From contig CBDBHB010000009.1 of NCBI GenBank assembly GCA_965205505.1, forward strand, positions 2,656,001 through 2,720,000: a stretch of DNA of 64,000 nucleotides. The letters are read 5' to 3'. Each line of letters starts with the position of its first letter. Position 1 is the first letter of the stretch. Source of the DNA: Acidobacteriota bacterium. GTDB lineage: Bacteria; Acidobacteriota; UBA890; WLXD01. Below the pieces are notes generated by a model. That model was not told the origin of the DNA and made no database searches. It saw only the letters and a list, made by a program, of their open reading frames with translations. The position numbers and the translations under genes are program-made. Positions 1-64,000 of the stretch are shown here, piece after piece.

Positions 1-87
1 GAGACCGAGGAGGTAATCATCGAGTCGACCGAGGACGGCAGAACGCAGACCATTCCGGTGCCGATCGTGGCAGTGCAGCGTCCGTAG
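1..87 (+). CDS. 3' end of a gene running in from the window edge
   Basis: Frame 1 is open from base 1 (ETEEVIIESTEDGRTQTIPVPIVAVQRP) to TAG at 85-87, converging on the HD-GYP gene. Confidence 0.4.
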   Translation, partial: ETEEVIIESTEDGRTQTIPVPIVAVQRP

Positions 88-99
88 CCGGCCAGACTG

Positions 100-1470
100 T
101 CAGAGATAGTCGACGGGATCGATGTCTAGGAGCTCCGGATTCACGACCTCCTCGACGTCGATCTTGACTTCCGCCAGGTCGAGAGCCTCCGGCGGCTCTA
201 TCTCTTTGCCGTCGATGCCGCGGATAACCAGCACGCGCGGGTGCGCCGGATCGAGGAGGTTGGTGATGCGGGAGACTGCCATGCGACCATCGCTCAGCTT
301 CAAACAAGTGCCGGGAGGATAGTAGCCGAGCATGCGCCGGAATCCCGCAAACAAGTCGGCATCGAACTTGGTCTTGGCCTCCTTCTCCATGATCCTCATG
401 GCGACGTCGGGCGGAAGCGAGTCGCGGTACGGTCGAACCGACCGCAGCGCGTCGTACACATCGGCTAGGCACACCAGCTCGGATATCAGGTGCAGAGGCC
501 ACCGACCGAAGTCGGTGTGCCGCTCGTCGTAGGCGAGCTGGTGCTCGTAAGCAACCACGAAGGCCAGATCGTTGGCCGGCGATTCGAGCAACAGGCGCGC
601 TCCGTCGTCGCCGTGGCGCTGTATGACCTCCCATTCTGCGTCGGTTAGCTTTCCCGGCTTGTTGAGCACGTCGCTGGGCACCATCACCTTGCCGATGTCG
701 TGCAGAATGGCTGCGAGGGCGACTTGCGTAAGCGTCTCGTGCGGAAGCTCCAGCCACCGGGCTACCGTCAATGAGAGCATCGCCACGTTCAGGGAGTGCG
801 TGTACGAATAGTCGTCGTGGTTCTTGAGTGCGTACAGCAGCGAGAACGCTTGTGGCTGCGCCTGCACGACGTCGACCAAGTCACCGGCCAGCGAGCCGGC
901 CTGGGCAATCGCGTCGGCATCGATGCCGTCGCTGAGGCGGCTCTTCAGCTGGTGCATGTTCTCCAGGCTGGCCGAGTAGACTTCCCACGCTCGCGACAAC
1001 GTCGGGCCGCTCGATGCCGCCCCCCCGCGCGGGTTACCGGTCGTGCCGGTCAGCGGCGCTGCCTCGACGTGCTGAACGCCCTCCCGTGCAAGGAGAGCCT
1101 CGATGCCTCCGTCGGCCGCGGCCTGCGTGTTGAGTGCCTGCACCAGGGATGCAATCTCCCACCGGCGCACGCCGCGCGACACCGCCATGCGGCCGATGCC
1201 CTGTCGACAGAACAGCTCCGACAAACCTTCGAGCACCTCGCCGTTGATCGGCAGGAGCTCGTTGTCGAAGACGAACGTACCGTCGGCCAGCGCAAACCGC
1301 AGATCGCCTTCTTCGGTCAGCAACTCAACCGTACGAAGGTAAAGGTCGCGGAGCGCGGTGACCGCGCGCGGGTGGTCTCTTGGGTAGATGGCTTGGCAAT
1401 GCTGGGCGCACAGCAGATGTCGGCCGAGCTCTACCAGAACCTCCTTTCGGCAACTGTGCTCAGGCGGCAC
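100..1470 (-). CDS. HD-GYP-family metal-dependent phosphohydrolase with uncharacterised N-terminal domain (GYP motif degenerate)
   Basis: YSYTHSLNVA, LHDIGK, LNKPGKLT..EW..I.RH...G, ADVYDAL...RPY, and C-terminal YPPGT.L.LSDG motif. Confidence 0.85.
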   Translation of the reverse strand: MPPEHSCRKEVLVELGRHLLCAQHCQAIYPRDHPRAVTALRDLYLRTVELLTEEGDLRFALADGTFVFDNELLPINGEVLEGLSELFCRQGIGRMAVSRGVRRWEIASLVQALNTQAAADGGIEALLAREGVQHVEAAPLTGTTGNPRGGAASSGPTLSRAWEVYSASLENMHQLKSRLSDGIDADAIAQAGSLAGDLVDVVQAQPQAFSLLYALKNHDDYSYTHSLNVAMLSLTVARWLELPHETLTQVALAAILHDIGKVMVPSDVLNKPGKLTDAEWEVIQRHGDDGARLLLESPANDLAFVVAYEHQLAYDERHTDFGRWPLHLISELVCLADVYDALRSVRPYRDSLPPDVAMRIMEKEAKTKFDADLFAGFRRMLGYYPPGTCLKLSDGRMAVSRITNLLDPAHPRVLVIRGIDGKEIEPPEALDLAEVKIDVEEVVNPELLDIDPVDYL

Positions 1471-3608
1471 GGCTGGTTTCCTGCGGTTGTGGCGCTGCGG
1501 CGCTGCGCTGCTGCGCGCGTTGGTTGATGCCCTGCACCGCGCCGATAGCCGCCTGGGTCACCGCACGTCTACGCTGTCGGAACACCCAGGTCCGCCGGGT
1601 CAGCGGCACGAGGGCCGGCAGAGCCGCTTCGTCGCCGATCTGACCGAGCGCTCTGACGGCTGCGGTAATCGGCCGCGTATTCTCGCCGTTCCAGTTTGGC
1701 AACGACAAATAGCCCAGCAGGCGCTCTTGCGAGCCGCTCGCGAAGCGCTGTCGGAACGCCCGCAGCGCCGCCACGCGCACCTCGAGAGAAGTGTCCGCGA
1801 GGGCTTCAAGGAGTGCAATCTCCGATGACTCGTCGGACAGGAAGGCGAAGCCGCCGAGCGCCTCGCTTCGGACTTTGGCATCGGCGTGGGTTGCCGCAGT
1901 TTGCAGCAGCGGGGCCAGCTCCGGCCGGCGTAGCTCCGCCAGCACCCACACGAAATCCCGCACGTATGGCGTGCGGCGGTCGTCGAGCGACGCTCCAAGT
2001 TCCTCCAGTGGTAGCTGGCTGATTCCTCGTAGAATGTGTAATAGATGGTGCCGGTAGGAAGGCGATCTGGTTGTCGCAAGTGCCTCGAGCAATTCGGACA
2101 GGAGCTGCGGGCCCAGATGCTTCACAATCCTCCAGAGGGTGTGAAAGCCGTCCCCGCCGGCCTGGGCGAGGCGCCGGACGAGCAGCACTAAGAGCTCCTG
2201 CTGTTGCATGCAAAGCAGCGCTTGGTAAGCCAGCTGGCGCTCTGCGTCGGGTCGGTCCGTATCACTGGCGTGTCGCGCCAGCGTCGACAGGATCGCCTCC
2301 AGGAGCGTCAGTTCGCCCATCCAGCACGACGGTCTCGAGGGAGCTCCCGAGGGCAACCACCAGGTTCTCGTAGAAGCGCGATTCGCGATTGCTCACCAAC
2401 AACGAGTGGGCGATCCGCGCCTTTCGCACACGCAGGGAGTCGTCGTCCAGCTCGCCTAAGCGCGCCCGGACCTTGGCGCTGTTCCATGGCGGCCTGCCGA
2501 TCTCCGACTCGTCTTCCAGCGTTGCTCGATAGTCGCCGTGCAGGAAAGGACTCGGGTTCTCGCCTGTCATGACCTCGATCAGCTCGGGCCATGCCTTTGC
2601 GAGCTCGACCGGAGAGCAATCGGCCAACTGCACCGCACGGTTGGCGATCTCCGATCGCTCTGGGCGGCTGGCGACGACTCGCGACAGGAATTCGTAGAGC
2701 CGCGGCGTGGCTCGCGACCGCGAGCTCATCGCGTAGTTCACCAAACGCATCACTTGACCGCTGGAGAGTGCGCTCGCGATGCGTTCCGTGAGATCCACTG
2801 GGGCGAGCGCTTCGTCAGTCTGCACCGGCAATGGGTCGGTCAAGACGTCGATCCAGGTCTCCGGGTCGAGCTCGTCGAACAAGCTCGTGGAGGTCTCGAC
2901 CAGCGTTTCGATCAGGCTCTCGACATGAGGCGCGCGCCCGGCGATCTGCTCGACCAGCAGCGTGAAACCGTCTGTTCGGGAGTGGTGAGCCATCTCGGCC
3001 GGCTGACGCTCGGGATCCAGAGCCCACCGGAAAAAGCGCCGCATAAGCCCGGCATCTGAAGCGATGCCTGCCTAGTCGGGGCTGTCATCGGTCCCGTTGC
3101 CGAACCCGGCCAGGATCTGGCCCCAGACGTCGTTCGGATCGAAGCGCTGCGTGCCTCCCTCGACCAAGCCTTTCAGGTTCAGCGGATCCGCCTGGATCCC
3201 CGGAATCGTTCCGAGCAACAGTGCATCGCTGCCAGGCTCGAATTCCTGTTGTGCCAGGGCGCTGATCAGCGTCAAGACCGACTCGAGAGACAGACCGGGT
3301 CCCAGAGTGAGGCGCGCAACGGAACGCCGGTGAAGCTGTGCTGCGAGGCGCTCGAGAGCAGCGGATTGATCCTCCTTGGTGAGGCGGTCGACCCACGAGA
3401 GCTCTTCGGGTCGGATCTGGAGTGAGACCGGCTCGTCGCCTATCGCGGTCACCAGCGAGGCGTGAGCCACTTCGACGGCCTTTACGACCGTCGGCGCCGA
3501 TGCGGGGTACATGCGGCTTGTCTGTACGGCGGTGTCGAGGCGCCGTAGCGCTTCCGCCAGGTCTCCGTCGGGCTCAGCCGTGTCCGTTTGGATGCTGTCG
3601 GCGCACAT
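1460..3608 (-). pseudogene. Large HEAT-repeat protein, interrupted by an in-frame TAG (3072-3074) and a frameshift (~2317)
   Basis: ORFs 3072-3620 and 2262-3044 are in the same frame, separated only by one TAG. Removing one base from the run at 2316-2318 joins them to the HEAT-repeat ORF (D.KVRSEAL, D.SLEVRVAAL). ATG 3608 is preceded by GAGG. Confidence 0.7.
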
Positions 3609-3714
3609 CGTCGGCCTCAATCCTGAGAGGCGCCTAGGTTCTGCGCCGTTGGCGGCGTAGCCAGATCCATCACACTGTCACCACGGTCTGCTGGACACTA
3701 GTCTGCGACGCATG

Positions 3715-4140
3715 CTAGCGGGCTCGTGTACTTGGTTGCGATAGCTTCCCGTAGATCGCCAGACCAGATGCAGCTACGGGTAGTACGCAGAGCTGCGTTG
3801 CCGCCTCGATCTGGTCGATTACCGATTGATCCATCGGGTCCACCATGGCCAATACCAGATGCCCGCCGCTGCGCACGAGTCCGAGACAGCAATACCGTTC
3901 AGCCAGGGCACGTGGAACCGCCTGAACGACCTCTGCACTCACCTTCGCCAGCGCGGTGGCATTCACCGACGCCTGCGGCTGTGCGAGCAGAGCTTCGATG
4001 ATATTGGCGCGGGAGATTACGCCCATACGCAGCAGGATCTCGCCGACTGGGCGACCCGTAGCGCGTTGCCGTCGCAGCGCTTCACGAAGCTGATCGCGCC
4101 CGATCAGTTTGCGGAATAGAAGTATTTGTCCGAGCTTCAT
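3715..4140 (-). CDS. Stand-alone MshEN/T2SSE N-terminal domain protein (putative c-di-GMP receptor)
   Basis: Tandem motif KLGQILL..LI...QL.EAL..Q and R.VGEILL..GVI......AL..Q, followed by VP..LA.RY...L.LAMVDP.D; no ATPase domain. Confidence 0.75.
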   Translation of the reverse strand: MKLGQILLFRKLIGRDQLREALRRQRATGRPVGEILLRMGVISRANIIEALLAQPQASVNATALAKVSAEVVQAVPRALAERYCCLGLVRSGGHLVLAMVDPMDQSVIDQIEAATQLCVLPVAASGLAIYGKLSQPSTRAR

Positions 4141-4401
4141 AAGCCTGTCTGGCAAGAGTTGCTCTTGGATTTCAATGACTATGAAATCAGTAAAACACAC
4201 AAGAAATTAACCAAAATCTTAAATTCATATCAAACGATAGTGTTGGACCGCATATGTCCTTGTGGCACAATGTAAATGGCCATTCGTAGCGCCGCTGCCC
4301 GTGGTGAGGTGTCTGTTATCGACGGCTCTGACGGTCCGGTCGACGAGCGTAAGCTGACTCAACTACACAGAAAATCCACGAATCGGCGGTCTCGAGTCCC
4401 G

Positions 4402-4431
4402 TTGACCGAGTTGTCGCCACATTGGTACGAT
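4402..4431 (+). promoter_or_regulatory. Putative sigma70 promoter for lptB-rpoN operon (possibly leaderless)
   Basis: TTGACC-N18-TACGAT with TGn extension, 6 nt upstream of ATG 4438. Confidence 0.45.
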
Positions 4432-4437
4432 ATCTGC

Positions 4438-5256
4438 ATGCACGAACGAGCGAAGCTGTCGCAAGGCCCGCCCGAGGTGACGGTGGTCGGTGCAGGGTCG
4501 CTGCCCGGCGCGGAGCCGGACCTGCCGGCTCGGACTCTACGGGTTGAGGGTCTGGTCAAGGCGTACGGCGGCCGCCGGGTGGTCGACGGGATCAATTTCG
4601 GTATCTCTCAGGGTGAGGTCGTCGGCCTGCTTGGCCCCAACGGTGCCGGAAAGACGACCACGTTCTACATGGTGGTCGGGCTGGTTCGTCCCGACGCAGG
4701 GCGAATCTGCGCTGCTGATATCGAGATCACCCGCGAACCCATGTACATCCGCGCGCGTCGCCACGGGATCTCATACCTGCCGCAGGAGGCCTCCGTGTTC
4801 CGGCGCCTCACCGTAGAGGAGAACCTCATGGCGATCCTCGAGGGCCTCCGACTTACCCGCCAAGAGCGACGGCGCCGTTGCAAGGTCTTGCTGAACGATC
4901 TCGGGCTCACCCATCTCGCAGACCATCGAGCCTACACTCTTTCGGGTGGCGAGCGACGGCGGGTCGAGATCGCTCGTGCGCTGACGACCAACCCCTTCTT
5001 CCTGCTTCTCGACGAGCCGTTCACGGGCATCGATCCGATAGCCATCAGCGATATCCAGAAGCTCGTACGCGAGCTGCGGATGCGCGGCATCGGCGTGTTG
5101 GTGACCGATCACAACGTGCGCGAAACGCTGCGCATTACCGATCGCGCCTACATCCTCACGGATGGCCAGATCTTCCGCTCTGGTGCCCCTAGAGATCTGG
5201 AGCGCGATCCGCAGGTCCGCAAAATCTATCTCGGCGAGTCCTTCAGCCTCAACTGA
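4438..5256 (+). CDS. lptB: LPS export ABC transporter ATP-binding protein
   Basis: [47 protein letters not shown]; directly upstream of rpoN; start uncertain. Confidence 0.93.
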
Positions 5257-5259
5257 GCC

Positions 5260-6711
5260 ATGGCACTCGAGCTACGACTTTCAACGCGACTGCAGCAACG
5301 GCTGGTGATGACGCCCGCCTTACAGCTGGCGATCAAGCTTCTGCAGCTCAACAGGCTCGAGCTCGAGACCACGCTTCAGCAGGAGATGGTGGAGAACCCG
5401 GTCCTGGAGGAGGGCGAGGAACGCGAGGAGCCCAGCGCGACCGAGCGCGCCGAGGCCGAAGCGGCCGTCGAGACGCCGGATGAGGAAGCGGCGGGCACAG
5501 AGGACCTAGGCGACAACTTCGACGCCGACGAGTTCTTCTCCAAGATGTTCGACTATCAGCCCACCACCGCGAACATGCACGAGCAGGGCGAGGCGCCGCC
5601 GTTCGAGAACACGCTGACCGCCTTGCCCTCGTTGGTCGACCATCTGATCTGGCAACTGGAAATGACGTCGCTGGCCCCTGGCCAGATGGCAATTGGCCAG
5701 ATGGCAATTGGCCAGACGATTCTGGGCAACCTGGACGAGAGCGGCTATCTGCGCGCCAGCTGCGAGGAGATCGCCGAAATGGGGCCGTGGCCCGTTCTCG
5801 AGGTTCAGCGGGTCCTGGCTGCGGTGCAGGAGTTGGATCCACTCGGCGTGGCAGCACGTGACCTGCGCGAGTGCCTGTTCTTGCAGCTGGAGCGCCTCGG
5901 CGCCGAGCGGCAGTTGCCGGGCGTCATTGTGCGAGACCACATGGATGCGCTGGCTGCCCACCGATTCAAGGAGATCGCACGCGCCACCCACGCGCGCGCC
6001 GAAGAGATTTCCGAAGCGGTCGACATCATTCGCACGCTAAATCCCAAGCCCGGGCAGCAGTTCACGTCGGAGTCGCCGCGCTACATCGTTCCGGACGTAT
6101 ACGTCCGCAAGGACGGAGACGATTACGTCGCCACCGTAAATGACGACGGTCTCCCGAAGCTGCGCGTGTCGCGCTTGTACCGTGACATGCTTCGCTCCGA
6201 CAACGGCCTCTCCAAGCAGGCAAACGAATACTTGCAGGAGAAGATGCGTGCGGCCCTCTGGCTCATCAAGTCGTATGGCCAGCGGCATCGCACGATCGGC
6301 AAGGTCGCGACAAGCATCCTTGCGTATCAGCATGATTTCTTCGATCACGGGCTGACCGCTCTACGTCCGATGGTGTTGCGGGATGTTGCCGACGACATCG
6401 GCATGCACGAGTCGACGGTGTCGCGCGTCGTCAACGGGAAGTACATGCATACGCCACAGGGCCTGTTGGAGATGCGGTTCTTCTTTCACAGTGGCCTAGG
6501 GCACGCGAGTGGCTCAGACGTGTCGTCGGTTAGCGTCAAGGACAAAATCCGTAGGCTCATCGAGTCAGAGCAGGCGCGGAAGCCGATGTCCGACGCAGCC
6601 ATCGCCAATCGGCTCAAAGAAGGGGGTCTGGTGATCGCCCGTCGCACGGTGGCGAAGTACCGCGAGGAAATGCGCATACCTGCCTCGAGGGCCCGCCGCA
6701 CGATAGGCTAG
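5260..6711 (+). CDS. rpoN: RNA polymerase sigma-54 factor
   Basis: MTP.LQ.AIKLLQL region I, HESTVSR HTH, RpoN box ARRTVAKYRE. Confidence 0.97.
   Translation: MALELRLSTRLQQRLVMTPALQLAIKLLQLNRLELETTLQQEMVENPVLEEGEEREEPSATERAEAEAAVETPDEEAAGTEDLGDNFDADEFFSKMFDYQPTTANMHEQGEAPPFENTLTALPSLVDHLIWQLEMTSLAPGQMAIGQMAIGQTILGNLDESGYLRASCEEIAEMGPWPVLEVQRVLAAVQELDPLGVAARDLRECLFLQLERLGAERQLPGVIVRDHMDALAAHRFKEIARATHARAEEISEAVDIIRTLNPKPGQQFTSESPRYIVPDVYVRKDGDDYVATVNDDGLPKLRVSRLYRDMLRSDNGLSKQANEYLQEKMRAALWLIKSYGQRHRTIGKVATSILAYQHDFFDHGLTALRPMVLRDVADDIGMHESTVSRVVNGKYMHTPQGLLEMRFFFHSGLGHASGSDVSSVSVKDKIRRLIESEQARKPMSDAAIANRLKEGGLVIARRTVAKYREEMRIPASRARRTIG
5679..5716 (+). repeat. In-frame 15-bp tandem duplication inside rpoN
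   Basis: tggccagatggcaat x2.5 encoding GQMAIGQMAIGQ. Confidence 0.85.
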
Positions 6712-6771
6712 TAATGTGCTGAGTGGGTATCGGACTGATCGTCCTTTTTCGTCGAGGAGGAAGCCGACGCC

Positions 6772-7116
6772 ATGAAGATTGACTGGACTGCCCGTGGCAC
6801 TTCGGTGGGTAACGAGCTACGCGACAGGATCGAACAGCACTTGGGTAAGCTCGAGCGTTTCCTGCAGGGCGACCGGGGAGCGCATGTGGTCGTGACGAAG
6901 GAGGGAGACAGCCCTTCGGAACGACATACGGTGGAGATCATCGTGCACCACCGTTTCGGCACGTTCACTGCCAAGAAGGAGTCGCCTGACCCCGCCGATG
7001 CCGTGCGCGACGTACTGCGACGGCTCGATAGCCAGACGCGAAAGGCACACGACAAGCTCGTCGAGCGCCGGCGTCACGCCACCTCGGTGATCGCCGAGAC
7101 GGTCGACGCTTCTTGA
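6772..7116 (+). CDS. hpf: Ribosome hibernation promoting factor (RaiA/HPF, short form)
   Basis: HPF-like N-terminus (MKIDWTARG...LRDRIEQHLGKL) and canonical position after rpoN. Confidence 0.8.
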   Translation: MKIDWTARGTSVGNELRDRIEQHLGKLERFLQGDRGAHVVVTKEGDSPSERHTVEIIVHHRFGTFTAKKESPDPADAVRDVLRRLDSQTRKAHDKLVERRRHATSVIAETVDAS

Positions 7117-7137
7117 GGGTGATCGGGAAGTAGACGG

Positions 7138-8145
7138 GTGAGCTCAACGGCGTCGGACGCTACTGCCGGAGTACCGGTTCGCGAACTGCTCGAGGCCGGC
7201 AAGGACTACCTCGCGGTGGAGCTCATTGCCGGGGCATCGGGCGTCGAGAAGCTGATCACCCACCAACGCATTCAGAAGCCCGGCCTGGCGATGGCCGGCC
7301 ATGTGGGCTTCATCCATCCTGGGCGCGTGCAGGTATTCGGTGAATCGGAGATCACCTACTTGGTGGCTCTCGATGCCGAACGCCAGCGCTCATTGCTGGA
7401 GCCGATCACCGCCTGTCCGCTGTCGTGCGTGGCAATTACCAAGGGCTTGGGGGTGCCGCCGGTGCTCGCCGAGCTGTGCGAGGCGCACGACATTCCACTG
7501 CTGCGCAGCCCGCTGTTGTCGTCGACGTTCATCGATCGACTGAACCACTTTCTCGATGCGCACTTCGCACCGCGCACGACGGTGCACGGGGTAATGGTCG
7601 ATGTTCTCGGCGTCGGGGTGCTGGTCACCGGGCCTTCGGGGATCGGCAAGAGCGAATGCGCGCTCGACCTGGTGATGCGCGGCCATCGGCTGGTCTCGGA
7701 CGACGTCGTCGAGATCCGTTGCCGACAGGACGAAATTCTGGTGGCGCGTGGGTCTGAGCTCGTGCGCCATCACATGGAAGTGCGGGGACTCGGCATCATC
7801 AACATCGCGCACTTGTTCGGCGTCGGCGCGACCCGTCAGCGCAAACGCGTTGAGTTGGTCATCGACCTCCAGCGTGGCGATACCAACGACGATTGCGAGC
7901 GACTGGGCTTCGATGTCGAGACCACTGAGCTATTGGGCGTGGAGATTCCTCTGGTGCGGCTGCCGGTGGTGCCCGGTCGCAGTGTTTCCAACCTCGTCGA
8001 GGTTGCGGCCCGCAACCTGCTGTTGCGGCTCAAGGGGCTCAACCCGGCAGCCGACCTGGAATCGCGACTGCGCGACGCGATGGAAACGCCACACCCGCAC
8101 TTCAGGGTGGGCACCTATGGATTAGACGAGGGAGATCTGGAATGA
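7138..8145 (+). CDS. hprK: HPr(Ser) kinase/phosphorylase
   Basis: RIQKPGLA, HGVMVDV.GVGVL.TGPSGIGKSECALDL..RGHRLVSDD, MEVRGLGII. Confidence 0.96.
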   Translation: MSSTASDATAGVPVRELLEAGKDYLAVELIAGASGVEKLITHQRIQKPGLAMAGHVGFIHPGRVQVFGESEITYLVALDAERQRSLLEPITACPLSCVAITKGLGVPPVLAELCEAHDIPLLRSPLLSSTFIDRLNHFLDAHFAPRTTVHGVMVDVLGVGVLVTGPSGIGKSECALDLVMRGHRLVSDDVVEIRCRQDEILVARGSELVRHHMEVRGLGIINIAHLFGVGATRQRKRVELVIDLQRGDTNDDCERLGFDVETTELLGVEIPLVRLPVVPGRSVSNLVEVAARNLLLRLKGLNPAADLESRLRDAMETPHPHFRVGTYGLDEGDLE

Positions 8146-9026
8146 GCGGGCGCCGCATCCTGATCGTCTCGGGGATGTCAGGCGCCGGCAAGACGAGCGC
8201 GCTGCGTGCCTTCGAGGACATCGGCTACTACTGCGTCGACAATTTGCCGCCGCCGCTCATGGAAACCTGCGTCGACCTGTGCCATCGGAGCTCCCCTAGC
8301 CTGCCGCGCCTGGCGCTGGCTGTCGACGCTCGCACAGGGGAGTTTCTGGAACAGTTCGAGCCGGCCTGGGCGGCCGTGAAGAAGCGCTCGCCTCGGTCTC
8401 TGCTGCTGTTCTTCGACGCTCCCGACAACGTATTGGTGCATCGTTTCTCCGAGACTCGTAGGCCGCATCCTCTGGCCCCGACAGGATCGGTGGCGGAGGG
8501 AATTCAGCACGAGCGCCAGGTGCTGCTGCCGTTGCGTGACCTCGCCGATGCCGTGATCGATACCGGCGAGTTCAACGTTCGTTCGCTGCGCGAGTTCTTG
8601 CTCAGGCGCTTCGCCGAAGAAGAAGCTCCGTCTCTCAATGTTGTAGTCACTAGTTTTGCGTATCGCAATGGCGTGTTGCCGAACGCCGATTTGGTCTTCG
8701 ACGTACGGTTCCTGCCGAACCCGCACTACGATCCCGAGCTCAGAGCGCTTACCGGTTTGGACGATCCGGTGCGCCGGTTCGTAGAGTCGAGCTCCAGCAC
8801 GGCAGAGTTTCTCCAACATCTGGAACGGCTGTTGTCGTTTCTTCTGCCGCGGTATGGCGAGGAAGGGAAGACGTACCTCACGCTGGCATTCGGATGCACG
8901 GGCGGACGTCACCGGTCTGTAGCCATAGCCGGCTTGGTGGCCGCGCAGCTGCGCGAGCGCGGCTATCCGACTACGCTCACGCACGCTGACCTCGGCGATA
9001 TGACTGCGCGCAGGGCGGCTCGATGA
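8142..9026 (+). CDS. rapZ: RNase adapter RapZ / YvcJ P-loop NTPase
   Basis: SGMSGAGKT, CVDNLP, ETRRPHP, FDVRFLPNP, GCTGGRHRSV. Confidence 0.96.
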   Translation: MSGRRILIVSGMSGAGKTSALRAFEDIGYYCVDNLPPPLMETCVDLCHRSSPSLPRLALAVDARTGEFLEQFEPAWAAVKKRSPRSLLLFFDAPDNVLVHRFSETRRPHPLAPTGSVAEGIQHERQVLLPLRDLADAVIDTGEFNVRSLREFLLRRFAEEEAPSLNVVVTSFAYRNGVLPNADLVFDVRFLPNPHYDPELRALTGLDDPVRRFVESSSSTAEFLQHLERLLSFLLPRYGEEGKTYLTLAFGCTGGRHRSVAIAGLVAAQLRERGYPTTLTHADLGDMTARRAAR

Positions 9027-9469
9027 CCGGCGGGAGTGACGCCCCGACACCGGTTTCCGTCGGGGCCGTCGTCGTCACTCATGGGGGACTGGCAACCGAG
9101 CTCCTCAAGGCCGCCGAGCGCATCGTCGGTCCGATCGCACAAATCCGTGCGGTGTCGATCGACTGGGACGACGAGGTTGCCGACGCGCGCGACCAGATCG
9201 CACGGGCCATCGCCGAGGTGGCCGCGCCGAGCGGTGTGCTGATCTTCACCGACATGTTCGGTGGCACGCCCACCAACGTCAGCATCTCGTTCCTCGAAAC
9301 CGGGCGTGTGGAGATTCTTACCGGCGTCAACCTGCCGATGTTGGTCAAGCTGGCCAACCTGCAAGGTAGCGGTGCGTCCCTCGCGGAAATCGCCTGCCAG
9401 GTGCGTGACCGCGGTCAGAACAGCGTGTATGTGGCCAGCGAGATCCTTTCGATGCAGGAAAAGTTGTAG
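9023..9469 (+). CDS. PTS EIIA component, mannose/fructose family
   Basis: VVVTHG, TDMFGGTPTN, TGVNLPML. Confidence 0.92.
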   Translation: MTGGSDAPTPVSVGAVVVTHGGLATELLKAAERIVGPIAQIRAVSIDWDDEVADARDQIARAIAEVAAPSGVLIFTDMFGGTPTNVSISFLETGRVEILTGVNLPMLVKLANLQGSGASLAEIACQVRDRGQNSVYVASEILSMQEKL

Positions 9470-9499
9470 AACGATGGATGCAATGCGCAGCATGAGCAG

Positions 9500-9766
9500 A
9501 TGATCCAAAAAGAACTGGAGATCCTCAACAAGCTCGGCCTGCATGCTCGCGCCGCCGCCAAGTTCGTCAAGTGCGCCAGTCCCTTCGAGTGCGAGATTCA
9601 GGTCGGCAAGGACGCCATGACGGTGAACGGCAAGAGCATCATCGGTGTCCTCCTGCTGGCGGCGCCCAAGGGAAGTCGGATCCTGGTAATTGCCGACGGC
9701 CCCGATGAGCACAACGCGGTCGATGCCCTGACGGACCTGGTGAACAACCTCTTCGGCGAGGAGTAG
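9500..9766 (+). CDS. ptsH: Phosphocarrier protein HPr
   Basis: GLHARAA (His15) and NGKSIIG (Ser46). Confidence 0.95.
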   Translation: MIQKELEILNKLGLHARAAAKFVKCASPFECEIQVGKDAMTVNGKSIIGVLLLAAPKGSRILVIADGPDEHNAVDALTDLVNNLFGEE

Positions 9767-9798
9767 CGCCCGTGCGGGAGGCAAGTTGACCCTCGTGG

Positions 9799-9904
9799 CG
9801 GCCCTCCTCGGCGATGCATACGGCATCGCCGTCGTCGGGCCTCCTTGGATCCGACTCGGTCGCGCGCGCCACAATATGCGACGAAACTCTGTTACAGGAC
9901 ACTG
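9799..9904 (-). repeat. Partial copy of CTAG-bounded palindromic element (class-2 end)
   Basis: Reverse complement aligns with 16085-16190 (gtgtcctgtaacagag.ttcgt.gcatattgtggcgcgcgcgac...). Confidence 0.85.
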
Positions 9905-11674
9905 ATGTCTATGGAGCCCGTCGTTCGCGAGGCGATCGGGGTGTCGGCGGGCATCGCCATCGGCACCGCGTTCGTCATCGAGCGCCGCGTGAGCCACGTG
10001 CCACGCTACGAGCTGTCGGAGGATCGGATCGAGCATGAGCTGGTGCGACTGGATGCCGCGGTCGCGAGCGTGCGGCAGCAGCTCGCAGCAATCGAAGAGG
10101 TAGCCGACCGGGAACTGGGCCACGACATTGCCCAGATCATCGATGCGCAGCGCCTGATGCTCGACGGCGGCGGCCTCGTCGGGCCCATCCGTGATCGCAT
10201 CCGAAAGCTCGGGCAGAACGTCGAGTGGGCGGTCAAATCAGTGGGCGACGATCTGAGCGAGCGTTTCGCTCGTATCGCCGATCCATACTTGCGCGAGCGT
10301 CGCAACGATCTCAGTGATCTGACAACGCGCTTGCTACGGACTCTGAGCGGCGAAGAGGGTTTGAGGCGCCAGGATCTCGATGAGTTGCCGGTGCTCTTTG
10401 CCTACGACCTCTTGCCCTCGGATACGGCTCTGCTGAATCGGGATCGAGTGCTGGGTTTTGTGACCGATGTCGGTGGACGCACCAGCCACACGGCGATCAT
10501 GGCCCGATCGCTGCAGATCCCCGCCGTCGTCGGCGCTCACGACACCAGCGAATGGGTTCGCACTGGTGATCAGGTCATTGTCGACGGCGGCGATGGCATG
10601 GTCGTGATTCATCCTGACGCCGAGTTGCTAGCCCGGTATCGCGACAAGCAAGCGTCGATTCGCCGCCGCGACAAGGCGTTGTTGCGCGACCGCGAGCTAC
10701 CCGCGGTCAGCCCCGATGGCATTCACATACGATTGTCAGCGAACATCGAGAGCGCCGACGAGGCGGAAACGGCGCTGCGGTTCGGTGCCGCGGGTGTGGG
10801 GTTGTTTCGATCGGAGTTCCTCTATCTGAGGTCAGCTGACAGTCCACCCGACGAAGAAGCCCACTACAGGGAGTACCGTACCGTTCTGGAGGCCATGAGC
10901 CCCGAGCCGGTCACCATACGCACCCTCGATCTGGGCGGTGAGAAAGAGCTCCCGGGTCGCGAGGGCGCCATCCAGGCGGACAGCAACCTGCTCGGCGTGC
11001 GCGGAATCCGGCAGTCGCTCGAGAAGCCGGAACCTTTCGAAACTCAGTTGCGCGGCCTGCAACGGGCGAGCGCGCATGGCGAGCTACGCGTCGTGTTTCC
11101 GCTGGTGACCGATCTCGACGAGGTGCGCCAGGCGAAAGCAGCGCTACAGCGTGCCCGGGAAGCAGTGGTGGCAGCCGGGCACGCCGTGGCCCAACAGATC
11201 CCGATTGGTGTGATGCTGGAGGTGCCAGCTGCGGCCTTGATCGTCGATCACCTCGCCGAGGAAGTTGATTTTTTCTCGATCGGAACCAACGACTTGATTC
11301 AATATCTGCTGGCGGTGGATCGAAACAACGATGGCGTGGCGCACCTCTACGAACCCTTGCATCCAGCGGTGTTGCGATTGCTCGAGCAGGTCGTGAACGG
11401 AGCCCATGAGCGTGGTATTCCCGTGAGCCTGTGCGGTGAAGCGGCGTCGGATCCGTTGACCGCGATGGTGTTTCTCGGATACGGCATCGACGAGCTCAGC
11501 ATGACCCCGAGCTCCGTTCCGGTGATCAAGAAGCTGATCCGGAGGGTGCCAGCGCAGGATGCGCGCCAACTGCTGGCGCATGCCATGGAGCTCCGTACGG
11601 CACAGGAAGTCGAGATGCTCGCACTCGAGCGGCTCATGACACACTTCCCCGACGGGATTCTGTCGACGGACTAG
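9905..11674 (+). CDS. ptsI: PEP-protein phosphotransferase (PTS enzyme I)
   Basis: GGRTSHTAIMAR phospho-His motif, GVGLFRSEFL, IRTLDLGG, FSIGTNDL.QY, CGE. Confidence 0.96.
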   Translation: MSMEPVVREAIGVSAGIAIGTAFVIERRVSHVPRYELSEDRIEHELVRLDAAVASVRQQLAAIEEVADRELGHDIAQIIDAQRLMLDGGGLVGPIRDRIRKLGQNVEWAVKSVGDDLSERFARIADPYLRERRNDLSDLTTRLLRTLSGEEGLRRQDLDELPVLFAYDLLPSDTALLNRDRVLGFVTDVGGRTSHTAIMARSLQIPAVVGAHDTSEWVRTGDQVIVDGGDGMVVIHPDAELLARYRDKQASIRRRDKALLRDRELPAVSPDGIHIRLSANIESADEAETALRFGAAGVGLFRSEFLYLRSADSPPDEEAHYREYRTVLEAMSPEPVTIRTLDLGGEKELPGREGAIQADSNLLGVRGIRQSLEKPEPFETQLRGLQRASAHGELRVVFPLVTDLDEVRQAKAALQRAREAVVAAGHAVAQQIPIGVMLEVPAAALIVDHLAEEVDFFSIGTNDLIQYLLAVDRNNDGVAHLYEPLHPAVLRLLEQVVNGAHERGIPVSLCGEAASDPLTAMVFLGYGIDELSMTPSSVPVIKKLIRRVPAQDARQLLAHAMELRTAQEVEMLALERLMTHFPDGILSTD

Positions 11675-11858
11675 TGCTCCTGATCATAAGTACGGTGACG
11701 TTTGTGGCGGTCACCCGGAGGGCAGGAGCGATATGCGGGCGAACTCGGCGTCAGGGCTCGTCGAGGATGGCTAAGGCATCGCCTTCCTCACCCTTCCTTG
11801 ATCTCGCCCGCATCTCGCTCCTGCAAACGTCACCCTACTTTATGATCAGGAGCACTAG
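11671..11858. repeat. Internally deleted CTAG-bounded element (class-1 ends)
   Basis: TIR ctagtgctcctgatcataagtacggtgacgtttg with near-perfect inverse at 11824-11858; interior matches the reverse complement of 12696-12974 minus ~90 bp. Confidence 0.9.
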
Positions 11859-11946
11859 TAGCCTGTAACAGATGATCGTCGCATATCGTGGTGGAAGTGC
11901 GATGGGTCTGGTTACGTCGCCAAGGGCGCAGATCCAAGGCGCCGAC
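11855..11946. repeat. Chimeric element fragment (class-2 end fused to class-3 end and arm)
   Basis: ctagtagcctgtaacagatgatcgtcgcatatcg matches reverse complement of 47739-47772, then tggtggaagtg...gggtctggttacg as in class-3 ends. Confidence 0.75.
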
Positions 11947-12345
11947 ACCGCTTCGATCCGCTTCGAGGTCACGTTCAGCGGCACGGGCACGACCCTCCCG
12001 CGCCTGGGAATGGACGTCGATTGCGGCGTAACGAGCTTCAACGCAGTGGCGCGATCGTGAGCTCGGGCAGGCCGAAACTCTGTTAGTGCGGCCACCTTCC
12101 AGCGCATTTTTCGGCGCTGGACCGTTCGCGAATCACTCACGGAATCGGTACAAGACCGGTACGAGCTCGAGGTGGTGGAGACGTAGAGGTTGAGCGCTCG
12201 CAGTTGGTTAGCAGACTCAGGTCTTGGATGGCACACTTGCCCGACGGTACCTACGAGTGAACAAAGCCGGGCGCGGCGACCGCTGGGCCGCCGCAAGCGT
12301 CGGATTCGTCTGACGACGGGATCCAGCCACGGCGGGGCGAAGGGA

Positions 12346-12699
12346 ATGCGCAAGGTCGACAAGCCTTGGGGTCACGAGATCATCTGGGCCGAAACAGACT
12401 GCTACGTAGGTAAGATCCTGCACATCGACGAGGGCGAGCAGCTCAGCCTCCAGTACCACGAGGTCAAGGAGGAGACGCTCTTCTGCCAGTCGGGACGGCT
12501 CGAGCTCGAGATCGGAGAGGGTGTCGGTGGCGATCTACACGCCGTGATCCTCGAGCCCGGGCAAGTGCAGCACATCCCACCGCGTACCGTTCATCGCATG
12601 CGGGCGTTGACCACCTGCGATGTCTTCGAGGTCTCCACGCCCCATCTCGATGACGTGGTCAGGCTCGAAGATCGCTACGGACGGAAAACCGGCGACTAG
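12346..12699 (+). CDS. Cupin-domain protein (mannose-6-phosphate isomerase type II C-terminal-like)
   Basis: KPWG.E, LSLQYH..KEET, HIPP.TVHR, EVSTP.LDDVVRLEDRYGR. Confidence 0.88.
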   Translation: MRKVDKPWGHEIIWAETDCYVGKILHIDEGEQLSLQYHEVKEETLFCQSGRLELEIGEGVGGDLHAVILEPGQVQHIPPRTVHRMRALTTCDVFEVSTPHLDDVVRLEDRYGRKTGD

Positions 12700-12974
12700 T
12701 GCTCCTGATCATAAGTACGGTGACGTTTGCAGGAGCGAGATGCGGGCGAGATCAAGGAAGAGTGAGGAAGGCGATGCCGTAGCCATCCTCGAGGAGCCCT
12801 GACGCCGAGATCGCCCGCATATCGCTCCTGCCCTCCGGGTGGCCGCGGGACCGGCCACCTTGGGCGTCGCGGCGCCTCGACGATACACCCAGCATCGCCC
12901 TCGTCGCCGCTCCTACAATTCGCCCCGCTCGCGCGCGCCACAAACGTCACCGTACTTATGATCAGGAGCACTAG
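12696..12974. mobile_element. 279-bp MITE-like palindromic element, class-1 ends
   Basis: Perfect 34-bp TIR (ctagtgctcctgatcataagtacggtgacgtttg) including terminal CTAG; begins on cupin stop codon. Confidence 0.85.
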
Positions 12975-13155
12975 TGCTGCACCCCACGAATCGTGGTACG
13001 CCTGCTCTGCCGTAGGGTAGCGTCGGGACGGGACGATCCCTTTGTCGGGGCTCCTCGACGATGTACCAACATCGCCTCCGTCGCCGCTCCGCGGGACTGC
13101 CCAGTTCGCCGAGAATGACGGCCGTGAGAGCCGCCACGAGGATTGCGCCGCGCTC
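12971..13155. repeat. Diverged single-arm relative of the element family
   Basis: Starts ctagtgct sharing the CTAG of the previous element; contains core ctcctcgacgatg-N6-catcgcct; right boundary approximate. Confidence 0.55.
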
Positions 13156-13232
13156 TTTGACTATATGTGAAGCGCTGGCCGATGCTGACCCTCCACGGTG
13201 CGCTTTCGGCGTGCAGCGTGCACAATAGGGGA

Positions 13233-14552
13233 GTGAGAACTCGTCGTGGTGCGTGTTGCCTGGTGCCGGCAGTTCTGCTGGTCGTAGCCATCCCCGCTGC
13301 CGCCCAGGCTCCCGAAAGCCAACCGTTCGTTCTGGTGGCAGAGCTCGCCGACACCATCCACGCTATTACCTCGGAATACGTCGTCGAGGCGCTCGATACG
13401 GCTACCCGACGCGGCGCCGATTTGTTCCTGCTACAGATCGACACGCCGGGTGGTCTGGATCGGTCGATGCGCGACATTATCCAAGCCTTCCGAGCTAGCC
13501 CCGTGCCCGTGTGTTTGTTCGTCGGGCCGTCGGGAGCGCGCGCCGCCTCGGCCGGCTTCTTCATGGCCATGGCGGCCGACATCGTGGTGATGGCGCCGGG
13601 TACCAACATGGGTGCGGCAAGCCCAGTGCTGGTGGGCGGCGGCGCCGACGAGACGATGCAGAAGAAGATGATCCAGGACGCGGAGGCCTACATCCGCAGC
13701 CTGGCTGAAGACCGAGGACGCCCAGTCGATCTGGCCGCCGAGGCGGTTACCGACGGACGCTCCTTCGCGGCTCAGGAGGCGCTCGATGTGGGGCTCGCTG
13801 ACTTCATCGCTGACGATATCGACGCGTTGCTAGCGATCATAGACGGCAGGCGGATCAGCAAGGGCGGCGCTGACACCGTCTTGCAGCTGGATGGCGCCCA
13901 GGTCGAGACGCTCGAGCTGTCGTTGCGGCAGCGAGTCCTTGCCGTTGTGGCCGACCCACAGGTAGCCTTCATACTCATGCTGGCCGGGCTGGCAGGGTTG
14001 TATTTCGAGTTCTCCACACCCGGCGCGGTGCTGCCGGGCGTGCTCGGCGGCATCTGCCTGGTGCTGGCGCTACAAGCGTTCCAGATACTACCGATCAGCT
14101 TTGCCGGCATGTTGCTCATCGCGCTGGCACTCCTGTTCTTCATCCTCGAGGTAAAGGTAACCTCCTACGGCTTGCTGACGGTGGCGGGAGTGGTGGCATT
14201 CGTGCTCGGCTCGTTGATGCTTTTTCCTGGACCGATTCCGGAGCTACGGTTGCAACTGGGCTTCGTTCTTCCGACGGCACTCGGCGTACTGGCGATCACC
14301 GGGTCGCTCGTTTGGCTCGTAGTGCACTCGCATCGAGCGCGCGTCCAGACTGGCCCGAGGGGTCTCGTAACCAAGATCGGACACGCGACTTCGGACCTAG
14401 AACCGGGAAGCCCGGGTTCGGCATTCGTTCACGGAGAGCTATGGCGAGCCCGGTCGGACGTGCCAGTTCGCTCCGGCGACGCAGTAGAGGTCGTGGGGGT
14501 GGAGAGTGGCATGGTCCTCCGGGTACGCCCGAGCCACACACACGAAAGGTAG
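13233..14552 (+). CDS. nfeD: NfeD family membrane-bound serine protease
   Basis: Signal peptide, IDTPGG, GARAASAG, MAPGTNMGAA, TM helices, C-terminal VHGELWRA OB-fold; followed by SPFH gene. Confidence 0.92.
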   Translation: MRTRRGACCLVPAVLLVVAIPAAAQAPESQPFVLVAELADTIHAITSEYVVEALDTATRRGADLFLLQIDTPGGLDRSMRDIIQAFRASPVPVCLFVGPSGARAASAGFFMAMAADIVVMAPGTNMGAASPVLVGGGADETMQKKMIQDAEAYIRSLAEDRGRPVDLAAEAVTDGRSFAAQEALDVGLADFIADDIDALLAIIDGRRISKGGADTVLQLDGAQVETLELSLRQRVLAVVADPQVAFILMLAGLAGLYFEFSTPGAVLPGVLGGICLVLALQAFQILPISFAGMLLIALALLFFILEVKVTSYGLLTVAGVVAFVLGSLMLFPGPIPELRLQLGFVLPTALGVLAITGSLVWLVVHSHRARVQTGPRGLVTKIGHATSDLEPGSPGSAFVHGELWRARSDVPVRSGDAVEVVGVESGMVLRVRPSHTHER

Positions 14553-14559
14553 CTGACCG

Positions 14560-15354
14560 ATGGGACTACTTTCGCCCGTAACGTTCTTGTTCGTCCTGCT
14601 CGCTTTTTACCTGATCAGCTCGGTGAACATCCTCAAGGAGTACGAGCGCGCCGTTATCTTTCGGCTCGGCAGGTTGCTGCCGGAAACCAAGGGGCCGGGC
14701 ATCATATTCGTCTTCTGGCCGATTGACAAAATGGAGCGCGTGTCGCTGCGCACGATCGTTCTCGACGTGCCTCCGCAGGACGTGATCACGCGCGACAACG
14801 TCTCGGTGAAGGTAAACGCGGTGGTGTATTTCCGCGTCATGGATTCCACCCGTGCCGTGGTCGAGGTTGAGAACTATATGTACGCCACCTCGCAGCTGGC
14901 GCAGACGACGTTGCGCTCGGTGCTCGGCCAGGTCGAGCTCGACTCGCTGCTATCGGAGCGTGAGAGCCTCAACTCACAGTTGCAGTCGATCCTCGACGAC
15001 CATACTGACGCGTGGGGAATCAAGGTGTCGATGGTGGAGGTGAAACACGTCGACCTGCCGCAGGAGATGATTCGCGCCATCGCCCGCCAGGCCGAGGCGG
15101 AGCGCGAGAAGCGAGCCAAGATCATCCACGCGGAAGGGGAGGCGCAGGCGTCGGAGCGTTTGTACGCGGCAGCGAAAGTTCTGGCGCAGGAGCCCGTTGC
15201 CGTACAGCTGCGTTACTTCCAGACGTTGACCGAGGTGGCGTCCGATCGCAGTTCGACCATCGTATTCCCGCTTCCCATGGACATGATGATACGCGGACTG
15301 AGCGGTGCTGGCGGTGTGGCCAGGGCGGGCAGCAGCGATGGTGCCGACGACTGA
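14560..15354 (+). CDS. SPFH/stomatin-like (slipin) protein
   Basis: [48 protein letters not shown]. Confidence 0.94.
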
Positions 15355-15484
15355 GTAGTTTGGGCTCGGGTGGTGAGGACCCGCGTAGGAAGAGAATCGT
15401 TTCTTGATGCGATAGACTTTGCTGGATATTGATCACGCTAGCGCGCCGCTGTGACGGCGTGGGTCCTGCGTGCGGGGTGGGAAG

Positions 15485-16087
15485 ATGAACGGATCGGGCA
15501 AGCAGAGTTTCTACGAGATCCAACTAAGCAACAGCAGCCTGATCGTGGCCTTTCTGGTGGCGGTTGGCTTGGGCGTTGCCGTGTTCATGCTCGGGGTCAT
15601 GGTGGGGCGCGATCAGGGACCACAGCCGTTGCTTGAAGGTGGCTTGGTCGAGGCGCTCGGTGACGAGACTGGCCCCGCGCCGGCGGTCGATCCGGCTGAT
15701 ACGGATTTCCTCGGACGCATGGAAGAGTCGGCGGAAGAGACGACCGCCAACCTCGGCACAGCGGCAGCGGAGCCGGTCGCTGCAACGCGGCCGGCCGAGG
15801 CGTCGCCGTCGGCCGCTACAAACGATCTGCCGGTGGCGGACCCCTCGATCGCCAGCGGCTATGTGGTGCAGGTCAAGGCCACGAGCGATCGCGACGAGGC
15901 TGACACGCTTCAGGCAAGCCTCGCATCAGCGGGGTTTCCGGCGTTCATCGTGTCCGGCGATGTCGCCGGGACGATGATGTTCCGCGTACGCGTCGGGCGC
16001 TACCGTGAGGAATCGGCTGCCGAGCGCGTCGCGGCTGCGCTCAGCGGCCGTCGCGACATCGTCGACACCTGGATCACCCAGGGCTAG
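15485..16087 (+). CDS. SPOR-domain membrane protein (FtsN/DedD-like)
   Basis: N-terminal TM helix, low-complexity linker, YVVQV...FRVRVGRY SPOR motif. Confidence 0.85.
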   Translation: MNGSGKQSFYEIQLSNSSLIVAFLVAVGLGVAVFMLGVMVGRDQGPQPLLEGGLVEALGDETGPAPAVDPADTDFLGRMEESAEETTANLGTAAAEPVAATRPAEASPSAATNDLPVADPSIASGYVVQVKATSDRDEADTLQASLASAGFPAFIVSGDVAGTMMFRVRVGRYREESAAERVAAALSGRRDIVDTWITQG

Positions 16088-16362
16088 TGTCCTGTAACAG
16101 AGGTTCGTTGCATATTGTGGCGCGCGCGACTGAGTCGAAACCAAGGAGGCTCGACGACAGCGATGCTGAGCGTATCGCAGAGGAGGGCCGACGCCGGAGG
16201 CGGCCAGTCCCGCGGCCACCCGGAGGGCTGGGTCGATATGGGGACAATCTCAGCGTTGCGATTTGTCGACGATGGGCACTGCATCGCCATCCTCATCGCG
16301 CCTTGAGCTTGCCCCCATCTCGCCGTAACCAGACCCACCACACTTTCACCACGGCCTGCTAG
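16084..16362. mobile_element. 279-bp MITE-like element with mismatched ends (class-2 left, class-3 right)
   Basis: CTAG at both ends; left tgtcctgtaacag..., right ...cccaccacactttcaccacggcctg; interior colinear with reverse complement of 12696-12974. Confidence 0.85.
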
Positions 16363-16371
16363 AGGGAACAC

Positions 16372-17913
16372 CTGTCGCGCTCTGGTTGGACGGCGCTTGT
16401 CAGCGGCCTCGCTCTGGCCGCGGCGTTCCCCAAGGTCGGGTGGGCTCCGCTCGCGTGGGTGGCGGTTGCGCCGCTGCTCATCGCTGTGACCGACATCTCA
16501 CCAGTGCGTGCGTGGTGGTACGGGTTCCTCTTCGGGGCGGCGTTTCGCGCCGCGACGCTGTACTGGGTGGTCTACGCGATGACGCGCTTCGGCGGCTTGT
16601 CGCTGCCGATCGCCGCCTTGGGCGCGGGTCTGTTGGTTGCCTATCTGGCCGCCTACTGGGGCCTGTTTGCACTGGTGGCGAACCGCGCCGGGATCGAGCG
16701 CCCCGAGGCGGTGCTGCTGCTGGCGGCAACGTGGACTGGTCTGGAGTACATACAATCGGTCTTGCTGAGCGGGTTCCCCTGGGCGTTACTGGGGTATGCG
16801 GGGTCCGCCTACCTGCCGGTAGCCCAGGTCGCTGACCTCGCCGGCGTATACGGGCTGTCGTTCCTAGTGATATTGGGAAACGGAGCCTTTGCGGCGGCCG
16901 CCCGCAGCAGGCCCGGCTGGCGCGCGACGGCGCTGCCTGCGGTCGTCATGCTGGCCGCCAGCATCCTCTATGGCTATGGGCGACTGTCTACAGGACCGGC
17001 GACGGACGTTGGCACGACCGTGCCAGTGGCCCTGGTACAGGGCAACGTGGCGCAGGACAGCAAGTGGGACCCGGGCCTCAGGGAGCGCACGCTGGAGCGC
17101 CATTTGCTGCTGTCTGAGCGTGGCGCTCGGAGCGGCGCCCGGTTGGTGGTGTGGCCCGAGAGCAGCTGGCCCGATCCCTACGGTGTCGAGCGCGACCCGC
17201 AGGCATCGAGGCTCTTGACGGCCGTGGCGCGGCGCACCGGAGCCGCACTAGTTGTTGGCACGGTGCACGTAGCCGACGGCGACGCCGGGTACACGGTTGC
17301 TAACGCCGCCGTAGTGGTGGACGCCGATGGCGATTGGGCCGGCCGGTACGAGAAATCGCACCTTGTCCCGTTCGGCGAGTACCTGCCTCTACAACGCTAC
17401 CTACGGTTCCTGGGGCCACTCGTGCAGTCCGTGGGCGCGATGAGGGCGGGCGATTCGTCGCAGCCGCTCCTGTCAGCGCCGGCTGCCGGGGTGCCGCCTT
17501 TCGGCCTGGCGATTTGCTACGAGATCATTTTTCCGAGCTTGGTGAGTCGGCAAGTGCGGGCCGGCGCGCAGTTCCTGATAACCATTACCAACGACGCCTG
17601 GTACGGCACCACCAGCGGCCCCTATCAGCATTTCGACATGGCTCGCCTACGCGCCATCGAGAACCGGCGCTGGTTGCTACGCGCCGCGAACACCGGCATC
17701 AGCGGTGTCGTCGACCCCTGGGGCCGCGTCTTGGAGCGCACGGAGATGGAAACGGAGGCTGTCGTCGTGAGCGAAGTGAGGGCTCGTCACGATCTGACTC
17801 CGTACGTGCGGATCGGCGACGCGTTTGCGCTCGCCTGTGCCCTGCTGGCGGCGGCGTGCGTCGCGGGCGCCGTTTGGCCGCGCCTCGGATGGATGTATCG
17901 GCCTGCGGCGTGA
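16372..17913 (+). CDS. lnt: Apolipoprotein N-acyltransferase
   Basis: GFPW, VQGN, WPES, YEKSHLVPFGEY, ICYE, TNDAW, RAANTGIS. Typical Lnt N-terminus (SGLALAAAFP) lies upstream of 16459; CTG start at 16372 is tentative. Confidence 0.93.
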   Translation: MSRSGWTALVSGLALAAAFPKVGWAPLAWVAVAPLLIAVTDISPVRAWWYGFLFGAAFRAATLYWVVYAMTRFGGLSLPIAALGAGLLVAYLAAYWGLFALVANRAGIERPEAVLLLAATWTGLEYIQSVLLSGFPWALLGYAGSAYLPVAQVADLAGVYGLSFLVILGNGAFAAAARSRPGWRATALPAVVMLAASILYGYGRLSTGPATDVGTTVPVALVQGNVAQDSKWDPGLRERTLERHLLLSERGARSGARLVVWPESSWPDPYGVERDPQASRLLTAVARRTGAALVVGTVHVADGDAGYTVANAAVVVDADGDWAGRYEKSHLVPFGEYLPLQRYLRFLGPLVQSVGAMRAGDSSQPLLSAPAAGVPPFGLAICYEIIFPSLVSRQVRAGAQFLITITNDAWYGTTSGPYQHFDMARLRAIENRRWLLRAANTGISGVVDPWGRVLERTEMETEAVVVSEVRARHDLTPYVRIGDAFALACALLAAACVAGAVWPRLGWMYRPAA

Positions 17914-17980
17914 TGGCCACGCCGCCGTCGGATTCACGGTACATTCGCCGGTGCGGATCGGTTTTCCAAGGGACACGAGC

Positions 17981-19094
17981 ATGATCGAAGAACCCCGTCG
18001 CGCTCTCGATGAGTTGCGCTCGCGATACCAGGCCCTTGGAGGTCATCTTTGACCCTGCTGGGACTCGAGATCGACTGAGCCAGATCGAGAAGCTGATGGT
18101 CGCGCCGGCGTTCTGGGATGACGGGGGCGACCAGAATCTGGTGCGTGAGCGCAGCGAGCTGCAGGCGCGCATTGACCTCGATGCTTCTCTGAGCGAGAAA
18201 GTCGATGAGGCAGAGGCGTTCCTCGAGCTTGCCGACGAGGGTGAGGAGGAGGCCGTAGGCGAGGCCGAGGCGGCGCTCGCCGAGCTGCGCAAACGCCTCG
18301 ACGCCTACGAGGTGCAGTTGCTCTTGGGCGATCCGGACGACGTGCGTCCGGCGCTCATCGATATCCACCCGGGAGCCGGGGGAACCGAGTCGCAAGATTG
18401 GGCCGCCATGCTGCTGCGCATGCTGCAGCGTTGGGCGGAGGCCGGCGGCTACAAAGTCGAGATGATCGATGAGCAGCCCGGTGAAGAAGCCGGTCTGAAG
18501 AGCGCAACGCTACGCATCGAGGGGCCCTACGCGTTCGGATACCTCAAAGGAGAAACTGGTGTGCACCGTCTGGTGCGGATATCGCCGTACGATGCTGCGA
18601 GCCGGCGGCACACTTCGTTCGCCTCGGTTGCCGTTGCTCCGGAGATCGACGATGACATCGAGATCGAGCTCGACGACAAGGACCTTCGCGTGGATACCTA
18701 TCGTGCCAGTGGAGCGGGCGGTCAGCATGTCAACGTGACCGACTCGGCCGTTCGCGTTACCCATGTACCGACCGGAATCGTCGCCCAGAGCCAGGCGGAG
18801 CGCTCGCAGCACCGCAACAAGGCGACGGCGCTGAAGGTCTTGCGGGCGCGCCTGTACGAGCGCGAGCGTCAGCTACGCGAGGCGGAGATCGCCGAGAAAC
18901 AGGGCGAGAAGATGGAGATCGGCTTCGGGTCGCAGATCCGCTCCTATGTGTTGCACCCCTATCAAATGGCCAAGGACCACCGCACCGACGTCGAGAAGGG
19001 CAATGTGGATGCGGTTCTCGATGGCGACCTACAGCCGTTCATGGACGGCTTCCTGAAATGGCGCGCCGGGGCGGGCAGCGATACCGACTCGTAG
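17981..19094 (+). CDS. prfB: Peptide chain release factor 2 (programmed +1 frameshift)
   Basis: ATG 17981 frame ends CTT-TGA-C; +1 frame has GAGGTESQDWA, ISPYD, GAGGQ, GSQIRSY. Confidence 0.96.
18038..18053 (+). promoter_or_regulatory. prfB frameshift cassette
   Basis: Internal SD GGAGGT, then CAT CTT TGA C. Confidence 0.92.
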
Positions 19095-19110
19095 GAGAGG
19101 CCCTGGTCAG

Positions 19111-21549
19111 TCAGTACCCGGTAGTGTCGAGGCGTCCGTCTTTGACAAAGTAGGCCTGCTGATACCCCTCGAGGTTGAGGATGGCGCGCTCGGCGGGCCC
19201 GCAGGCGCGAGTCGGCGCGGTGCCGGCGATGAACGCAAGTTCGACCGCCTCCTTGCAATACGAGCTGTACAGCAGGCCGGTGAACGGATCGACGGTGCGC
19301 ATCTCGATGTTGCCCGGCTGCGGCAGCACCGCCGGCGGGTTGCCGGTCTCGGCCGCGCGCATGACCTCGATCCAAATCGGCAGGGCCGAGTTCGAGCCGG
19401 TGGCGCGGCGGTGAATCCGCTCCTTCCTGTCGTGGCCGAGCCACACGCCGACGGTGTTATTGGGGGAGAAGCCGACGTACCAAACGTCGGTCCGATCGTC
19501 TGTCGTGCCGGATTTTCCGCCCAGCATCTGCTGCAGCTCTTGCCCCAGCGCCCGGGCACGCACGCCCGTACCACGCTGGATACCGGCCACCAGCATGCGC
19601 GCCATCACATAGGCCTCGTCAGCGTTCATCACCGAGCGCGCCGACTGCTGGGTTTTCTCGAGCAGCTTGCCCCGCCGATCGTAGACCGCCCGAACCAGGT
19701 GAGGCTCGACCAGAACTCCCATGTTGGGGAACACCGTGTAGGCGCGCACGATCTCCCAGACCGAGATATCCATGACGCCCAAGGCGAGCGATAGATAGGG
19801 GCCGAACGGGGCGGTGAGGCCGAACTTGCGAGCCATATCGATGACGTTCTCCACCCCGATCTTCTGTTGCAGCATGATCGTTGGCACGTTGCGCGACTTG
19901 GTGATCGCCTCGGCCATGGAGGTGACGCCGATGTACTCGTTGTTGAAATTCGCCGGCGAGTACGGCTGGCGCGTGGTGGGATCGCGGAACGTCGTTTGCT
20001 GATCGACGAACAGATAGGACGGTGCGACGCCCATCGTCACCGCCGCGGAGTAGACGAAGGGCTTGAAGATCGATCCGGTCTGGCGGACCGCCCGGGTGGC
20101 GCGATTGAACTCCGAATCGTCGAAGACGCGGCCCCCGATCATGGCGCGCACCTCGCCGCTGTCGTTTCCCACCACCAGCACCGCACCCTGCAACGTCGGT
20201 GTCTGGTCGAGCTCGACCTCCCAAGTTCCGTTCTCGACTCGAGACTCCAAGAGAACTTCGATCAGGTCTCCAGCGCGCACGAGCCGGTCCATGGTCGTGC
20301 GGCTGGTCCACCCTGCGTCGTCGGGGTTGATCTGGACGATCATGTCGCCGATCCGCGCGCTGGCTCCCTGCGGCCTCACTTGCGTGACGACGGCGGGCAC
20401 GAAATCACCCGGGTCCATCGGAGATTGCCATCGAGGGTGTTCGTAAGCGGCGAGATCGATGCCCTCGTCGCGCAGGTTCCGTTGGTCGTTGCGCCAGCCG
20501 GAGCGCTTGTCGACATCGCGAATCCCGCGGTCGAGTGCAACTTCGGCGGCGCGCTGGAGTCGTCGGTCGAGCGTCGTCTGCACTCGAAGTCCGGAGCGAT
20601 AGATGCCCTCCATGCCGTAGGTCTGGATCAGCGTCTTGCGAATCTCCTCGGTGAAATAGTCGCCCAGCGTGTTGCTGCCGCTAGCCTCAGCCACGAGCAG
20701 GGGTGCTGCCTTCGCCGCGGCGTTTTCCTCGGCGCTGGTGAAGCCCTCGTCGAGCATGCGGTCCAGCACGATGTTTCGCTTGGCGATAGCGTTGTCCGGG
20801 TGCAGGTCTGGCCGATAGCTCGAGGGCCGCTGGATCATCCCGGCGAGCAGCGCCGCTTCGGGCAGCGTCACATCGGAGATCGGCTTGCCGAAATAGAACT
20901 TCGACGCCGCCTGAAAGCCGTAGGCGCTACTGCCCATGAAGATCTGATTCGCGTAGATGGTGAAAATCTGTTCCTTCGAGTAGTGGCGCTCGATCTGGAT
21001 CGCATAGATCGCCTCGCGGATCTTGCGCTCCAGCGTCTTGTCCCGCGGCAGCCAGTTGTCGCCGCCCAGGTAGCGATCGAGATTCCGCGGCACCTGCATC
21101 GTGATGGTGCTGAACCCCTCACAGAAGTAGCCACACCGCAGATCGGCAAGTAGCGAGCGTAGGACCGCCTGTGGGTCGATGCCGACGTGGTCGAAGAAGC
21201 GCGCATCCTCCGCCGCGATCACCGCCTGCACCATTACCGGGGCGATTTCGTCAAAGCTCACCACCTCGCGTCGTTGCTGCAGCCATTCGGCGTATTGCAA
21301 CCCGTCGCGATCGTAGATCCGCGTCACCAGGCTTGGCTCGTAGGCCCGCAGTGCGTCAACGATCGCCGCATCCGGGACGTAAGCGATTACGAAGCCCGCC
21401 ACGAGGCCGCTAATTACCGCCCCGAAGGGCAGAGCGGCGAGCACAGGATGCCGGATCATCGGTGCTGCAGTGCGAGCGGCGGCGGCGAGAAAACGGTCGA
21501 TCATACGGTTGCCGGAGTTCTCGGTGGCACTCGTGGAGGCGGATTCCAC
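19111..21549 (-). CDS. mrcA: Class A penicillin-binding protein (PBP1A family)
   Basis: AAEDARFF.H.GID, STITMQ, RKIRE, OB insert, GSIFKP (SxxK), SRN, GKSGT. Confidence 0.92.
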   Translation of the reverse strand: MESASTSATENSGNRMIDRFLAAAARTAAPMIRHPVLAALPFGAVISGLVAGFVIAYVPDAAIVDALRAYEPSLVTRIYDRDGLQYAEWLQQRREVVSFDEIAPVMVQAVIAAEDARFFDHVGIDPQAVLRSLLADLRCGYFCEGFSTITMQVPRNLDRYLGGDNWLPRDKTLERKIREAIYAIQIERHYSKEQIFTIYANQIFMGSSAYGFQAASKFYFGKPISDVTLPEAALLAGMIQRPSSYRPDLHPDNAIAKRNIVLDRMLDEGFTSAEENAAAKAAPLLVAEASGSNTLGDYFTEEIRKTLIQTYGMEGIYRSGLRVQTTLDRRLQRAAEVALDRGIRDVDKRSGWRNDQRNLRDEGIDLAAYEHPRWQSPMDPGDFVPAVVTQVRPQGASARIGDMIVQINPDDAGWTSRTTMDRLVRAGDLIEVLLESRVENGTWEVELDQTPTLQGAVLVVGNDSGEVRAMIGGRVFDDSEFNRATRAVRQTGSIFKPFVYSAAVTMGVAPSYLFVDQQTTFRDPTTRQPYSPANFNNEYIGVTSMAEAITKSRNVPTIMLQQKIGVENVIDMARKFGLTAPFGPYLSLALGVMDISVWEIVRAYTVFPNMGVLVEPHLVRAVYDRRGKLLEKTQQSARSVMNADEAYVMARMLVAGIQRGTGVRARALGQELQQMLGGKSGTTDDRTDVWYVGFSPNNTVGVWLGHDRKERIHRRATGSNSALPIWIEVMRAAETGNPPAVLPQPGNIEMRTVDPFTGLLYSSYCKEAVELAFIAGTAPTRACGPAERAILNLEGYQQAYFVKDGRLDTTGY

Positions 21550-21656
21550 CTACCGGGATGGTAGCATGGGGTCGACTGGTCCCGTCGGGTGGGCGCGCTG
21601 CGACACGCTGTGCAAGAAGATGCTTGACGGGCAGGTCGGGGGATTGTTTCATTACG

Positions 21657-21683
21657 TTAGCACTCGAATCGAGAGAGTGCTAA
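21657..21683 (+). promoter_or_regulatory. CIRCE element (HrcA operator)
   Basis: Perfect TTAGCACTC-N9-GAGTGCTAA upstream of hrcA. Confidence 0.96.
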
Positions 21684-21760
21684 GCCCCATCGTGCGGCTC
21701 GCGACAAGGGTACGCATATGTTGAGTTCCATTCTTCCAACCCGGGCGTAGGGCGCTTGGC

Positions 21761-22804
21761 ATGCGAGTTTCTGACCTGACAGCGCGCAGTGCGGCTGTTC
21801 TCGACGCGGTCGTCGAGCGCCACATCACCACCGGCGGGCCGGTGGGGTCGGCGGCGATCGCCGATCAGCTGCCTGAGGTGCTGTCGCCGGCGACCATCCG
21901 CAACGTGATGGCGGAGCTCGAGCGGCTCGGACTTCTCGAGCAGCCTCATACCTCCGCTGGGCGTACGCCCACGCGGGCCGGGTACACACGCTACGTGGGC
22001 GGGCTAATGGCGGCTGGACGAGTCGACGAGCTCGATCCGGACCCGCTGCGCTCACGGCTGGAGACCGATCCGATCGAGGTGCGCGAGCTGCTGCGGCGGA
22101 CCTGTCATCTGCTCGCCGAGCTGTCCGACCTGGTGGGTGTGGTGTCGGGTCCGGCGCTGGCCGACACGGTTTTTCAGCACATCGATTTCATCGTCCTTGA
22201 GGGCAATCGGGTGCTTGCCATGGTGGTTGCCCGCAGCGGCCAGGTGAAGAACCGGGTGGTGGCGTTGAACCAATCCATGACCCAGGAGCAGCTCGATCGA
22301 TCGGCGTCGTACCTGGTGCGTCGCTTCGCCGGCCGCAGCCTGCGCCGGGTATCGGCGCGGGTGCGCGAGCTGTTGCTCGGGGCCGACGAGCATCTCGAGC
22401 GATATGAGTCGAGGGCGATTCGGTTGGGCGCCCGCTCCCTGACGCCGGATCTCGATGAGGCTGAGGTCATGGTGGAGGGCGCCGCAAGCCTTCTCGGGCA
22501 GCCTGATTTTGACGGTGGCGGTTGCCTGCAGGCGATGATCGAAACGCTCGAAGAGCGCCGCGAGCTGCGCGGCGCCATGGAGAGCACGGGCAACCAGGAG
22601 GCCCGTATCTTCATCGGTACCGCTCCTCTCCCTGCGACGCTGGGAGCGTGCTCATTGGTGGCCGCCACCTACTGGTCGAGCGGCCACGCGCTGGGCTCGC
22701 TTGCAGTGTTGGGCCCCACGCGGCTCGATTACGCTCGGACCATCGCGCTGGTCGAGGCAATGGCGCAGGCCACTTCGGACGTGTTGGGGCGTGTCACGCT
22801 CTGA
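21761..22804 (+). CDS. hrcA: Heat-inducible transcription repressor
   Basis: PVGS, SPATIRNVMA.LE..GLL.QPHTSAGRTPT, GPTRLDY. Confidence 0.95.
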   Translation: MRVSDLTARSAAVLDAVVERHITTGGPVGSAAIADQLPEVLSPATIRNVMAELERLGLLEQPHTSAGRTPTRAGYTRYVGGLMAAGRVDELDPDPLRSRLETDPIEVRELLRRTCHLLAELSDLVGVVSGPALADTVFQHIDFIVLEGNRVLAMVVARSGQVKNRVVALNQSMTQEQLDRSASYLVRRFAGRSLRRVSARVRELLLGADEHLERYESRAIRLGARSLTPDLDEAEVMVEGAASLLGQPDFDGGGCLQAMIETLEERRELRGAMESTGNQEARIFIGTAPLPATLGACSLVAATYWSSGHALGSLAVLGPTRLDYARTIALVEAMAQATSDVLGRVTL

Positions 22805-22846
22805 CTTCAGCCGCGTTCGTCCGTGCCGCGGCTGCGAGGACTACGA

Positions 22847-23440
22847 ATGACCGATAACAAGCGTACCTCCCTGGAAGACAAGTGGGCGGCGACGCTCGAG
22901 GGGGACGGCGAGGGCACGGCGAGCGATGATGCTGCCTCGGACGCCCACGCCGACGAGGATCTTGGCGCGACGCGGCAGCACCAGCCGTTCGAGGCGGAGG
23001 TCGCGGAGCTCAAGGATCAGCTGTTGCGGCAACAAGCCGAGATGGCCAACTATCGTCGTCGTACACAGAAGGAGCGCAGCGAACGTGCGGAGGGAGGCCG
23101 CATCGAAGTGATCCAGCAACTGTTGCCGGTGCTCGACGACTTCGAGCGCGCCATCGACGCGGACGCCGAAGCCGACGGCTACCGCGTAGGTGTGGAGCTG
23201 ATTCTCAAATCGCTCCGTGATCTGTTGGAGAGCTTCGGGGTTAGCCGCCTCGATCCGCACGGCGAGGAGTTCGACCCCGCGCTACACGATGCCGTCCAGC
23301 AACTGCCCACCGACGAGGTGCCTGCCGGTCGCATTGCCAGCGTTTACAAGCCCGGGTATCGAGTCGCCGAGCGTCTCTTGCGACCGGCGATGGTGGCAGT
23401 GGCGCGCCCGACCGTCACCGATCCTGAACAGGGCGCCTGA
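22847..23440 (+). CDS. grpE: Nucleotide exchange factor GrpE
   Basis: AEMANYRRR, LLPVLDDFERA, FDPALHDA, GY....RLLRPAMV.V. Confidence 0.95.
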   Translation: MTDNKRTSLEDKWAATLEGDGEGTASDDAASDAHADEDLGATRQHQPFEAEVAELKDQLLRQQAEMANYRRRTQKERSERAEGGRIEVIQQLLPVLDDFERAIDADAEADGYRVGVELILKSLRDLLESFGVSRLDPHGEEFDPALHDAVQQLPTDEVPAGRIASVYKPGYRVAERLLRPAMVAVARPTVTDPEQGA

Positions 23441-23442
23441 GC

Positions 23443-24552
23443 ATGGCGACCGACCATTACGAGGTGCTGGGGGTCCGCCGCGACGCGTCGGCGGAAGAGA
23501 TCAAGAAGGCCTATCGCAGCGCGGCGATGGCTAACCACCCGGACCGCAATCCGGACGATCCAGCGGCGGAGGAGCGCTTCAAACAGGCGGCAGAGGCCTA
23601 CGCGGTGGTGGGTGATGCCCAGAAGCGAGCTCGTTACGACCGCTTCGGCGACGACGCCTTCAACGGCGGGTCTCCGGACTTCGGGTCCGATATCTTCGCT
23701 GACTTCGGAGACATCCTGGGAGGCCTGTTCGGCTTCGACTCGGGCTTTGGAAGCGCCCGACGAGGTGGTCCGTCGCGTGGTTCGAGCCTCCAGTATCGGC
23801 TCCAGATCGACCTTGAACAGGCGGCCTCGGGTGACGAGATCGAGATCCGTGTGCCTCGTCGGCGCGCCTGCGCCCCTTGTGGCAGCACCGGATCGGTGTC
23901 GGGCACCGGCCGCAATCCCTGTGTGGCGTGCGGCGGCATGGGGCAAGTGCAGCAACGGCACGGGTTCCTCACGATGGCGCGGCCCTGCGGCCGGTGCCGC
24001 GGCACCGGAACGATCATCGCCGACCCATGCCCGACCTGTCGAGGTGAGGGACGGGCTCGGGAGACCACTACCCTCAAGGTCAAGGTGCCGCCTGGTGTCG
24101 ACACGGGAATGCGACTTCTGCTTCGCGATGAGGGCGAGAGCGGGCTGCACGGCGGGCCACCGGGCGACCTCCAGATTCTGATCCAGGTGCGTGATCACGA
24201 ACGCTTCGCTCGCCGTGATCAGGATCTCTACACGCGCGCGCCGGTCAGCTTTGCCCGGCTCGCCCTGGGCGGTGAGATCGAGGTGGCGACCCTCGGAGAC
24301 AATACGGTGGCCTTGCACGTGCCCGCTGGCACTCAGTCGGGGGAGCTACTCGAGATTCGCGGCCAGGGCCTGCCTTCGGTGAACGGCGGCCGGCGCGGTG
24401 ATCTCCGGGTGACGGTTCAGGCGGTCACGCCCCGCAAGTTGAGCGAGCGTGAAGAGCAGCTCTTGCATGAGCTCGAGGAGCTGCGGCCCGAACCCCCGGA
24501 GCTCGAGGACGAGCGCTCCTGGTGGGACAGGCTCCGCGACGCTTTCGCGTAG
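23443..24552 (+). CDS. dnaJ: Chaperone DnaJ
   Basis: J-domain HPD, G/F region, four CxxCxGxG repeats. Confidence 0.95.
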   Translation: MATDHYEVLGVRRDASAEEIKKAYRSAAMANHPDRNPDDPAAEERFKQAAEAYAVVGDAQKRARYDRFGDDAFNGGSPDFGSDIFADFGDILGGLFGFDSGFGSARRGGPSRGSSLQYRLQIDLEQAASGDEIEIRVPRRRACAPCGSTGSVSGTGRNPCVACGGMGQVQQRHGFLTMARPCGRCRGTGTIIADPCPTCRGEGRARETTTLKVKVPPGVDTGMRLLLRDEGESGLHGGPPGDLQILIQVRDHERFARRDQDLYTRAPVSFARLALGGEIEVATLGDNTVALHVPAGTQSGELLEIRGQGLPSVNGGRRGDLRVTVQAVTPRKLSEREEQLLHELEELRPEPPELEDERSWWDRLRDAFA

Positions 24553-24554
24553 CG

Positions 24555-25307
24555 ATGAACGCGGTTCCCCGCGGGCGGTTCAAGGTCGCCGGCGGCGCTC
24601 TGCGTGCCGAGCGCGTGAGGCTCGACCCCGGCGAGGGACACCACATGAGGGTCATGCGGCTGCGTGTCGGCGATCGTGTGGTGCTGTTCGATGGGGTGGG
24701 GGAGGAAGCGATAGCCCGTCTCGAGGTGGTTACAGCAGAGGTGGTCGCGGCGCAGGTACTGGAGCGATACACCCCGGCGACCGAGTCTGCGCTCGGGGTA
24801 TGGTTGGTCCAGGCGGTTCCCACCAAGCTCGCTCGCATGGACCTCATCGTGCGTCAGTGCACCGAGCTCGGAATGACCCATCTGCTGCCGGTCGTTGCGG
24901 CGCGCAGTCAGGTGCCGAGCGGCGGAGTCGAGGTGATCGACGAGCGCCGCGAACGCTGGATACGTGTGGCGCAAGCGGCGGCCAAGCAGAGTGGTCGCAG
25001 CGTCGTACCGCACATTGGGTTGCCGATGCGGCTGCGCGATCTCGACTGGACCTCGTTGCCGTCGCTCCGGCTGGTATGTGATCCGAGCGGTCAGCAGGGA
25101 GAGTTGGCGCGGACGTTGCGCAGCCGGGCCCCCGCAAGTGTGGCGCTCATGGTCGGGCCCGAGGGCGGCTGGAATGGTGAAGAGCGCGCCGTCGCTGCGG
25201 CTTCCAACGCGGCGACCGTCGCCTTCGGCCCACGTGTGCTGCGCGCCGACACTGCGGGCGCGGCGGTGCTGGCGGTGCTACAGCACGCTTGGGGAGATCT
25301 CGGCTGA
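24555..25307 (+). CDS. rsmE: 16S rRNA m3U1498 methyltransferase
   Basis: HHMRVMRL, TELG, AAKQSGR, VGPEGG, GPRVLRADTA. Confidence 0.93.
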   Translation: MNAVPRGRFKVAGGALRAERVRLDPGEGHHMRVMRLRVGDRVVLFDGVGEEAIARLEVVTAEVVAAQVLERYTPATESALGVWLVQAVPTKLARMDLIVRQCTELGMTHLLPVVAARSQVPSGGVEVIDERRERWIRVAQAAAKQSGRSVVPHIGLPMRLRDLDWTSLPSLRLVCDPSGQQGELARTLRSRAPASVALMVGPEGGWNGEERAVAAASNAATVAFGPRVLRADTAGAAVLAVLQHAWGDLG

Positions 25308-25334
25308 GGCGCCGAAGGCACCTGATCAGGAGCA

Positions 25335-26165
25335 CTATCGGTAGGGGACCGAGGCGCTCTTGAGCAGATAGCGGGCATCCTTGCCCTTGATGCGGATCAC
25401 GTCACACATCTCGTGCAGCCGACTCCGGAGCGCCGGGCCAATGCGGTCCTCGAGCGTTGCCGGGCCGTCCGGCGCCGATCGCCGCGCCCGCAGCGGCTGC
25501 TGAGATCTCATTCGGCTGGAGTCTACGGCGCCAGGACTCGAGGAGCCCGCCTCGCTCGTTGCTCCGGGGGCATCTCCGAAGTTGGTGGTGATAAGCGTCA
25601 TGCGCTTGCGGTTGTACCGGTCGTTGAGGATGTGCGTGACGGTATCGAACACCCAGGGGCTCGGGCGGCGGGCACCGAGATCGTCGAGCAGCAGCACGTC
25701 GGCCTCGAGCAACGGTCGAAGCACCTGCAGCTCCGAGGTCTCCGAAACCGGGTTATACGACTCCTGGATGTCGCGCAGCAGATCACGGTAGTCGACGAAT
25801 CGTCCGCTGATCGAGTAGCGATCCAGCAGTGCGCTCAGCACCCCGACCGCGAGGTGGGTTTTTCCGACGCCGGGCTGTCCGATGAACAAGAGGCCGTATT
25901 CGAGGCGGGGGTACTCGTCGACGTATCTCTCACACTTGAGCCTGGCTCCCCCCAGCGTGCTGTGCGCCCCAGCGTATTCCGTTTCGAAGTTGCTGAGACG
26001 ACAGAGCTCGTAGCGGCGCGGAATGCGGGCGCGCTCGACCTGCCGCTGCTGGCGGGCTTGTAGCCGGCATTCACAACGCTGCACCGAACGGTCATCGGCA
26101 TCTGCCGCGGAGATCCACCCGGTACCGCCGCAAACGACGCAATCCTGGAGCTCCGCTGGTTCCAA
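25335..26165 (-). CDS. DnaC/IstB-like AAA+ ATPase with N-terminal Zn knuckle
   Basis: CVVCGGTGW...CEC, IPRRY, GQPGVGKTHLA, LLLDDLG, ITTN, SRLHEMC; TTG start 26165 inferred. Confidence 0.85.
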   Translation of the reverse strand: MEPAELQDCVVCGGTGWISAADADDRSVQRCECRLQARQQRQVERARIPRRYELCRLSNFETEYAGAHSTLGGARLKCERYVDEYPRLEYGLLFIGQPGVGKTHLAVGVLSALLDRYSISGRFVDYRDLLRDIQESYNPVSETSELQVLRPLLEADVLLLDDLGARRPSPWVFDTVTHILNDRYNRKRMTLITTNFGDAPGATSEAGSSSPGAVDSSRMRSQQPLRARRSAPDGPATLEDRIGPALRSRLHEMCDVIRIKGKDARYLLKSASVPYR

Positions 26166-26167
26166 CG

Positions 26168-26581
26168 CTAGCTGTCCTCGGTGGCCCGCGGACGCCGCCG
26201 TACCAGGGCGCTCCGCTCGATTCGCACCAGCGCCTGGACGAACTCGGTCGACAACCTCTGATCGTCGATGGTCAGCTCGTCGCGGACGAAACACATCAGC
26301 TCTGCGACCTCGTTCTGGAGTCGCTCCATGTTCTGGCGCATGTTGAGGATGACTTCCACCCCGGCAAGGTTCACGCCGAGGTCGCGGGTCAGCGACAGGA
26401 TGACCTCGAGCCGACGCAAGTCCTCGTCATCGTACAGGCGAGTGTTGCCGCCGGAGCGCGATGGTCGCAGCAGCCCCTCGCGCTCATACAGCCGCAGCGT
26501 CTGAGGATGGATCTCATAGCGCTCGGCCACCGCACTGATCATGTAGGTGCCCTTCTTCCGCCTTGCATCGGCGCTCATCAT
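26168..26581 (-). CDS. hspR: MerR-family heat-shock repressor HspR
   Basis: YMISAVAE...IHPQTLRLYEREGLL.PSRS.GNTRLY, LGVNLAGV; downstream of dnaK-dnaJ. Confidence 0.9.
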   Translation of the reverse strand: MMSADARRKKGTYMISAVAERYEIHPQTLRLYEREGLLRPSRSGGNTRLYDDEDLRRLEVILSLTRDLGVNLAGVEVILNMRQNMERLQNEVAELMCFVRDELTIDDQRLSTEFVQALVRIERSALVRRRPRATEDS

Positions 26582-27666
26582 CAGGGCTCGGCTTCGCGGT
26601 TGCGTGGGTTGAAGGGGTGGCGCGCTGCGAGCTGTCGAATCATCTCCTTGGAATCTTCGTCGAGGATTTCGGGGAGATGGACCTCGACGCGCACCAGCAT
26701 ATCCCCTCGCCGCCCGTTCGGCAGCTCGAGGCCGCGGCCGCGAAGCCTGAAGAGGTGGCCGGTCTGCGTGTTGGGTGGCAGAGGTAGGCTGACCCGCTCG
26801 CCGTCGAGTGTCGGCACGTCGATGCGGCCCCCCAGCACCGCCTCGAGCGGCGAGATCGGCTGTCGGGTGTATAGGTGCGGACCCTCGCGCCGGAACCCAC
26901 GGGCCGGTTCAACGCGACAACGCAGAATCAGGTCTCCACGCTCGCCGCCGATCCGACCGCAGTGTCCCTGCCCGGCGACGCGGATCTCCTGCCCGTCGGT
27001 GACACCGGGAGGCACGCGAACGAGGATCGTCTCGGTTTGCGAACGGATGCCGTGACCCGCGCAGCGGCCGCATGGGACGCCGCGAAGCAGGCCGCTGGCG
27101 TCGCAGTCGGCGCATCCGCAGGTCACCGACAGGGCACCCTTCACGAAGGTCTCCTGGCCAGTACCGTTACAGTTGTCGCACGGTCGCGCGCGCTGCAGCT
27201 GCACGCGCCCGCGACCGCCGCAGTCCGCACAGCGATCGTGACGGGTCACTCTTGCAGTTGTCGTTCGGCCGCGCTCCGAATCCACCAGGGCAACGCTCAC
27301 GTCGACGTACAGATCGTTGCCGCGCTGCGGGCTGGAGCGCCGGCGATGATCCTTCAGGTGTCGGAACAGGTCGCCGTATGTGCCGGGCTCGGTGCCCTCG
27401 GGCATGACGCGAACGGTAAGGCCCGGCGCTGCCGGTTCGAGAGAGTCCGCCAGCGAGCCTTCACGGTCGTAGCGGGCCCGGCGTTGCGCATCCGAGAGCA
27501 CCTTGTAGGCCGACTCGATACGTTCGAATACCGTCGCGGCGTGTGGGTCGCCCGGGTTGATATCCGGATGATAGCGGCGGCTGAGATGCCGATAAGCGTG
27601 CTCGACCTGGTCAGGGTCGGCGTCGGGTGGAACCCCCAAAGTGGCGTAGTGATCGCGTGCCAACAT
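26581..27666 (-). CDS. Second DnaJ-family chaperone
   Basis: YHPDINP J-domain, CxxC repeats, DnaJ C-terminal domain. Confidence 0.9.
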   Translation of the reverse strand: MLARDHYATLGVPPDADPDQVEHAYRHLSRRYHPDINPGDPHAATVFERIESAYKVLSDAQRRARYDREGSLADSLEPAAPGLTVRVMPEGTEPGTYGDLFRHLKDHRRRSSPQRGNDLYVDVSVALVDSERGRTTTARVTRHDRCADCGGRGRVQLQRARPCDNCNGTGQETFVKGALSVTCGCADCDASGLLRGVPCGRCAGHGIRSQTETILVRVPPGVTDGQEIRVAGQGHCGRIGGERGDLILRCRVEPARGFRREGPHLYTRQPISPLEAVLGGRIDVPTLDGERVSLPLPPNTQTGHLFRLRGRGLELPNGRRGDMLVRVEVHLPEILDEDSKEMIRQLAARHPFNPRNREAEP

Positions 27667-27719
27667 GGCTCTGATGCGGTGCAGGGCGCCGCGTCGTGGG
27701 CACCCCGCACCGCCCCTGG

Positions 27720-29618
27720 TTACGAGCTCGAGCTCTCGTCTTCGACGACCTCCGCCTCGATGACCTCGCCGTCATCGTCGGAGGAGGCTTCTTCGCCGGC
27801 ACCGACATCCGCAGTGTCGGCCTGGGCGTACATCGTCTGCGCTAGCTGATGCGACGCTTGTTGCAGTGCTTCTGTCGCCTGCTTGAGCTCGTCGGTGCTG
27901 GCCTCCTCCTTCTCCAGCGACTCGCGAGCCGCTTTCACGGCGCCCTCGACATCGGAGATGGCTCCTGCATCGAGTTGCTCGCGATTGTCATTGAGCAGCT
28001 TGTCGGTCTGATACACGAGGCTGTCGAGCTGGTTACGGGCCTCGACTTGCTCACGCCGCGTCTTGTCTTCGTCGGAGTGCGCATCGGCATCCTTGACGAG
28101 CTGTTCGATGTCGGCCTCGGAGAGTCCACTCGATGAGGTGACGGTGATCTTCTGCTCCTTGTTGGTACCGAGGTCCTTCGCAGTGACGCTGAGGATGCCG
28201 TTGGCGTCGATATCGAAGGTCACTTCGACCTGAGGCACGCCGCGCGGGGCGGCGGGAATTCCCTCGAGATGGAAGCGGCCGAGCGTGCGGTTGGAGGCCG
28301 CCATCTCGCGCTCGCCTTGCAGTACGTGCACCTCTACCGAGGGCTGGTTGTCCGCCGCGGTGGTAAAGGTCTCGCTCTTGCGCGTCGGGATAGTTGTGTT
28401 GCGTGAGATCAACACCGTGGTGACACCGCCGAGCGTCTCGATGCCGAGCGACAACGGAGTCACGTCAAGCAACAGCAGGTCGCTGACCTCGCCGGCCAGC
28501 ACGCCGCCCTGGATGGCAGCGCCCAGCGCCACGACCTCATCGGGGTTGACCCCCTTGTGAGGCTCCTTGCCGAAGACCTGCCGGACTTGTTCCTGGACTG
28601 CCGGCATCCGTGTGGATCCGCCGACCAGCACCACCTCATCGATTTCGCCGGCCTTGAGGCCGGAGTCGGCCAGGGCTTGCTTGCAGGGTCCGACGGCGCG
28701 CTCGAGCAGGTCGGCGACGAGGCTCTCGAACTTGGCACGGGTGAGCTTCAGGCTGAGGTGCTTCGGGCCAGTCTGATCGGCGGTGATGAACGGCAGGTTG
28801 ATCTCTGACTCGACGACGCTCGACAGTTCGATCTTGGCCTTTTCGGCCGCCTCCTTGAGGCGCTGTAGCGCCATGCGGTCGCTCGAAAGATCGATGCCCT
28901 GATCCTTGCGAAACTCCTCGATGATCCAGTCCATGATGCGCTGGTCGAAGTTGTCGCCACCCAGGTGGGTATCGCCGTTGGTTGCCTTGACCTCGACCAC
29001 GCCGTCGCCCACTTCCAGGATCGAGATGTCGAATGTCCCACCGCCGAAATCGTAGACGGCGATCTTCTCGTCGGCCTTCTTCTCCAGCCCGTAGGCGAGA
29101 GCTGCAGCCGTGGGCTCGTTGATGATGCGATCGACCTGCAGTCCGGCGATGCGCCCGGCGTCTTTGGTGGCTTGCCGCTGCGCGTCGTTGAAGTAGGCGG
29201 GAACCGTGATGACGGCGCGCTCGACCTTCTGGCCGAGATAGTCCTCCGCCGCTTGCTTGAGCTTCTGCAGCACCATCGCCGAGATCTCTGGCGGAGAGTA
29301 GTGCTTGCCGGCGGCCAGGATGCTGACGTCGTCGCCTTCCTGCTCTACCTGGAAGGGGACCATGGTCAGCTCTTCGCTGATCTCGTTGTGGCGGCGTCCC
29401 ATGAAGCGCTTGATCGAGAAAACGGTGTTTTGAGGGTTGGTGACCGCCTGGCGCTTGGCGACCTGGCCGACGAGACGCTCACCTTTCTCCGTGAAGGCCA
29501 CCACGGAGGGCGTTGTGCGACCACCCTCGGCGTTCGGGATGACGGTGGGCTCGCCGCCCTCCATCACCGCGACTACCGAGTTGGTGGTGCCCAGGTCGAT
29601 ACCGATGATCTTGGACAT
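27720..29618 (-). CDS. dnaK: Chaperone DnaK (Hsp70)
   Basis: [33 protein letters not shown]. Confidence 0.98.
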
Positions 29619-29726
29619 GTCGGGCTCCTGATCGAGGCCCCGCTCAACGGGGTCCCAGAGAGGTTTCGGTCCCAGCTGCCGGTGTTCATGGCGAGCCAGG
29701 GCTTTATCGCAGTTTAGTTAGACGAA

Positions 29727-29756
29727 AGTATAAAACCTTAGTTAGTTCCAGTCAAC
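29727..29756 (-). promoter_or_regulatory. dnaK sigma70 promoter overlapped by HAIR-like HspR operator
   Basis: Minus strand TTGACT-N17-TATACT; CCTTAGT-N7-AGTCAAC (29736-29756) matches CTTGAGT-N7-ACTCAAG at 10/14. Confidence 0.7.
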
Positions 29757-29905
29757 TTCGTTTCGCCTACAACTTCACTGACCTACAACTCCGTTGGTTG
29801 CACAGCTCCATTGCGACGGTCCAGTTGCGGTCGCGTAGCGGCAAGCGCGCTGTGCCGAGCACTGCGGCGTATCGGTGACCAGAAGTACTTGGCGAGCCGG
29901 TGATG

Positions 29906-30184
29906 CTAGCAGACCGTGGTGAAAGTGTGGTGGATCTGGCGACAGGGTCTTGCGAAGTGCAGGCAAGGAGAGAGGAGGAGGCGATGGTTACGCCATCGTT
30001 GACGAGGAACGACGCAGCGTACGCGCGCAACCCCCTGTCGCCCGAAGGGTTACGGCGATTTGGGGCCAACTGCGGCGTTGGCCTTCCTCGACGATGGCTA
30101 GGGCATCGCCTGTGTCAGGCCGCCTTGCATCTGGCCCCAACTCGCCGTAACCAGACCCACCACACTTCCACTACGGCCTGCTAG
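29906..30184. mobile_element. 279-bp MITE-like element, class-3 ends
   Basis: Imperfect 34-bp TIR ctagcagaccgtggtgaaagtgtggtggatctgg; near-identical to 59359-59637; right CTAG holds the stop of the next gene. Confidence 0.88.
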
Positions 30185-30735
30185 AGCTTGGCCACCTTGC
30201 GTTTTTGCAAGTAGGCCAAGCGCAGCTGGTAGAGCACGTCTTCGAGGGCCTTGCTGGTGTCGTCGGAGCGCTCGCCTTCTGTGCTTTCCTGCAGCAAGCC
30301 CAAGACCTCGACGCGCAGGCGCGCCATGTCGAGATCTTCGACCATTTGACCGCTCTGTGGCTCCGGCATGGCCCCCAGAGCGAGAAGCCCGCCGACATAC
30401 TGCTCCTCGATGAACTTAAGCAATGCTTGGTCGTCGAGCTTGAGCCTCGACGCGGCTTTCTGCGTTGCGTCGCTGGCGCCCGTGGAGGCGACGTCCTCGA
30501 CCTCCGACGGCACAACGCTCGGAACAACCTCCGGGGCATCGTCGCTCGACGCCTCGGCGGCCTCGATCAAGTCCCCGCCGGGCTCGGGCGCAGCCGCGCC
30601 GGTGGGCGCGGTTGCCGGGTCGTCTGACGGTGGCGACGGAGCTTCATCGCGCAGGTTCCCGTCGCTATCGAACAACCGCCGGTCGGTGACCTTGATCTTC
30701 GGTCGCTCACCGTCTGGTACGTCAGGTTCGTTCAT
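30181..30735 (-). CDS. DUF1844-like protein
   Basis: KIKVTDRR N-terminus, ALGAM..P..G...DL..AR...L.LLQE.T.G.....E...L..L.L.Y. Confidence 0.7.
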   Translation of the reverse strand: MNEPDVPDGERPKIKVTDRRLFDSDGNLRDEAPSPPSDDPATAPTGAAAPEPGGDLIEAAEASSDDAPEVVPSVVPSEVEDVASTGASDATQKAASRLKLDDQALLKFIEEQYVGGLLALGAMPEPQSGQMVEDLDMARLRVEVLGLLQESTEGERSDDTSKALEDVLYQLRLAYLQKRKVAKL

Positions 30736-30745
30736 GGACACGAGT

Positions 30746-30770
30746 CTAGCAGGCCGTGGTGGAAGTGTGG
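30746..30770. repeat. Isolated class-3 terminal fragment
   Basis: ctagcaggccgtggtggaagtgtgg. Confidence 0.75.
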
Positions 30771-30821
30771 CGAGCAACGGCTCGGCGCGCGGTCGGCGCT
30801 TGCGAACCATAGACTGCGTCC

Positions 30822-31634
30822 ATGGTCGAAAGGGAAGATCGGCGCGAGGGCGAGCCGCATGACCGTTTGGCGGGCGAGGCTTTTTCCCGTTTGGTTGGCA
30901 TTATGCGCCGGCTGCGTGGTCCTGACGGGTGTCCGTGGGATCGTGAGCAGGATCTCTCCACCCTGCGGCGCTACACGCTCGAGGAGGCCTACGAGGTCGT
31001 GCAGGCGATCGACGACGGCGACGCCAGGGTGCTCAGCGCAGAGCTCGGGGATCTGTTGCTGCAGGTCGTGTTTCTGTCGCAGATCAGTGCGGAGGAGGGG
31101 AGCTTCACGGTCGTCGATGCTATCGAAGCGATCATCAGCAAGCTCGTGCGCCGCCACCCGCACGTGTTCGGCGACGTCCGAGCCGACGACGCGGCGGCGG
31201 TACTGCGCAACTGGGAGGCGATCAAGCACCAGGAGCGCGGTGCCGGATCGTTGCTCGACGACGTGCCGCGAGCGCTACCGGCTCTGGAGCGCGCCCAAAA
31301 GCTCGGAAAGCGGGCCGCGCAGATGGCGTTCGATTGGGCCTCAGAGGCGGATGTGGTCGACAAGGCGCGTCAGCAGCTCGATGAGCTGGCCTCTGCACTG
31401 GAGCACGACAACGCGCGCTGTGCCGAAGAGGAGCTCGGCGACCTGTTGCTGACGCTGGCCAGCCTCGCCCGTCATCTGGGGCACTCGGCGGAGGTCGCGC
31501 TCAACGATGCCAGCGGCAAGTTCGAACGTCGGTTTCGACAACTGGAAGCGGCTGTCGGCGATGAGCGAATTCGTACCACGCCCGACGAGCTGGAGGCTGA
31601 GTGGCGGCGTGTGAAGGAGGGCGAGGGCCACTAG
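30822..31634 (+). CDS. mazG: Nucleoside triphosphate pyrophosphohydrolase
   Basis: LRGPDGCPWDREQ, LEEAYE, ELGDLL, KLVRRHPHVF, second EELGDLL. Confidence 0.95.
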   Translation: MVEREDRREGEPHDRLAGEAFSRLVGIMRRLRGPDGCPWDREQDLSTLRRYTLEEAYEVVQAIDDGDARVLSAELGDLLLQVVFLSQISAEEGSFTVVDAIEAIISKLVRRHPHVFGDVRADDAAAVLRNWEAIKHQERGAGSLLDDVPRALPALERAQKLGKRAAQMAFDWASEADVVDKARQQLDELASALEHDNARCAEEELGDLLLTLASLARHLGHSAEVALNDASGKFERRFRQLEAAVGDERIRTTPDELEAEWRRVKEGEGH

Positions 31635-31644
31635 TGGCCCTCGC
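31621..31644. repeat. Perfect 24-bp palindrome centred on CTAG between convergent mazG and tatC
   Basis: gcgagggccactagtggccctcgc equals its own reverse complement. Confidence 0.85.
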
Positions 31645-32399
31645 TAACGCCCGGCGATCGCTGCCACCAACACGCCGACCAGGTACAACACCAGCAGCGG
31701 CACAGCCACCAGGAACTGACTCGCCCCGTCGGGTGGCGTCAGCATCGCTGCCAGGACGAAGGCTACCAGCACCGCATAGGGGAACCATCGCAGCAGCCCG
31801 CGTGCGTTCACCAGCCCAACGCGTGAGGCGCTCAAGATAATCAGCGGCAGCTGTGCCCCGAGTCCCATCGCTAGCAGAAGGCGCACGGTGAAACGCAGGA
31901 AATCGCGGATCGTGATGGCGTGTGTGAACTCCTTGCCGACGTCGAGCAGGTAATTCACGGCGAAGGGAATCAGGATGAAGTACGCGAAGCTGAGCCCGCC
32001 GAGGAACAGCGCGCAAGCGGTTAGCACGAAGGCCACGATGGTGACCGCGGAACGCAGTCGGATGCGCGGTGCCACGACCGCATAGAGCTGTAAAGCAAGT
32101 ATCGGCATCGCGAATACCAGGCCGCTCGACAACGAAACCGTGAAGTACAGCACGAACGGGTCGGTTAGCCCGGTGAACGTCAGTCGCGGATCTTGGCCGC
32201 GTACGGCGAGCGCGTCGATCAGCGGGCTGGCCAGGAACCGGAATATCTCGCGCGACCAGGTCCACGACAACGACGTGCCGATCGCCAACCCCAGGAGCGA
32301 CCAGACGGTAAGCTTGCGGGCACGTTCCAACCCCGCCAGCAGCGTCCGTAGCGGGGAGTCATCGTCCGTCTCAGGCTCGGTCGCGGATTCGGTTGTCAT
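31644..32399 (-). CDS. tatC: Twin-arginine translocase subunit TatC (divergent)
   Basis: Six TM helices, LTDPF..YF, FAYFILIP, AAMLTPPD..SQ...AVPL..LY. Confidence 0.88.
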   Translation of the reverse strand: MTTESATEPETDDDSPLRTLLAGLERARKLTVWSLLGLAIGTSLSWTWSREIFRFLASPLIDALAVRGQDPRLTFTGLTDPFVLYFTVSLSSGLVFAMPILALQLYAVVAPRIRLRSAVTIVAFVLTACALFLGGLSFAYFILIPFAVNYLLDVGKEFTHAITIRDFLRFTVRLLLAMGLGAQLPLIILSASRVGLVNARGLLRWFPYAVLVAFVLAAMLTPPDGASQFLVAVPLLVLYLVGVLVAAIAGR

Positions 32400-32504
32400 G
32401 GCTCGCCGGGAGTGGATGCGGGGGGTCGAATTCTAGCAGCCTGCGGTGCCGCTGCGGCATCGGTGAGGGCGCCGTCCGGTTGGCGCCGAGATCGGGGTAG
32501 GGCA

Positions 32505-33089
32505 ATGGCAAGACTCGAGCCGAGAGCACCGCATCACGAGTTCGGAACAGTCGAGGTGATCTGCGGCAGCATGTTCTCCGGCAAGAGCGAGGAGTTGATT
32601 CGCCGCCTCCGGCGGGCCCAGATCGCCAAACAGGTAGTGCAGGTTTTCAAGCCGCGCGTCGACGATCGTTTCGACAGCGATCACATCGTGTCGCACAACC
32701 AGCAGAAACTGCCGAGCGCCCGCGTCCGTGACTCCAAGGAGCTGTACGCGGGTGTGCGCGCCGACACTCAGGTAGTCGGCGTGGATGAGGCACAGTTCTT
32801 CGATGACGGGCTCGTCGAGGTCTGCCAACGCCTTGCCGCTGAGGAGCATCGCGTTATCGTGGCTGGGCTCGACAAGGATTACCGCGGTGAGCCCTTCGAG
32901 CCCATGCCGGCGTTGCTGGCGATTGCCGAGTACATCACCAAGACCCTCGCGATCTGCATGCAATGCGGCCGACCCGCCAACTTCTCGCAGCGGCTGACCG
33001 CCAGCAAGCAGCGCGTCGTGGTGGGTGCATCGGATGTGTACGAGGCTCGTTGCCGTCACTGCTTCGATCCGCACAACGACGCCTGCTAG
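32505..33089 (+). CDS. tdk: Thymidine kinase
   Basis: GSMFSGKSEELIRR, VDEAQF, AGLDKD, CxxC...YEARCRHC. Confidence 0.96.
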   Translation: MARLEPRAPHHEFGTVEVICGSMFSGKSEELIRRLRRAQIAKQVVQVFKPRVDDRFDSDHIVSHNQQKLPSARVRDSKELYAGVRADTQVVGVDEAQFFDDGLVEVCQRLAAEEHRVIVAGLDKDYRGEPFEPMPALLAIAEYITKTLAICMQCGRPANFSQRLTASKQRVVVGASDVYEARCRHCFDPHNDAC

Positions 33090-33163
33090 CAGGCAGTGGT
33101 GGAAGTGTGGTGGGCCTGGTTGCGGCGAGTTGGGGCCGGATGGAAGGCGGCCTGACGCGGGCG
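33086..33163. repeat. Truncated class-3 element on tdk stop codon
   Basis: Matches reverse complement of the right end of 59359-59637 over ~78 bp. Confidence 0.85.
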
Positions 33164-33366
33164 CCGCTCAGTCGCCGGAGCCGCTCCGCCATCGCTCGCC
33201 TCTTACCCGCACCCGGGCCCCGAACTCGACGGTAAGGGCTCCGTCTCGGTCCGTGCGGTACACCGCCGTGCGATGTGCTCTCAGTCGTGTTGACCTGACC
33301 CCACGGTTAGTACCACGTCTTATCTCAGTAACTCGGTGCTTGACCCCACCCCGAAATCAGTACCAG

Positions 33367-34221
33367 TCAGAGGTTTAGGATTCGGTGTTCCGAAGCCTCC
33401 GGTTGCCAGCCCCTGGCGAACTCCGTAGGAGTTCGATCGTTCAGTGAGCTGTGTGGTCTGTGGGTATTGTAATCAAGCCTCCAAGCCTCCAGTTTTCGGC
33501 GCGCGTCATCGATCGAGAAGAACAGGTTGGCGTTGAGGCATTCGTCGCGAAGCCGTCCGTTGAAACTCTCGATGAACGCATTCTCCACGGGCTTTCCCGG
33601 CCGAATGAACTCCAACTGCACGCCTCTTCGGTACGCCCAGGAGTCCATCGCCTGGGAGTAGAATTCTGAGCCATTGTCGACGGTGATGACCCGTGGCAAC
33701 GGCCCGGCAAACGACAGCCGCTCGAGTGCTCCAGCCACCGCCTTGCCGGTCATCGACACGCCCGGCTCAAGTAACGGACATTCACGGCTAAACTGATCGA
33801 CCACCGTCAGCACCCGAAACGGCCGGCCACTCTCGAGCCGATCGGTCACGAAGTCCATGCTCCAGCGCTCGTTGGGCCGCTCTGCGGGCGGCAGCACAAG
33901 CCGTATGTGACTCGCCCGCTTGCGCCGTCGCTTTTTGGTCCGTACCTCCAGCCCCTCCTCTCGATAGATCCGATACACGCGCTTCTGGTTCACTACCCAT
34001 CCCTCGCGGCGTAGCAACACGCACAACCTCCGATACCCGAACCGCGGACGCGCCGCGGCGAGCTCGCCAAGACGACGCCGCAGCACGGGGTCGTCCGTCC
34101 TTGTGCTCTGATACCGATGGCTGGTGCGCGACAACTCGATCAGCCGACACGCTCGACGCTCACTGACACGGAACCCGTCCTGCAGGTACCGCACCACCTC
34201 GCGCTTGCGCGCCGGCTTCAC
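33367..34221 (-). CDS. IS3 transposase OrfB (DDE integrase core)
   Basis: [38 protein letters not shown]; A6G -1 frameshift motif at 34224-34230. Confidence 0.94.
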
Positions 34222-34484
34222 ACCTTTTTTGACAGCACCTCCTGGAGCATGTGCTTGTCCAAGCTCAGATCTGCCACCAGCTGCTTCAACTTCCGGTTCT
34301 CATGGCGGAGTTGTCGTAGCTCCCGAAGTTCGGCCACGCCCATCCCGGCGAACTTGCGGCGCCACGTGTAGAACGTCTGCTCGCTGACGCCCAGCTTGTG
34401 ACACACCTCCTTGATCGGCGTGCCCGCCTCAGCCTGCCGCAGCGCGTAGGCGATCTGCTCGTCCGTGTACCTCTTCCGCTTCAT
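34218..34484 (-). CDS. IS3 transposase OrfA (HTH)
   Basis: [11 protein letters not shown]...[15 protein letters not shown]...[14 protein letters not shown]. Confidence 0.93.
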
Positions 34485-36784
34485 CTGTCCTCCTGCTTGG
34501 AGGACGACGGTACACCGATTTCCTAAACATCAACCTGGCACCGTTTTCGGGGTTTGGGTCATGTGAGCACGCTGGAACGCGGCAGTGACCAGGGGTTGGT
34601 AGCACCTACCGACACCACCGCGTGGCGCGGCCGCAGGCGACTCAGGAGACTGTCTGAGGTGGCGCTGGCGCTGCCGTGATGTCCGACCTTCAGAAACGCG
34701 CCTGCCATTCGCGTAAGGTCCCAGTGTCGCTCCGCTGTCGTACCGGCGTCGCCGGTGAGCAGCATTTGCTTGGTGCCGCAGGTAGCTACAAGAACCAACG
34801 AAGCCTCGTTGTTCACCTCACGGGCCCCGGCTCGCAGTTCGTTACCTGGCGCCGGGAGGCTGCGCCAGCGGCAGCCGGCGATCGTTCGCTCGACCGCGGT
34901 GGGCGTGAGCATGACGGTGCGGCGCGCTCGAGCCAGCTCGTATAGGCGGGCTGCTGTCTCGGACCCGGCCGGGGTTGCGCCTTGCCACAGCTCACTGACT
35001 CGAAAGTGGCGCAGAATCGTCGACACTCCGCCCATATGGTCGGCGTGATCGTGGGTGATCGCTACCACTTCGATGCGTTCGATGCCAGTCGACGCAATTC
35101 CGGCTCGACAATGCGGTAGCCGGTGTCGTAATCGATGCCCGGGTAGCCGCCAGCATCGACCAGCACCGCCCCGTCGGCCGAAACCAGCAGCAGGGCGTCG
35201 CCTTGTCCCACATCAAGGGCGAGCAGGCGTGGATACACTGGCTGCTGCGGGGATCGGAGTGCGAGACCGATTGCGACGACCATCGATAACAGGCCCGCGA
35301 TGAGCAGCCGACCACGCGCGCGTACGACGACGATCATGCCGAGACCGTACAAAACCGCTGATGCGGCGCTGGCCGAAGCGAGGGCGACCGGACCGATTCC
35401 CAGGGAGGCAGGAGCTCGCGAACACGCGAGCACGACGTCGAGCATCGCTTCGGCACCGGCCGCCAGGCCGCCCGGAAGCGCCGGCAGCCCGGCTGCCGCG
35501 GCGATCAGCGCGACCACCGCGAGCACCAGGGCAGCAGAGACGGCCGGGATGGCGACCACGTTGAGCAGCAGTCCGGCGACCGGGACCGCACCTGTCTGCG
35601 TCGCCAGCAAGGGCGCCACCGCGCTGCTAGCCACCAGGCTGGTGCCGAACATGCGGACGAGTAGCATCTCGCCACGGTGGGCCGCCAGTACGATCGCTGC
35701 GGTGGCGGCAACACTCAGTTGGAAGCCGAACTGCTCCAGTGCGACGGGCTCGACGGCGACAATCACCAGGATGGCGAAGCCGAGCGCGTCGGTCGACGCC
35801 ACCCGTCGCCCAGTCAGGCGACCTGCGAGCAGGCACGTGACCATCGTTGCGGCGCGCCGGATCGGCGCCCGCGGCTCTACCAACGATACGAGGAGCAGGG
35901 CAGCGCAGAGCCCCGCGCACCAACTCGCCCGCGGCGAGCGGCCCAGCACGCGCAGGGCGGCCGTCGGTGCCATCGCGAGCAGCCCGACGTGCAACCCGGA
36001 TATGGCTAGCAGATGGATCAGGCCGCTACGCGTCATGTCTTGCAGCAGGCTCTCATCGAGATCGCGTCGTTCACCGAGCAGCAGGGCGCGCACGAGATTC
36101 GGGTGGCGCCGGAAGGTCGCGGCGATTTGCGCGCGGACGAAATCGCGAGCTCGTCCTGGAAGGGTCGCTAGGTACGTCGCCGGCGGTGCCCGCATCCGCA
36201 CCTGGCCGTAGCTCTTCAATCGCGCGCGTAGGTCAATGCCACGCAGTCGTAGCCGGTCGATCGTCGCGCGTGCCGGGTTCGCCGGTGGTCGGTCGGGTTG
36301 CAGTCGAAGCCAGGCTTCCAATCGTGTTCCGGAGTACCAGTTAGGTCGCGGCGGGGCTTCGGGGATCTGCAGCTCGACTCGTCCTTGAAGCAACTGCCAC
36401 CGCTGCTGTAGCCATACGCGATCCACATCGACGGTCACCGTCGATCCGCGCGCCACCGCCGTCGGCTCACGTACGACGTGGCCTTGGATTCTCCAAGGGC
36501 CATCTAGGCCGCCGTCATGCTCGGCCAGGAAGCGCAGAGAGCTAGGCCGGGAGGCGCTACTGCCGGCGACCCCTCCCATTAGCGTGGCGGCGACAAGGAC
36601 GGCGAAGGCACCCTGCGGCCGTCTGACGCGACCTGCCGCGACCCAGAGCAGAAGACTGGCGAGTACCGAGGCGGCGCTCGACCACGGAACGCTCTCGAGT
36701 TGGCCTGGAGCAACGGCGCTGGCCCAGGCGCTGGCGCCGCTCCATGTAACCACCACCGCCACACGAGCAGGGGCAGACCAGCGG

Positions 36785-37363
36785 TCACACGGTCCAGGGA
36801 CTAAAGCGTGGCAATCGGAGGGTGGGCAGCCCGCTCCGGGCCTCGGCGGTGTTGCGGAACGTGGCCTCGATAGTATTGGCTCGACGGTCGAGCTCGGTGG
36901 CTCCGAGGGCGCCGGCTTCAACTGCCAAACGATCGAGAGCGGTTGCCGCAATCTGCAGCGCTTCGGCAAGCTCCGGCGTGGTCTCGATGGCCGCACGGCA
37001 GGTAGTGGCGACCCGTTCGAGGTGCTCGACGGCCGGATCCCCGTCGCCACCCGTATCGGCGCCCGGAAGTATCCCGAGCCGACTCTGCTCCTCCCATGCC
37101 GCCTCGACCTGCTGCCTGCAGTATGACAGTGAGTTCACCTTCCTTCTCGACGAGGCGCTCGCGTCGAAGCGGTCGAACGCGCCATTGATGCCTCGCAGCA
37201 CCGTATCCAGCGGGATGCCGCGATCGTACCAGCGCTCGACGACCTGCCAGTCGCGCGGCGACAGCAGCAGCGGACCGTCGCGGCGTATGCCGAAGTGCCG
37301 CTCGATCTGTCGGAAGTAGTCGTTGCGACGTGCCTCGTCGTCGGTCTCGTGCTGGTCGCTCAT
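36785..37363 (-). CDS. Hypothetical protein
   Basis: Coding-like composition; motif YF..IE..F...R....LLSPRDW..VE.W...GIPL; stop overlaps the probable comEC start. Confidence 0.7.
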   Translation of the reverse strand: MSDQHETDDEARRNDYFRQIERHFGIRRDGPLLLSPRDWQVVERWYDRGIPLDTVLRGINGAFDRFDASASSRRKVNSLSYCRQQVEAAWEEQSRLGILPGADTGGDGDPAVEHLERVATTCRAAIETTPELAEALQIAATALDRLAVEAGALGATELDRRANTIEATFRNTAEARSGLPTLRLPRFSPWTV

Positions 37364-37583
37364 CGTGTCGGTCGCTCACGCAGACTGGAGACGGTCGTCG
37401 GTTGCCGTGATCTGCTGCGGCAGCCGAACGTTCCGCCACCGACACGGCAAGCGCAAGTCCGAAAGCGTCGCCGGGTATGCGCCACGAAGCGGTGGCGGCA
37501 GGCTGCAGCCTGGTAGTATCGATCTCTTGTCCGTCGGGCGAAATAGAATCGCGCAAAGGGTCTGTTCGGAGGCATGCGGGGAA

Positions 37584-40403
37584 ATGGGGGTGGAAGCCAC
37601 GGTGGGCACGTCCGCGGCGGCAGCGAGTGAACCGATCGTCGTTCGAGGGGCGCGCGTCCACAATCTGCAGAACATCGACGTAGAGATTCCGGCCGGCAGC
37701 CTGGTAGTGGTCACAGGCGTGTCCGGCTCCGGTAAGTCGAGCCTCGCCTTCGACACCGTTTACGCCGAGGGCCAGCGACGGTATGTGGAGTCGCTATCCG
37801 CCTACGCGCGCCAGTTTCTCGAGCGCATGGACAAGCCGTTGGTTGACGAAGTTCGTGGCGTATGTCCGGCCATCGCCATCCAGCAAAGGGTGCCACCGCG
37901 CAACTCTCGCTCAACCGTAGGTACGGTCACTGAGATCCAGGACTACCTGCGGCTGCTGTATGCGCGTGCCGGGACGACGATCTGCCCAAGCTGCGGCACC
38001 GCGGTGCGCGCCGACGCGCCCGGAGAGGTCGCCGCGCGGCTGCTCGACGAGCACGCGGAGGAGCGTGCGTTGATAGCCTATCCGCGTCCGTTGCCTCGAG
38101 ATGACGTATCACGACTCGGGCTCCTTCAGCACCTGCTCAAGTCGGGTTTCCGGCGCCTCTTGACCGACGGTGCGGTGTGCGAGCTGACCCCATCCCAGCT
38201 CGCGGAGTTGACTTCGACGTTGCGCGGCGACGAGGTCGACGTAATCGTCGACCGACTGCGTCTACGTCAGCGGTCGCGCGAGCGCCTGCTCGACTCGATA
38301 GGGGTCGCCTTTCGCGAGGGCGAGGGCCGAGCGCGGGTTTGGATCCAGCTTGATGACGGGCTGGAGCTGCGCTCGTTCGACGATCGCTACCGGTGCGCGG
38401 ACTGCGATCGCGACTTCCTTCGGCCGGAGCCGCGGTTGTTCTCATTCAACAATCCGTACGGCGCCTGCCCTGAGTGCAAGGGGTTCGGCAGCATCATCGA
38501 GATCGATCTTGAGAAGGTCATTCCCGATCGCCGCAGGAGCCTCGCCGACGGAGCCGTAGAACCGTGGAACAAGGAGAGTAGACATCGCATCCGAAGTTCG
38601 ATGCGTGCGTTCGCTGCCAAGCGTGGCATTCCGCTCGATGTCGCTTGGGCAGATCTCGAGCCCGAACAACGTGACGCGATTCTCGACGGCGGTGATGGCT
38701 TTGTCGGAGTGCACGGGTTTTTCGCCGGACTTCGGAAGAAGCAGCACAAGCTCCACGTCCGCGTTCTACTGGCGCGCTATCGCGGCTACGTTGGCTGCCC
38801 GGCGTGCCAGGGTACGCGTCTTCGCAGCGATGCCCACGCCGTTCGTATCGACCGCCGCACCTTGCCCGAGGTCTCCTGTCTGAGCATCGGTGAGATCGCG
38901 GCGTTTTTCGACGATCTGGAACAGCCGGCGCATGTCGCGGTGGTGGTCGATCAGGTGCTCCGAGAGATCCGGGCGCGGCTCCGCTACCTGATCGAAGTGG
39001 GCCTCGAGTACCTCACTCTCGACCGCCTCACCGGTACCCTGTCGGGCGGAGAGGCGCAGCGCATAAGCCTGGCAACCTGTCTCGGCTCGATGCTGGTGGG
39101 GTCTATGTATGTGCTCGACGAGCCTAGCGTCGGACTACATCCGCGCGACAACGAGCGGCTGATCTCGATCCTCGAACGTCTCCGAGATCTCGGCAATACC
39201 GTCTTGGTGGTCGAGCACGACCGCCAGATGATCGAGGGTGCCGATTACTTGATCGATATGGGCCCCGGGGCCGGAGTTCTCGGTGGCCGCGTAGTGTTCG
39301 CCGGCGCGCCCAGTAAGATCCACGACGCCACCGAGTCGGTTACTTCAGCGTACCTTTCGGGCCAGCGCAGAGTCCCGATGCCGGCGCTGCGCCGTCCGCG
39401 CGTTCAAGAGCTACGGGTGATCGGAGCGCGGCAGCACAACCTCAAGAACATCGACGTTACGTTCCCTCTCGGCGTGCTTTGCTGCGTTACCGGCGTCTCG
39501 GGGTCGGGCAAGAGCACGCTTATTCACGACGTCCTCCACGCCGGCTTGCTTCGACGCCTGGGTCAGTGGAACGGAGCGGTGGGCGATCACGACGATATCG
39601 AAGGGGCGGGGTTGATCCGTCAGGCGGTGTTGGTTGACCAAGCGCCGATCGGTCGAAGCGCAAGATCGAACCCGGTGACCTATGTAAAGGCGTTCGACCC
39701 TATCCGAAAGCGCTTTGCGGCGACGCGCGAGGCGCTCGCCCGTGGTTACGGCCCTGGGCACTTCTCGTTCAACGTCGCCGGGGGGCGTTGCGAGGTGTGT
39801 GAAGGCGCCGGCCAGATCCTTGTGGAGATGCAGTTCCTTCCTGACGTCAACTTGCCTTGCGAGGAGTGCGGCGGCAGTCGATTCCGGCGCGAAACGCTGG
39901 ATATTCGCGTGCGTGGTAAGAATATCTACGACGTGCTCCAGCTGACTGTCGGAGAGGCGCGTCGGTTCTTCGCGGATCTGCCCAAGGCGGAGTCGCGGCT
40001 GAAGGCGCTGGAGGACGTCGGTCTCGGCTACCTCCGACTGGGGCAACCTTCCAGCACGTTGTCGGCGGGCGAGGCGCAGCGCGTCAAGCTAGCGTCACAT
40101 CTGCTCCAGGGTGGCGGCAAGGGAATGCTCTACCTGTTCGATGAACCCACCACCGGGCTGCACTTCGACGATATCGTCAAGCTCCTGTTTGCCTTGAACC
40201 GGCTGATCGACACCGGCGCCTCGGTCATCGTAATCGAGCACAACCTCGACCTCATCAAAGCGGCCGACTGGGTGATCGATCTTGGCCCCGAGGGCGGTGA
40301 TGGGGGCGGCTCGCTGGTAGCGGCGGGTACACCCGAAGAGGTTGCTGTCTGCACCGGATCGCACACCGCCCGCTACCTACGTGAAGTTGTTGACGATGAC
40401 TAG
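37584..40403 (+). CDS. uvrA: Excinuclease ABC subunit A
   Basis: GARVHNL, two GVSGSGKS Walker A motifs, [12 protein letters not shown], zinc fingers, LSGGEAQR; start approximate. Confidence 0.96.
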
Positions 40404-40409
40404 CGTTCC

Positions 40410-41447
40410 ATGACCGCGCCGCTTATCGATCTGCGCAGCGACACGGTGACGCAGCCCACGAATGCCATGCGCCAAGCCATGGCGTCGGCCGAAGTCGGTG
40501 ACGATGTCTACGGTGAGGATCCCACCGTCGAGCGCCTGCAGGAGGTCGGCTCCGAGCTGCTCGGCAAGCCGGCGAGCCTGTTCATGCCCACCGGCATGAT
40601 GGCCAACCAGGTGGCGGCGCATCTGCAGGCGCGACCGGGTGACGAGGTGCTGATCGAGGCATCGGGCCATGGGCACGACTGGGAGCTCGGCGCGACAGCG
40701 GTGCTCTCGGGCCTGCAGCTACGCGCTGTCGCCGGCGAGGCAGGTGTGCTGCACCCACGCCACGTAGAGGCCCACTTGATGTCGCGCCCGTACTATCAAT
40801 CGCGCTGCGCGCTGATCGTGCTCGAAAACACACATAACATGGCCGGCGGGAAGGTGTACCCACTCGAGATCGCCCGCCAGGTGGTCGCGGTGTGTCGGGA
40901 GCGGGGTTTGCGCGCCCATCTTGACGGGGCGCGCTTGTTCAACGCGGCGGTGGCCACCGAACGACCCGCGGCGGACCTGGCGGCAGATTTCGACACGGTT
41001 ATGGTGTCGCTGTCGAAGGGCCTGTCGGCCCCGGTGGGCTCGTTGCTCGCAGGGGGCGCTGATTTCATTCGCGAGGCACGGCGCGTACGCAAGATGTTCG
41101 GTGGCGGTATGCGCCAAGTCGGGGTGGTGGCCGCAGCGGCGCTTGTGGCGTTGGAATCCGGCGTCGATCGATTGGCCGAGGATCACGCAAGCGCTCGTCG
41201 TCTGGCGGACGGCCTGCTGCAGACCGGGTGCGTCTCGTTGACGTTTGGTCATGTCGACACCAACATCGTGGTCTTTGATGTCGATGGCATGACCGCGCCT
41301 GCTTTCTGTCGTGCGGCGCGGGACAGAGGCGTGCTCTGCACGCCAACCGCTGCCGGTGCGGTGCGGCTGGTTACTCACCGGCACATTACGACGCCGGACG
41401 TCGACGAAGCTCTGGCGCGGGTACTGCCGCTGGTGGAGAGCGCGTAG
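40410..41447 (+). CDS. ltaE: Low-specificity L-threonine aldolase
   Basis: [46 protein letters not shown]. Confidence 0.93.
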
Positions 41448-41483
41448 CTACTGGAAGTGTGACAGGCCTGGCGGCGTGTGCCG

Positions 41484-42593
41484 CTAGCGTACCCGCACAT
41501 CGAGGCTCAGCATCGGATGCGAGCCGGGTGCGGTGATGGCGTTCATCACCTGGAGCTTGAGAGCGAAAGCCGAACGGGGCTCGCCGGCAACGATAAGCGT
41601 GACGTCGCCGTGTGCGGGTACCCGGATCAGCGACGCCTGGTCTTGGAAACGATGGTCGCCACGGTTCGCCAGCTCGAAGGTCGCGTCCGACGCATTGGAC
41701 AGCGTCACGTCGACGATGTCACGTTGGCCTCTCTTGACGACTTCCGTCACCGTCAGCGACGCCTCGATCAGCGGCATCAGTACCTCGTCGCGCCCAATCA
41801 GCGTGTTGTTCATCCAGGCAACGGTTCGCCGCGCCAGCAGCGCTTCGCGGATCGCCTCGGCGGTGCGGCTGACTGCGAAGACAAGCGTGACGGTGCGGTG
41901 CCCGCCGCCGTGGATGTCGTAGTCCCAGTCGATCAACCCGTGGATGTCGGAGACACCGAGAATCGTGAGGTCGTGATCGAGCGCGATCTGAAGCGCGTCG
42001 GACGAGTAGCTGTTCCCGTTGGCCACCTCGATGCCATGCAACAGGCCGTCGGCAATGAGCGATCGGTGCATGTCGGTAAGCGCGGCGACGCCGTCGCTCC
42101 GCAGCCCGTACGACCACGGGTGGTTCCAGAACAGGAAAGCGCCTTGACGGTTGGCCGCGCGGAAGACGCTCATCGGGTCGTCGGCCCGGAGGGCGTTCGC
42201 GTCGATCAGAAAGACGGCGTTCACATGCCCGAGGGGCGGTTCGCGGGTAATTTCAGCACCGTTGACGACAATGAGCTCCGACCCGGCACGCTCTGCATGA
42301 TCGGTGGCCAGCACAAACGAGCGGTTGCGATCGGGATGGGGAATATCCTCCGAGTGCGGTTGGTACTCGAGATGCTCGGTCACCGCCACCAGATCGAGCC
42401 CGTCCAGCTTCGACTCGTCGATGCGGATGGAGGGCCACACCAGGCCGTCGGAAAAGACCGAGTGCGTGTGCGGGTCGACGATCAGCGTGTGGTAGCCGGA
42501 GACGTCGGGAAACTCGATCACCCTGTCCTGAGCCATTGCTCCGACAGCCGTTCCGACCATCGCCATCAATACCAGAGCGCGAGAGGCATGCAT
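41484..42593 (-). CDS. Secreted PHP-domain phosphoesterase
   Basis: Signal peptide, HTHSVFSDG, TEH, GAEIT...GH.N, NHP, GIEV.N, SDIH. Confidence 0.85.
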   Translation of the reverse strand: MHASRALVLMAMVGTAVGAMAQDRVIEFPDVSGYHTLIVDPHTHSVFSDGLVWPSIRIDESKLDGLDLVAVTEHLEYQPHSEDIPHPDRNRSFVLATDHAERAGSELIVVNGAEITREPPLGHVNAVFLIDANALRADDPMSVFRAANRQGAFLFWNHPWSYGLRSDGVAALTDMHRSLIADGLLHGIEVANGNSYSSDALQIALDHDLTILGVSDIHGLIDWDYDIHGGGHRTVTLVFAVSRTAEAIREALLARRTVAWMNNTLIGRDEVLMPLIEASLTVTEVVKRGQRDIVDVTLSNASDATFELANRGDHRFQDQASLIRVPAHGDVTLIVAGEPRSAFALKLQVMNAITAPGSHPMLSLDVRVR

Positions 42594-42724
42594 GTGGCCC
42601 GTCCTCGATCTTTTCCCTGCGGGCTCGGCTCGAGTCGCCGGTCGCCAGGTTGGTGAGCTCGACGCCGCGCATCGGCGCACGGACACCGTAGGCTCGCGGT
42701 TGTCGCCGGTCAACGGAACCCACG

Positions 42725-42756
42725 CAGGAGCACTAACCTCTGTTACAGGCCTCTAG
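42725..42756. repeat. Stacked class-1 and class-2 terminal remnants on aroC stop codon
   Basis: caggagcacta followed by ctctgttacaggcctctag. Confidence 0.6.
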
Positions 42757-44021
42757 TCGGCTGACGGAAAGTCCGCCACCTGCTTCATGTAGCCGCGGTA
42801 GTTGCGCAGCGTCTCCCGCAGGCTGTCACCGCCGAACTTCTCGATGCACGCATCGGCCAATACCAGCGCGGTCATTGCCTCGCCTACGACCGCGGCGGCG
42901 GGCACGGCGCAGGTGTCGGACCTCTGCACCACAGCATCGACCGCTTCGCCGCTGACGATGTCGACGGAGGGCAGCGGCTGTCGGAGCGTCGATAGAGGCT
43001 TCATGTAGACAGTCACCCGCAGCTCACCGCCGTACGTGATACCGCCCTCGGTACCGCCGGCGCGGTTGGTCGGCCGGCCCCAGCGGTTGTCCGGCTCGCG
43101 GATGATCGCGTCGTGCGCCATCGAGCCGGGCTGTGAGGCGCACCAGATCGCCGGCCCGATCTCCACGGCCTTCTGCGCTTGAATCGATAGCAACGCCTGG
43201 CCGAGCCGCGCCTCTAGTCGGCGGTCCCACTGGATGTGGCTCCCTAGACCGGGCGGCAATCCCGTTCCAATGACCTCGAACGCGCCGCCGAGTGTCTCGA
43301 GCTCATCGTGGGCGTGGTCGATGGCTGCAATCATTGCGGCCTCGACCTCGGGGTCGACGCAGCGCACCGGCGACGCATCGGCGCGCTGGCGTACAGATGC
43401 GACCGGCGTCGGTGGGGCACCGGCCTCGATCGCGGCGGCGCCAATGCGCGTCACGTGGCTCGTGACCTCGATGCCGAGATGGCCCAGAAACTGTTTGCAC
43501 AACGCCCCTGCTGCTACCCGCACGGCCGTCTCGCGGGCGCTGGCGCGTTCGAGCACATCACGCAGATCGTCGCGGTCGTACTTCAGCCCGCCGGCCAGGT
43601 CGGCATGCCCCGGCCGCGGCCTCGTGATGCGGCGGATATTCACCGCCGACGGTCGGTTCCCACTCTCCGCCACAGCCTGCGATCCTTCGCCGGCACCATC
43701 GCCATCCGACGAATTGCCGTCCTCCGCAGGAGCTTCCGCCGCCATCACCTCCCGCCAGTTGACCCAGTCGCGATTCTCGATCAGCCAGGCGATCGGGCTC
43801 CCCAGCGTCTCACCGAGTCGCACGCCGCCCACCAGGCGCGCCGCGTCGGCCTCGATCTTCATACGCTTGCCGCGGCCATGACCACCCATGCGGCGGCGCA
43901 GATCAGCGTTGATGGCGTCGACATCGATGGGAATCCCGGCGGGCAGGCCTTCGAGCAGGCCGACCAGCATCGGTCCGTGAGACTCTCCGGCGCTGAGAAA
44001 GCGCAGGCAACGCAGCGACAC
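42753..44021 (-). CDS. aroC: Chorismate synthase
   Basis: LRFLSAGESHG, RPGHAD, ERASARETA, NRAGG.EGG, MKPLSTL, RSDTC. Confidence 0.96.
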   Translation of the reverse strand: MSLRCLRFLSAGESHGPMLVGLLEGLPAGIPIDVDAINADLRRRMGGHGRGKRMKIEADAARLVGGVRLGETLGSPIAWLIENRDWVNWREVMAAEAPAEDGNSSDGDGAGEGSQAVAESGNRPSAVNIRRITRPRPGHADLAGGLKYDRDDLRDVLERASARETAVRVAAGALCKQFLGHLGIEVTSHVTRIGAAAIEAGAPPTPVASVRQRADASPVRCVDPEVEAAMIAAIDHAHDELETLGGAFEVIGTGLPPGLGSHIQWDRRLEARLGQALLSIQAQKAVEIGPAIWCASQPGSMAHDAIIREPDNRWGRPTNRAGGTEGGITYGGELRVTVYMKPLSTLRQPLPSVDIVSGEAVDAVVQRSDTCAVPAAAVVGEAMTALVLADACIEKFGGDSLRETLRNYRGYMKQVADFPSAD

Positions 44022-44220
44022 GATTGACCCCTGGGTTCGAGGGTTACCTGATATACACGCGAACGAGTTTATGCGGTGAAGCATCGTTCCGGCGTCCCGG
44101 CCACTCCTTCCGCACTTCCCTGTACCGACAAGAACGGCCGCGCCTGAGATACTTGGCGCAACCACATGATTGTCCATCTCGTGCATCCTGCATCAAACCA
44201 GCCACTCGCGTGCCCTCGTC

Positions 44221-45786
44221 ATGATCAAGGTTCTCGACACCGCCGCCATGCAAGCGTGTGATCGCGCTGCGATCGACGACTACGGCGTCCGGGGCGACCT
44301 GCTGATGGAAAACGCCGGGTTGCAAGTGGTCGAGGCGCTGACGAGCCACTTCGGCGATCAGCCGCCAGCGAGCGTCGCGGTTTTGTGCGGGCGCGGCAAC
44401 AACGGCGGCGACGGGTTCGTCGTGGCACGCCACCTCCACAACACGGGCGGCGAGGTGGTGGTGTACCTGTTCGGCGAGGGATCGGTGCTGCGTGATGGCG
44501 CCGCCACCAACCATCGAATTGCGGTGACCCTCGGCGTGCCGGTGGTCGAGGTACACAACGAGGAGGCATGGGGCCCGCTGGCAGACGACCTGGCGGAGTT
44601 CGACTGCATCGTGGATGCGCTGCTGGGAACCGGGATCGAAAGCGCCCCTCGGGGTGCCATCGCGGCCGCTATCGAGAGCATCAACGCATCGGATGTTCCC
44701 GTGGTTGCGGTGGACCTGCCGAGCGGGCTGTTGGCCGATACGGGCGCTATTCAGGGCGCTGTCGTGGAGGCGGCCTTGACGGTTGCTCTGGGCGCGCCGA
44801 AGGTCTGCCACCTCTTGGCCCCGGCGAGCGAGACGTGTGGCGAGGTGGTGGTGGTGGACATCGGCCTCCCCACCGCGGTCATCGAAGCGGCGCGGGCCGC
44901 ATTGTGGCGACCGACTCGGGAGGATTGTGCGGCGGGATTGCCGCTCCGCTGGTCCGATAGCCACAAGGGGGATTATGGCCGCGTACTTGTCATCGGCGGG
45001 GCTCCGGGTACCGCCGGCGCCGCGGTGCTGGCGGCGCGCGGTGCGCTGCGGGGTGGGGGAGGTCTGGTGCACGTGCTGTGCCCCGAGACCGCCTATTTGC
45101 CTATTGCCTGCCAGCTTACGGAGGCGCTTGTGCATGTCGCCCCGGCCGGAGCCAGCGGTGGCCTCGGTGCAGACGCCGTGCTGGCGGCGCTCGAGCGTGC
45201 CGAGGCAGCCGACGCCGTGGCGATCGGGCCGGGTATCGGCACCGCTACCGAGACGGTCGCGTTGGTACGGCAGCTAGCGACGGAATGTGCCCGCCCCATG
45301 GTGATCGATGCCGATGGCCTCAACGCGCTCGTCGGCGTCCTTGAAGTGTTGACAGAAGCGGTCGGGCCGCGCGTGCTCACTCCGCATCCTGGCGAGGCGG
45401 CGCGGCTGCTGGGAGTCGATGTCGCCGACGTACAGTCGGATCGAGTCGGCGCAGCACGCGAGCTTACCGAGGCGTCCGGGGCGGTGGTGCTGCTTAAGGG
45501 GCATCGCTCTCTCACCGTCGAGCCCCAACAGGCGCCGGTCGTCAACCTGAGCGGCAATCCGGGGATGGCTACCGGCGGAACGGGCGATGTGTTGACTGGC
45601 CTGATCGCCGCTCTCATCGCGCAGGGGTTGCGCCCGGGGGCGGCCGCCTGGACCGGGGCCTGGCTGCATGGGCTGGCGGGCGATCTCGCAGCACAGCGCC
45701 TCGGGCAGACGGGCTGCCTGGCTTCGGATCTCGTCGACGAGATCCCTGACGCTTTCCGGCGCGTCGCCGAGGGGGCGGAGCCTTGA
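44221..45786 (+). CDS. nnr: Bifunctional NAD(P)HX epimerase/dehydratase
   Basis: LMENAG, GRGNNGGDG, DALLGTG, HKGDYG, IDADG, TPHPGEA, GGTGDVL. Confidence 0.94.
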   Translation: MIKVLDTAAMQACDRAAIDDYGVRGDLLMENAGLQVVEALTSHFGDQPPASVAVLCGRGNNGGDGFVVARHLHNTGGEVVVYLFGEGSVLRDGAATNHRIAVTLGVPVVEVHNEEAWGPLADDLAEFDCIVDALLGTGIESAPRGAIAAAIESINASDVPVVAVDLPSGLLADTGAIQGAVVEAALTVALGAPKVCHLLAPASETCGEVVVVDIGLPTAVIEAARAALWRPTREDCAAGLPLRWSDSHKGDYGRVLVIGGAPGTAGAAVLAARGALRGGGGLVHVLCPETAYLPIACQLTEALVHVAPAGASGGLGADAVLAALERAEAADAVAIGPGIGTATETVALVRQLATECARPMVIDADGLNALVGVLEVLTEAVGPRVLTPHPGEAARLLGVDVADVQSDRVGAARELTEASGAVVLLKGHRSLTVEPQQAPVVNLSGNPGMATGGTGDVLTGLIAALIAQGLRPGAAAWTGAWLHGLAGDLAAQRLGQTGCLASDLVDEIPDAFRRVAEGAEP

Positions 45787-46232
45787 GCCGCACACGCGAC
45801 TACGTGACCCATAGCGCCGAGGAGACCGAGCATGTCGGCGCCGGTCTCGGTCGCCGGCTTCGCGGTGGCGAGGTGATCCTGATCTTTGGCCCGCTCGGCG
45901 CCGGTAAGACGCAGCTGGTGCGCGGCATCGCGGCCGGGCTAGGGCTCGATCCCGGCCAGGTGTCGAGCCCGTCGTACGCGCTCATCAACGAGTACACCGG
46001 ACGGCGAACGCTCTACCATGTAGATCTATACCGGCTGAGTACAGCCGACCTCCCAGACTTGGGTCTAGAGGACCTCTACGGTCGGGGGTGCGTGGTGGTG
46101 ATCGAGTGGGCCGAGCGTCTAGAGGAGGCTGGATGGGATCTGGGCTCGTCGATCATCGTCGAGGTCGATCATCACCCTGACCGCTCCGACGTGCGCATTA
46201 TCGGCGTCGACGAAGCGGTCTCGGGCGGCTAG
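45783..46232 (+). CDS. tsaE: tRNA t6A biosynthesis ATPase
   Basis: GPLGAGKT, VSSPSY, HVDLYRL, IEW. Confidence 0.94.
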   Translation: MSRTRDYVTHSAEETEHVGAGLGRRLRGGEVILIFGPLGAGKTQLVRGIAAGLGLDPGQVSSPSYALINEYTGRRTLYHVDLYRLSTADLPDLGLEDLYGRGCVVVIEWAERLEEAGWDLGSSIIVEVDHHPDRSDVRIIGVDEAVSGG

Positions 46233-46334
46233 ATGAGATGAGATGAGAAGGCCAACCTCCTGAACGCAGTAGCCTGACGGCTCTGCAAACGTTTCTTCAA
46301 ACGTAACGGGCTCGAAGCCCAAGGAGGTTGGCCG

Positions 46335-47377
46335 ATGAGGAGTGTAACGATTGGACTGGACGTAAGCGACCGGTACAGCCGTATGTGCGTGCTCGACAGT
46401 AAGGGCAGGGTGATGGAGGAAGGGCGGGTGAGGACGAGCCCGGAGGGGCTGGCGAGGCGGTTCGGGTGCGAGGAGCCCGCTCGAGTAGTGCTGGAGGTTG
46501 GAACGCACTCGCCGTGGATGAGTGAGCAGTTGAAGCAACTGGGTCATGAGGTGCTGGTGGCTAACCCGAGGCGGCTGAAGCTGATCTATGGCGAGCACGG
46601 ACCGACCGGTTGGATGCCGAGCACCTGGCACGAGTGGGCAGAATGGACCCAAAGCTGCTTAAGACGGTGCAGCATCGAGGCAGACAAGCGCGAGCGGATC
46701 TAGCCGTGATTCGGAGCCGAGATGCTCTGGTAAAGAGCTGCACGCAGTTGGTGAGCCATGTGCGTGGTGCGGTCAAGTCGGCCGGTTGTCGTATTCCCAG
46801 GTGCTCGACGCCGGCGTTCGCGCGCACCGCGCCAGAGCACATACCGGAGCGGCTCAAGGGAGCGCTCGAGCCGGTGCTTGAAACGATCGCCATGCTGACG
46901 GGCAACATCCAGCAATACGAGCGTCAGATCGTGCAGCTGTGCCAGGGGCGATACCCGGAGACACAGCAGCTCCAGCAAGTGGCCGGGGTCGGAGCTCTGA
47001 CCGCACTGGCGTATGTGCTGACGCTCGAGGAGCCGGAGCGGTTCAATACCTCCAGAGCCGTGGGCCCGTACCTGGGACTGAGACCGAAGAAACGGCAGTC
47101 GGGGGACAAGGACCCTGCGCTACGAATAACCAAGGCGGGCGACAAAATGCTCCGACGCCTGTTGGTGGGCTCGGCGCATTACATCCTGGGCCCCTTCGGG
47201 CCCGATACTGAGCTCAGACGCTGGGGGCTCAAGCTGGCCGGACGCGGTGGTCCTCATGGCAACAAAAAGGCAGCAGTTGCTGTCGCCCGTAAGCTCGCCG
47301 TTGTGCTGCACCGACTGTGGCTGAGTGGAGACGAGTACGAACCGTTGCGCGCACCTGTAGAGGTTTCAGCAGCATGA
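46335..47377 (+). pseudogene. IS110 DEDD transposase, frameshifted at ~46598
   Basis: IGLDV and LE motifs in frame 1; TDRLDA, GVG...A, YLGL.P...QSG and AVARKL in second frame. Confidence 0.88.
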
Positions 47378-47379
47378 AC

Positions 47380-47610
47380 TAACCCGCAACCAGGAGGTCG
47401 GTAGGGCGACGCGACCCAACGGTTATCGATCTGACCGCCCGGTCCGGGCGACTGCGAAGGTCACTACGAGCTTCGAGCTCGGCAGCTAGATTGCAGCGCC
47501 TCGAATCGGGACGGACCCCAGAATGCACCGGACGACCTGAATCCTCGTCCACCAGAGTGCGAATAGGAGCATGGCGTGCAGATCGATTCTTCGCTGGGCA
47601 CCACATTGCC
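47380..47610 (+). ncRNA. Putative IS1111 bridge/seek RNA
   Basis: Stem ctgcga...ttgcag encloses ggtcacta, hairpin gagct-tcg-agctc and ggcagctag, which match the two halves of the flanking target; boundaries approximate. Confidence 0.65.
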
Positions 47611-47637
47611 CTTGACCGAACTAGGCCTTCTCATAGA

Positions 47638-47772
47638 AGTGGCCTGTAACAGATGGATATCGGCGTTGCGCCTCGTCGATGATGCCTATTGCATCGCCTT
47701 CCTCGCCGCGCCTTGATCTCACCCGCAAATCCCTTCTGCGATATGCGACGATCATCTGTTACAGGCCACTAG
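47638..47772. repeat. Internally deleted class-2 element whose left CTAG was split by IS1111
   Basis: agtggcctgtaacagatg / catctgttacaggccactag IR; one core arm; followed by a duplicate aggccactag. Confidence 0.85.
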
Positions 47773-47849
47773 AGGCCACTAGGCTGGGCTGTCGAGGTCT
47801 CTCTTGTGAGCTTCGTCGCGAGCATGTCGCGCCCCAGCTGCAGCGCCTC

Positions 47850-49496
47850 TCACTTGCTGTCCGAGAAGACGGGCGCCAGTAGATTGTCGACGGGTGCGTG
47901 GTCGTCGGTCAGCACCAACCCACCGCCGCGCTGCAGCACTGTCGCCATCTCTCCACCTAGGTGATCGGCCTCGGCCCAGGCAAACACGTGGCCCCAGGCG
48001 TCCGGAACGTTCTCTTTAGGTCCGATCTCCAGGATCGGTAAGGCTCGTCGAGAGCTCACCACGATGAAAGTGTCGCGCTCGTCCGTGGGTCCATCCGGGT
48101 CGCCAGCGAACACGTAGACGAACGGGAACGTCAATCGCACGGTGCCTACATAAGCACCCAAGAACCGGCCCAGACCCTCACGATAGATATCGATGATGTT
48201 GATCATGTAGACGCCGTCGGGCGTCATTACTTCGGCCAGGCGTTCGTTGAAGCCCCGTGTGGTCAGGTGGTAGGGCACGCCGAGGTCGTTGAACGCGTCT
48301 CCGTATACGAAGTCGAATTGATGTGGGTGCGTCACGCGTCGATTCTGCCGCCGCAGATCGTCGATGTAATTGCGAGCGTCCAGCGTGTGCGTCCGGATGC
48401 GGGTAGCATCGTCGGCGGGCAGGCCCAGAGCGACCTGAGCGGCACGCTTGACTGCCGGGTCGATCTCGGCGACGTCGATATCTGCTGCTGCGAAACGCGT
48501 ATCGAGATAGCGCGGAAACGTAAAACCACCACCGCCGATGAACAGCGCGCGCAAGGGCTCGTCAGTGCTTACCAAGTGGTGGGTCACCGCGGCGTAGACG
48601 GTCTCATAGCCGTAGTCCAGCTGCGTGATGTCGTCCATGTTCACGTAGCTGTGCACGAGATGATCCAGCGCCAACACGCGGGTGTTGTCGAATTCCTCGG
48701 CGTCATAGATCTCGATCGTGAAGTAGCTGCTCTCGTCCTGATAGTGAAGATGGTCGGTAGCGAAGCGTAGGCCCAAGAAATGGCCCCAGCGCTCGCTCCA
48801 CGCCCACGGCGCCACGGTTAGGGCAGAGATCAGAAACAGCAACGATAGCCAGACCACGAAGAACGAAGCAGGGCTGCGGCGCAAACCCCGTCCCGCTAGC
48901 AGGCCCATTGTCCCGAGGCCCGCGGCGATGACGCAGACGATCGTCTTGGTGCCGAAGGCATCGATCAACACGTAGCCGGTAAGGAACGTGCCGAGGATGC
49001 TTCCGGAGGCACCGCTCGCGTACAAGGTTCCAACCGTCGCGCCCACTTCACGTCGCGCTCCGAGAGCCAGCTTGGCTGCCACGGGCGAGATCGTGCCCAT
49101 GATGGTTGCCGGGGCAAGAAACGTGAGGGCGACGTTGCGAAGGATCCAGAGCGGCCAAGAGATGACCTCCGGCCTCTCCCAAGACCCCATCCAGTCGACG
49201 ACGAACAGCACGGAAAGACTCGACATCGAGGCCAGCAGGAACAAGGTCGTCAACAGGGCGCGGGGCGGATACAGGTCAGCAAGCTTGCCGCCGACGTAGT
49301 TGCCCACGGCGATCCCTGCCAGCACCACTCCGATTACCGCCGTCCAGGTGTAGAGCGATACGCCCAGATGCTGTGCTACGAGGCGCGCCGCGACGATCTC
49401 CAGCGTCATGATGAACGCCGAGCTGGTGAACACGACGAGGCTCGCACCCGCGATGGCACGACGCGACGAGGTGTGAGTGGAGTCTGGAGGCGGCAT
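47850..49496 (-). CDS. Fused membrane domain / spermidine synthase-like SAM-dependent protein
   Basis: N-terminal TM helices (LEIVAAR...GVSLYTW), FIGGGG, AEIDP, DAR, GDAF, LTDDHAPV. Confidence 0.85.
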   Translation of the reverse strand: MPPPDSTHTSSRRAIAGASLVVFTSSAFIMTLEIVAARLVAQHLGVSLYTWTAVIGVVLAGIAVGNYVGGKLADLYPPRALLTTLFLLASMSSLSVLFVVDWMGSWERPEVISWPLWILRNVALTFLAPATIMGTISPVAAKLALGARREVGATVGTLYASGASGSILGTFLTGYVLIDAFGTKTIVCVIAAGLGTMGLLAGRGLRRSPASFFVVWLSLLFLISALTVAPWAWSERWGHFLGLRFATDHLHYQDESSYFTIEIYDAEEFDNTRVLALDHLVHSYVNMDDITQLDYGYETVYAAVTHHLVSTDEPLRALFIGGGGFTFPRYLDTRFAAADIDVAEIDPAVKRAAQVALGLPADDATRIRTHTLDARNYIDDLRRQNRRVTHPHQFDFVYGDAFNDLGVPYHLTTRGFNERLAEVMTPDGVYMINIIDIYREGLGRFLGAYVGTVRLTFPFVYVFAGDPDGPTDERDTFIVVSSRRALPILEIGPKENVPDAWGHVFAWAEADHLGGEMATVLQRGGGLVLTDDHAPVDNLLAPVFSDSK

Positions 49497-49681
49497 CTCG
49501 TCGGCTCGGGAGGCTAGCGAGTGGGTCGGGCATTGACGCCAGCCCCACTGCTGGGGCTCTACGACAGCGGCCTCATGCGAAGATGGGCATCAGTTCGCCG
49601 CCCGGCGGCTGACGATACCCGCAAGCCTTGACGATTACCAGCAGGGGAAGTGATGCGACGCCGCATTGTTACGCACCCGTC

Positions 49682-50644
49682 ATGCCGGTGACGACTGCCT
49701 CGGTTCCGTCACGAGCTGAGATCGACTCGGCGGCCGCGCGGATTGCGCCCCATGTGCGCCGTACCCCGGTCATCGAGATCGCCGGTGCGGAGCTCGGGCT
49801 ACCGGACGTTCGATTGCTCCTCAAGCTCGAGGTTCTTCAGCACACCGGATCGTTCAAGGCTCGCGGTGCCTTCAACCGGTTGCTCTCTGCCGACGTGCCG
49901 GAGGTCGGTGTGCTGGCGGCCTCGGGAGGCAATCTTGCTCTGGGCGTGGCATTCGCAGCGCGCGAGCTCGGCCACCGCGCCGAGATCTTCGTGCCGGCTA
50001 GCACGCCGACCATGAAGGTGCGTCGGCTGCACGATCTTGGTGCGCAGGTTGTGCAGATCGGTGAGGTCTACGATGAGGCGCGCGAAGCTGCTGATCAACG
50101 CGCGCTGGAGACCAGCGCGCTCGTCGTTCACGCCTACGATCAGCCGCAGATCGTCGCCGGGGCTGGAACGATCGGTCGTGAGCTACAGCAACAGGCGCCT
50201 GACCTCGAGACCGTTCTGGTGGCCGTCGGCGGTGGCGGGTTGATCGGCGGAACGGCGGCCTGGTTGCGCGAGGAGGCAAATGTCGTGGCGGTCGAGCCGG
50301 AGGGGTGCCCGACGCTCTCGCGAGCTCTTGCAGCTGGGAAGCCGGTGCATGTCGAGGTCGGTGGGCTGGCGAAAGACTCGCTCGGGGCAAGCCGGATCGG
50401 CGATATCGGCTTCGCTAGCGCCAGTCGTTGGGTCAGCGAATCCGTGCTGGTGTCGGACGCCTCGATCAAGCGAGCGCAGTGGCTACTGTGGAACCGTCTG
50501 CGGGTGATCGCCGAGCCCGGCGGCGCCACGGCGCTTGCGGCGCTGGTATCCGGTGATGTTCGGCGTCGACCGGATGAGCGTGTCGCGGTGCTCGTCTGTG
50601 GTGGCAACACCGACCCGGCAATAGTGGCCGACCTATCTGAGTAG
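49682..50644 (+). CDS. Threonine/serine dehydratase (PLP-dependent)
   Basis: RTP, KLEVLQHTGSFKARGA, SGGN, VGGGGL, EPGGA, CGGN. Confidence 0.9.
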   Translation: MPVTTASVPSRAEIDSAAARIAPHVRRTPVIEIAGAELGLPDVRLLLKLEVLQHTGSFKARGAFNRLLSADVPEVGVLAASGGNLALGVAFAARELGHRAEIFVPASTPTMKVRRLHDLGAQVVQIGEVYDEAREAADQRALETSALVVHAYDQPQIVAGAGTIGRELQQQAPDLETVLVAVGGGGLIGGTAAWLREEANVVAVEPEGCPTLSRALAAGKPVHVEVGGLAKDSLGASRIGDIGFASASRWVSESVLVSDASIKRAQWLLWNRLRVIAEPGGATALAALVSGDVRRRPDERVAVLVCGGNTDPAIVADLSE

Positions 50645-50660
50645 CCTCGGTGTCCGCGAG

Positions 50661-50690
50661 CCACGGCCTGCTAGCAGGGTGGAGGTGTGG
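50661..50690. repeat. Back-to-back class-3 end remnants around one CTAG
   Basis: ccacggcctgctagcagggtggaggtgtgg between convergent genes. Confidence 0.6.
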
Positions 50691-50705
50691 CGGCTGTGCG
50701 ACGGA

Positions 50706-51839
50706 TCAGCCGAAGCGCGTCGGGGAGAACGGGTCCATGGGCAGTCGGGTGGCTCCGTCGACCACCAGGTCAGCAAGGGCCTCGCCCACTACCGGTGCGA
50801 ACTTGAAGCCGTGGCCGGAAAACCCGACGGCGATGAAGACCCCCTCCGCGCTAGGGTGCGGCCCGATGACGAAGTGCGCATCGGGTGTATTGGTGTACAT
50901 GCAGACGGCGCCCTCGAGCCAGCGTCCGTTGAGGGTCGGGATTCGATCGACGAGACAACACCGGACGGCGTCGATGTCGGCCTCATGCACAGTGCGATCC
51001 AGGTGATCTGCCGTCGTCGATTCGCCGCCATGATGGAGTCCTACCTTGACCCCCCCACGCGCCCCATCGAGTGCGGGCAAGCCGTAGAGAACCGGGCCCG
51101 CGCGAGACTCCCACAGGTAGATGGGGAGGCGATCTGGAGCGAAGGCCTCGATGCCGTCCGTAGGCTCGAACCAATGCATCACCTGCCGCTCGACGCTCAG
51201 CTCGGAGTCGAACTCGGGCAAGAGCTGGGAGGCCCAGGCGCCGGCCGTTACGATGAGTGACTTGGCTACGTGCTCATCTGCCTGGGTGCGCACGCGCACG
51301 TCATGGCCGTCCCGACTCCAGCTCAACACCTGCTCGCCGTAGCGTAGGTCGGCTCCGGCGGCCGACGCGGCGTCGAGGCAGGCGGAGACACACGCCTCGG
51401 GTTCGAGCACGCCGGCGACCTCTTCGTAAAATGCTGCCAGATCGTTATCGGGCTGAAACACCGGAAAGCAGCGCCGGATCTCGGCTGCGTCGAGCAACTC
51501 GTGAGGCAGGGAGTGCAACCGTGCGCTTGCCAGGCTGCCGGCTACCGCGTCGCTATCCGGAAGCCCGATCATCAACAGGCTCGTTCTGCGAAGAAGCTCC
51601 TTGTCTGTCATGGCTTCGAGCTCGCGCCAAAGCTCGAAGGATCGCTGCACGAGCGGCACGTAGGCCGGGTCTTCCATATAGGCGGTGCGAATGATGCGCG
51701 ACCTGCCGTGCCCTGATCCGAGCGCATGCGGTGGAACGTGGCGGTCAAGGCCGAGCACCGAGCACCCGCGGGCGGTGAGCTGCCACGCAGCGGCGCTGCC
51801 CATGGTACCCAGACCAACGACGATGGCGTCGTGTGACAA
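50706..51839 (-). CDS. solA: N-methyl-L-tryptophan / monomeric sarcosine oxidase
   Basis: VGLGTMGS, GSGHGRSRIIR.AY, CMYTNTPD, GFSGHGFKF. Confidence 0.88.
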   Translation of the reverse strand: MSHDAIVVGLGTMGSAAAWQLTARGCSVLGLDRHVPPHALGSGHGRSRIIRTAYMEDPAYVPLVQRSFELWRELEAMTDKELLRRTSLLMIGLPDSDAVAGSLASARLHSLPHELLDAAEIRRCFPVFQPDNDLAAFYEEVAGVLEPEACVSACLDAASAAGADLRYGEQVLSWSRDGHDVRVRTQADEHVAKSLIVTAGAWASQLLPEFDSELSVERQVMHWFEPTDGIEAFAPDRLPIYLWESRAGPVLYGLPALDGARGGVKVGLHHGGESTTADHLDRTVHEADIDAVRCCLVDRIPTLNGRWLEGAVCMYTNTPDAHFVIGPHPSAEGVFIAVGFSGHGFKFAPVVGEALADLVVDGATRLPMDPFSPTRFG

Positions 51840-51912
51840 GGGGGCTCTCCGGCGTGGCTTACGTGGCTCGCCGCGATCGCAGCGACGACGCGCAGCATAC
51901 CGCGGCGCGTTC

Positions 51913-51970
51913 TTGACGGTGGTGGGCCACGATGCTAGTTTTTTAGCATCATGCTAAAGAAACAACACAT
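51913..51970 (+). promoter_or_regulatory. Promoter and palindromic operator for BlaI-family gene
   Basis: TTGACG-N17-TAGTTT; palindrome gatgcta-N6-tagcatc (51931-51950) overlaps the -10, with a weaker second site directly after. Confidence 0.7.
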
Positions 51971-52018
51971 GGATCAGCAGGGCGCCCGAACGCGGGGCGC
52001 TGCGACCAGCGAGCTGCC

Positions 52019-52414
52019 ATGAGCGATCAGATTCATCGCGACCTGAGCCGACGAGAGCGCCAGATCATGGACATCCTTTACGAACACGGCGCCTCGAGCG
52101 CTGCCGATGTTCGCGGTCTGATGCCCGCCCCGCCTAGTTACTCGGCCGTTCGCGCCATGCTGCGGGTGTTGGAAGACAAGGGTCATATCGGACACCAACA
52201 AGATGGACCACGTTATGTTTATCGGCCGCTGGTGGCTCGCGAGGAAGCGCGACGCAGCGCCTTACAGCATCTGGTACGGACGTTCTTCGATGGCTCGCGC
52301 GAGGCCGTTGTTGCAGCGCTGCTGAGCGAGGGCAGCGGCGACCTCGACGAGCAGGATCTCGACCGGCTCTCGAAGCTGGTCGAGCTGGCGCGCCACCAGG
52401 AAGCGCAGTCATGA
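52019..52414 (+). CDS. BlaI/MecI/CopY family transcriptional repressor
   Basis: LSRRERQIMDILY, YSAVRAML..LE.KG, Y.Y.P, FFDGS. Confidence 0.92.
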   Translation: MSDQIHRDLSRRERQIMDILYEHGASSAADVRGLMPAPPSYSAVRAMLRVLEDKGHIGHQQDGPRYVYRPLVAREEARRSALQHLVRTFFDGSREAVVAALLSEGSGDLDEQDLDRLSKLVELARHQEAQS

Positions 52415-52613
52415 GCGGCCTGCTGGGGCGGGCCACGGCCGCCTGGTCGACGCGCTCGCCGACGAGGGCACGGAGGTGCGCCGTCAGGCCGCCTGGGCTC
52501 TGGAAATGATCGAGTCGGACGAGGCGTTGGAGGCCCTGCTCGACGCCATGAAGGACACGGATCGCGACGTACAGCGGCAGGCGATGCGGGCGATCGCCCG
52601 GATTACCGGGTAG
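52411..52613 (+). pseudogene. Remnant of a BlaI partner gene (start plus C-terminal HEAT repeats)
   Basis: ATG overlaps BlaI stop; out-of-frame segment LVDALADEGTEVRRQAAWAL...DVQRQAMRAIARITG ends TAG 52613. Confidence 0.6.
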
Positions 52614-52721
52614 GGGACGAGGTCGGCCCTGCCTCGTTTGGCGACGCCGTACCCAGACCCATCAGAGTCCTTCAGCACCCTGCTATAAGCTAGCGGCGCC
52701 CGCTGACCAACCGGAGTCGCC

Positions 52722-53971
52722 GTGCCGGCTGAGCCGCTGATCACCAACGACGCCGTAGTGCGTAGGCATCTTGCTTGTGATGCTGGCGTTTGTTTTCACC
52801 ACGTCACACAGCGGATCACGGTTTTGGCAGCGCTTCTACTCGGTCGTGCCGACGGTCCTCGTTTGCTACTTCCTGCCGTCGCTGTTCAGCACTCTGGGCA
52901 TCATTTCCGGCGAGGTCTCCAACCTCTACTTTGTCTCCTCGCGCTACCTGCTGCCCACCAGCCTCGTCTTACTGACCCTCAGCGTCGACGTGCGCGGCAT
53001 CGTCCGTCTCGGACCCAAGGCGCTGATCATGTTCTTCGCGGGTACGGTCGGCATCGTGCTCGGCGGCCCGCTGGCGATCCTGGTGGTGGGCGCGATCGAG
53101 CCAAGTATCGTCGGTGGTGCAGGACCGGATGCCGTGTGGCGTGGGCTTACCACTGTGGCGGGGAGCTGGATCGGCGGCGGCGCGAACCAGGCCGCGATGA
53201 AAGAGGTGTTCGAGGTAGGCGACGATCTGTTCTCCGCGATGATCGCGGTCGACGTGATCGTCGCCAACGTCTGGCTGGCGGTATTGCTCTTCATGGTCGG
53301 GCGTGCCTCCCGCATCGACGCCTTCATCGGCGCCGACACGTCGGCCATCGATGAGCTTCGTGCACGAGTGGAGCGCCAACAACGCGAGCACGCCCGCATC
53401 CCCAGCCTCACCGACCTGATACAGATCTTGGCTGCGGGCTTCGGGGTAACCGCCGTGGCCCATTTCTTCGCCGATCAAATATCTTCCGCGATCGAACGGG
53501 CGGCGCCGAGCTTGGCAATCTACAACCTTACGTCACAGTTCTTTTGGCTTGTCGTGCTGTCAACGGTGATCGCCATCGGGCTCTCTACGACGAAGCTACG
53601 GCGGCTCGAGCATGCCGGCGCGTCGAAAATCGGCTCGGCGTGTCTGTACGTGCTGATTGCGTCGATCGGCATGCGCATGAACCTGATGGCAGTCTTCGAT
53701 AACCCCGGACTGTTCGTGGTCGGCAGCGTGTGGATGGCCATACACGCCGGCATCATGCTCGGGGTGGCCTGGTTGATTCGTGCGCCGGTGTTCTTCATGG
53801 CCGTGGGCAGCCAAGCGAACGTCGGCGGCGCGGCGTCGGCACCGATTGTGGCCTCGGCGGTGCATCCTGCGTTGGGCCCCGGTAGGCGCCCTGCTGGCGG
53901 TGCTTGGTTATGCCGTGGGCACGTACGGTGCATATATCTGCGGTCAGATCATGCGCCTGGCGGCGGGCTGA
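52722..53971 (+). pseudogene. DUF819-type membrane protein with two frameshifts (~52762, ~53875)
   Basis: PLITNDAVV start frame, SWIGGGAN, SQANVGG.ASAP, final frame PVGALLAVLGYAVGTY. Confidence 0.78.
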
Positions 53972-53974
53972 CGG

Positions 53975-55684
53975 TCAATCCGGCAGCGTTTCTCCGGGAC
54001 GCCATCCGGCCGCGTCGAGCTTCTGCAACATGCCCAGCACCTCCGCGCGCTGGGCGTGAAGCAGCAGCATGAGCAGATCACCCGGCCGCCCCCAGCGTAG
54101 CGCCGACTGCACCGCCTCGACCTCCGAGGCTGCCACCTCAATGCGATCCGATGGCGTACCGAGCTCCAGCAGACGCTGCTGGAGTCGCTCGACCACTTCA
54201 CCCTCGGCACGGCCGCGCAGGTAGCCCGGCATTTGCTTTAGAACGATGCGCTCCGGACGCGTGCGCCAGGTGACCTCGGCAAGTCGGTCGATCGAGAAAT
54301 TGTCACGATCCCCGGCCTGCCCGAGGATTACCAGGCGGCGCTTGACGGGCATCGCGGCCCCCATCTGCAGAACCAACTCCAAGCCCTCCGGATTGTGGGC
54401 GAAATCGGCATACGCCTTCAAGCCGCCGAACTCGAAGTAGTTGCCACGGCCCGGGTTCTGCTCAGCGTCGCTACGGAACTCCTTCAGGCCAGCGTCGATG
54501 GCGCTGGTGCTGAGGCCGACGGAGTCGGCGATCGCCGCAGCTGCGAGTGCGTTGTAGACGTTGTGACGTGCTGCGCCGCCGAGGGTGGCTGGCGCTGCGA
54601 TGGTCTCGAGCAGCGCTACGAAGCGACCGCCCTGCAACCGGCCGAGCACCCCATTCCGTTGGACGTACGCTACTGCGGAGCGTGTCGCCGCGCCCACCGG
54701 CGGCACCTCGGCGTCGAGCGTCAGCCAGGTGACCGGCACCCCGGCCGAGGCCGCGTGGCGTCGCAGGAGCGGATCGTCCGCGTTCAGAAGCAGTACCCCG
54801 TCCGGGCTGGCGGCTCGGGCCACTAGCAGCTTGACGTGCGCCAGAGCGTCCAGATCGATTACCCCGTATTCGCCCAGATGGTCGGTGCCGACGTTGCTAA
54901 CATATGCGACGTCTGCCCGCCCGAGAGGTAGTCCGCGGCGTAGAAGGCCGCCGCGCGCCGTCTCGATCAATGCCAGATCGACCCGCGTGTCGCGTAGCAG
55001 GGTTCGGGCACCCTCGCCGCCTGTGTAGTCGCCGCTGAGCATTGTCGTTCCGTCGATCTGCACACCGTCGGTCGACGTGTTGCCGCAGTGAATACCGGCT
55101 GCGGCAGCAATCGCGGCCAGCATCCGAACCGTCGTCGTTTTTCCGTTCGTTCCGGTGACCAGGGCCACCGGCACATCGTGCGCCTAGCCCCAGGTCACCG
55201 AATCGGGGGCCGGCAGGCGGTCTACCGGCCATGCCAGGGAGCCCGACCCGAGCCCGACCGAAGCGATCTCGTCGTCGCAAAGGAATGCGAGGCTATGCTC
55301 AGCCGCCGCCGCGGCCAGCGACAGCAGCGCCGGGTTGGCTTCGGCGTCGACCAGTTCCTGAAGCTGCGGCAGGCCATGGCTTGCCGGCGGTTCCGCGCCA
55401 AACGATGCTACCGCCGTCGCCCAGGCAGCCTCGTTGATCTCGCAGGCGGCGTAGAGTCCGTCGATGGGCGCGCTGATCGCCAAGCTGGCGCCTCGGTCGT
55501 AGCGGCGTAGGGCGGTTCGCTCTTTGCCCCACCCAACCGCGGCGAGGAGTCGCTGCGCCTGTCGACGCCAATCGTCAACGAGCTCTTCAGCGCAGTCTTC
55601 CGGAAGCTCCACCTCGATGACCGCCCCGGCTTCGTCCTGGACCAGGCTTGGCCCCGTGAGGCGGCGCGAATCGACCAGCCGCAT
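53975..55684 (-). pseudogene. CphA-related Mur-ligase-domain protein, with in-frame TAG at 55184-55186
   Basis: ORFs 55184-55684 and 53975-55174 are in frame (VTWG*AHDVPVALVTGTNGKTT); ETARGGLLRRG, NPGR, DFAHN, GDR. Confidence 0.78.
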
Positions 55685-55687
55685 GCT

Positions 55688-58479
55688 TCAGTCTGCCTCT
55701 TCGACCTCGCGTGCCAGCCGCACGCCGCGTTCGTCCCGGATGAGCCGTTCGTCACCGGTGAGCAAGCTCACGGGCACCTCCGGAAGATCAATCGGTACGG
55801 CTACCGGAGCGGTCGACGACTCGGACGCATCGGAAGGCTCGAAGTGGATGATCTGGTTCCAGCAACGGGACAAGTTGTCGGCGAAGACGAGCAGGAGATC
55901 GCCGGGGGCGGCGCTACGCAGGGCCGCATCGATGGATTCGACCTCATCAGGAATCACGCGTATGGCTTCGTCAGCGACTCCGGCCGATTTCAGCGTGTTG
56001 GCGAGTAGCTCGGGATCTCCTCGGGGCCACGTCCGCGTAGCCGATCGTCGCGCTTGCAGACGAACTCGTCGAAATGGGGCGCGGCGATCTGCGCGATTCG
56101 GCGGATGTCTTCGTCGCGACGATCCCCGGGTGCTGCCAGCACGCAGATTGCCTTGCCGTCGCGATCGAGGCGGCTCACCAGATCGCAGATGGCGCGCATC
56201 GCAGCCGGGTTGTGCCCGTAGTCGAGGATCACCTTGAACGGGTGCTCGTCGAAGATATTCATGCGCCCGGGAGCCTGGAAGAAGGTCGTATCGAACGTCT
56301 TCAAACCCTGCCTGATGTTGTCGATGCCGACGTGCAGGCAGTGGGCCAGCGCTGCCGCGAACATGGCGTTCTGCACGTTGTGCATCGCACGTCCGTTGAG
56401 GGTCGCGGGGATCAAGTAGGTCCACAACAGCGGGACGTGGGTCCCGCCATCGTAGAGCGCGATCATGTGCCCGTTCATGCCCTCTTCGAGCACTACGGTC
56501 TGGCCGCCGGCACGAATGTGCTCCTTAACCAGGGTGTGCTCGCGGCTCATAGTGACGTAGCAGATCTGCTCGGCTTCCGTGTAATCCGCCATCCGCAGAC
56601 AGTGGGGGTCGTCGGCATTCAACACCGCAGCGACTGCCGCTACCTCGATCGGGATTCGCTTGACCTCGGCCAGTTGCTCCAGGGTATCGATGCCACGCAT
56701 GCCGAGGTGGTCTTCCTCCACATTCAAGCAACACGCCACATCGCAGCGGCGATACCCCATGCCGGCGCGCAGTAGTCCACCGCGAGCCGTCTCGAGCACT
56801 GCCACGTCGATGGCAGGATCACGCAGCACCATGCGTGCCGCCATCGGTCCGGTCATGTCGCCCTTCACGCTGAGCTGGCCGTCGATGTATACGCCATCGG
56901 TCGACGTCAGCCCGACGCGGCTTCCGGATAACTTGAGGATATGCGCGAGCATGCGCGCCGTGGTGGTCTTGCCGTTGGTCCCGGTGATCGCCGCGATCGG
57001 CACACGGCTCGCGCTGCCCGCCGGAAACAACATGTCGATCACCGCGCCGGCGACGTCGCGTGGCTTACCCTCGCTGGGAGAAACGTGCATTCGAAAGCCG
57101 GGGGCCGCGTTGATCTCACAGATAGCCCCGCCAGACTCCTTGTACGACTTCGAGATGTCGTCGGTGAGGAAGTCAACGCCGGCCACGTCCAGACCGATGG
57201 CGCCGGCGGCACGCACCGCCATCTCGCGGTTGTCCGGATGCACGATATCGGTAACGTCGATCGCCGTGCCGCCGGTCGACAGGTTGGCCGTTGCACAGAG
57301 GTAGACGATCTCGTCGCCAGGCGGCACGCTCGTTCGGCGGTAGTTGCTCTGTGCCAGCAGGCGGTCAGACTGGTGGCTGAACTCGATGCGGGTCAAGACC
57401 TTCTCGTGACCGATACCTCTTCGCGAGTCTTCGTTTACCTTGTCGACGAGTTCCTCGATGGTGTGGACACCGTCACCGACTACGTGCGCGGGCATGCGCT
57501 TGGCGGCGGCCACCAGTTCCCCGTTGACCACTGCCAGGCGATGGTCGAGGCCGCTGATGAAACTCTCGACCAGCACGCTACGACTGTGCTGTTGTGCTTG
57601 TTCGACCGCGGCGGCCACCTGTCCGGCATCGCTCAAGTCGATCGAAACGCCTCGCCCATGGTTGGCGTTGTAGGGCTTCACGACTACCGGGTAGCCGATG
57701 TGCTCTGCGGCGCGCACGGCGGACTTCGATGAGCGCACCAGGTGCTGTTTCGGCACCGGCAAGCCGAGGCCCGAGAGGATCTTGTGGGTCTCTTCCTTGT
57801 CGGACGAGATCTCGACCGCGATGTGGCGGGTCTCGCTTGTGATGGTCGCCTGGATGCGCTTCTGGTGTCGTCCAAAACCGAACTGCACGAGGCTCTGGGT
57901 GTTGAGCCGGATCCAGGGAATGTCGCGTTCCTCCGCCGCCCGCACCAACGCGGCCGTGCTGGGCCCCAGGGCGCGCCTTTGCGCCCAGCGGATCAGCTGA
58001 TCGCGCTCCTCGGCGAAGTCGAAGTCGACGGGGACAGCACCCGGGGGCTGTAGCTCTTCGGGCAGCAAGCTGTGCAGCAGGGTGAGCGTCAGATCTCCCG
58101 CCGCGCGTCCGACGTCTTCTTGCTCGTACTGGTACACGACGCCGTAGACGCCGGGCTCGTTGTCGACGGCGCGGGTACGCCCGAAGGTCACGCGGCTGCC
58201 GGCGATGTTCTGGACCTCGAGGGCGCAATGCTCGAATATGTGGCCCATCCAAGTACCTTCGTCCTCGCGGAGCCGCCGCTCGAAGCCCCCGGCCTGGCGA
58301 TAGGAGCAGCCGTGGTCGGCGAGGCCGGGCAGGGCGCCGAGCAGCGCGTCGATGAACCCTTCCCCGAGCCGAGCGGTGGGCCATTGCTCGAGAGTGCCCA
58401 GATCGACCGTCATCTGGATCACCGGAAAGTGGGCGTAGAGGCTCGGACCCAGATAGACGCGCGAATCGAGGATTTTCAT
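55688..58479 (-). CDS. cphA: Cyanophycin synthetase (apparent frameshift at ~56013)
   Basis: HGCS...GGF..RL..EGTWMGH..EH, LGPST, ATP-grasp, EINAAPGFRMH, TGTNGKTT, ETARGG, DYGHN; C-terminus continues in the 55688 frame. Confidence 0.92.
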
Positions 58480-59309
58480 CGGCTCTGTGTCTCCCTTGGC
58501 GGAAGCGGGCTTCGAGTCTGTATGTCGTACGTGCAGCCGTGCAACAGGATGTGCAGGCGTAGACCGAGCAGGCAGACCGGATCGCCGGCTCGCTCTCCCA
58601 CCGATGAGTGCTCGAGATCGGAGCCGTCGACCAGAGTGCACGATCCGGTACCAACGATCTCCATGGTCCGGTCCGGCGCGATGAAGGCGGCGGTGTTCTC
58701 GTCGAGTCCCATGCCGACGATGGAGGGGTTGTAAGCCAGTACGGTTAGCAAGCGACCGAGTCGGTCGCGCTCGCGGAAGTGTTGATCGATGGTGAAGTCG
58801 CGGGTGAGGCCGATTCCCGGAGCGAACGCCACCATGTGGGTGCGGGGTGAGGCGCCCTTCTCACCGAAAGCGATCATGTGCTCGGAAAGATAGCTCGCGC
58901 CCGCCGAGGTGCCGGCGATGTGGACGCCGCGGTTCGATGCTGATGTCAACGCGCGAGCTACTGGTGTCCCACCGAGCGTTCGACTCAATCGTAGCTGCGA
59001 GCCGCCGGTGAGAAAGATGCCTGTTGCCTCGGCGATGACGCGTAGCCAATCGGCGCGGTTGCAGTCGGCGCGATCGGCGAACGGCAGCGAGGTAGCGTTA
59101 GCGGCGCCGATCTCGGTAAAGACCCGCTCGTACCGCGGCCCCGTCGTGCGCATCTTGGATGCCGTCGGCACCACGACGATACGCGCGTCGCGCCCGCCGC
59201 ACAGCTCTACGAAGCGACTCAGGATTAACGGGTCTCGTGCCTTCTTCTCGGCGCCGCCGATCGGGATCAGATAGCCGCCTGTCGGCTCTTCGGACGAAGT
59301 GCTCAGCAT
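58476..59309 (-). CDS. cphB: Cyanophycinase
   Basis: IGGAE.K, FLTGG.Q, GTSAG, IDQHF..R.R.GRL, GLDENTA; ATGA overlap with cphA. Confidence 0.92.
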   Translation of the reverse strand: MLSTSSEEPTGGYLIPIGGAEKKARDPLILSRFVELCGGRDARIVVVPTASKMRTTGPRYERVFTEIGAANATSLPFADRADCNRADWLRVIAEATGIFLTGGSQLRLSRTLGGTPVARALTSASNRGVHIAGTSAGASYLSEHMIAFGEKGASPRTHMVAFAPGIGLTRDFTIDQHFRERDRLGRLLTVLAYNPSIVGMGLDENTAAFIAPDRTMEIVGTGSCTLVDGSDLEHSSVGERAGDPVCLLGLRLHILLHGCTYDIQTRSPLPPRETQSR

Positions 59310-59358
59310 GGCGCGAGATTCTGCCACGCCCTGCCGAGGCTGTAGAGTCGACTCGCCG

Positions 59359-59637
59359 CTAGCATGCCGTGGTGAAAGTGTGGTGGGTCTGGCGACAGGG
59401 TCTTGCGAAGTGGAGGCAAGGAGAGAGGAGGAGGCGATGGTTACCCCATCGTTGACAAGGAACGACGCAGCATACGCGCGCAACCCCCTGTTGCCCGAAG
59501 GGTTACGGCGATTTGGGGCCATCTGCGGCGTTGGCCTTCCTCGACGATGGCTAGGGCATCGCCAGTGTCAGGCCGCCTTGCATCTGGCCCCAACTCGCCG
59601 TAACCAGACCCACCACACTTTCACCACGGCCTGCTGG
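59359..59637. mobile_element. 279-bp MITE-like element, class-3 ends
   Basis: 34-bp TIR with 2 mismatches; near-identical to 29906-30184; right terminus CTGG. Confidence 0.88.
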
Positions 59638-59644
59638 AGTTGAC

Positions 59645-60340
59645 TCAGACGACGGCGACCTGCTCGTCAACGACCATGCCGTCGAACAGGTGGATGGTGC
59701 GTTGGGCGTGCTCGGACCACCTGGGGTCGTGGGTGACCATGCAGATCGTGGCACCACCCTGATGGAGCTCGGCCATCAGATCCATGACGGCGGCGGCATT
59801 GCCAGAGTCGAGGTTGCCGGTGGGCTCATCGGCCAGCAGAATGGAAGGGTCACCAACGACGGCGCGAGCCACGGCGACGCGCTGTTGTTGACCACCGGAA
59901 AGCTGGCTGGGCATGTGCTTGGCACGATGCGTCATGCCGACCCGATCGAGCGAGGCGTTGGTGCGTTCGCGACGCTCCGAAGAGGCCATGCCACGGTAGG
60001 TGAGCGGTAGCTCGACGTTCTCGTACACGTTGAGGTCGCCGATGAGGTTGAAGCTCTGGAAAATAAATCCGATCTCACGGTTGCGCACTCGGGCGCGCTC
60101 GGAAGCGGTGAGGTTGGAGGCGTCGTTGGCGTTGAGCAGGTAGTTGCCACCAGTGGGCGTGTCGAGCAACCCGAGGATGGAAAGCAGCGTCGTCTTGCCA
60201 GAGCCGGATGGGCCGGCGATCGACACGAACTCGCCAGGTGCGATGTCGAACGTGACCTCCGACAACGCGTGCGTCTCAACTTCCTCGGTCACGAAGACCT
60301 TGGTGATCTCGTCCATCTTGATCAGCGGCTCACCAGACAT
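59645..60340 (-). CDS. ABC transporter ATP-binding protein (LolD/MacB type)
   Basis: GPSGSGKT, GFIFQSFNL, LSGGQQQRVA, LADEPTGNLD, VTHD. Confidence 0.93.
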   Translation of the reverse strand: MSGEPLIKMDEITKVFVTEEVETHALSEVTFDIAPGEFVSIAGPSGSGKTTLLSILGLLDTPTGGNYLLNANDASNLTASERARVRNREIGFIFQSFNLIGDLNVYENVELPLTYRGMASSERRERTNASLDRVGMTHRAKHMPSQLSGGQQQRVAVARAVVGDPSILLADEPTGNLDSGNAAAVMDLMAELHQGGATICMVTHDPRWSEHAQRTIHLFDGMVVDEQVAVV

Positions 60341-60416
60341 CGGACGCTCCTTCACACGGGGTGGCGGGTGTCCGGAGCCGCGAAGGCGAGACAGGACACC
60401 CGAAAGCCTCGTTGAA

Positions 60417-60445
60417 TTAGACGCACGCGAGGTGCAGAAGGTTCC
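60417..60445 (-). promoter_or_regulatory. Putative ECF sigma factor promoter
   Basis: Minus strand GGAACC-N17-GTCTAA upstream of the ABC ATPase gene. Confidence 0.5.
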
Positions 60446-60461
60446 GCAGATTTAGCGAGAA

Positions 60462-61025
60462 TCAGTCCTCGACGACCTTCGTGCCAGCCAGCTTGTCTCC
60501 CAGGCGCCGTCCTTCCGCGTCCGTGAACAGGAGAACCAACTCGATCACGGTCAATGCCAATGCCGCGAGTAGAACGAACGGTACGAGCACCATTCCGATG
60601 ATTGTGAAGACCAACAGCGGCACCAGTGGCCCCAGCGCGAACATCCAGTTGCGCTTGAGCGATGTCGTAACGTCAAGCGGGGCTCCGTCTACCGACTGCA
60701 GGTGGAGCTTCATGACGTGCTTGCCGACCGAACGATGGTTCATGAAATCGAATTCCATGCCGTCTCGAAGCACCATGTACGCGGCGGCGATCAATGCCCC
60801 GATCCCTGGTATGAAATTGATGACGAACGCGATAGCGCCATCGATCAGCATGGCGACGATACGCTTGCCGAGATCCGCCTTGGCGCCGGGAGCGGCATCG
60901 GGGCCCGTCGATGCTGGCGGATCGGGCTGTGCGACGGGCTCCCGGACGTCGGAAGCGGCGGCGTCACCCGTCGAGGCTGGCGGATCAGATTGCGCTGCGG
61001 GCTCCTGAACGTCGGAATCGGTCAT
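60462..61025 (-). CDS. RDD family membrane protein
   Basis: KRIVAMLID, RD, SVGK, KRN, RRLGDKLAGTKVV; N-terminal 21-aa imperfect duplication (60904-61017). Confidence 0.85.
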   Translation of the reverse strand: MTDSDVQEPAAQSDPPASTGDAAASDVREPVAQPDPPASTGPDAAPGAKADLGKRIVAMLIDGAIAFVINFIPGIGALIAAAYMVLRDGMEFDFMNHRSVGKHVMKLHLQSVDGAPLDVTTSLKRNWMFALGPLVPLLVFTIIGMVLVPFVLLAALALTVIELVLLFTDAEGRRLGDKLAGTKVVED

Positions 61026-61363
61026 CGAGCTACCTCCGGCGAATTTCGTACAGAAACGATGCTGTGTACCCCTACGTACGCCATTCTCCCGCGCATATCA
61101 ACCGATCATCCCCATCGGTCGGCCGGGGCACTGGTCCGGAACCTCGGTATCGGGCCCCGGCGCCGGTCCCAGCCGCCGCGGGGCTTCGTCGCCTCAGCCC
61201 GTTGGTTGCCGCTCCTGTCCACGCGCTTGAGCAGCACCATGCGGTTCGTCTGGTCGCCGCCGCCGGCGCGACCCAACATGGGCGCAAGCGGCAACCACGC
61301 CGAACACCAGCAGCACCCGTCTCACGCCCAGTAGCAATCGCGACGCCGTCCAGGAGAGCGACA

Positions 61364-61957
61364 ATGAGAGATCACGCCAGGCACATGGTTTCGGCGGCTG
61401 CGCTCGTCGCCATCACGGCAGCGGCAGGTTGCGCGCCGGGGCGCTCGATTGTCCGTGGCAGCTGGCCGGACGGGCGAATCGAAGGTCCGGCGATGAGTCG
61501 GCCCGCGCCCGTCGCGATTGCCTACGTGCGTCCCGAGCTCGCAATCGAGACCGATGACTGGCTGCCCGCGGAGACTACGTACGACGGGTTGAGCGCCGCC
61601 GAGCTCAACGGCATGGGTGTTTTGCAGCCAATTTACTTTGCCCTCGATCGGGCCGATATTGATGCCGACCAGATGGCAGCGCTCGACGCCAACATCGAGT
61701 GGCTAGCCCAGGTTCCCGACGCCGCCATCGTTATCGAGGGTCACGCCGATGAGCGCGGCTCGCGCACCTATAACCTGGCCCTCGGGCAACGCCGCGCCGA
61801 GGTGGCACGTGACTACCTGGTCTCGCGCGGCATCGCCGCATCTCGGATCGAAGTGGTGTCGTATGGGGAGGAGCTTCCTGCCAACCCGGAGCACAACAAC
61901 GCTGCCTGGGACTCCAACCGGCGCGACGAGTTCGTGATTACCGCGAGAGGTCGCTAG
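61364..61957 (+). CDS. OmpA/Pal-family peptidoglycan-binding lipoprotein
   Basis: SD AGGAG, lipobox AAGC, IYF.LD, IEGHADERG...YNLALGQRRA, VSYGEE.P, NRR. Confidence 0.88.
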   Translation: MRDHARHMVSAAALVAITAAAGCAPGRSIVRGSWPDGRIEGPAMSRPAPVAIAYVRPELAIETDDWLPAETTYDGLSAAELNGMGVLQPIYFALDRADIDADQMAALDANIEWLAQVPDAAIVIEGHADERGSRTYNLALGQRRAEVARDYLVSRGIAASRIEVVSYGEELPANPEHNNAAWDSNRRDEFVITARGR

Positions 61958-62031
61958 CAGGCCCACCACACTTCCACCACGCCTGCGGGCAGGTCGTCGC
62001 CGGGCCCGCCACACTTCCACCACGCCTGCGG
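61954..62031. repeat. Collapsed and duplicated class-3 ends on the Pal-like stop codon
   Basis: ctagcaggcc then two copies of ggccc.ccacacttccaccacgcctgcgg (61960-61988, 62003-62031). Confidence 0.75.
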
Positions 62032-62109
62032 CCCCTCCATGGCCCCCAACTAACGGCTGCACTACCATGGCGCCCTGCTTGACTGTGGGGAAGACGTACG
62101 CAGGTCGCC

Positions 62110-63519
62110 ATGTTGGAACGGTTCTTCGGGCTAAAGGCCGCGGGTACGAGCGTACGCACGGAGGTCGTTGCCGGGACGACGACGTTCGTCACGATGGCGT
62201 ACATCATTTTCGTCCAGCCGGCGGTGCTCAGCGGCGTGCTGACGGGCTCGCCTACCGGCATGGACTTCGGTGCGGTAACAGTGGCCACCTGCCTCGCGGC
62301 GGCACTGGCAACGGGCATCATGGGCCTGTATGCGCGCTTTCCAGTCGCGCAGGCTCCGGGAATGGGGCAGAACTTCTTCTTCGTGCTGTCCATCATTCCG
62401 GCGGCCGCGGCGACCGGGCATCCGGAGCCCTGGCGCGCTGCGCTGGGAGTGATATTCGTCGCCGGCGTACTGTTTCTCGTAGTGTCGGTGCTCGGTGTGC
62501 GCCAGCTGATGATCGATGCGCTGAGCGCATCGATGAAGAGTGCCATCGCCGCCGGGATTGGCGTCTTCATCGCCTTCGTCGGCCTGCAAAACGCGTCCGT
62601 AATAGTGCGCGACCCGGGAACGGCGGTGTCACTCACAGCGGCTCTGGACTCGCCTGACAGCCTGCTGTTCTTCTTCGGCCTGACCGTGACGTCGATCCTC
62701 TATGCCCGGCGGGTCCCGGCGGCGCTTCTCTTGGGTATGGGCGCGACGCTTATCGCCGCTGTGGTGACGCGTTCCCTGTTGTTGGCTGCCGGTCCCGGCG
62801 GAGCCAGCGCGCATGCAACCTCGATGCTCATGACCCGGTTCGAGGTCGCCGACCGGCTGATGGCAGCTCCGCCGTCGATCGCGCCGACATTCTTGCGACT
62901 GGACCTGGCGGCGGCTCTGTCCTGGGAACTGCTGCCGCTGGTGGTGCTGGTGCTGTTCATGGACTTGTTCGACACCATCGGAACCTTGGTGGCGGTCGCG
63001 CAGCGCGCTCGGCTCATGCGCGGTGGCCGGCTATTGCGATCCGGCAAGGCGCTGCTGTCGGATGCTATCGGCACGGTGGCGGGGGCAGCTCTCGGCACGA
63101 GCACGGTGACGAGCTACGTCGAAAGTGCCGCTGGTGTAGAGCAGGGAGGCCGCACCGGCCTGACAGCGGTTGTCGTCGCGGGCCTATTTCTGCTGGCGTT
63201 GCCGCTGACTCCCCTCATCGCCATGATCGGTAGCTACCCACCGATCACGGCGCCGGTGCTGCTGATCGTCGGCGCCTTGATGATGCGCGCCGTAACCACG
63301 ATCGAGTGGGACGACGCCACCGAAGCGCTTCCGGCCTTCTTGACCCTGATCGGCATTCCGCTGACGTACTCGATCGCCGACGGCATCGCGCTCGGGCTGA
63401 TCGCCTATCCGATTCTCAAGTTGACGACCGGGCGGGGCCACGAGGCGAACTGGATGTCTCGTCTGCTTGCCCTGGTGCTGGCGGCCTACTTCGTGCTGCT
63501 ACGACCTCAAATCGGCTGA
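62110..63519 (+). CDS. NCS2/AzgA family nucleobase permease
   Basis: EVVAG.TTF.TMAYI, APGMG.N.FF, FDTIGT, GTSTVTSYVESAAG...GGRTG, PLTYSIADG. Confidence 0.92.
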   Translation: MLERFFGLKAAGTSVRTEVVAGTTTFVTMAYIIFVQPAVLSGVLTGSPTGMDFGAVTVATCLAAALATGIMGLYARFPVAQAPGMGQNFFFVLSIIPAAAATGHPEPWRAALGVIFVAGVLFLVVSVLGVRQLMIDALSASMKSAIAAGIGVFIAFVGLQNASVIVRDPGTAVSLTAALDSPDSLLFFFGLTVTSILYARRVPAALLLGMGATLIAAVVTRSLLLAAGPGGASAHATSMLMTRFEVADRLMAAPPSIAPTFLRLDLAAALSWELLPLVVLVLFMDLFDTIGTLVAVAQRARLMRGGRLLRSGKALLSDAIGTVAGAALGTSTVTSYVESAAGVEQGGRTGLTAVVVAGLFLLALPLTPLIAMIGSYPPITAPVLLIVGALMMRAVTTIEWDDATEALPAFLTLIGIPLTYSIADGIALGLIAYPILKLTTGRGHEANWMSRLLALVLAAYFVLLRPQIG

Positions 63520-64000
63520 TCAGCGTAGCTGGCGGGCCGACTCTACCCAGTTTTCGCGAACGATTCGCTTGGCGTTCGTATCGAGTCCCTTGGCGATGCG
63601 TTCGATGTCGTCGGGCGTCCACTGAGCGATCTGCCCGAAGTGCGTGACCCCGATCTTGTTCAGCAGCAGCTCGAAGATCGGTCCAATCCCTCGTATTAGC
63701 TTGAGGTCGTCGCGGTCCGATTGGGGAAGCGGCGGATGTCGCTGTTCCTCGAGGTCGGCCAGCCGACGACGATACGCGACGATCTGCGAGTCGCGCTCGG
63801 CGAGCGCTTCCCGCCAGCGCTCGCTGTCGCCAGTACCTGCCTTTCGTGATTCGAGCTCCTTGCGGATCGACAGGGCGTCGCGGGCCTCACCGCGTAGCGT
63901 TTCGAGCTCCCGTTGAAGGTTCTCCACCACGGATCGGTGCACCGTCTCTTGCTTTCGGTTGCGCTCGATTTGTCGCTGCAGCTTGCGCGCTGACTCGTCC
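63520..64000 (-). CDS. Coiled-coil protein with C-terminal helix-hairpin-helix domain (5' part outside window)
   Basis: DDLKLIRGIGP..E..LN..G...F.QIA.W...D; frame open to window edge. Confidence 0.75.
   Translation of the reverse strand, partial: DESARKLQRQIERNRKQETVHRSVVENLQRELETLRGEARDALSIRKELESRKAGTGDSERWREALAERDSQIVAYRRRLADLEEQRHPPLPQSDRDDLKLIRGIGPIFELLLNKIGVTHFGQIAQWTPDDIERIAKGLDTNAKRIVRENWVESARQLR

Follow-up and report, generated by a model that had tools for sequence, protein, structure and literature searches.

A family of 279-bp repeats inserted at CTAG in an Acidobacteriota genome combines a conserved two-hairpin inside with ends resembling those of different insertion-sequence families

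The 279-bp repeats in the window, that is, the whole 64,000-nucleotide stretch of an Acidobacteriota genome analysed here, very probably form a MITE superfamily built on one conserved chassis (end, hairpin, CCC-N3-GGG, hairpin, end), with end modules that belong to different insertion sequence (IS) families. Read from the sequence, the element consists of a 34-nt inverted end, a 101-nt arm, a 9-nt linker (CCC-N3-GGG), a second 101-nt arm and a 34-nt inverted end. Each arm is a stem of ~20 bp enclosing the core GGCGT-N9-TCGACGATG-N7-CATCGCC..CCTTG, the orientation of which is opposite in the two arms, so that each core reads outward to the nearer end. The four 279-bp copies reported in an earlier sequence-only reading were all recovered where it had placed them, but the family in the window has further members, including one-arm and truncated copies:

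12696..12974: full-length class B MITE, 279 bp, perfect 34-nt inverted ends; hairpins at 12730-12830 (minus) and 12840-12940 (plus)
16084..16362: unit-length hybrid MITE, 279 bp, left end class C (IS630-type), right end class A (IS1182-like-type); hairpins at 16118-16218 (minus) and 16228-16328 (plus)
29906..30184: full-length class A MITE, subfamily A1, 279 bp; hairpins at 29940-30040 (minus) and 30050-30150 (plus)
59359..59637: full-length class A MITE, subfamily A1, 279 bp; CTGG at the right terminus
11671..11858: one-arm class B derivative, 188 bp, hairpin at 11723-11823; its terminal CTAG is common with a class C end starting at 11855
9771..9903 (plus): half element, single hairpin and degenerate class C end
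12971..13114 (plus): class E end and single hairpin; abuts the class B copy at 12696, with the CTAG in common
47639..47772 (minus): class C1 MITE with an internal deletion, single hairpin; terminal CTAG split by an IS110-family IS
30746..30769 (plus): solo class A end
3694 (minus, class A), 33086 (plus, class A) and 42756 (minus, class C): other solo ends
46229..47638 (minus): IS110-family IS, ~1.41 kb, inside the terminal CTAG of a class C end; not a member of the MITE family

Against an expectation of 0.21, the window contains the core motif 12 times, a count reached in 0 of 100 shuffles, and 12 hairpins were found there by the covariance model and 17 element ends by the end-motif scan. As is usual for MITEs, the elements are short, non-coding and bounded by terminal inverted repeats, and the variable length of the loop of the core helix (6 to 9 nt) argues against a conserved open reading frame. 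Two readings of the arm as a conventional signal were discarded: (i) a mini-ORF on the inward strand (AGGAGG-N-ATG), since one arm stops after two codons and the loop length varies, and (ii) an outward promoter with the TTGNNN of CCTTG as its -35 box, as no consistent -10 box was seen by eye across the arm types. The copy at 16084 had been taken to represent a third symmetric end class and proved instead to be a hybrid of classes C and A, with the breakpoint within the 3' stem of the right arm; nor are all four copies bounded by CTAG, the one at 59359 ending in CTGG. The end classes are of really different kinds, as had been proposed, but classes B, C and D have the tip CTAGTG..CCTG in common.

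When copies were collected genome-wide, 96 dispersed full-length elements were found (A/A, 50; C/C, 21; B/B, 16; D/D, 3; hybrids, 6), 44 copies belonging to subfamily A1, together with 348 hairpin matches (nhmmer) and 646 end motifs, the family covering 54,928 bp in 329 intervals, or 0.92% of the genome. A length of 278 or 279 bp was found for 58 of the 97 CTAG-bounded inverted-repeat pairs. Copies also lie back to back, with 18 end pairs that have a single CTAG in common, two of them in the window. The claim that the family shows the opposite of the classical MITE pattern holds between classes but not within a class, where the ends are conserved and the inside is variable, as usual. A distant blastn search with an A1 copy against a plasmid collection gave no match.

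The ends were compared with those of insertion sequences in this and related genomes, which gave partners for classes A, C and D but none for class B. Class D ends are identical at 21 of 24 positions to an 1185-bp IS of this genome, the 381-aa ORF of which scores 272.9 bits on NCBIfam IS630 (cut-off, 100), and class C ends match a 1205-bp IS630 IS of G007, from a sister genus, at 27 of 33 positions (counted by eye). Class A ends match a 1505-bp IS of G011, a genome of the same order, at 21 of 21 and 20 of 21 positions; its 472-aa ORF contains DUF772 and has its best match to NCBIfam IS1182 (158.6 bits, short of the cut-off of 270). In G011, class A-type end pairs occur four times at 1505-bp spacing and at least 12 times at 281-bp spacing (reversed-pattern control, 0), placing 281-bp two-hairpin MITEs beside the 1505-bp IS1182/IS5-like IS. 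Judged by sequence likeness, then, classes C and D are IS630-family ends, and class A ends are IS1182/IS5-like. No class B partner was found in 26 order-level genomes, and this genome yielded neither a class A partner (DUF772, 0; DDE_Tnp_1_6, 0) nor a class C partner, its only other IS630 IS (1143 bp) having different ends. Several of the genomes examined hold MITEs without a partner IS.

Three further candidates for partners in this genome were rejected: class A or class B end pairs at gene-sized spacing flank ordinary genes (such as PRK, TonB_C, amidase and RDD), the single DDE_Tnp_1 IS has unrelated ends, and an apparent class E "IS" proved to be a duplicated stretch of a gene into which an IS3-family IS has inserted. 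The sequence-only reading had the elements recognized by length and shape; since classes A, C and D have ends matching those of ordinary DDE insertion sequences, it is simpler to assume that the sequence of the ends is recognized. A physical constraint on length is nevertheless possible, because the modules vary in length by no more than ~1 nt from class to class and from phylum to phylum.

The elements insert at CTAG, often at the TAG stop of a gene, and CTAG is restored at both junctions. Insertion polymorphism at a defined target site, another property of MITEs, was found for three of the window copies by comparison with orthologous sites in sister genomes, where the element is missing and one CTAG or CTGG is present: (i) the site of the 16084 copy is empty in all four same-genus genomes, with a single CTAG that is also a likely TAG stop codon; (ii) the 29906 copy is absent from the orthologous place in all four congeners, three of which have a single CTAG; and (iii) the 59359 copy is missing from G004, where the site reads CTGG, and from G002, while G003 has an independent insertion ~11 bp away. 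In the contigs of four runs, the assemblies break at the repeat; the 29906 copy abuts its flanks in them, and no empty-site joint was seen. These comparisons support the earlier proposal that the elements are non-autonomous and mobile, and, as it also stated, no mobilizer lies in the window. Tenzen and Ohtsubo reportedly located IS630 insertion at the TA within CTAG in 1991. TA duplication is discussed in PMC2170065. Among 40 non-canonical end pairs, with the classes pooled, 31 keep AG/CT as inner dinucleotides, 11 fit a TA duplication and none fits a 4-bp direct repeat. Empty sites with one CTAG are compatible with TA duplication, 4-bp duplication or central insertion.

The stems were said to differ in sequence and yet stay paired, and this is borne out by strong compensatory variation. 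In 49 hairpins, 88.4% of the cells are paired against 62.6% in shuffles, and 314 cells show double changes against 100 in shuffles (matched by 0 of 500), figures from an alignment fitted to the model, and for inverted repeats, which may stay complementary by DNA-level correction without selection; slid controls gave 25 to 43% paired. Pairing is maintained by double changes at 24 of 27 pairs, and one-sided changes are far fewer. The 13 arm types have stems that are unlike at most positions and a core that is nearly invariant, a contrast that recurs between phyla, the apical ~60 nt being nearly invariant in the repeats of Acidobacteriota and of other phyla alike. Subfamily A1 has a per-site divergence of 0.033 for the ends, 0.028 for the stems and 0.040 for the core region, i.e., copies decay evenly after insertion. 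A search of the window against Rfam 15 at the gathering score gave no match, and with E values up to 1, seven loci from several phyla gave only chance-level matches to miRNA, snoRNA and PtaRNA1 (an antitoxin RNA).

The hairpin is present in 37 of 151 sampled Acidobacteriota genomes (including the unpublished G076) and is multicopy outside the phylum, with at least 54 copies in one Thalassospiraceae MAG of the Alphaproteobacteria, at least 21 in one Myxococcota MAG and at least 17 in one Phycisphaerae MAG. In the Thalassospiraceae and Myxococcota MAGs, the core lies between other, non-CTAG ends. Of five out-of-phylum genomes searched for DDE_3, only the Phycisphaerae MAG gave matches, as fragments at contig ends. 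The literature consulted, including a bioRxiv census of MITEs, gave no description of this family. The hairpin is an uncatalogued structured motif and can be expected to recur in repeat annotation and RNA-family searches of soil metagenome genomes.

One conserved inside could have come to carry ends of several kinds as follows. IS630-type and IS1182-like elements would both land on CTAG, and every inserted element would supply new CTAGs at its ends, so that elements should accumulate end to end. A homologous deletion joining equivalent positions in two abutting copies could then give unit-length hybrids, and by such deletions the chassis would exchange its ends.

MITEs are usually regarded as deletion derivatives of one IS, with the inside counted as junk; in this family, it is the inside that is conserved, and the ends can be exchanged, which speaks for a cis function open to use by any DDE transposase or especially well tolerated by the host. 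Since neither IS type contains the hairpin, conservation of the core does not come from binding one transposase, and the same core on ends of unrelated transposases, together with even decay, suggests a constraint that does not depend on the transposase and is felt by propagating lineages rather than by each inserted copy. Our guess, offered with rather less than even confidence, is that the core may act in cis as a structural module: a very short, stiff element would have its two ends brought together when a hairpin or cruciform forms or a host factor binds. On a wider reading, also held at less than even confidence, the two-hairpin module could be a self-standing "universal MITE chassis", a DNA or RNA device selected for transposase-independent service (such as end synapsis on a stiff, short element, host-factor recruitment or neutralizing read-through) that would make any acquired end pair a successful MITE, and that would have reached at least six phyla through exchange of its ends between unrelated transposase families with a common target site. 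If a role for the core were found, it could account for the rise of some MITE families to hundreds of copies and for the survival of non-autonomous elements beyond their transposases.

The conservation of the core can also be explained by other lines of reasoning. One that we hold to be possible, with perhaps a modest share of the probability, is that the core acts as RNA, as a 3'-UTR stabilizer, a terminator or insulator, or a protein-binding motif just inside the end. Read-through from either flank would meet the hairpin in the same orientation, and the inverted arms would make the function independent of the orientation of the element. In keeping with this, just over half of the full-length copies (50 of 96) lie against the TAG that closes an open frame of 100 codons or more, compared with 39% of other CTAGs; the conserved internal loops are rich in purines on the strand that reads inward; a conserved A.C in the apical helix (40 of 49 sequences) reads G.U on that strand; and of the mismatches tallied over 31 hairpin families, 34 read G.U on the inward strand and 17 the other way round (binomial p = 0.024). 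That bias, however, is absent from recent copies (52 G.T versus 36 A.C), G.U pairs are rare (24 of 1250 cells on the outward strand or 56 on the inward strand), and the scarcity of one-sided changes, the lack of an Rfam match and the lack of extra conservation of the core after insertion tell against an RNA as well, as does the orientation of one-arm copies toward genes, which is unbiased in a small sample (8 versus 6).

It is unlikely that the core has no function, the subfamilies being simply young relatives or the middle being homogenized by gene conversion. Even decay, the ability of mobile elements to spread between phyla and the hybrids, which show that copies recombine, are all in line with this idea, but it accounts poorly for 13 arm types with divergent stems around a near-invariant core, for the same contrast between phyla and for the pairing preserved by double changes. 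We regard it as improbable that the hairpin serves the element's own transposase as an internal binding site or enhancer. Some Tc1/mariner elements do carry inner transposase-binding repeats, a precedent for such a site; here, however, the same core lies between IS630-type and between IS1182/IS5-like ends and also between the non-CTAG ends, while the insertion sequences themselves are without it: the hairpin was found in none of 11 loci around IS1182-like and IS630-type (DDE_3) transposase matches, and hairpins near IS630 copies lie only within abutting MITEs. Movement as a single-strand element by an HUH (Y1) enzyme reading hairpin shape, as for REP/RAYT or IS200/IS605-derived palindromic elements, would suit hairpins variable in sequence and conserved in shape, but this suggestion of the sequence-only reading is close to refuted by the absence of any Y1_Tnp (PF01797) match in the 96% complete genome, the long inverted ends that match DDE insertion sequences, and insertion at a palindromic CTAG with clean empty sites.

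The MITE superfamily favored here resembles several known repeats in part. RUP of Streptococcus pneumoniae is a MITE attributed to IS630-Spn1, and, like such IS630/Tc1-mariner MITEs, our elements are short, non-coding and high-copy with IS630-type ends; this fits only classes C and D, whereas class A does not match IS630, and the 279-bp length, the two long hairpins and an inside that is not IS-derived and also occurs with IS1182-like ends set them apart. With IS5/IS1182-derived MITEs they have in common that class A ends equal those of the DUF772/IS1182-like IS beside the G011 MITEs, but the inside is no deletion derivative of that IS and is common to the IS630-type MITEs. Correia elements of Neisseria show TA duplication and contain a host-factor (IHF) site. 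Our elements are like Correia (CREE/NEMIS), ERIC and REP/BIME repeats in being intergenic, with a functional-looking inner motif and hairpin folding in transcripts; no sequence likeness to them is known, and none of them is known to pair one cargo with the ends of two IS families or to span phyla.

The ends of the MITEs are themselves targets of insertion. IS1111/IS110 elements of the IS4321/IS5075 type insert into transposon inverted repeats, their target being the Tn21-family end, whereas the IS110-family IS of this genome targets a MITE end, with ~30 copies located inside the terminal CTAG of a class C end.

Sequence inspection placed all four window copies of the element where the sequence-only reading had put them, each 279 bp long and named here by its start position:

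12696: class B copy
16084: hybrid copy
29906: third copy in window order
59359: copy with one terminus reading CTGG

The same reading had taken 16084 to represent a symmetric third class of ends, which it does not, and had assigned CTAG to both ends of every copy, which fails at 59359. In each copy, a 9-nt CCC-N3-GGG linker separates two 101-nt arms and a 34-nt inverted end bounds the element on either side, with module lengths constant to about 1 nt between classes. Within every arm, a stem of roughly 20 bp encloses some 60 nt that carry the motif GGCGT-N9-TCGACGATG-N7-CATCGCC..CCTTG, in opposite orientation in the two arms of one element. The window contains 12 occurrences of this core motif (0.21 expected), a number reached in 0 of 100 shuffles, and the folding of whole elements far exceeds that of shuffled sequences (z = -9.3 for RNA folding, -12.8 for DNA folding).

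The host genome (G000; 5.98 Mb, 64% G+C, 9 contigs) contains 97 CTAG-bounded inverted-repeat pairs of 80-700 bp, 50 of them 279 bp and 8 of them 278 bp long. End motifs were sorted into five classes (genome-wide counts: A, 344; C, 161; B, 77; D, 49; E, 15), and the 96 full-length elements, defined as 270-290 bp, comprise 50 A/A, 21 C/C, 16 B/B, 3 D/D and 6 hybrids, the 16084 copy being one of the latter. Their 192 arms fall into 13 sequence types, giving subfamilies by arm content A1 (44), B (16), C1 (15), C2 (6), A2 (6) and D (3). Truncated, one-arm and end-to-end mini forms are also numerous; an HMM detected 348 hairpins genome-wide, and matches to the consensus take up 0.92% of the sequence (54,928 bp). 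CTAG-bounded mini-palindromes consisting of two element tips alone (e.g., 25 bp in class D and 33 bp in class A) occur throughout the genome and may have arisen by extreme internal deletion or been left behind on excision; examples are at these positions:

G000, contig C9:563140: mini-palindrome
G000, contig C9:1628712: mini-palindrome
G000, contig C8:412141: mini-palindrome

A 619-bp segment delimited by a class E end is duplicated (contig C2:11439-12057 and contig C9:2171144-2171762), and the IS3-family IS described below is inserted in the C9 copy.

The 14 arms aligned end to end from G000 yielded 27 pairs in RNAalifold, 19 of them with compensatory changes. The arms were used to build a model, R1, which was run on 37 of the 66 loci that a public pattern scan had yielded; the 29 others were mainly more copies from two metagenome-assembled genomes (MAGs). 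R1 gave full-length matches in 31 of the 37 loci, and the remaining six are chance pattern hits in coding DNA. In an alignment of 49 hairpins, which is model-fitted and thus biased toward the structure, 88.4% of cells are paired against 62.6% in shuffles, so the stem covariation proposed from the sequence alone is borne out. Double changes occur at 24 of the 27 pairs and account for 314 cells versus 100 in shuffles, a value equalled in 0 of 500 shuffles, while a control with slid partners gave 25-43% pairing. Two short inner helices beside the conserved core covary as well, and the hairpin matches no Rfam family.

A search for transposase or HUH genes matching each end class found DDE-type ISs for classes A, C and D; class B had no partner IS among 26 order-level genomes, and G000 contains no Y1/HUH transposase. 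The class D end is identical at 21 of its first 24 positions to that of a 1185-bp IS with two copies in G000, whose 381-aa ORF contains DDE_3 and HTH domains and reaches 272.9 bits against NCBIfam IS630 (cut-off, 100). The class C end agrees at 27 of 33 positions, counted by eye, with the end of a 1205-bp IS630-family IS in G007, a genome of a sister genus, and the transposases of these two ISs are 64% identical. For class A, G000 has no matches to DUF772 or DDE_Tnp_1_6, and the ends of its sole DDE_Tnp_1 IS are unrelated. Class A ends do bound a 1505-bp IS of G011, a genome of the same order (21 of 21 and 20 of 21 positions). The 472-aa ORF of this IS carries DUF772, and its best NCBIfam match is IS1182, whose cut-off of 270 it does not reach (158.6 bits; IS5, 79.7). 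G011 has 77 class A-type ends versus 0 with the reversed control; four pairs lie at 1505-bp spacing and at least 12 at 281 bp, each of the latter around two hairpins. A further IS end type, CTAGCAGGCTGCGGAAAAAC, belonging to a second IS1182-like match, is similar to the termini of an element with two hairpins from another Acidobacteriota record (L018). Thus, the end classes differ because they belong to distinct IS families, and CTAG is used by both. G007 (5.1 Mb, same family; loci L094-L121, L139 and L146) has at least 146 matches to an IS1182-like transposase domain and 42 to IS630-type transposases, and several of its IS630 copies adjoin class-A-like MITEs via a common CTAG.

The hairpin cargo is not derived from the ISs: the covariance model detected no hairpin at 11 loci surrounding IS1182-like and IS630-type (DDE_3) transposase matches, and near IS630 copies the hairpins were confined to MITEs adjoining the IS at a common CTAG.

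Some arm types are paired with more than one end class, and unit-length hybrids make up 6 of the 96 full-length copies. Elements stand back to back on one common CTAG in 18 pairs genome-wide, with these in the window:

11855/11858: back-to-back pair on a common CTAG
12971/12974: back-to-back pair on a common CTAG

Hybrids could arise by deletion between equivalent positions of two adjoining copies, which would leave the original CTAGs still flanking the product. The breakpoint of the 16084 hybrid lies within a stretch common to both arm types, and from its sequence this copy looks like the product expected of such a deletion.

Orthologous-site comparison agreed with the earlier proposal of a mobile element. 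The 16084 copy is absent from 4 of 4 same-genus genomes, which have one CTAG (...CAGGGCTAG|AGGG) that apparently serves the upstream gene as its stop codon; the 29906 copy is likewise absent from 4 of 4, with a lone CTAG in 3. The 59359 copy (loci compared: L158 and L157) is absent from the congeners G004, where the site reads CTGG, and G002, and the congener G003 has a separate insertion in the same spacer about 11 bp away. At the 12696 site, filled here by a class B copy, G004 carries another element fragment, one bearing a class A end (L082), and the site is a landing place used repeatedly. Of the 96 full-length copies, 50 adjoin the TAG of an open frame of 100 codons or more, versus 39% of the other 4894 CTAGs. 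Three modes of insertion can be compared on the 40 non-canonical end pairs (classes pooled): (i) a 4-bp direct repeat is seen in 0 of 40; (ii) a TA duplication is compatible with 11 of 40; and (iii) AG and CT are kept as inner dinucleotides in 31, as for insertion at CT^AG. The end-pair counts fit insertion at CT^AG better than either alternative. The filled CTAG...CTGG site of 59359 and its empty CTGG counterpart in G004 are consistent with this mode, in which the element would have entered between CT and GG with no target duplication.

Whether the hairpin acts as DNA or RNA was approached through its mismatches. Read outward, from the centre toward the nearer end, 1250 cells contain 24 G.T and 56 A.C, G.U-type cells thus being scarce. 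With each of the 31 families counted a single time, the outward figures are 17 G.T versus 34 A.C (P = 0.024), and therefore the inward-reading strand, from flank into element, would be the one that tolerates G.U better; in the apical helix, 40 of 49 sequences have a conserved A.C, which is a G.U on that strand. On the other hand, strand bias is absent from mutations of recent copies (52 versus 36), and one-arm copies show no bias in orientation to genes (8 versus 6).

Within A1 (44 copies), per-site divergence is similar in ends (0.033), stems (0.028) and the core region (0.040), and inserted copies therefore decay evenly. When arm types or phyla are compared, most stem positions differ and the core is near-unchanged; taken together, these patterns indicate that constraint on the core acts on lineages still propagating. 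Binding by a single transposase cannot be the source of this constraint, because the core travels with the ends of unrelated transposases.

Of 151 sampled Acidobacteriota genomes, 37 contain the hairpin, among them the unpublished G076; by genus, the count is 28 of 105. It is multicopy outside the phylum in one MAG each of Thalassospiraceae (at least 54), Myxococcota (at least 21) and Phycisphaerae (at least 17), with one copy each in Leucobacter soli and a Microbacterium MAG. The Thalassospiraceae elements retain two arms, the CCC-N3-GGG linker and a similar length, with different, non-CTAG ends; the Myxococcota copies have one arm and yet another set of ends. A literature search found no published description of this MITE family.

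Two further ISs were noted in the window:

46229-47638, minus strand: IS110-family IS of about 1.41 kb (also L013), with DEDD_Tnp_IS110 and Transposase_20 domains
33291-33344: solo-end fragment of a 1260-bp IS3-family IS

The IS110-family IS has 28 near-full and 2 partial further copies in the genome (98-100% identity); in the copies inspected, a class C MITE end tip forms the left flank and the IS lies within the terminal CTAG, and it seems to target MITE ends. The IS3-family IS, with an rve-type ORF and an apparent frameshift, is present as near-identical copies at contig C9:297780-299041 and about 25 other places, and its short solo ends are dispersed in the genome.

What the first reader, a model, noticed from the sequence alone, without database searches (positions are those of the whole stretch)
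46222..47650. IS1111 non-coding end carries guide-like segments matching its target, which is the end of the palindromic repeat
Seen: removing the IS restores GGCGGCT-AG-TGGCCTGTAAC, i.e. the tsaE stop plus a class-2 repeat end. In the 3' non-coding region, ggcagctag (47481-47489) matches the left target half at 8/9. ggtcacta (47459-47466) matches the bottom strand of the right half at 7/8. Both flank a gagct-tcg-agctc hairpin inside a ctgcga/ttgcag stem. ataggag (47563-47569) resembles the IS right end atagaag. Known: IS110/IS1111 recombinases use bridge/seek RNAs with this loop layout. Inference: an RNA-guided element aimed at CTAGTG repeat termini as a multicopy safe landing site.
Basis: partly seen in the sequence, partly recalled or inferred. 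Interest (0 to 1): 0.8.

Follow-up and report, generated by a model that had tools for sequence, protein, structure and literature searches.

The report
RNA-guided IS1111 element targeting repeat ends
This is an ordinary member of the already known RNA-guided IS1111 group of insertion sequences: its 3' non-coding end encodes a bridge/seek RNA whose loops match the end of a small palindromic repeat, where about 30 copies have landed.

Summary
The element (window 46233-47639) is one of about 30 copies of an IS1111-type insertion sequence in this 5.98 Mb genome. All copies sit in the same site, CT-AG-TGGCCT(G), with AG as the shared crossover dinucleotide. This site is the tip of the terminal inverted repeat of a MITE-like repeat family.

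The 3' non-coding region folds into a conserved stem, internal loop and hairpin. The loop's 5' strand, AGGUCACUA, pairs with the target top strand. Its 3' strand, GCAGCUAG, pairs with the bottom strand. This is the strand order published for IS1111 seekRNAs.

The match within the window alone is weak, because 9% of shuffles reach it. Also, 5 of the 9 matched positions of the left-half match (8/9) lie in flank that varies between copies. The decisive evidence is comparative:
- In 18 related elements with different targets, each guide fits its own target far better than foreign ones (0 of 20000 permutations).
- The stems keep pairing through compensatory changes.
- The second loop tracks the IS right end in 17 of 17 relatives.

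The window copy has a frameshifted transposase; 10 of 27 full copies are intact. This is known biology, a new member of a known kind.

The parts
45783..46232 (+). tsaE gene; its TAG stop (46230-46232) overlaps the CTAG tip of the target
   Evidence: ORF; Pfam TsaE 1.4e-33; orthologues in four same-genus genomes
46231..46232 (+). left copy of the AG crossover (core) dinucleotide
   Evidence: AG is the only sequence shared by the left junction, the right junction and the free sites; empty orthologous site in G003
46233..47639 (+). IS1111-type insertion sequence, counted with the right AG (equivalently 46231-47637 with the left AG). It is 1407 bp here. This copy has three AGATG units at its left end where all other copies have two.
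   Evidence: blastn of the genome: 28 full-length matches plus partial ones; 30 left and 31 right ends by motif
46243..46253 (+). left subterminal inverted repeat ATGAGAAGGCC
   Evidence: exact reverse complement of 47624-47634; conserved in relatives
46250..46333 (+). 5' leader with an 11-nt inverted repeat (ggccaacctcc at 46250-60, ggaggttggcc at 46323-33) that can sequester the GGAGG ribosome-binding site just before the ATG at 46335
   Evidence: read from the sequence; the same arms are present in the G011 relative; function inferred
46335..46703 (+). transposase N-terminal fragment (DEDD/RuvC-like), out of frame after 46599
   Evidence: Pfam PF01548; 4 nt (ACAA) are missing after 46599 relative to 15 of 27 copies
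46610..47377 (+). transposase C-terminal fragment (Transposase_20) with the GLRPKKRQSG motif
   Evidence: Pfam PF02371 3.4e-17; intact 348-aa form in 10 of 27 copies
47446..47457 (+). 5' arm of the outer stem of the target-binding loop (gggcg-a-ctgcga)
   Evidence: RNAalifold consensus on 18 elements; helix 1 is 97.5% paired, 6 of 9 pairs have compensatory changes
47458..47466 (+). 5' loop strand (T guide) AGGUCACUA. It pairs with the top strand T-AG-TGGCCT: 8 Watson-Crick pairs plus 1 G.U.
   Evidence: only 9-nt pairing run in the IS sense strand; covaries with the right flank in relatives
47467..47481 (+). inner hairpin cgagct-tcg-agctcg
   Evidence: helix 2 has 3 of 4 pairs with compensatory changes
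47482..47490 (+). 3' loop strand (B guide) GCAGCUAG followed by A. It has the same sense as the top strand ..CT-AG, so it pairs with the bottom strand.
   Evidence: all relatives end this strand in core+A
47491..47500 (+). 3' arm of the outer stem (ttgcag-cgcc)
47515..47569 (+). second (donor-type) loop. It comprises the 5' strand ACCCCAGAAU (47515-24), the stem GCAC (47525-28) / GUGC (47557-60) enclosing a hairpin (47530-50), and the 3' strand AUAGGAG (47563-69), which resembles the right end ATAGA-AG.
   Evidence: the 3' strand equals the last 7 nt of the element's own right end in 17 of 17 relatives; helix 3 is 97.2% paired; the role of the 5' strand is inferred only
47612..47617 (+). TTGACC, a -35-like hexamer 22-27 nt from the right end
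   Evidence: CTTGAC stands at this place in the non-coding regions listed; its promoter role is an inference from published junction promoters
47624..47634 (+). right subterminal inverted repeat GGCCTTCTCAT, followed by the 3-bp extension AGA (47635-37)
   Evidence: 7-bp left and 3-bp right extensions are the published IS1111 rule
47638..47639 (+). right copy of the AG core
47640..47772 (.). MITE-like palindromic repeat whose left tip is the insertion target. Its other tip (47762-47772, minus orientation) and an extra tip copy (47773-47782) are free target sites.
   Evidence: genome census

Best explanation
The element is an IS1111-group insertion sequence of the IS110 family. Its 3' non-coding region encodes a bridge/seek RNA.

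Shown here:
- About 30 copies occupy one site, CT-AG-TGGCCT(G), always in the same orientation and without a target duplication beyond the shared AG.
- The non-coding region contains a conserved stem, internal loop and hairpin. The two loop strands are hypervariable between relatives, and each matches its own element's target.
- A second loop carries a strand identical to the element's own right end.

Inferred from the family's published mechanism:
- The 348-aa DEDD/serine recombinase, encoded intact by 10 of 27 full copies, excises the IS as a circle by joining the two AG dinucleotides.
- The RNA bound to the recombinase pairs AGGUCACUA with the top strand of T-AG-TGGCCT and GCAGCUAG with the bottom strand of CT-AG.
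- The second loop holds the joined IS ends.
- Strand exchange at AG inserts the IS with its right end against the repeat.

Specificity comes mainly from the right-hand guide. The left guide is used only over CU-AG, with a weak preference further out. The window copy cannot make transposase because of a 4-nt deletion, but its RNA region is identical to that of the other copies.
For: Target:
- 30 of 31 right ends abut AGTGGCCT; the other one abuts AGTGACCT.
- 27 of 28 unique left flanks end in CT, and 28 of 28 have T at -1.
- An empty orthologous site exists in G003.

Family features:
- Pfam PF01548 and PF02371 both match.
- NCBIfam NF033542 'IS110 family RNA-guided transposase' scores 206.9 bits against a cut-off of 140.
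- The protein is 348 aa with the motif GLRPKKRQSG.
- The subterminal inverted repeats are 11 bp, with a 7-bp left and a 3-bp right extension (against the passage read).
- The non-coding region is 262 nt downstream of the gene and about 100 nt upstream.

Guides, direct examples:
- G011 relative (63-68% aa identity): flanks ..gagt-AG-agtccgcgg and 5' loop strand CGGACTCTA, whose reverse complement TAGAGTCCG matches the target 9/9. Its 3' loop strand GAGTAG matches 6/6.
- L002 (43% identity): the reverse complement of its 5' loop strand is AAGCGCGTG against the target AAGCGTGTG. The one difference is a guide G facing a target T.

Guides, statistics over 18 elements (5' strand) and 15 elements (3' strand), Watson-Crick only: own-target mean run 7.17 against 3.55 for foreign targets, and 6.07 against 3.37. 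In each case 0 of 20000 permutations reach the observed sum.

Structure: 17 consensus pairs are 95.8% paired and 10 have compensatory changes. 0 of 500 shuffles reach this, and slid controls give 26-48% paired. G-U pairs occur in the stems on the sense strand only, which fits an RNA of that strand.

Donor loop: the strand ATRGAAR equals the element's own right end in 17 of 17 relatives, including two with an AA end.

Strand order: the top-strand guide lying 5' of the bottom-strand guide is the order published for IS1111 seekRNAs.

Expression hint: contigs from four metatranscriptome runs of one study cover the IS, including its 3' non-coding region.
Against: - No direct evidence of the RNA was obtained. 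The RNA-library data are contigs from one study; they may contain DNA and show no ends or strand. No circle-junction joint was seen there.
- No Rfam 15 family matches the region.
- Within the window alone, the 9-nt match is reached by 9% of shuffles.
- The left guide beyond CU-AG is poorly used. The guide base G at -6 is found in only 4 of 28 flanks, and only 11 of 28 have G at -3.
- The abundant target needs a G.U pair, and the donor strand AUAGGAG differs from the right end ATAGAAG at one position.
- Several relatives fit poorly. L039, L049 and L050 have one or more foreign targets scoring above their own for the 5' strand, and L043 and L050 for the 3' strand. In some relatives the base facing the core A is not complementary.
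- A partner in the second loop for the IS left end could not be pinned down.
Confidence: 0.9

Rival explanations
1. Target choice is made by the protein alone, for example by recognising the palindromic repeat tip as a DNA structure. The complementary segments in the non-coding end would then be coincidence.
For: The in-window match is not rare by itself: 1844 of 20000 shuffles reach it. The left flank is variable beyond CT. The targets of this element and of the G011 relative are both in palindromic contexts.
Against: Loop strands change together with the targets in relatives whose scaffold is conserved (0 of 20000 permutations). The 9/9 and 6/6 matches in G011 are to a quite different target. 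Published experiments on IS1111 members show that the RNA is required and reprogrammable (abstract and sections of PMC11187229).
Confidence: 0.03
2. The guide-like segments act as single-stranded DNA rather than RNA, as with the guide sequences at the ends of IS200/IS605 elements. Alternatively, they are remnants of target DNA captured by imprecise excision.
For: Sequence alone cannot tell RNA from single-stranded DNA. No raw RNA reads with defined ends were available.
Against: One segment is sense and the other antisense to the target. Both span the core and sit in a conserved stem-loop scaffold about 150 nt inside the element, which is not what a captured flank would look like. The stems tolerate G-U pairs on the sense strand. 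The transposase belongs to the family for which an RNA partner was purified and solved with the protein (titles and abstracts listed; PDB 8wt6 hit).
Confidence: 0.04
3. The copies did not arise by targeted insertion. Instead an IS-plus-repeat unit was duplicated, so the shared right flank reflects common descent, not targeting.
For: Some flanks recur: two copies share one left flank, and several right flanks are identical for more than 30 nt. Allele combinations among copies are mosaic, which shows recombination between copies.
Against: There are 28 different left flanks. The right flanks fall into several repeat subfamilies that diverge after 8-14 nt (GTAACAG, GTAGCAG, GAGTCAG and unique ones). 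The same repeat tips are present without the IS at 109 places in this genome. They occur 32-86 times in three same-genus genomes and once in a fourth, fragmented one; in none of the four was the IS found with the protein query.
Confidence: 0.03

Closest known systems
IS1111-group seekRNA / bridge RNA elements (ISEc11, ISPa11, ISKpn4, ISPst6; Siddiquee et al. 2024, PMC11187229; Durrant et al. 2024, PMC11208160)
   Same: DEDD transposase of 330-350 aa with the GL-P----SG motif. Subterminal inverted repeats of 11-13 bp with 7-bp and 3-bp extensions. Long non-coding region downstream of the gene. Two short segments, the one complementary to the top strand lying 5' of the one complementary to the bottom strand, that overlap at the insertion point. 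No target duplication. (Passages and sections read.)
   Different: The target sequence and guide letters differ. The nearest relative found is only 63-68% identical, and the phylum relatives 47-58%. The abundant target is read through a G.U pair, and the left guide is used over only 4 nt. Not compared base by base with ISfinder entries, which were not available here.
ISPa11, ISPpu9 and ISPpu10: IS110/IS1111 elements that insert into REP sequences of Pseudomonas (PMC11187229; PMC12288879; Tobes and Pareja 2006, seen only as a reference)
   Same: A multicopy palindromic repeat serves as the landing site. [quoted passage not shown]
   Different: Here the repeat is a 132-617 bp MITE-like unit with long terminal inverted repeats, and the site is its very tip, not a 35-bp REP hairpin. 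No Ssr9/Asr9-like extra RNAs were looked for.
[quoted passage not shown]
   Same: An IS1111 element that uses the terminal inverted repeat of another mobile element as its specific target.
   Different: The target element is different (a small non-autonomous repeat in a high-GC environmental genome). The paper itself was not read.
IS621 bridge recombinase-bridge RNA complex (PDB 8wt6; Hiraizumi et al. 2024, PMC11208158, listing and abstract only) and ISCro4 (PDB 9t56)
   Same: The same protein family. The C-terminal domain aligns (E 4.5e-08 and 4.7e-09). Both use a two-loop RNA with target and donor loops.
   Different: IS621 is in the IS110 group. Its RNA is in the left end, and the strand order of its guides is reversed relative to IS1111. 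Sequence similarity is weak and limited to residues 188-340.

Membership tests
IS1111 group of the IS110 family | DEDD (RuvC-like) N-terminal domain plus PF02371 C-terminal domain | tested here: met
   Intact copy: PF01548 1.1e-17 and PF02371 5.5e-17; NF033542 scores 206.9 bits against a cut-off of 140. The window copy carries the same two domains in two frames.
IS1111 group of the IS110 family | Transposase of 330-350 aa with a GL-P----S(t)G motif (criterion from PMC11187229) | tested here: met
   348 aa, GLRPKKRQSG
IS1111 group of the IS110 family | Subterminal inverted repeats, usually 11-13 bp, with terminal extensions of 7 bp (left) and 3 bp (right) | tested here: met
   ATGAGAAGGCC at 46243-53 and GGCCTTCTCAT at 47624-34. 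The left extension is AGATGAG in the two-unit copies and the right extension is AGA. The window copy has a 12-bp left extension.
IS1111 group of the IS110 family | Longer non-coding region downstream of the transposase gene | tested here: met
   262 nt downstream (47378-47639) against 102 nt upstream (46233-46334)
IS1111 group of the IS110 family | One specific target, fixed orientation, no target-site duplication | tested here: met
   30/31 right flanks AGTGGCCT and 27/28 left flanks CT; only AG is shared at both junctions; empty site in G003
seekRNA / bridge RNA-guided recombinases | [quoted passage not shown] | tested here: met
   47458-66 and 47482-89. Covariation over 18 and 15 relatives, 0/20000 permutations. 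Order as.
seekRNA / bridge RNA-guided recombinases | Conserved RNA secondary structure around the variable loops | tested here: met
   17 pairs, 95.8% paired, 10 with compensatory change, 0/500 shuffles
seekRNA / bridge RNA-guided recombinases | Donor-binding loop complementary to both IS ends | tested here: inconclusive
   The right-end strand is clear (17/17 relatives). In this element it has one G-for-A difference. A left-end partner was only seen by eye as a CCNCA-type motif 5' of the GCAC stem, and it does not fit this element well (listing).
seekRNA / bridge RNA-guided recombinases | The RNA is made and binds the transposase; a circular intermediate forms | not testable with these tools
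   Only contigs of RNA libraries from one study cover the region, and no circle joint was seen.
Rfam RNA families | Match to a curated covariance model | tested here: not met
   No family matched 45500-48500 at E up to 10, except a chance snoRNA hit inside tsaE.

The most novel reading that the evidence does not exclude
The element may be caught part-way through a natural retargeting, or may run as a deliberately 'loose' guide. Three observations point this way.
- Its right guide is a perfect match for TGACCT, which is present at only 2 free sites and 1 occupied site. Yet it has colonised the far commoner TGGCCT repeat tips through a G.U pair.
- Its left guide contributes only CU-AG.
- Its donor strand also reads its own end through a G.T pair.

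If so, wobble-tolerant and one-sided guide use would be what lets an IS1111 element spread over a whole repeat family, and over repeat subfamilies with different left contexts.
Probability: 0.25. Interest if true: 0.45.

Novelty: new member of a known kind. Interest (0 to 1): 0.3.

Why it matters
The finding adds little that is new in principle. RNA-guided targeting by IS1111 elements, including targeting of palindromic repeats and of other transposons' inverted repeats, has been in print since 2024, and annotation pipelines already name the protein accordingly.

Its use is as a clean natural data set. One genome holds 31 occupied and 109 free sites. There are 18 related elements whose loops have been naturally reprogrammed to different targets. 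Same-genus genomes carry the target repeats but, as far as the protein search shows, not the IS.

That data set could serve to study how many guide positions are really needed, how G.U pairs are tolerated, and how such an element invades a repeat family.

Tried and rejected
1. I first read CTCGTCC (47544-50) as the donor guide for the left end. Comparison with relatives shows it is the 3' arm of a hairpin (GGACGA at 47530-35 with TCGTCC at 47545-50) whose sequence is not conserved, so I dropped this reading.

2. I considered that the 12 of 27 copies sharing the 4-nt deletion show mobilisation of defective copies in trans. The 27 copies have 27 different allele combinations over 10 polymorphic sites. 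Recombination between copies, or assembly mixing, can therefore explain the sharing, and the idea is not supported.

3. A position-anchored guide/target table from alignment A1 was abandoned, because MAFFT shifts the loop register between elements (for example L033 by 2 columns). The register-free run test was used instead.

4. One search (one scan of genome contigs with the protein) gave a single relative, L002.

5. RNA evidence: four metatranscriptome runs of one study hold contigs of the IS. Contigs cannot show ends, strand or level, and DNA may be present. No circle joint was listed. This neither proves nor disproves the RNA.

6. Rfam gave no family.

7. The B-type shuffle test is uninformative: a 5-nt run is reached in 19264 of 20000 shuffles.

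8. Supplementary figures and tables of the papers, which show the published seekRNA folds and ISfinder-wide predictions, could not be seen. They may already contain close relatives of this element.

Rows dropped:
- L036 (from the unpublished genome G166) was left out of every count.
- L055 and L057 were dropped as second copies of L033 and L043.
- L034, L041, L042 and L051-L054 had no right end or non-coding region parsed.
- L044-L046 had no left flank parsed and were absent from the 3'-strand test.
Full report
WHAT IS THERE

Window 46233-47639 is an insertion sequence lying between the stop codon of tsaE (45783-46232; Pfam TsaE 1.4e-33) and a small palindromic repeat (47640-47772).

It carries an IS110-family transposase split into two frames: 46335-46703 with PF01548, and 46610-47377 with PF02371.

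The window lies in a 5.98 Mb, 64% G+C genome of 9 contigs. blastn finds 28 full-length matches and several partial ones. Motif searches find 30 left ends and 31 right ends.

Of the 27 copies with both ends, 10 encode an intact 348-aa protein. The window copy lacks 4 nt (ACAA) after 46599, as do 11 others. Five further copies lack one base at 46740.

The intact protein scores 206.9 bits on NCBIfam NF033542, 'IS110 family RNA-guided transposase' (cut-off 140). It has both Pfam domains and shows weak C-terminal similarity to the solved ISCro4 and IS621 recombinases.

BOUNDARIES AND TARGET

All left junctions read N..CT|AG-ATGAG-ATGAGAAGGCC. All right junctions read GGCCTTCTCAT-AGA-AG|TGGCCT...

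Free sites in the genome read CTAGTGGCCT. The only letters common to both junctions and the free site are AG, so AG is the crossover dinucleotide and nothing else is duplicated.

With the left AG counted as part of the IS, the terminal extensions are 7 bp (AGATGAG) and 3 bp (AGA), outside an 11-bp perfect subterminal inverted repeat. That is the rule given for IS1111 members in the passage of PMC11187229 read. The window copy is unusual in having a third AGATG unit.

Direct proof of the empty site comes from a same-genus genome. In G003, tsaE ends ..ggcagTTAG and is followed at once by TGGCCTGTAACAGATGATCG, with no IS. In G004 (96% identical tsaE) neither the repeat nor the IS is present.

HOW SPECIFIC IS THE TARGET

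- 30 of 31 right flanks begin TGGCCT after the AG; one begins TGACCT.
- Of 28 unique left flanks, 28 have T at -1 and 27 have C at -2.
- Further left the flanks differ. G occurs at -7 in 16/28 (binomial p 0.005), C at -5 in 15/28 (p 0.015), A at -4 in 10/28 (p 0.02) and G at -3 in 11/28 (not significant). At -6 the guide base G occurs in only 4/28.
- Compared with free sites, occupied sites have more G at -3 (11/28 against 21/109, p 0.04) and less A at -3 (7/28 against 60/109, p 0.006).

WHAT THE TARGET IS

CTAGTGGCCT occurs 109 times free, against 13.5 expected from base composition. 65 of these are followed by GTAACAG or GTAGCAG.

The sites are the tips of terminal inverted repeats of short non-autonomous repeats. 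There are 92 such tips. The 24 paired tips lie 34-617 bp apart (22 of them 132-617 bp), with modes near 273 and 547 bp. No unit of a size that could encode a protein was found within 6 kb.

The same tip (16-nt pattern) occurs 86, 77, 32 and 1 times in four same-genus genomes, with zero hits for the reversed control. The IS transposase was not found in three of these genomes, and the fourth gave only a distant hit, E 4.9e-7. So the repeat family is older than the spread of this IS in this genome.

THE NON-CODING END

The 262 nt after the stop codon contain the following segments:
- gggcg-a-CTGCGA
- AGGTCACTA (47458-66)
- the hairpin cgagct-tcg-agctcg (47467-81)
- GCAGCTAG-A (47482-90)
- TTGCAG-cgcc

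The 5' loop strand can pair with the top strand of T-AG-TGGCCT over 9 nt, with one G.U pair. It pairs perfectly with the single TGACCT site. The 3' loop strand has the sense of ..CT-AG, so it can pair with the bottom strand. Both cover the AG.

This order is the one reported for all IS1111 seekRNAs tested, and it is reversed in the IS110 member ISEc21 (sections read). Durrant et al. place the predicted bridge RNA in the right end of 93% of IS1111 elements (passage).

By itself the match is not compelling. It is the only 9-nt run in the IS sense strand, but 1844 of 20000 shuffles of the region reach one.

COVARIATION

A search of 41 related genomes gave one close relative in G011, at 63-68% identity, with its gene interrupted by about 2.7 kb. 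A search of 401 genomes of the phylum gave about 20 more at 47-58%. A scan of genome contigs gave L002 at 43%.

Their ends are conserved: AG-ATGRG-ATGAGAAGGCC ... GGCCTTCTCAT-RGA-AG. Their flanks all differ. The scaffold GACTGCG ... TGGCAGCRCC is also conserved, while the two loop strands are different in every element.

Direct examples:
- G011 has flanks ..gagt-AG-agtccgcgg. The reverse complement of its 5' strand CGGACTCTA is TAGAGTCCG, a 9/9 match. Its 3' strand contains GAGTAG, a 6/6 match.
- L002 has flanks ..cctaa-AG-cgtgtg.. and strands CACGCGCTT and TCTAAAG.

A register-free test scored the longest pairing run of each guide against every element's target:

| Loop strand | Elements | Pairing rule | Own target | Foreign targets |
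|---|---|---|---|---|
| 5' strand | 18 | Watson-Crick | 7.17 | 3.55 |
| 3' strand | 15 | Watson-Crick | 6.07 | 3.37 |
| 5' strand | 18 | G.U allowed | 8.17 | 4.62 |
| 3' strand | 15 | G.U allowed | 6.93 | 4.42 |

In all four versions, 0 of 20000 permutations of the target labels reach the observed sum.

Not all elements fit. L039, L049 and L050 (5' strand) and L043 and L050 (3' strand) have foreign targets that score higher. L049's right flank is a copy of part of its own non-coding region. L050's guide matches a sequence 8 nt further to the right.

Related elements with similar targets (L035/L037, L038/L056) make the test conservative, but the elements are kin and not independent.

STRUCTURE

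RNAalifold on the 18 sequences gives the outer stem, the inner hairpin and a GCAC/GUGC stem. Counted on that structure, 95.8% of cells are paired and 10 of 17 pairs show changes on both sides. 0 of 500 shuffles reach any of the five measures, and sliding the partners by 1-3 columns drops pairing to 26-48%. L049 replaces CUGCGA/UUGCAG by CGACGA/UUGUCG, with two compensatory pairs. The structure was predicted on this same alignment, which favours it somewhat.

SECOND LOOP

In 17 of 17 relatives the corresponding strand, ATRGAAR, is identical to the last 7 nt of that element's own right end. This includes the A/G difference at the fourth position and the AA end of L044 and L045.

In this element it differs from ATAGAAG at one position, where a G in the RNA would face a T. 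This supports a donor-type loop. I could not define its partner for the left end with confidence.

EXPRESSION

Four metatranscriptome runs of one study hold contigs that cover the IS, including 47107-47636. One of them carries the intact (ACAA) form. These are contigs of RNA libraries, and no circle joint was listed. I count this as a weak hint only.

VERDICT

The element meets every sequence-level criterion of the IS1111 group and of its seekRNA/bridge RNA. The criteria that need experiments (RNA made and bound, circle formed) could not be tested.

It is a new member of a known kind. Targeting of multicopy palindromic repeats (ISPa11, ISPpu9/10) and of other transposons' inverted repeats (IS4321/IS5075) by this group is already described.

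Noticed in passing
window 46231-46253: The window copy has three AGATG units at its left end (AG-ATG-AG-ATG-AG-ATGAGAAGG), where all other copies have two. The repeated unit contains the AG crossover dinucleotide, so a shifted crossover or slippage at the recombination site is possible.
   Followed up: partly
window 46599/46600 and 46740; all 27 full copies in the genome: Three transposase states exist: intact in 10 copies, a 4-nt deletion in 12 and a 1-nt deletion in 5, with one copy carrying both deletions and one having a shortened frame from another cause. Over 10 polymorphic sites the 27 copies show 27 different allele combinations. This points to recombination or gene conversion between copies, or to mixing during assembly.
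   Followed up: partly
window 46250-46260 and 46323-46333: An exact 11-nt inverted repeat in the 5' leader pairs ggccaacctcc with ggaggttggcc. The second arm holds the GGAGG ribosome-binding site just before the ATG. It is a likely translational brake on read-through transcripts. The same arms are present in the G011 relative.
   Followed up: no
window 47612-47617; right ends of relatives: A TTGAC -35-like hexamer stands about 22-27 nt from the right end in the relatives listed. Joined to the left end it would face GAAGAT across the junction. This would be a junction promoter of the kind published for ISEc11 and ISEc21. It was read by eye only and not scanned.
   Followed up: no
window 47640-47782; genome-wide: The genome holds a MITE-like repeat family with long terminal inverted repeats (CTAGTGGCCTGTAACAGATGATCGTTGC...) and units of 132-617 bp. 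At least two interior types exist and no autonomous copy was seen. There are 32-86 tips in three same-genus genomes and 1 in a fourth, fragmented one. Half of the free sites have A at -3. Two free target sites lie in the window at 47762-47772 and 47773-47782 (minus orientation).
   Followed up: partly
L060 (G003) 1940-1960 and L058 (G004) about 1500: In G003 the same repeat family abuts the tsaE stop codon at the same position as in the window (TTAG|TGGCCTG). In G004, whose tsaE is 96% identical, there is no repeat. The stop codon TAG is thus shared between the gene and the repeat tip.
   Followed up: partly
L044 and L045: Two relatives end in ..CATAGA-AA instead of -AG. Both loops carry AA at the matching place (GATAA-A, AATAGAAA), and L045's left end starts AA-ATGGG. 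This is a natural change of the crossover dinucleotide that is mirrored in the RNA.
   Followed up: partly
L049 and L050: L049's right flank repeats about 30 nt of its own 3' non-coding region, so its right guide has no match there. L050's right guide matches a sequence that begins 8 nt beyond the parsed right end. Both look like rearranged or mis-bounded copies.
   Followed up: no
G011:C1 about 3908074-3912197 (L019, L004): The closest relative (63-68% aa identity) has its transposase gene interrupted by about 2.7 kb between residues about 150 and 146. The inserted DNA was not examined.
   Followed up: no
genome C9, minus strand, right end at reverse-strand index 3099266: The single copy whose right flank reads TGACCT, not TGGCCT, is the only one that the right guide matches by Watson-Crick pairs throughout. 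Only 2 free CTAGTGACCT sites exist in the genome.
   Followed up: partly
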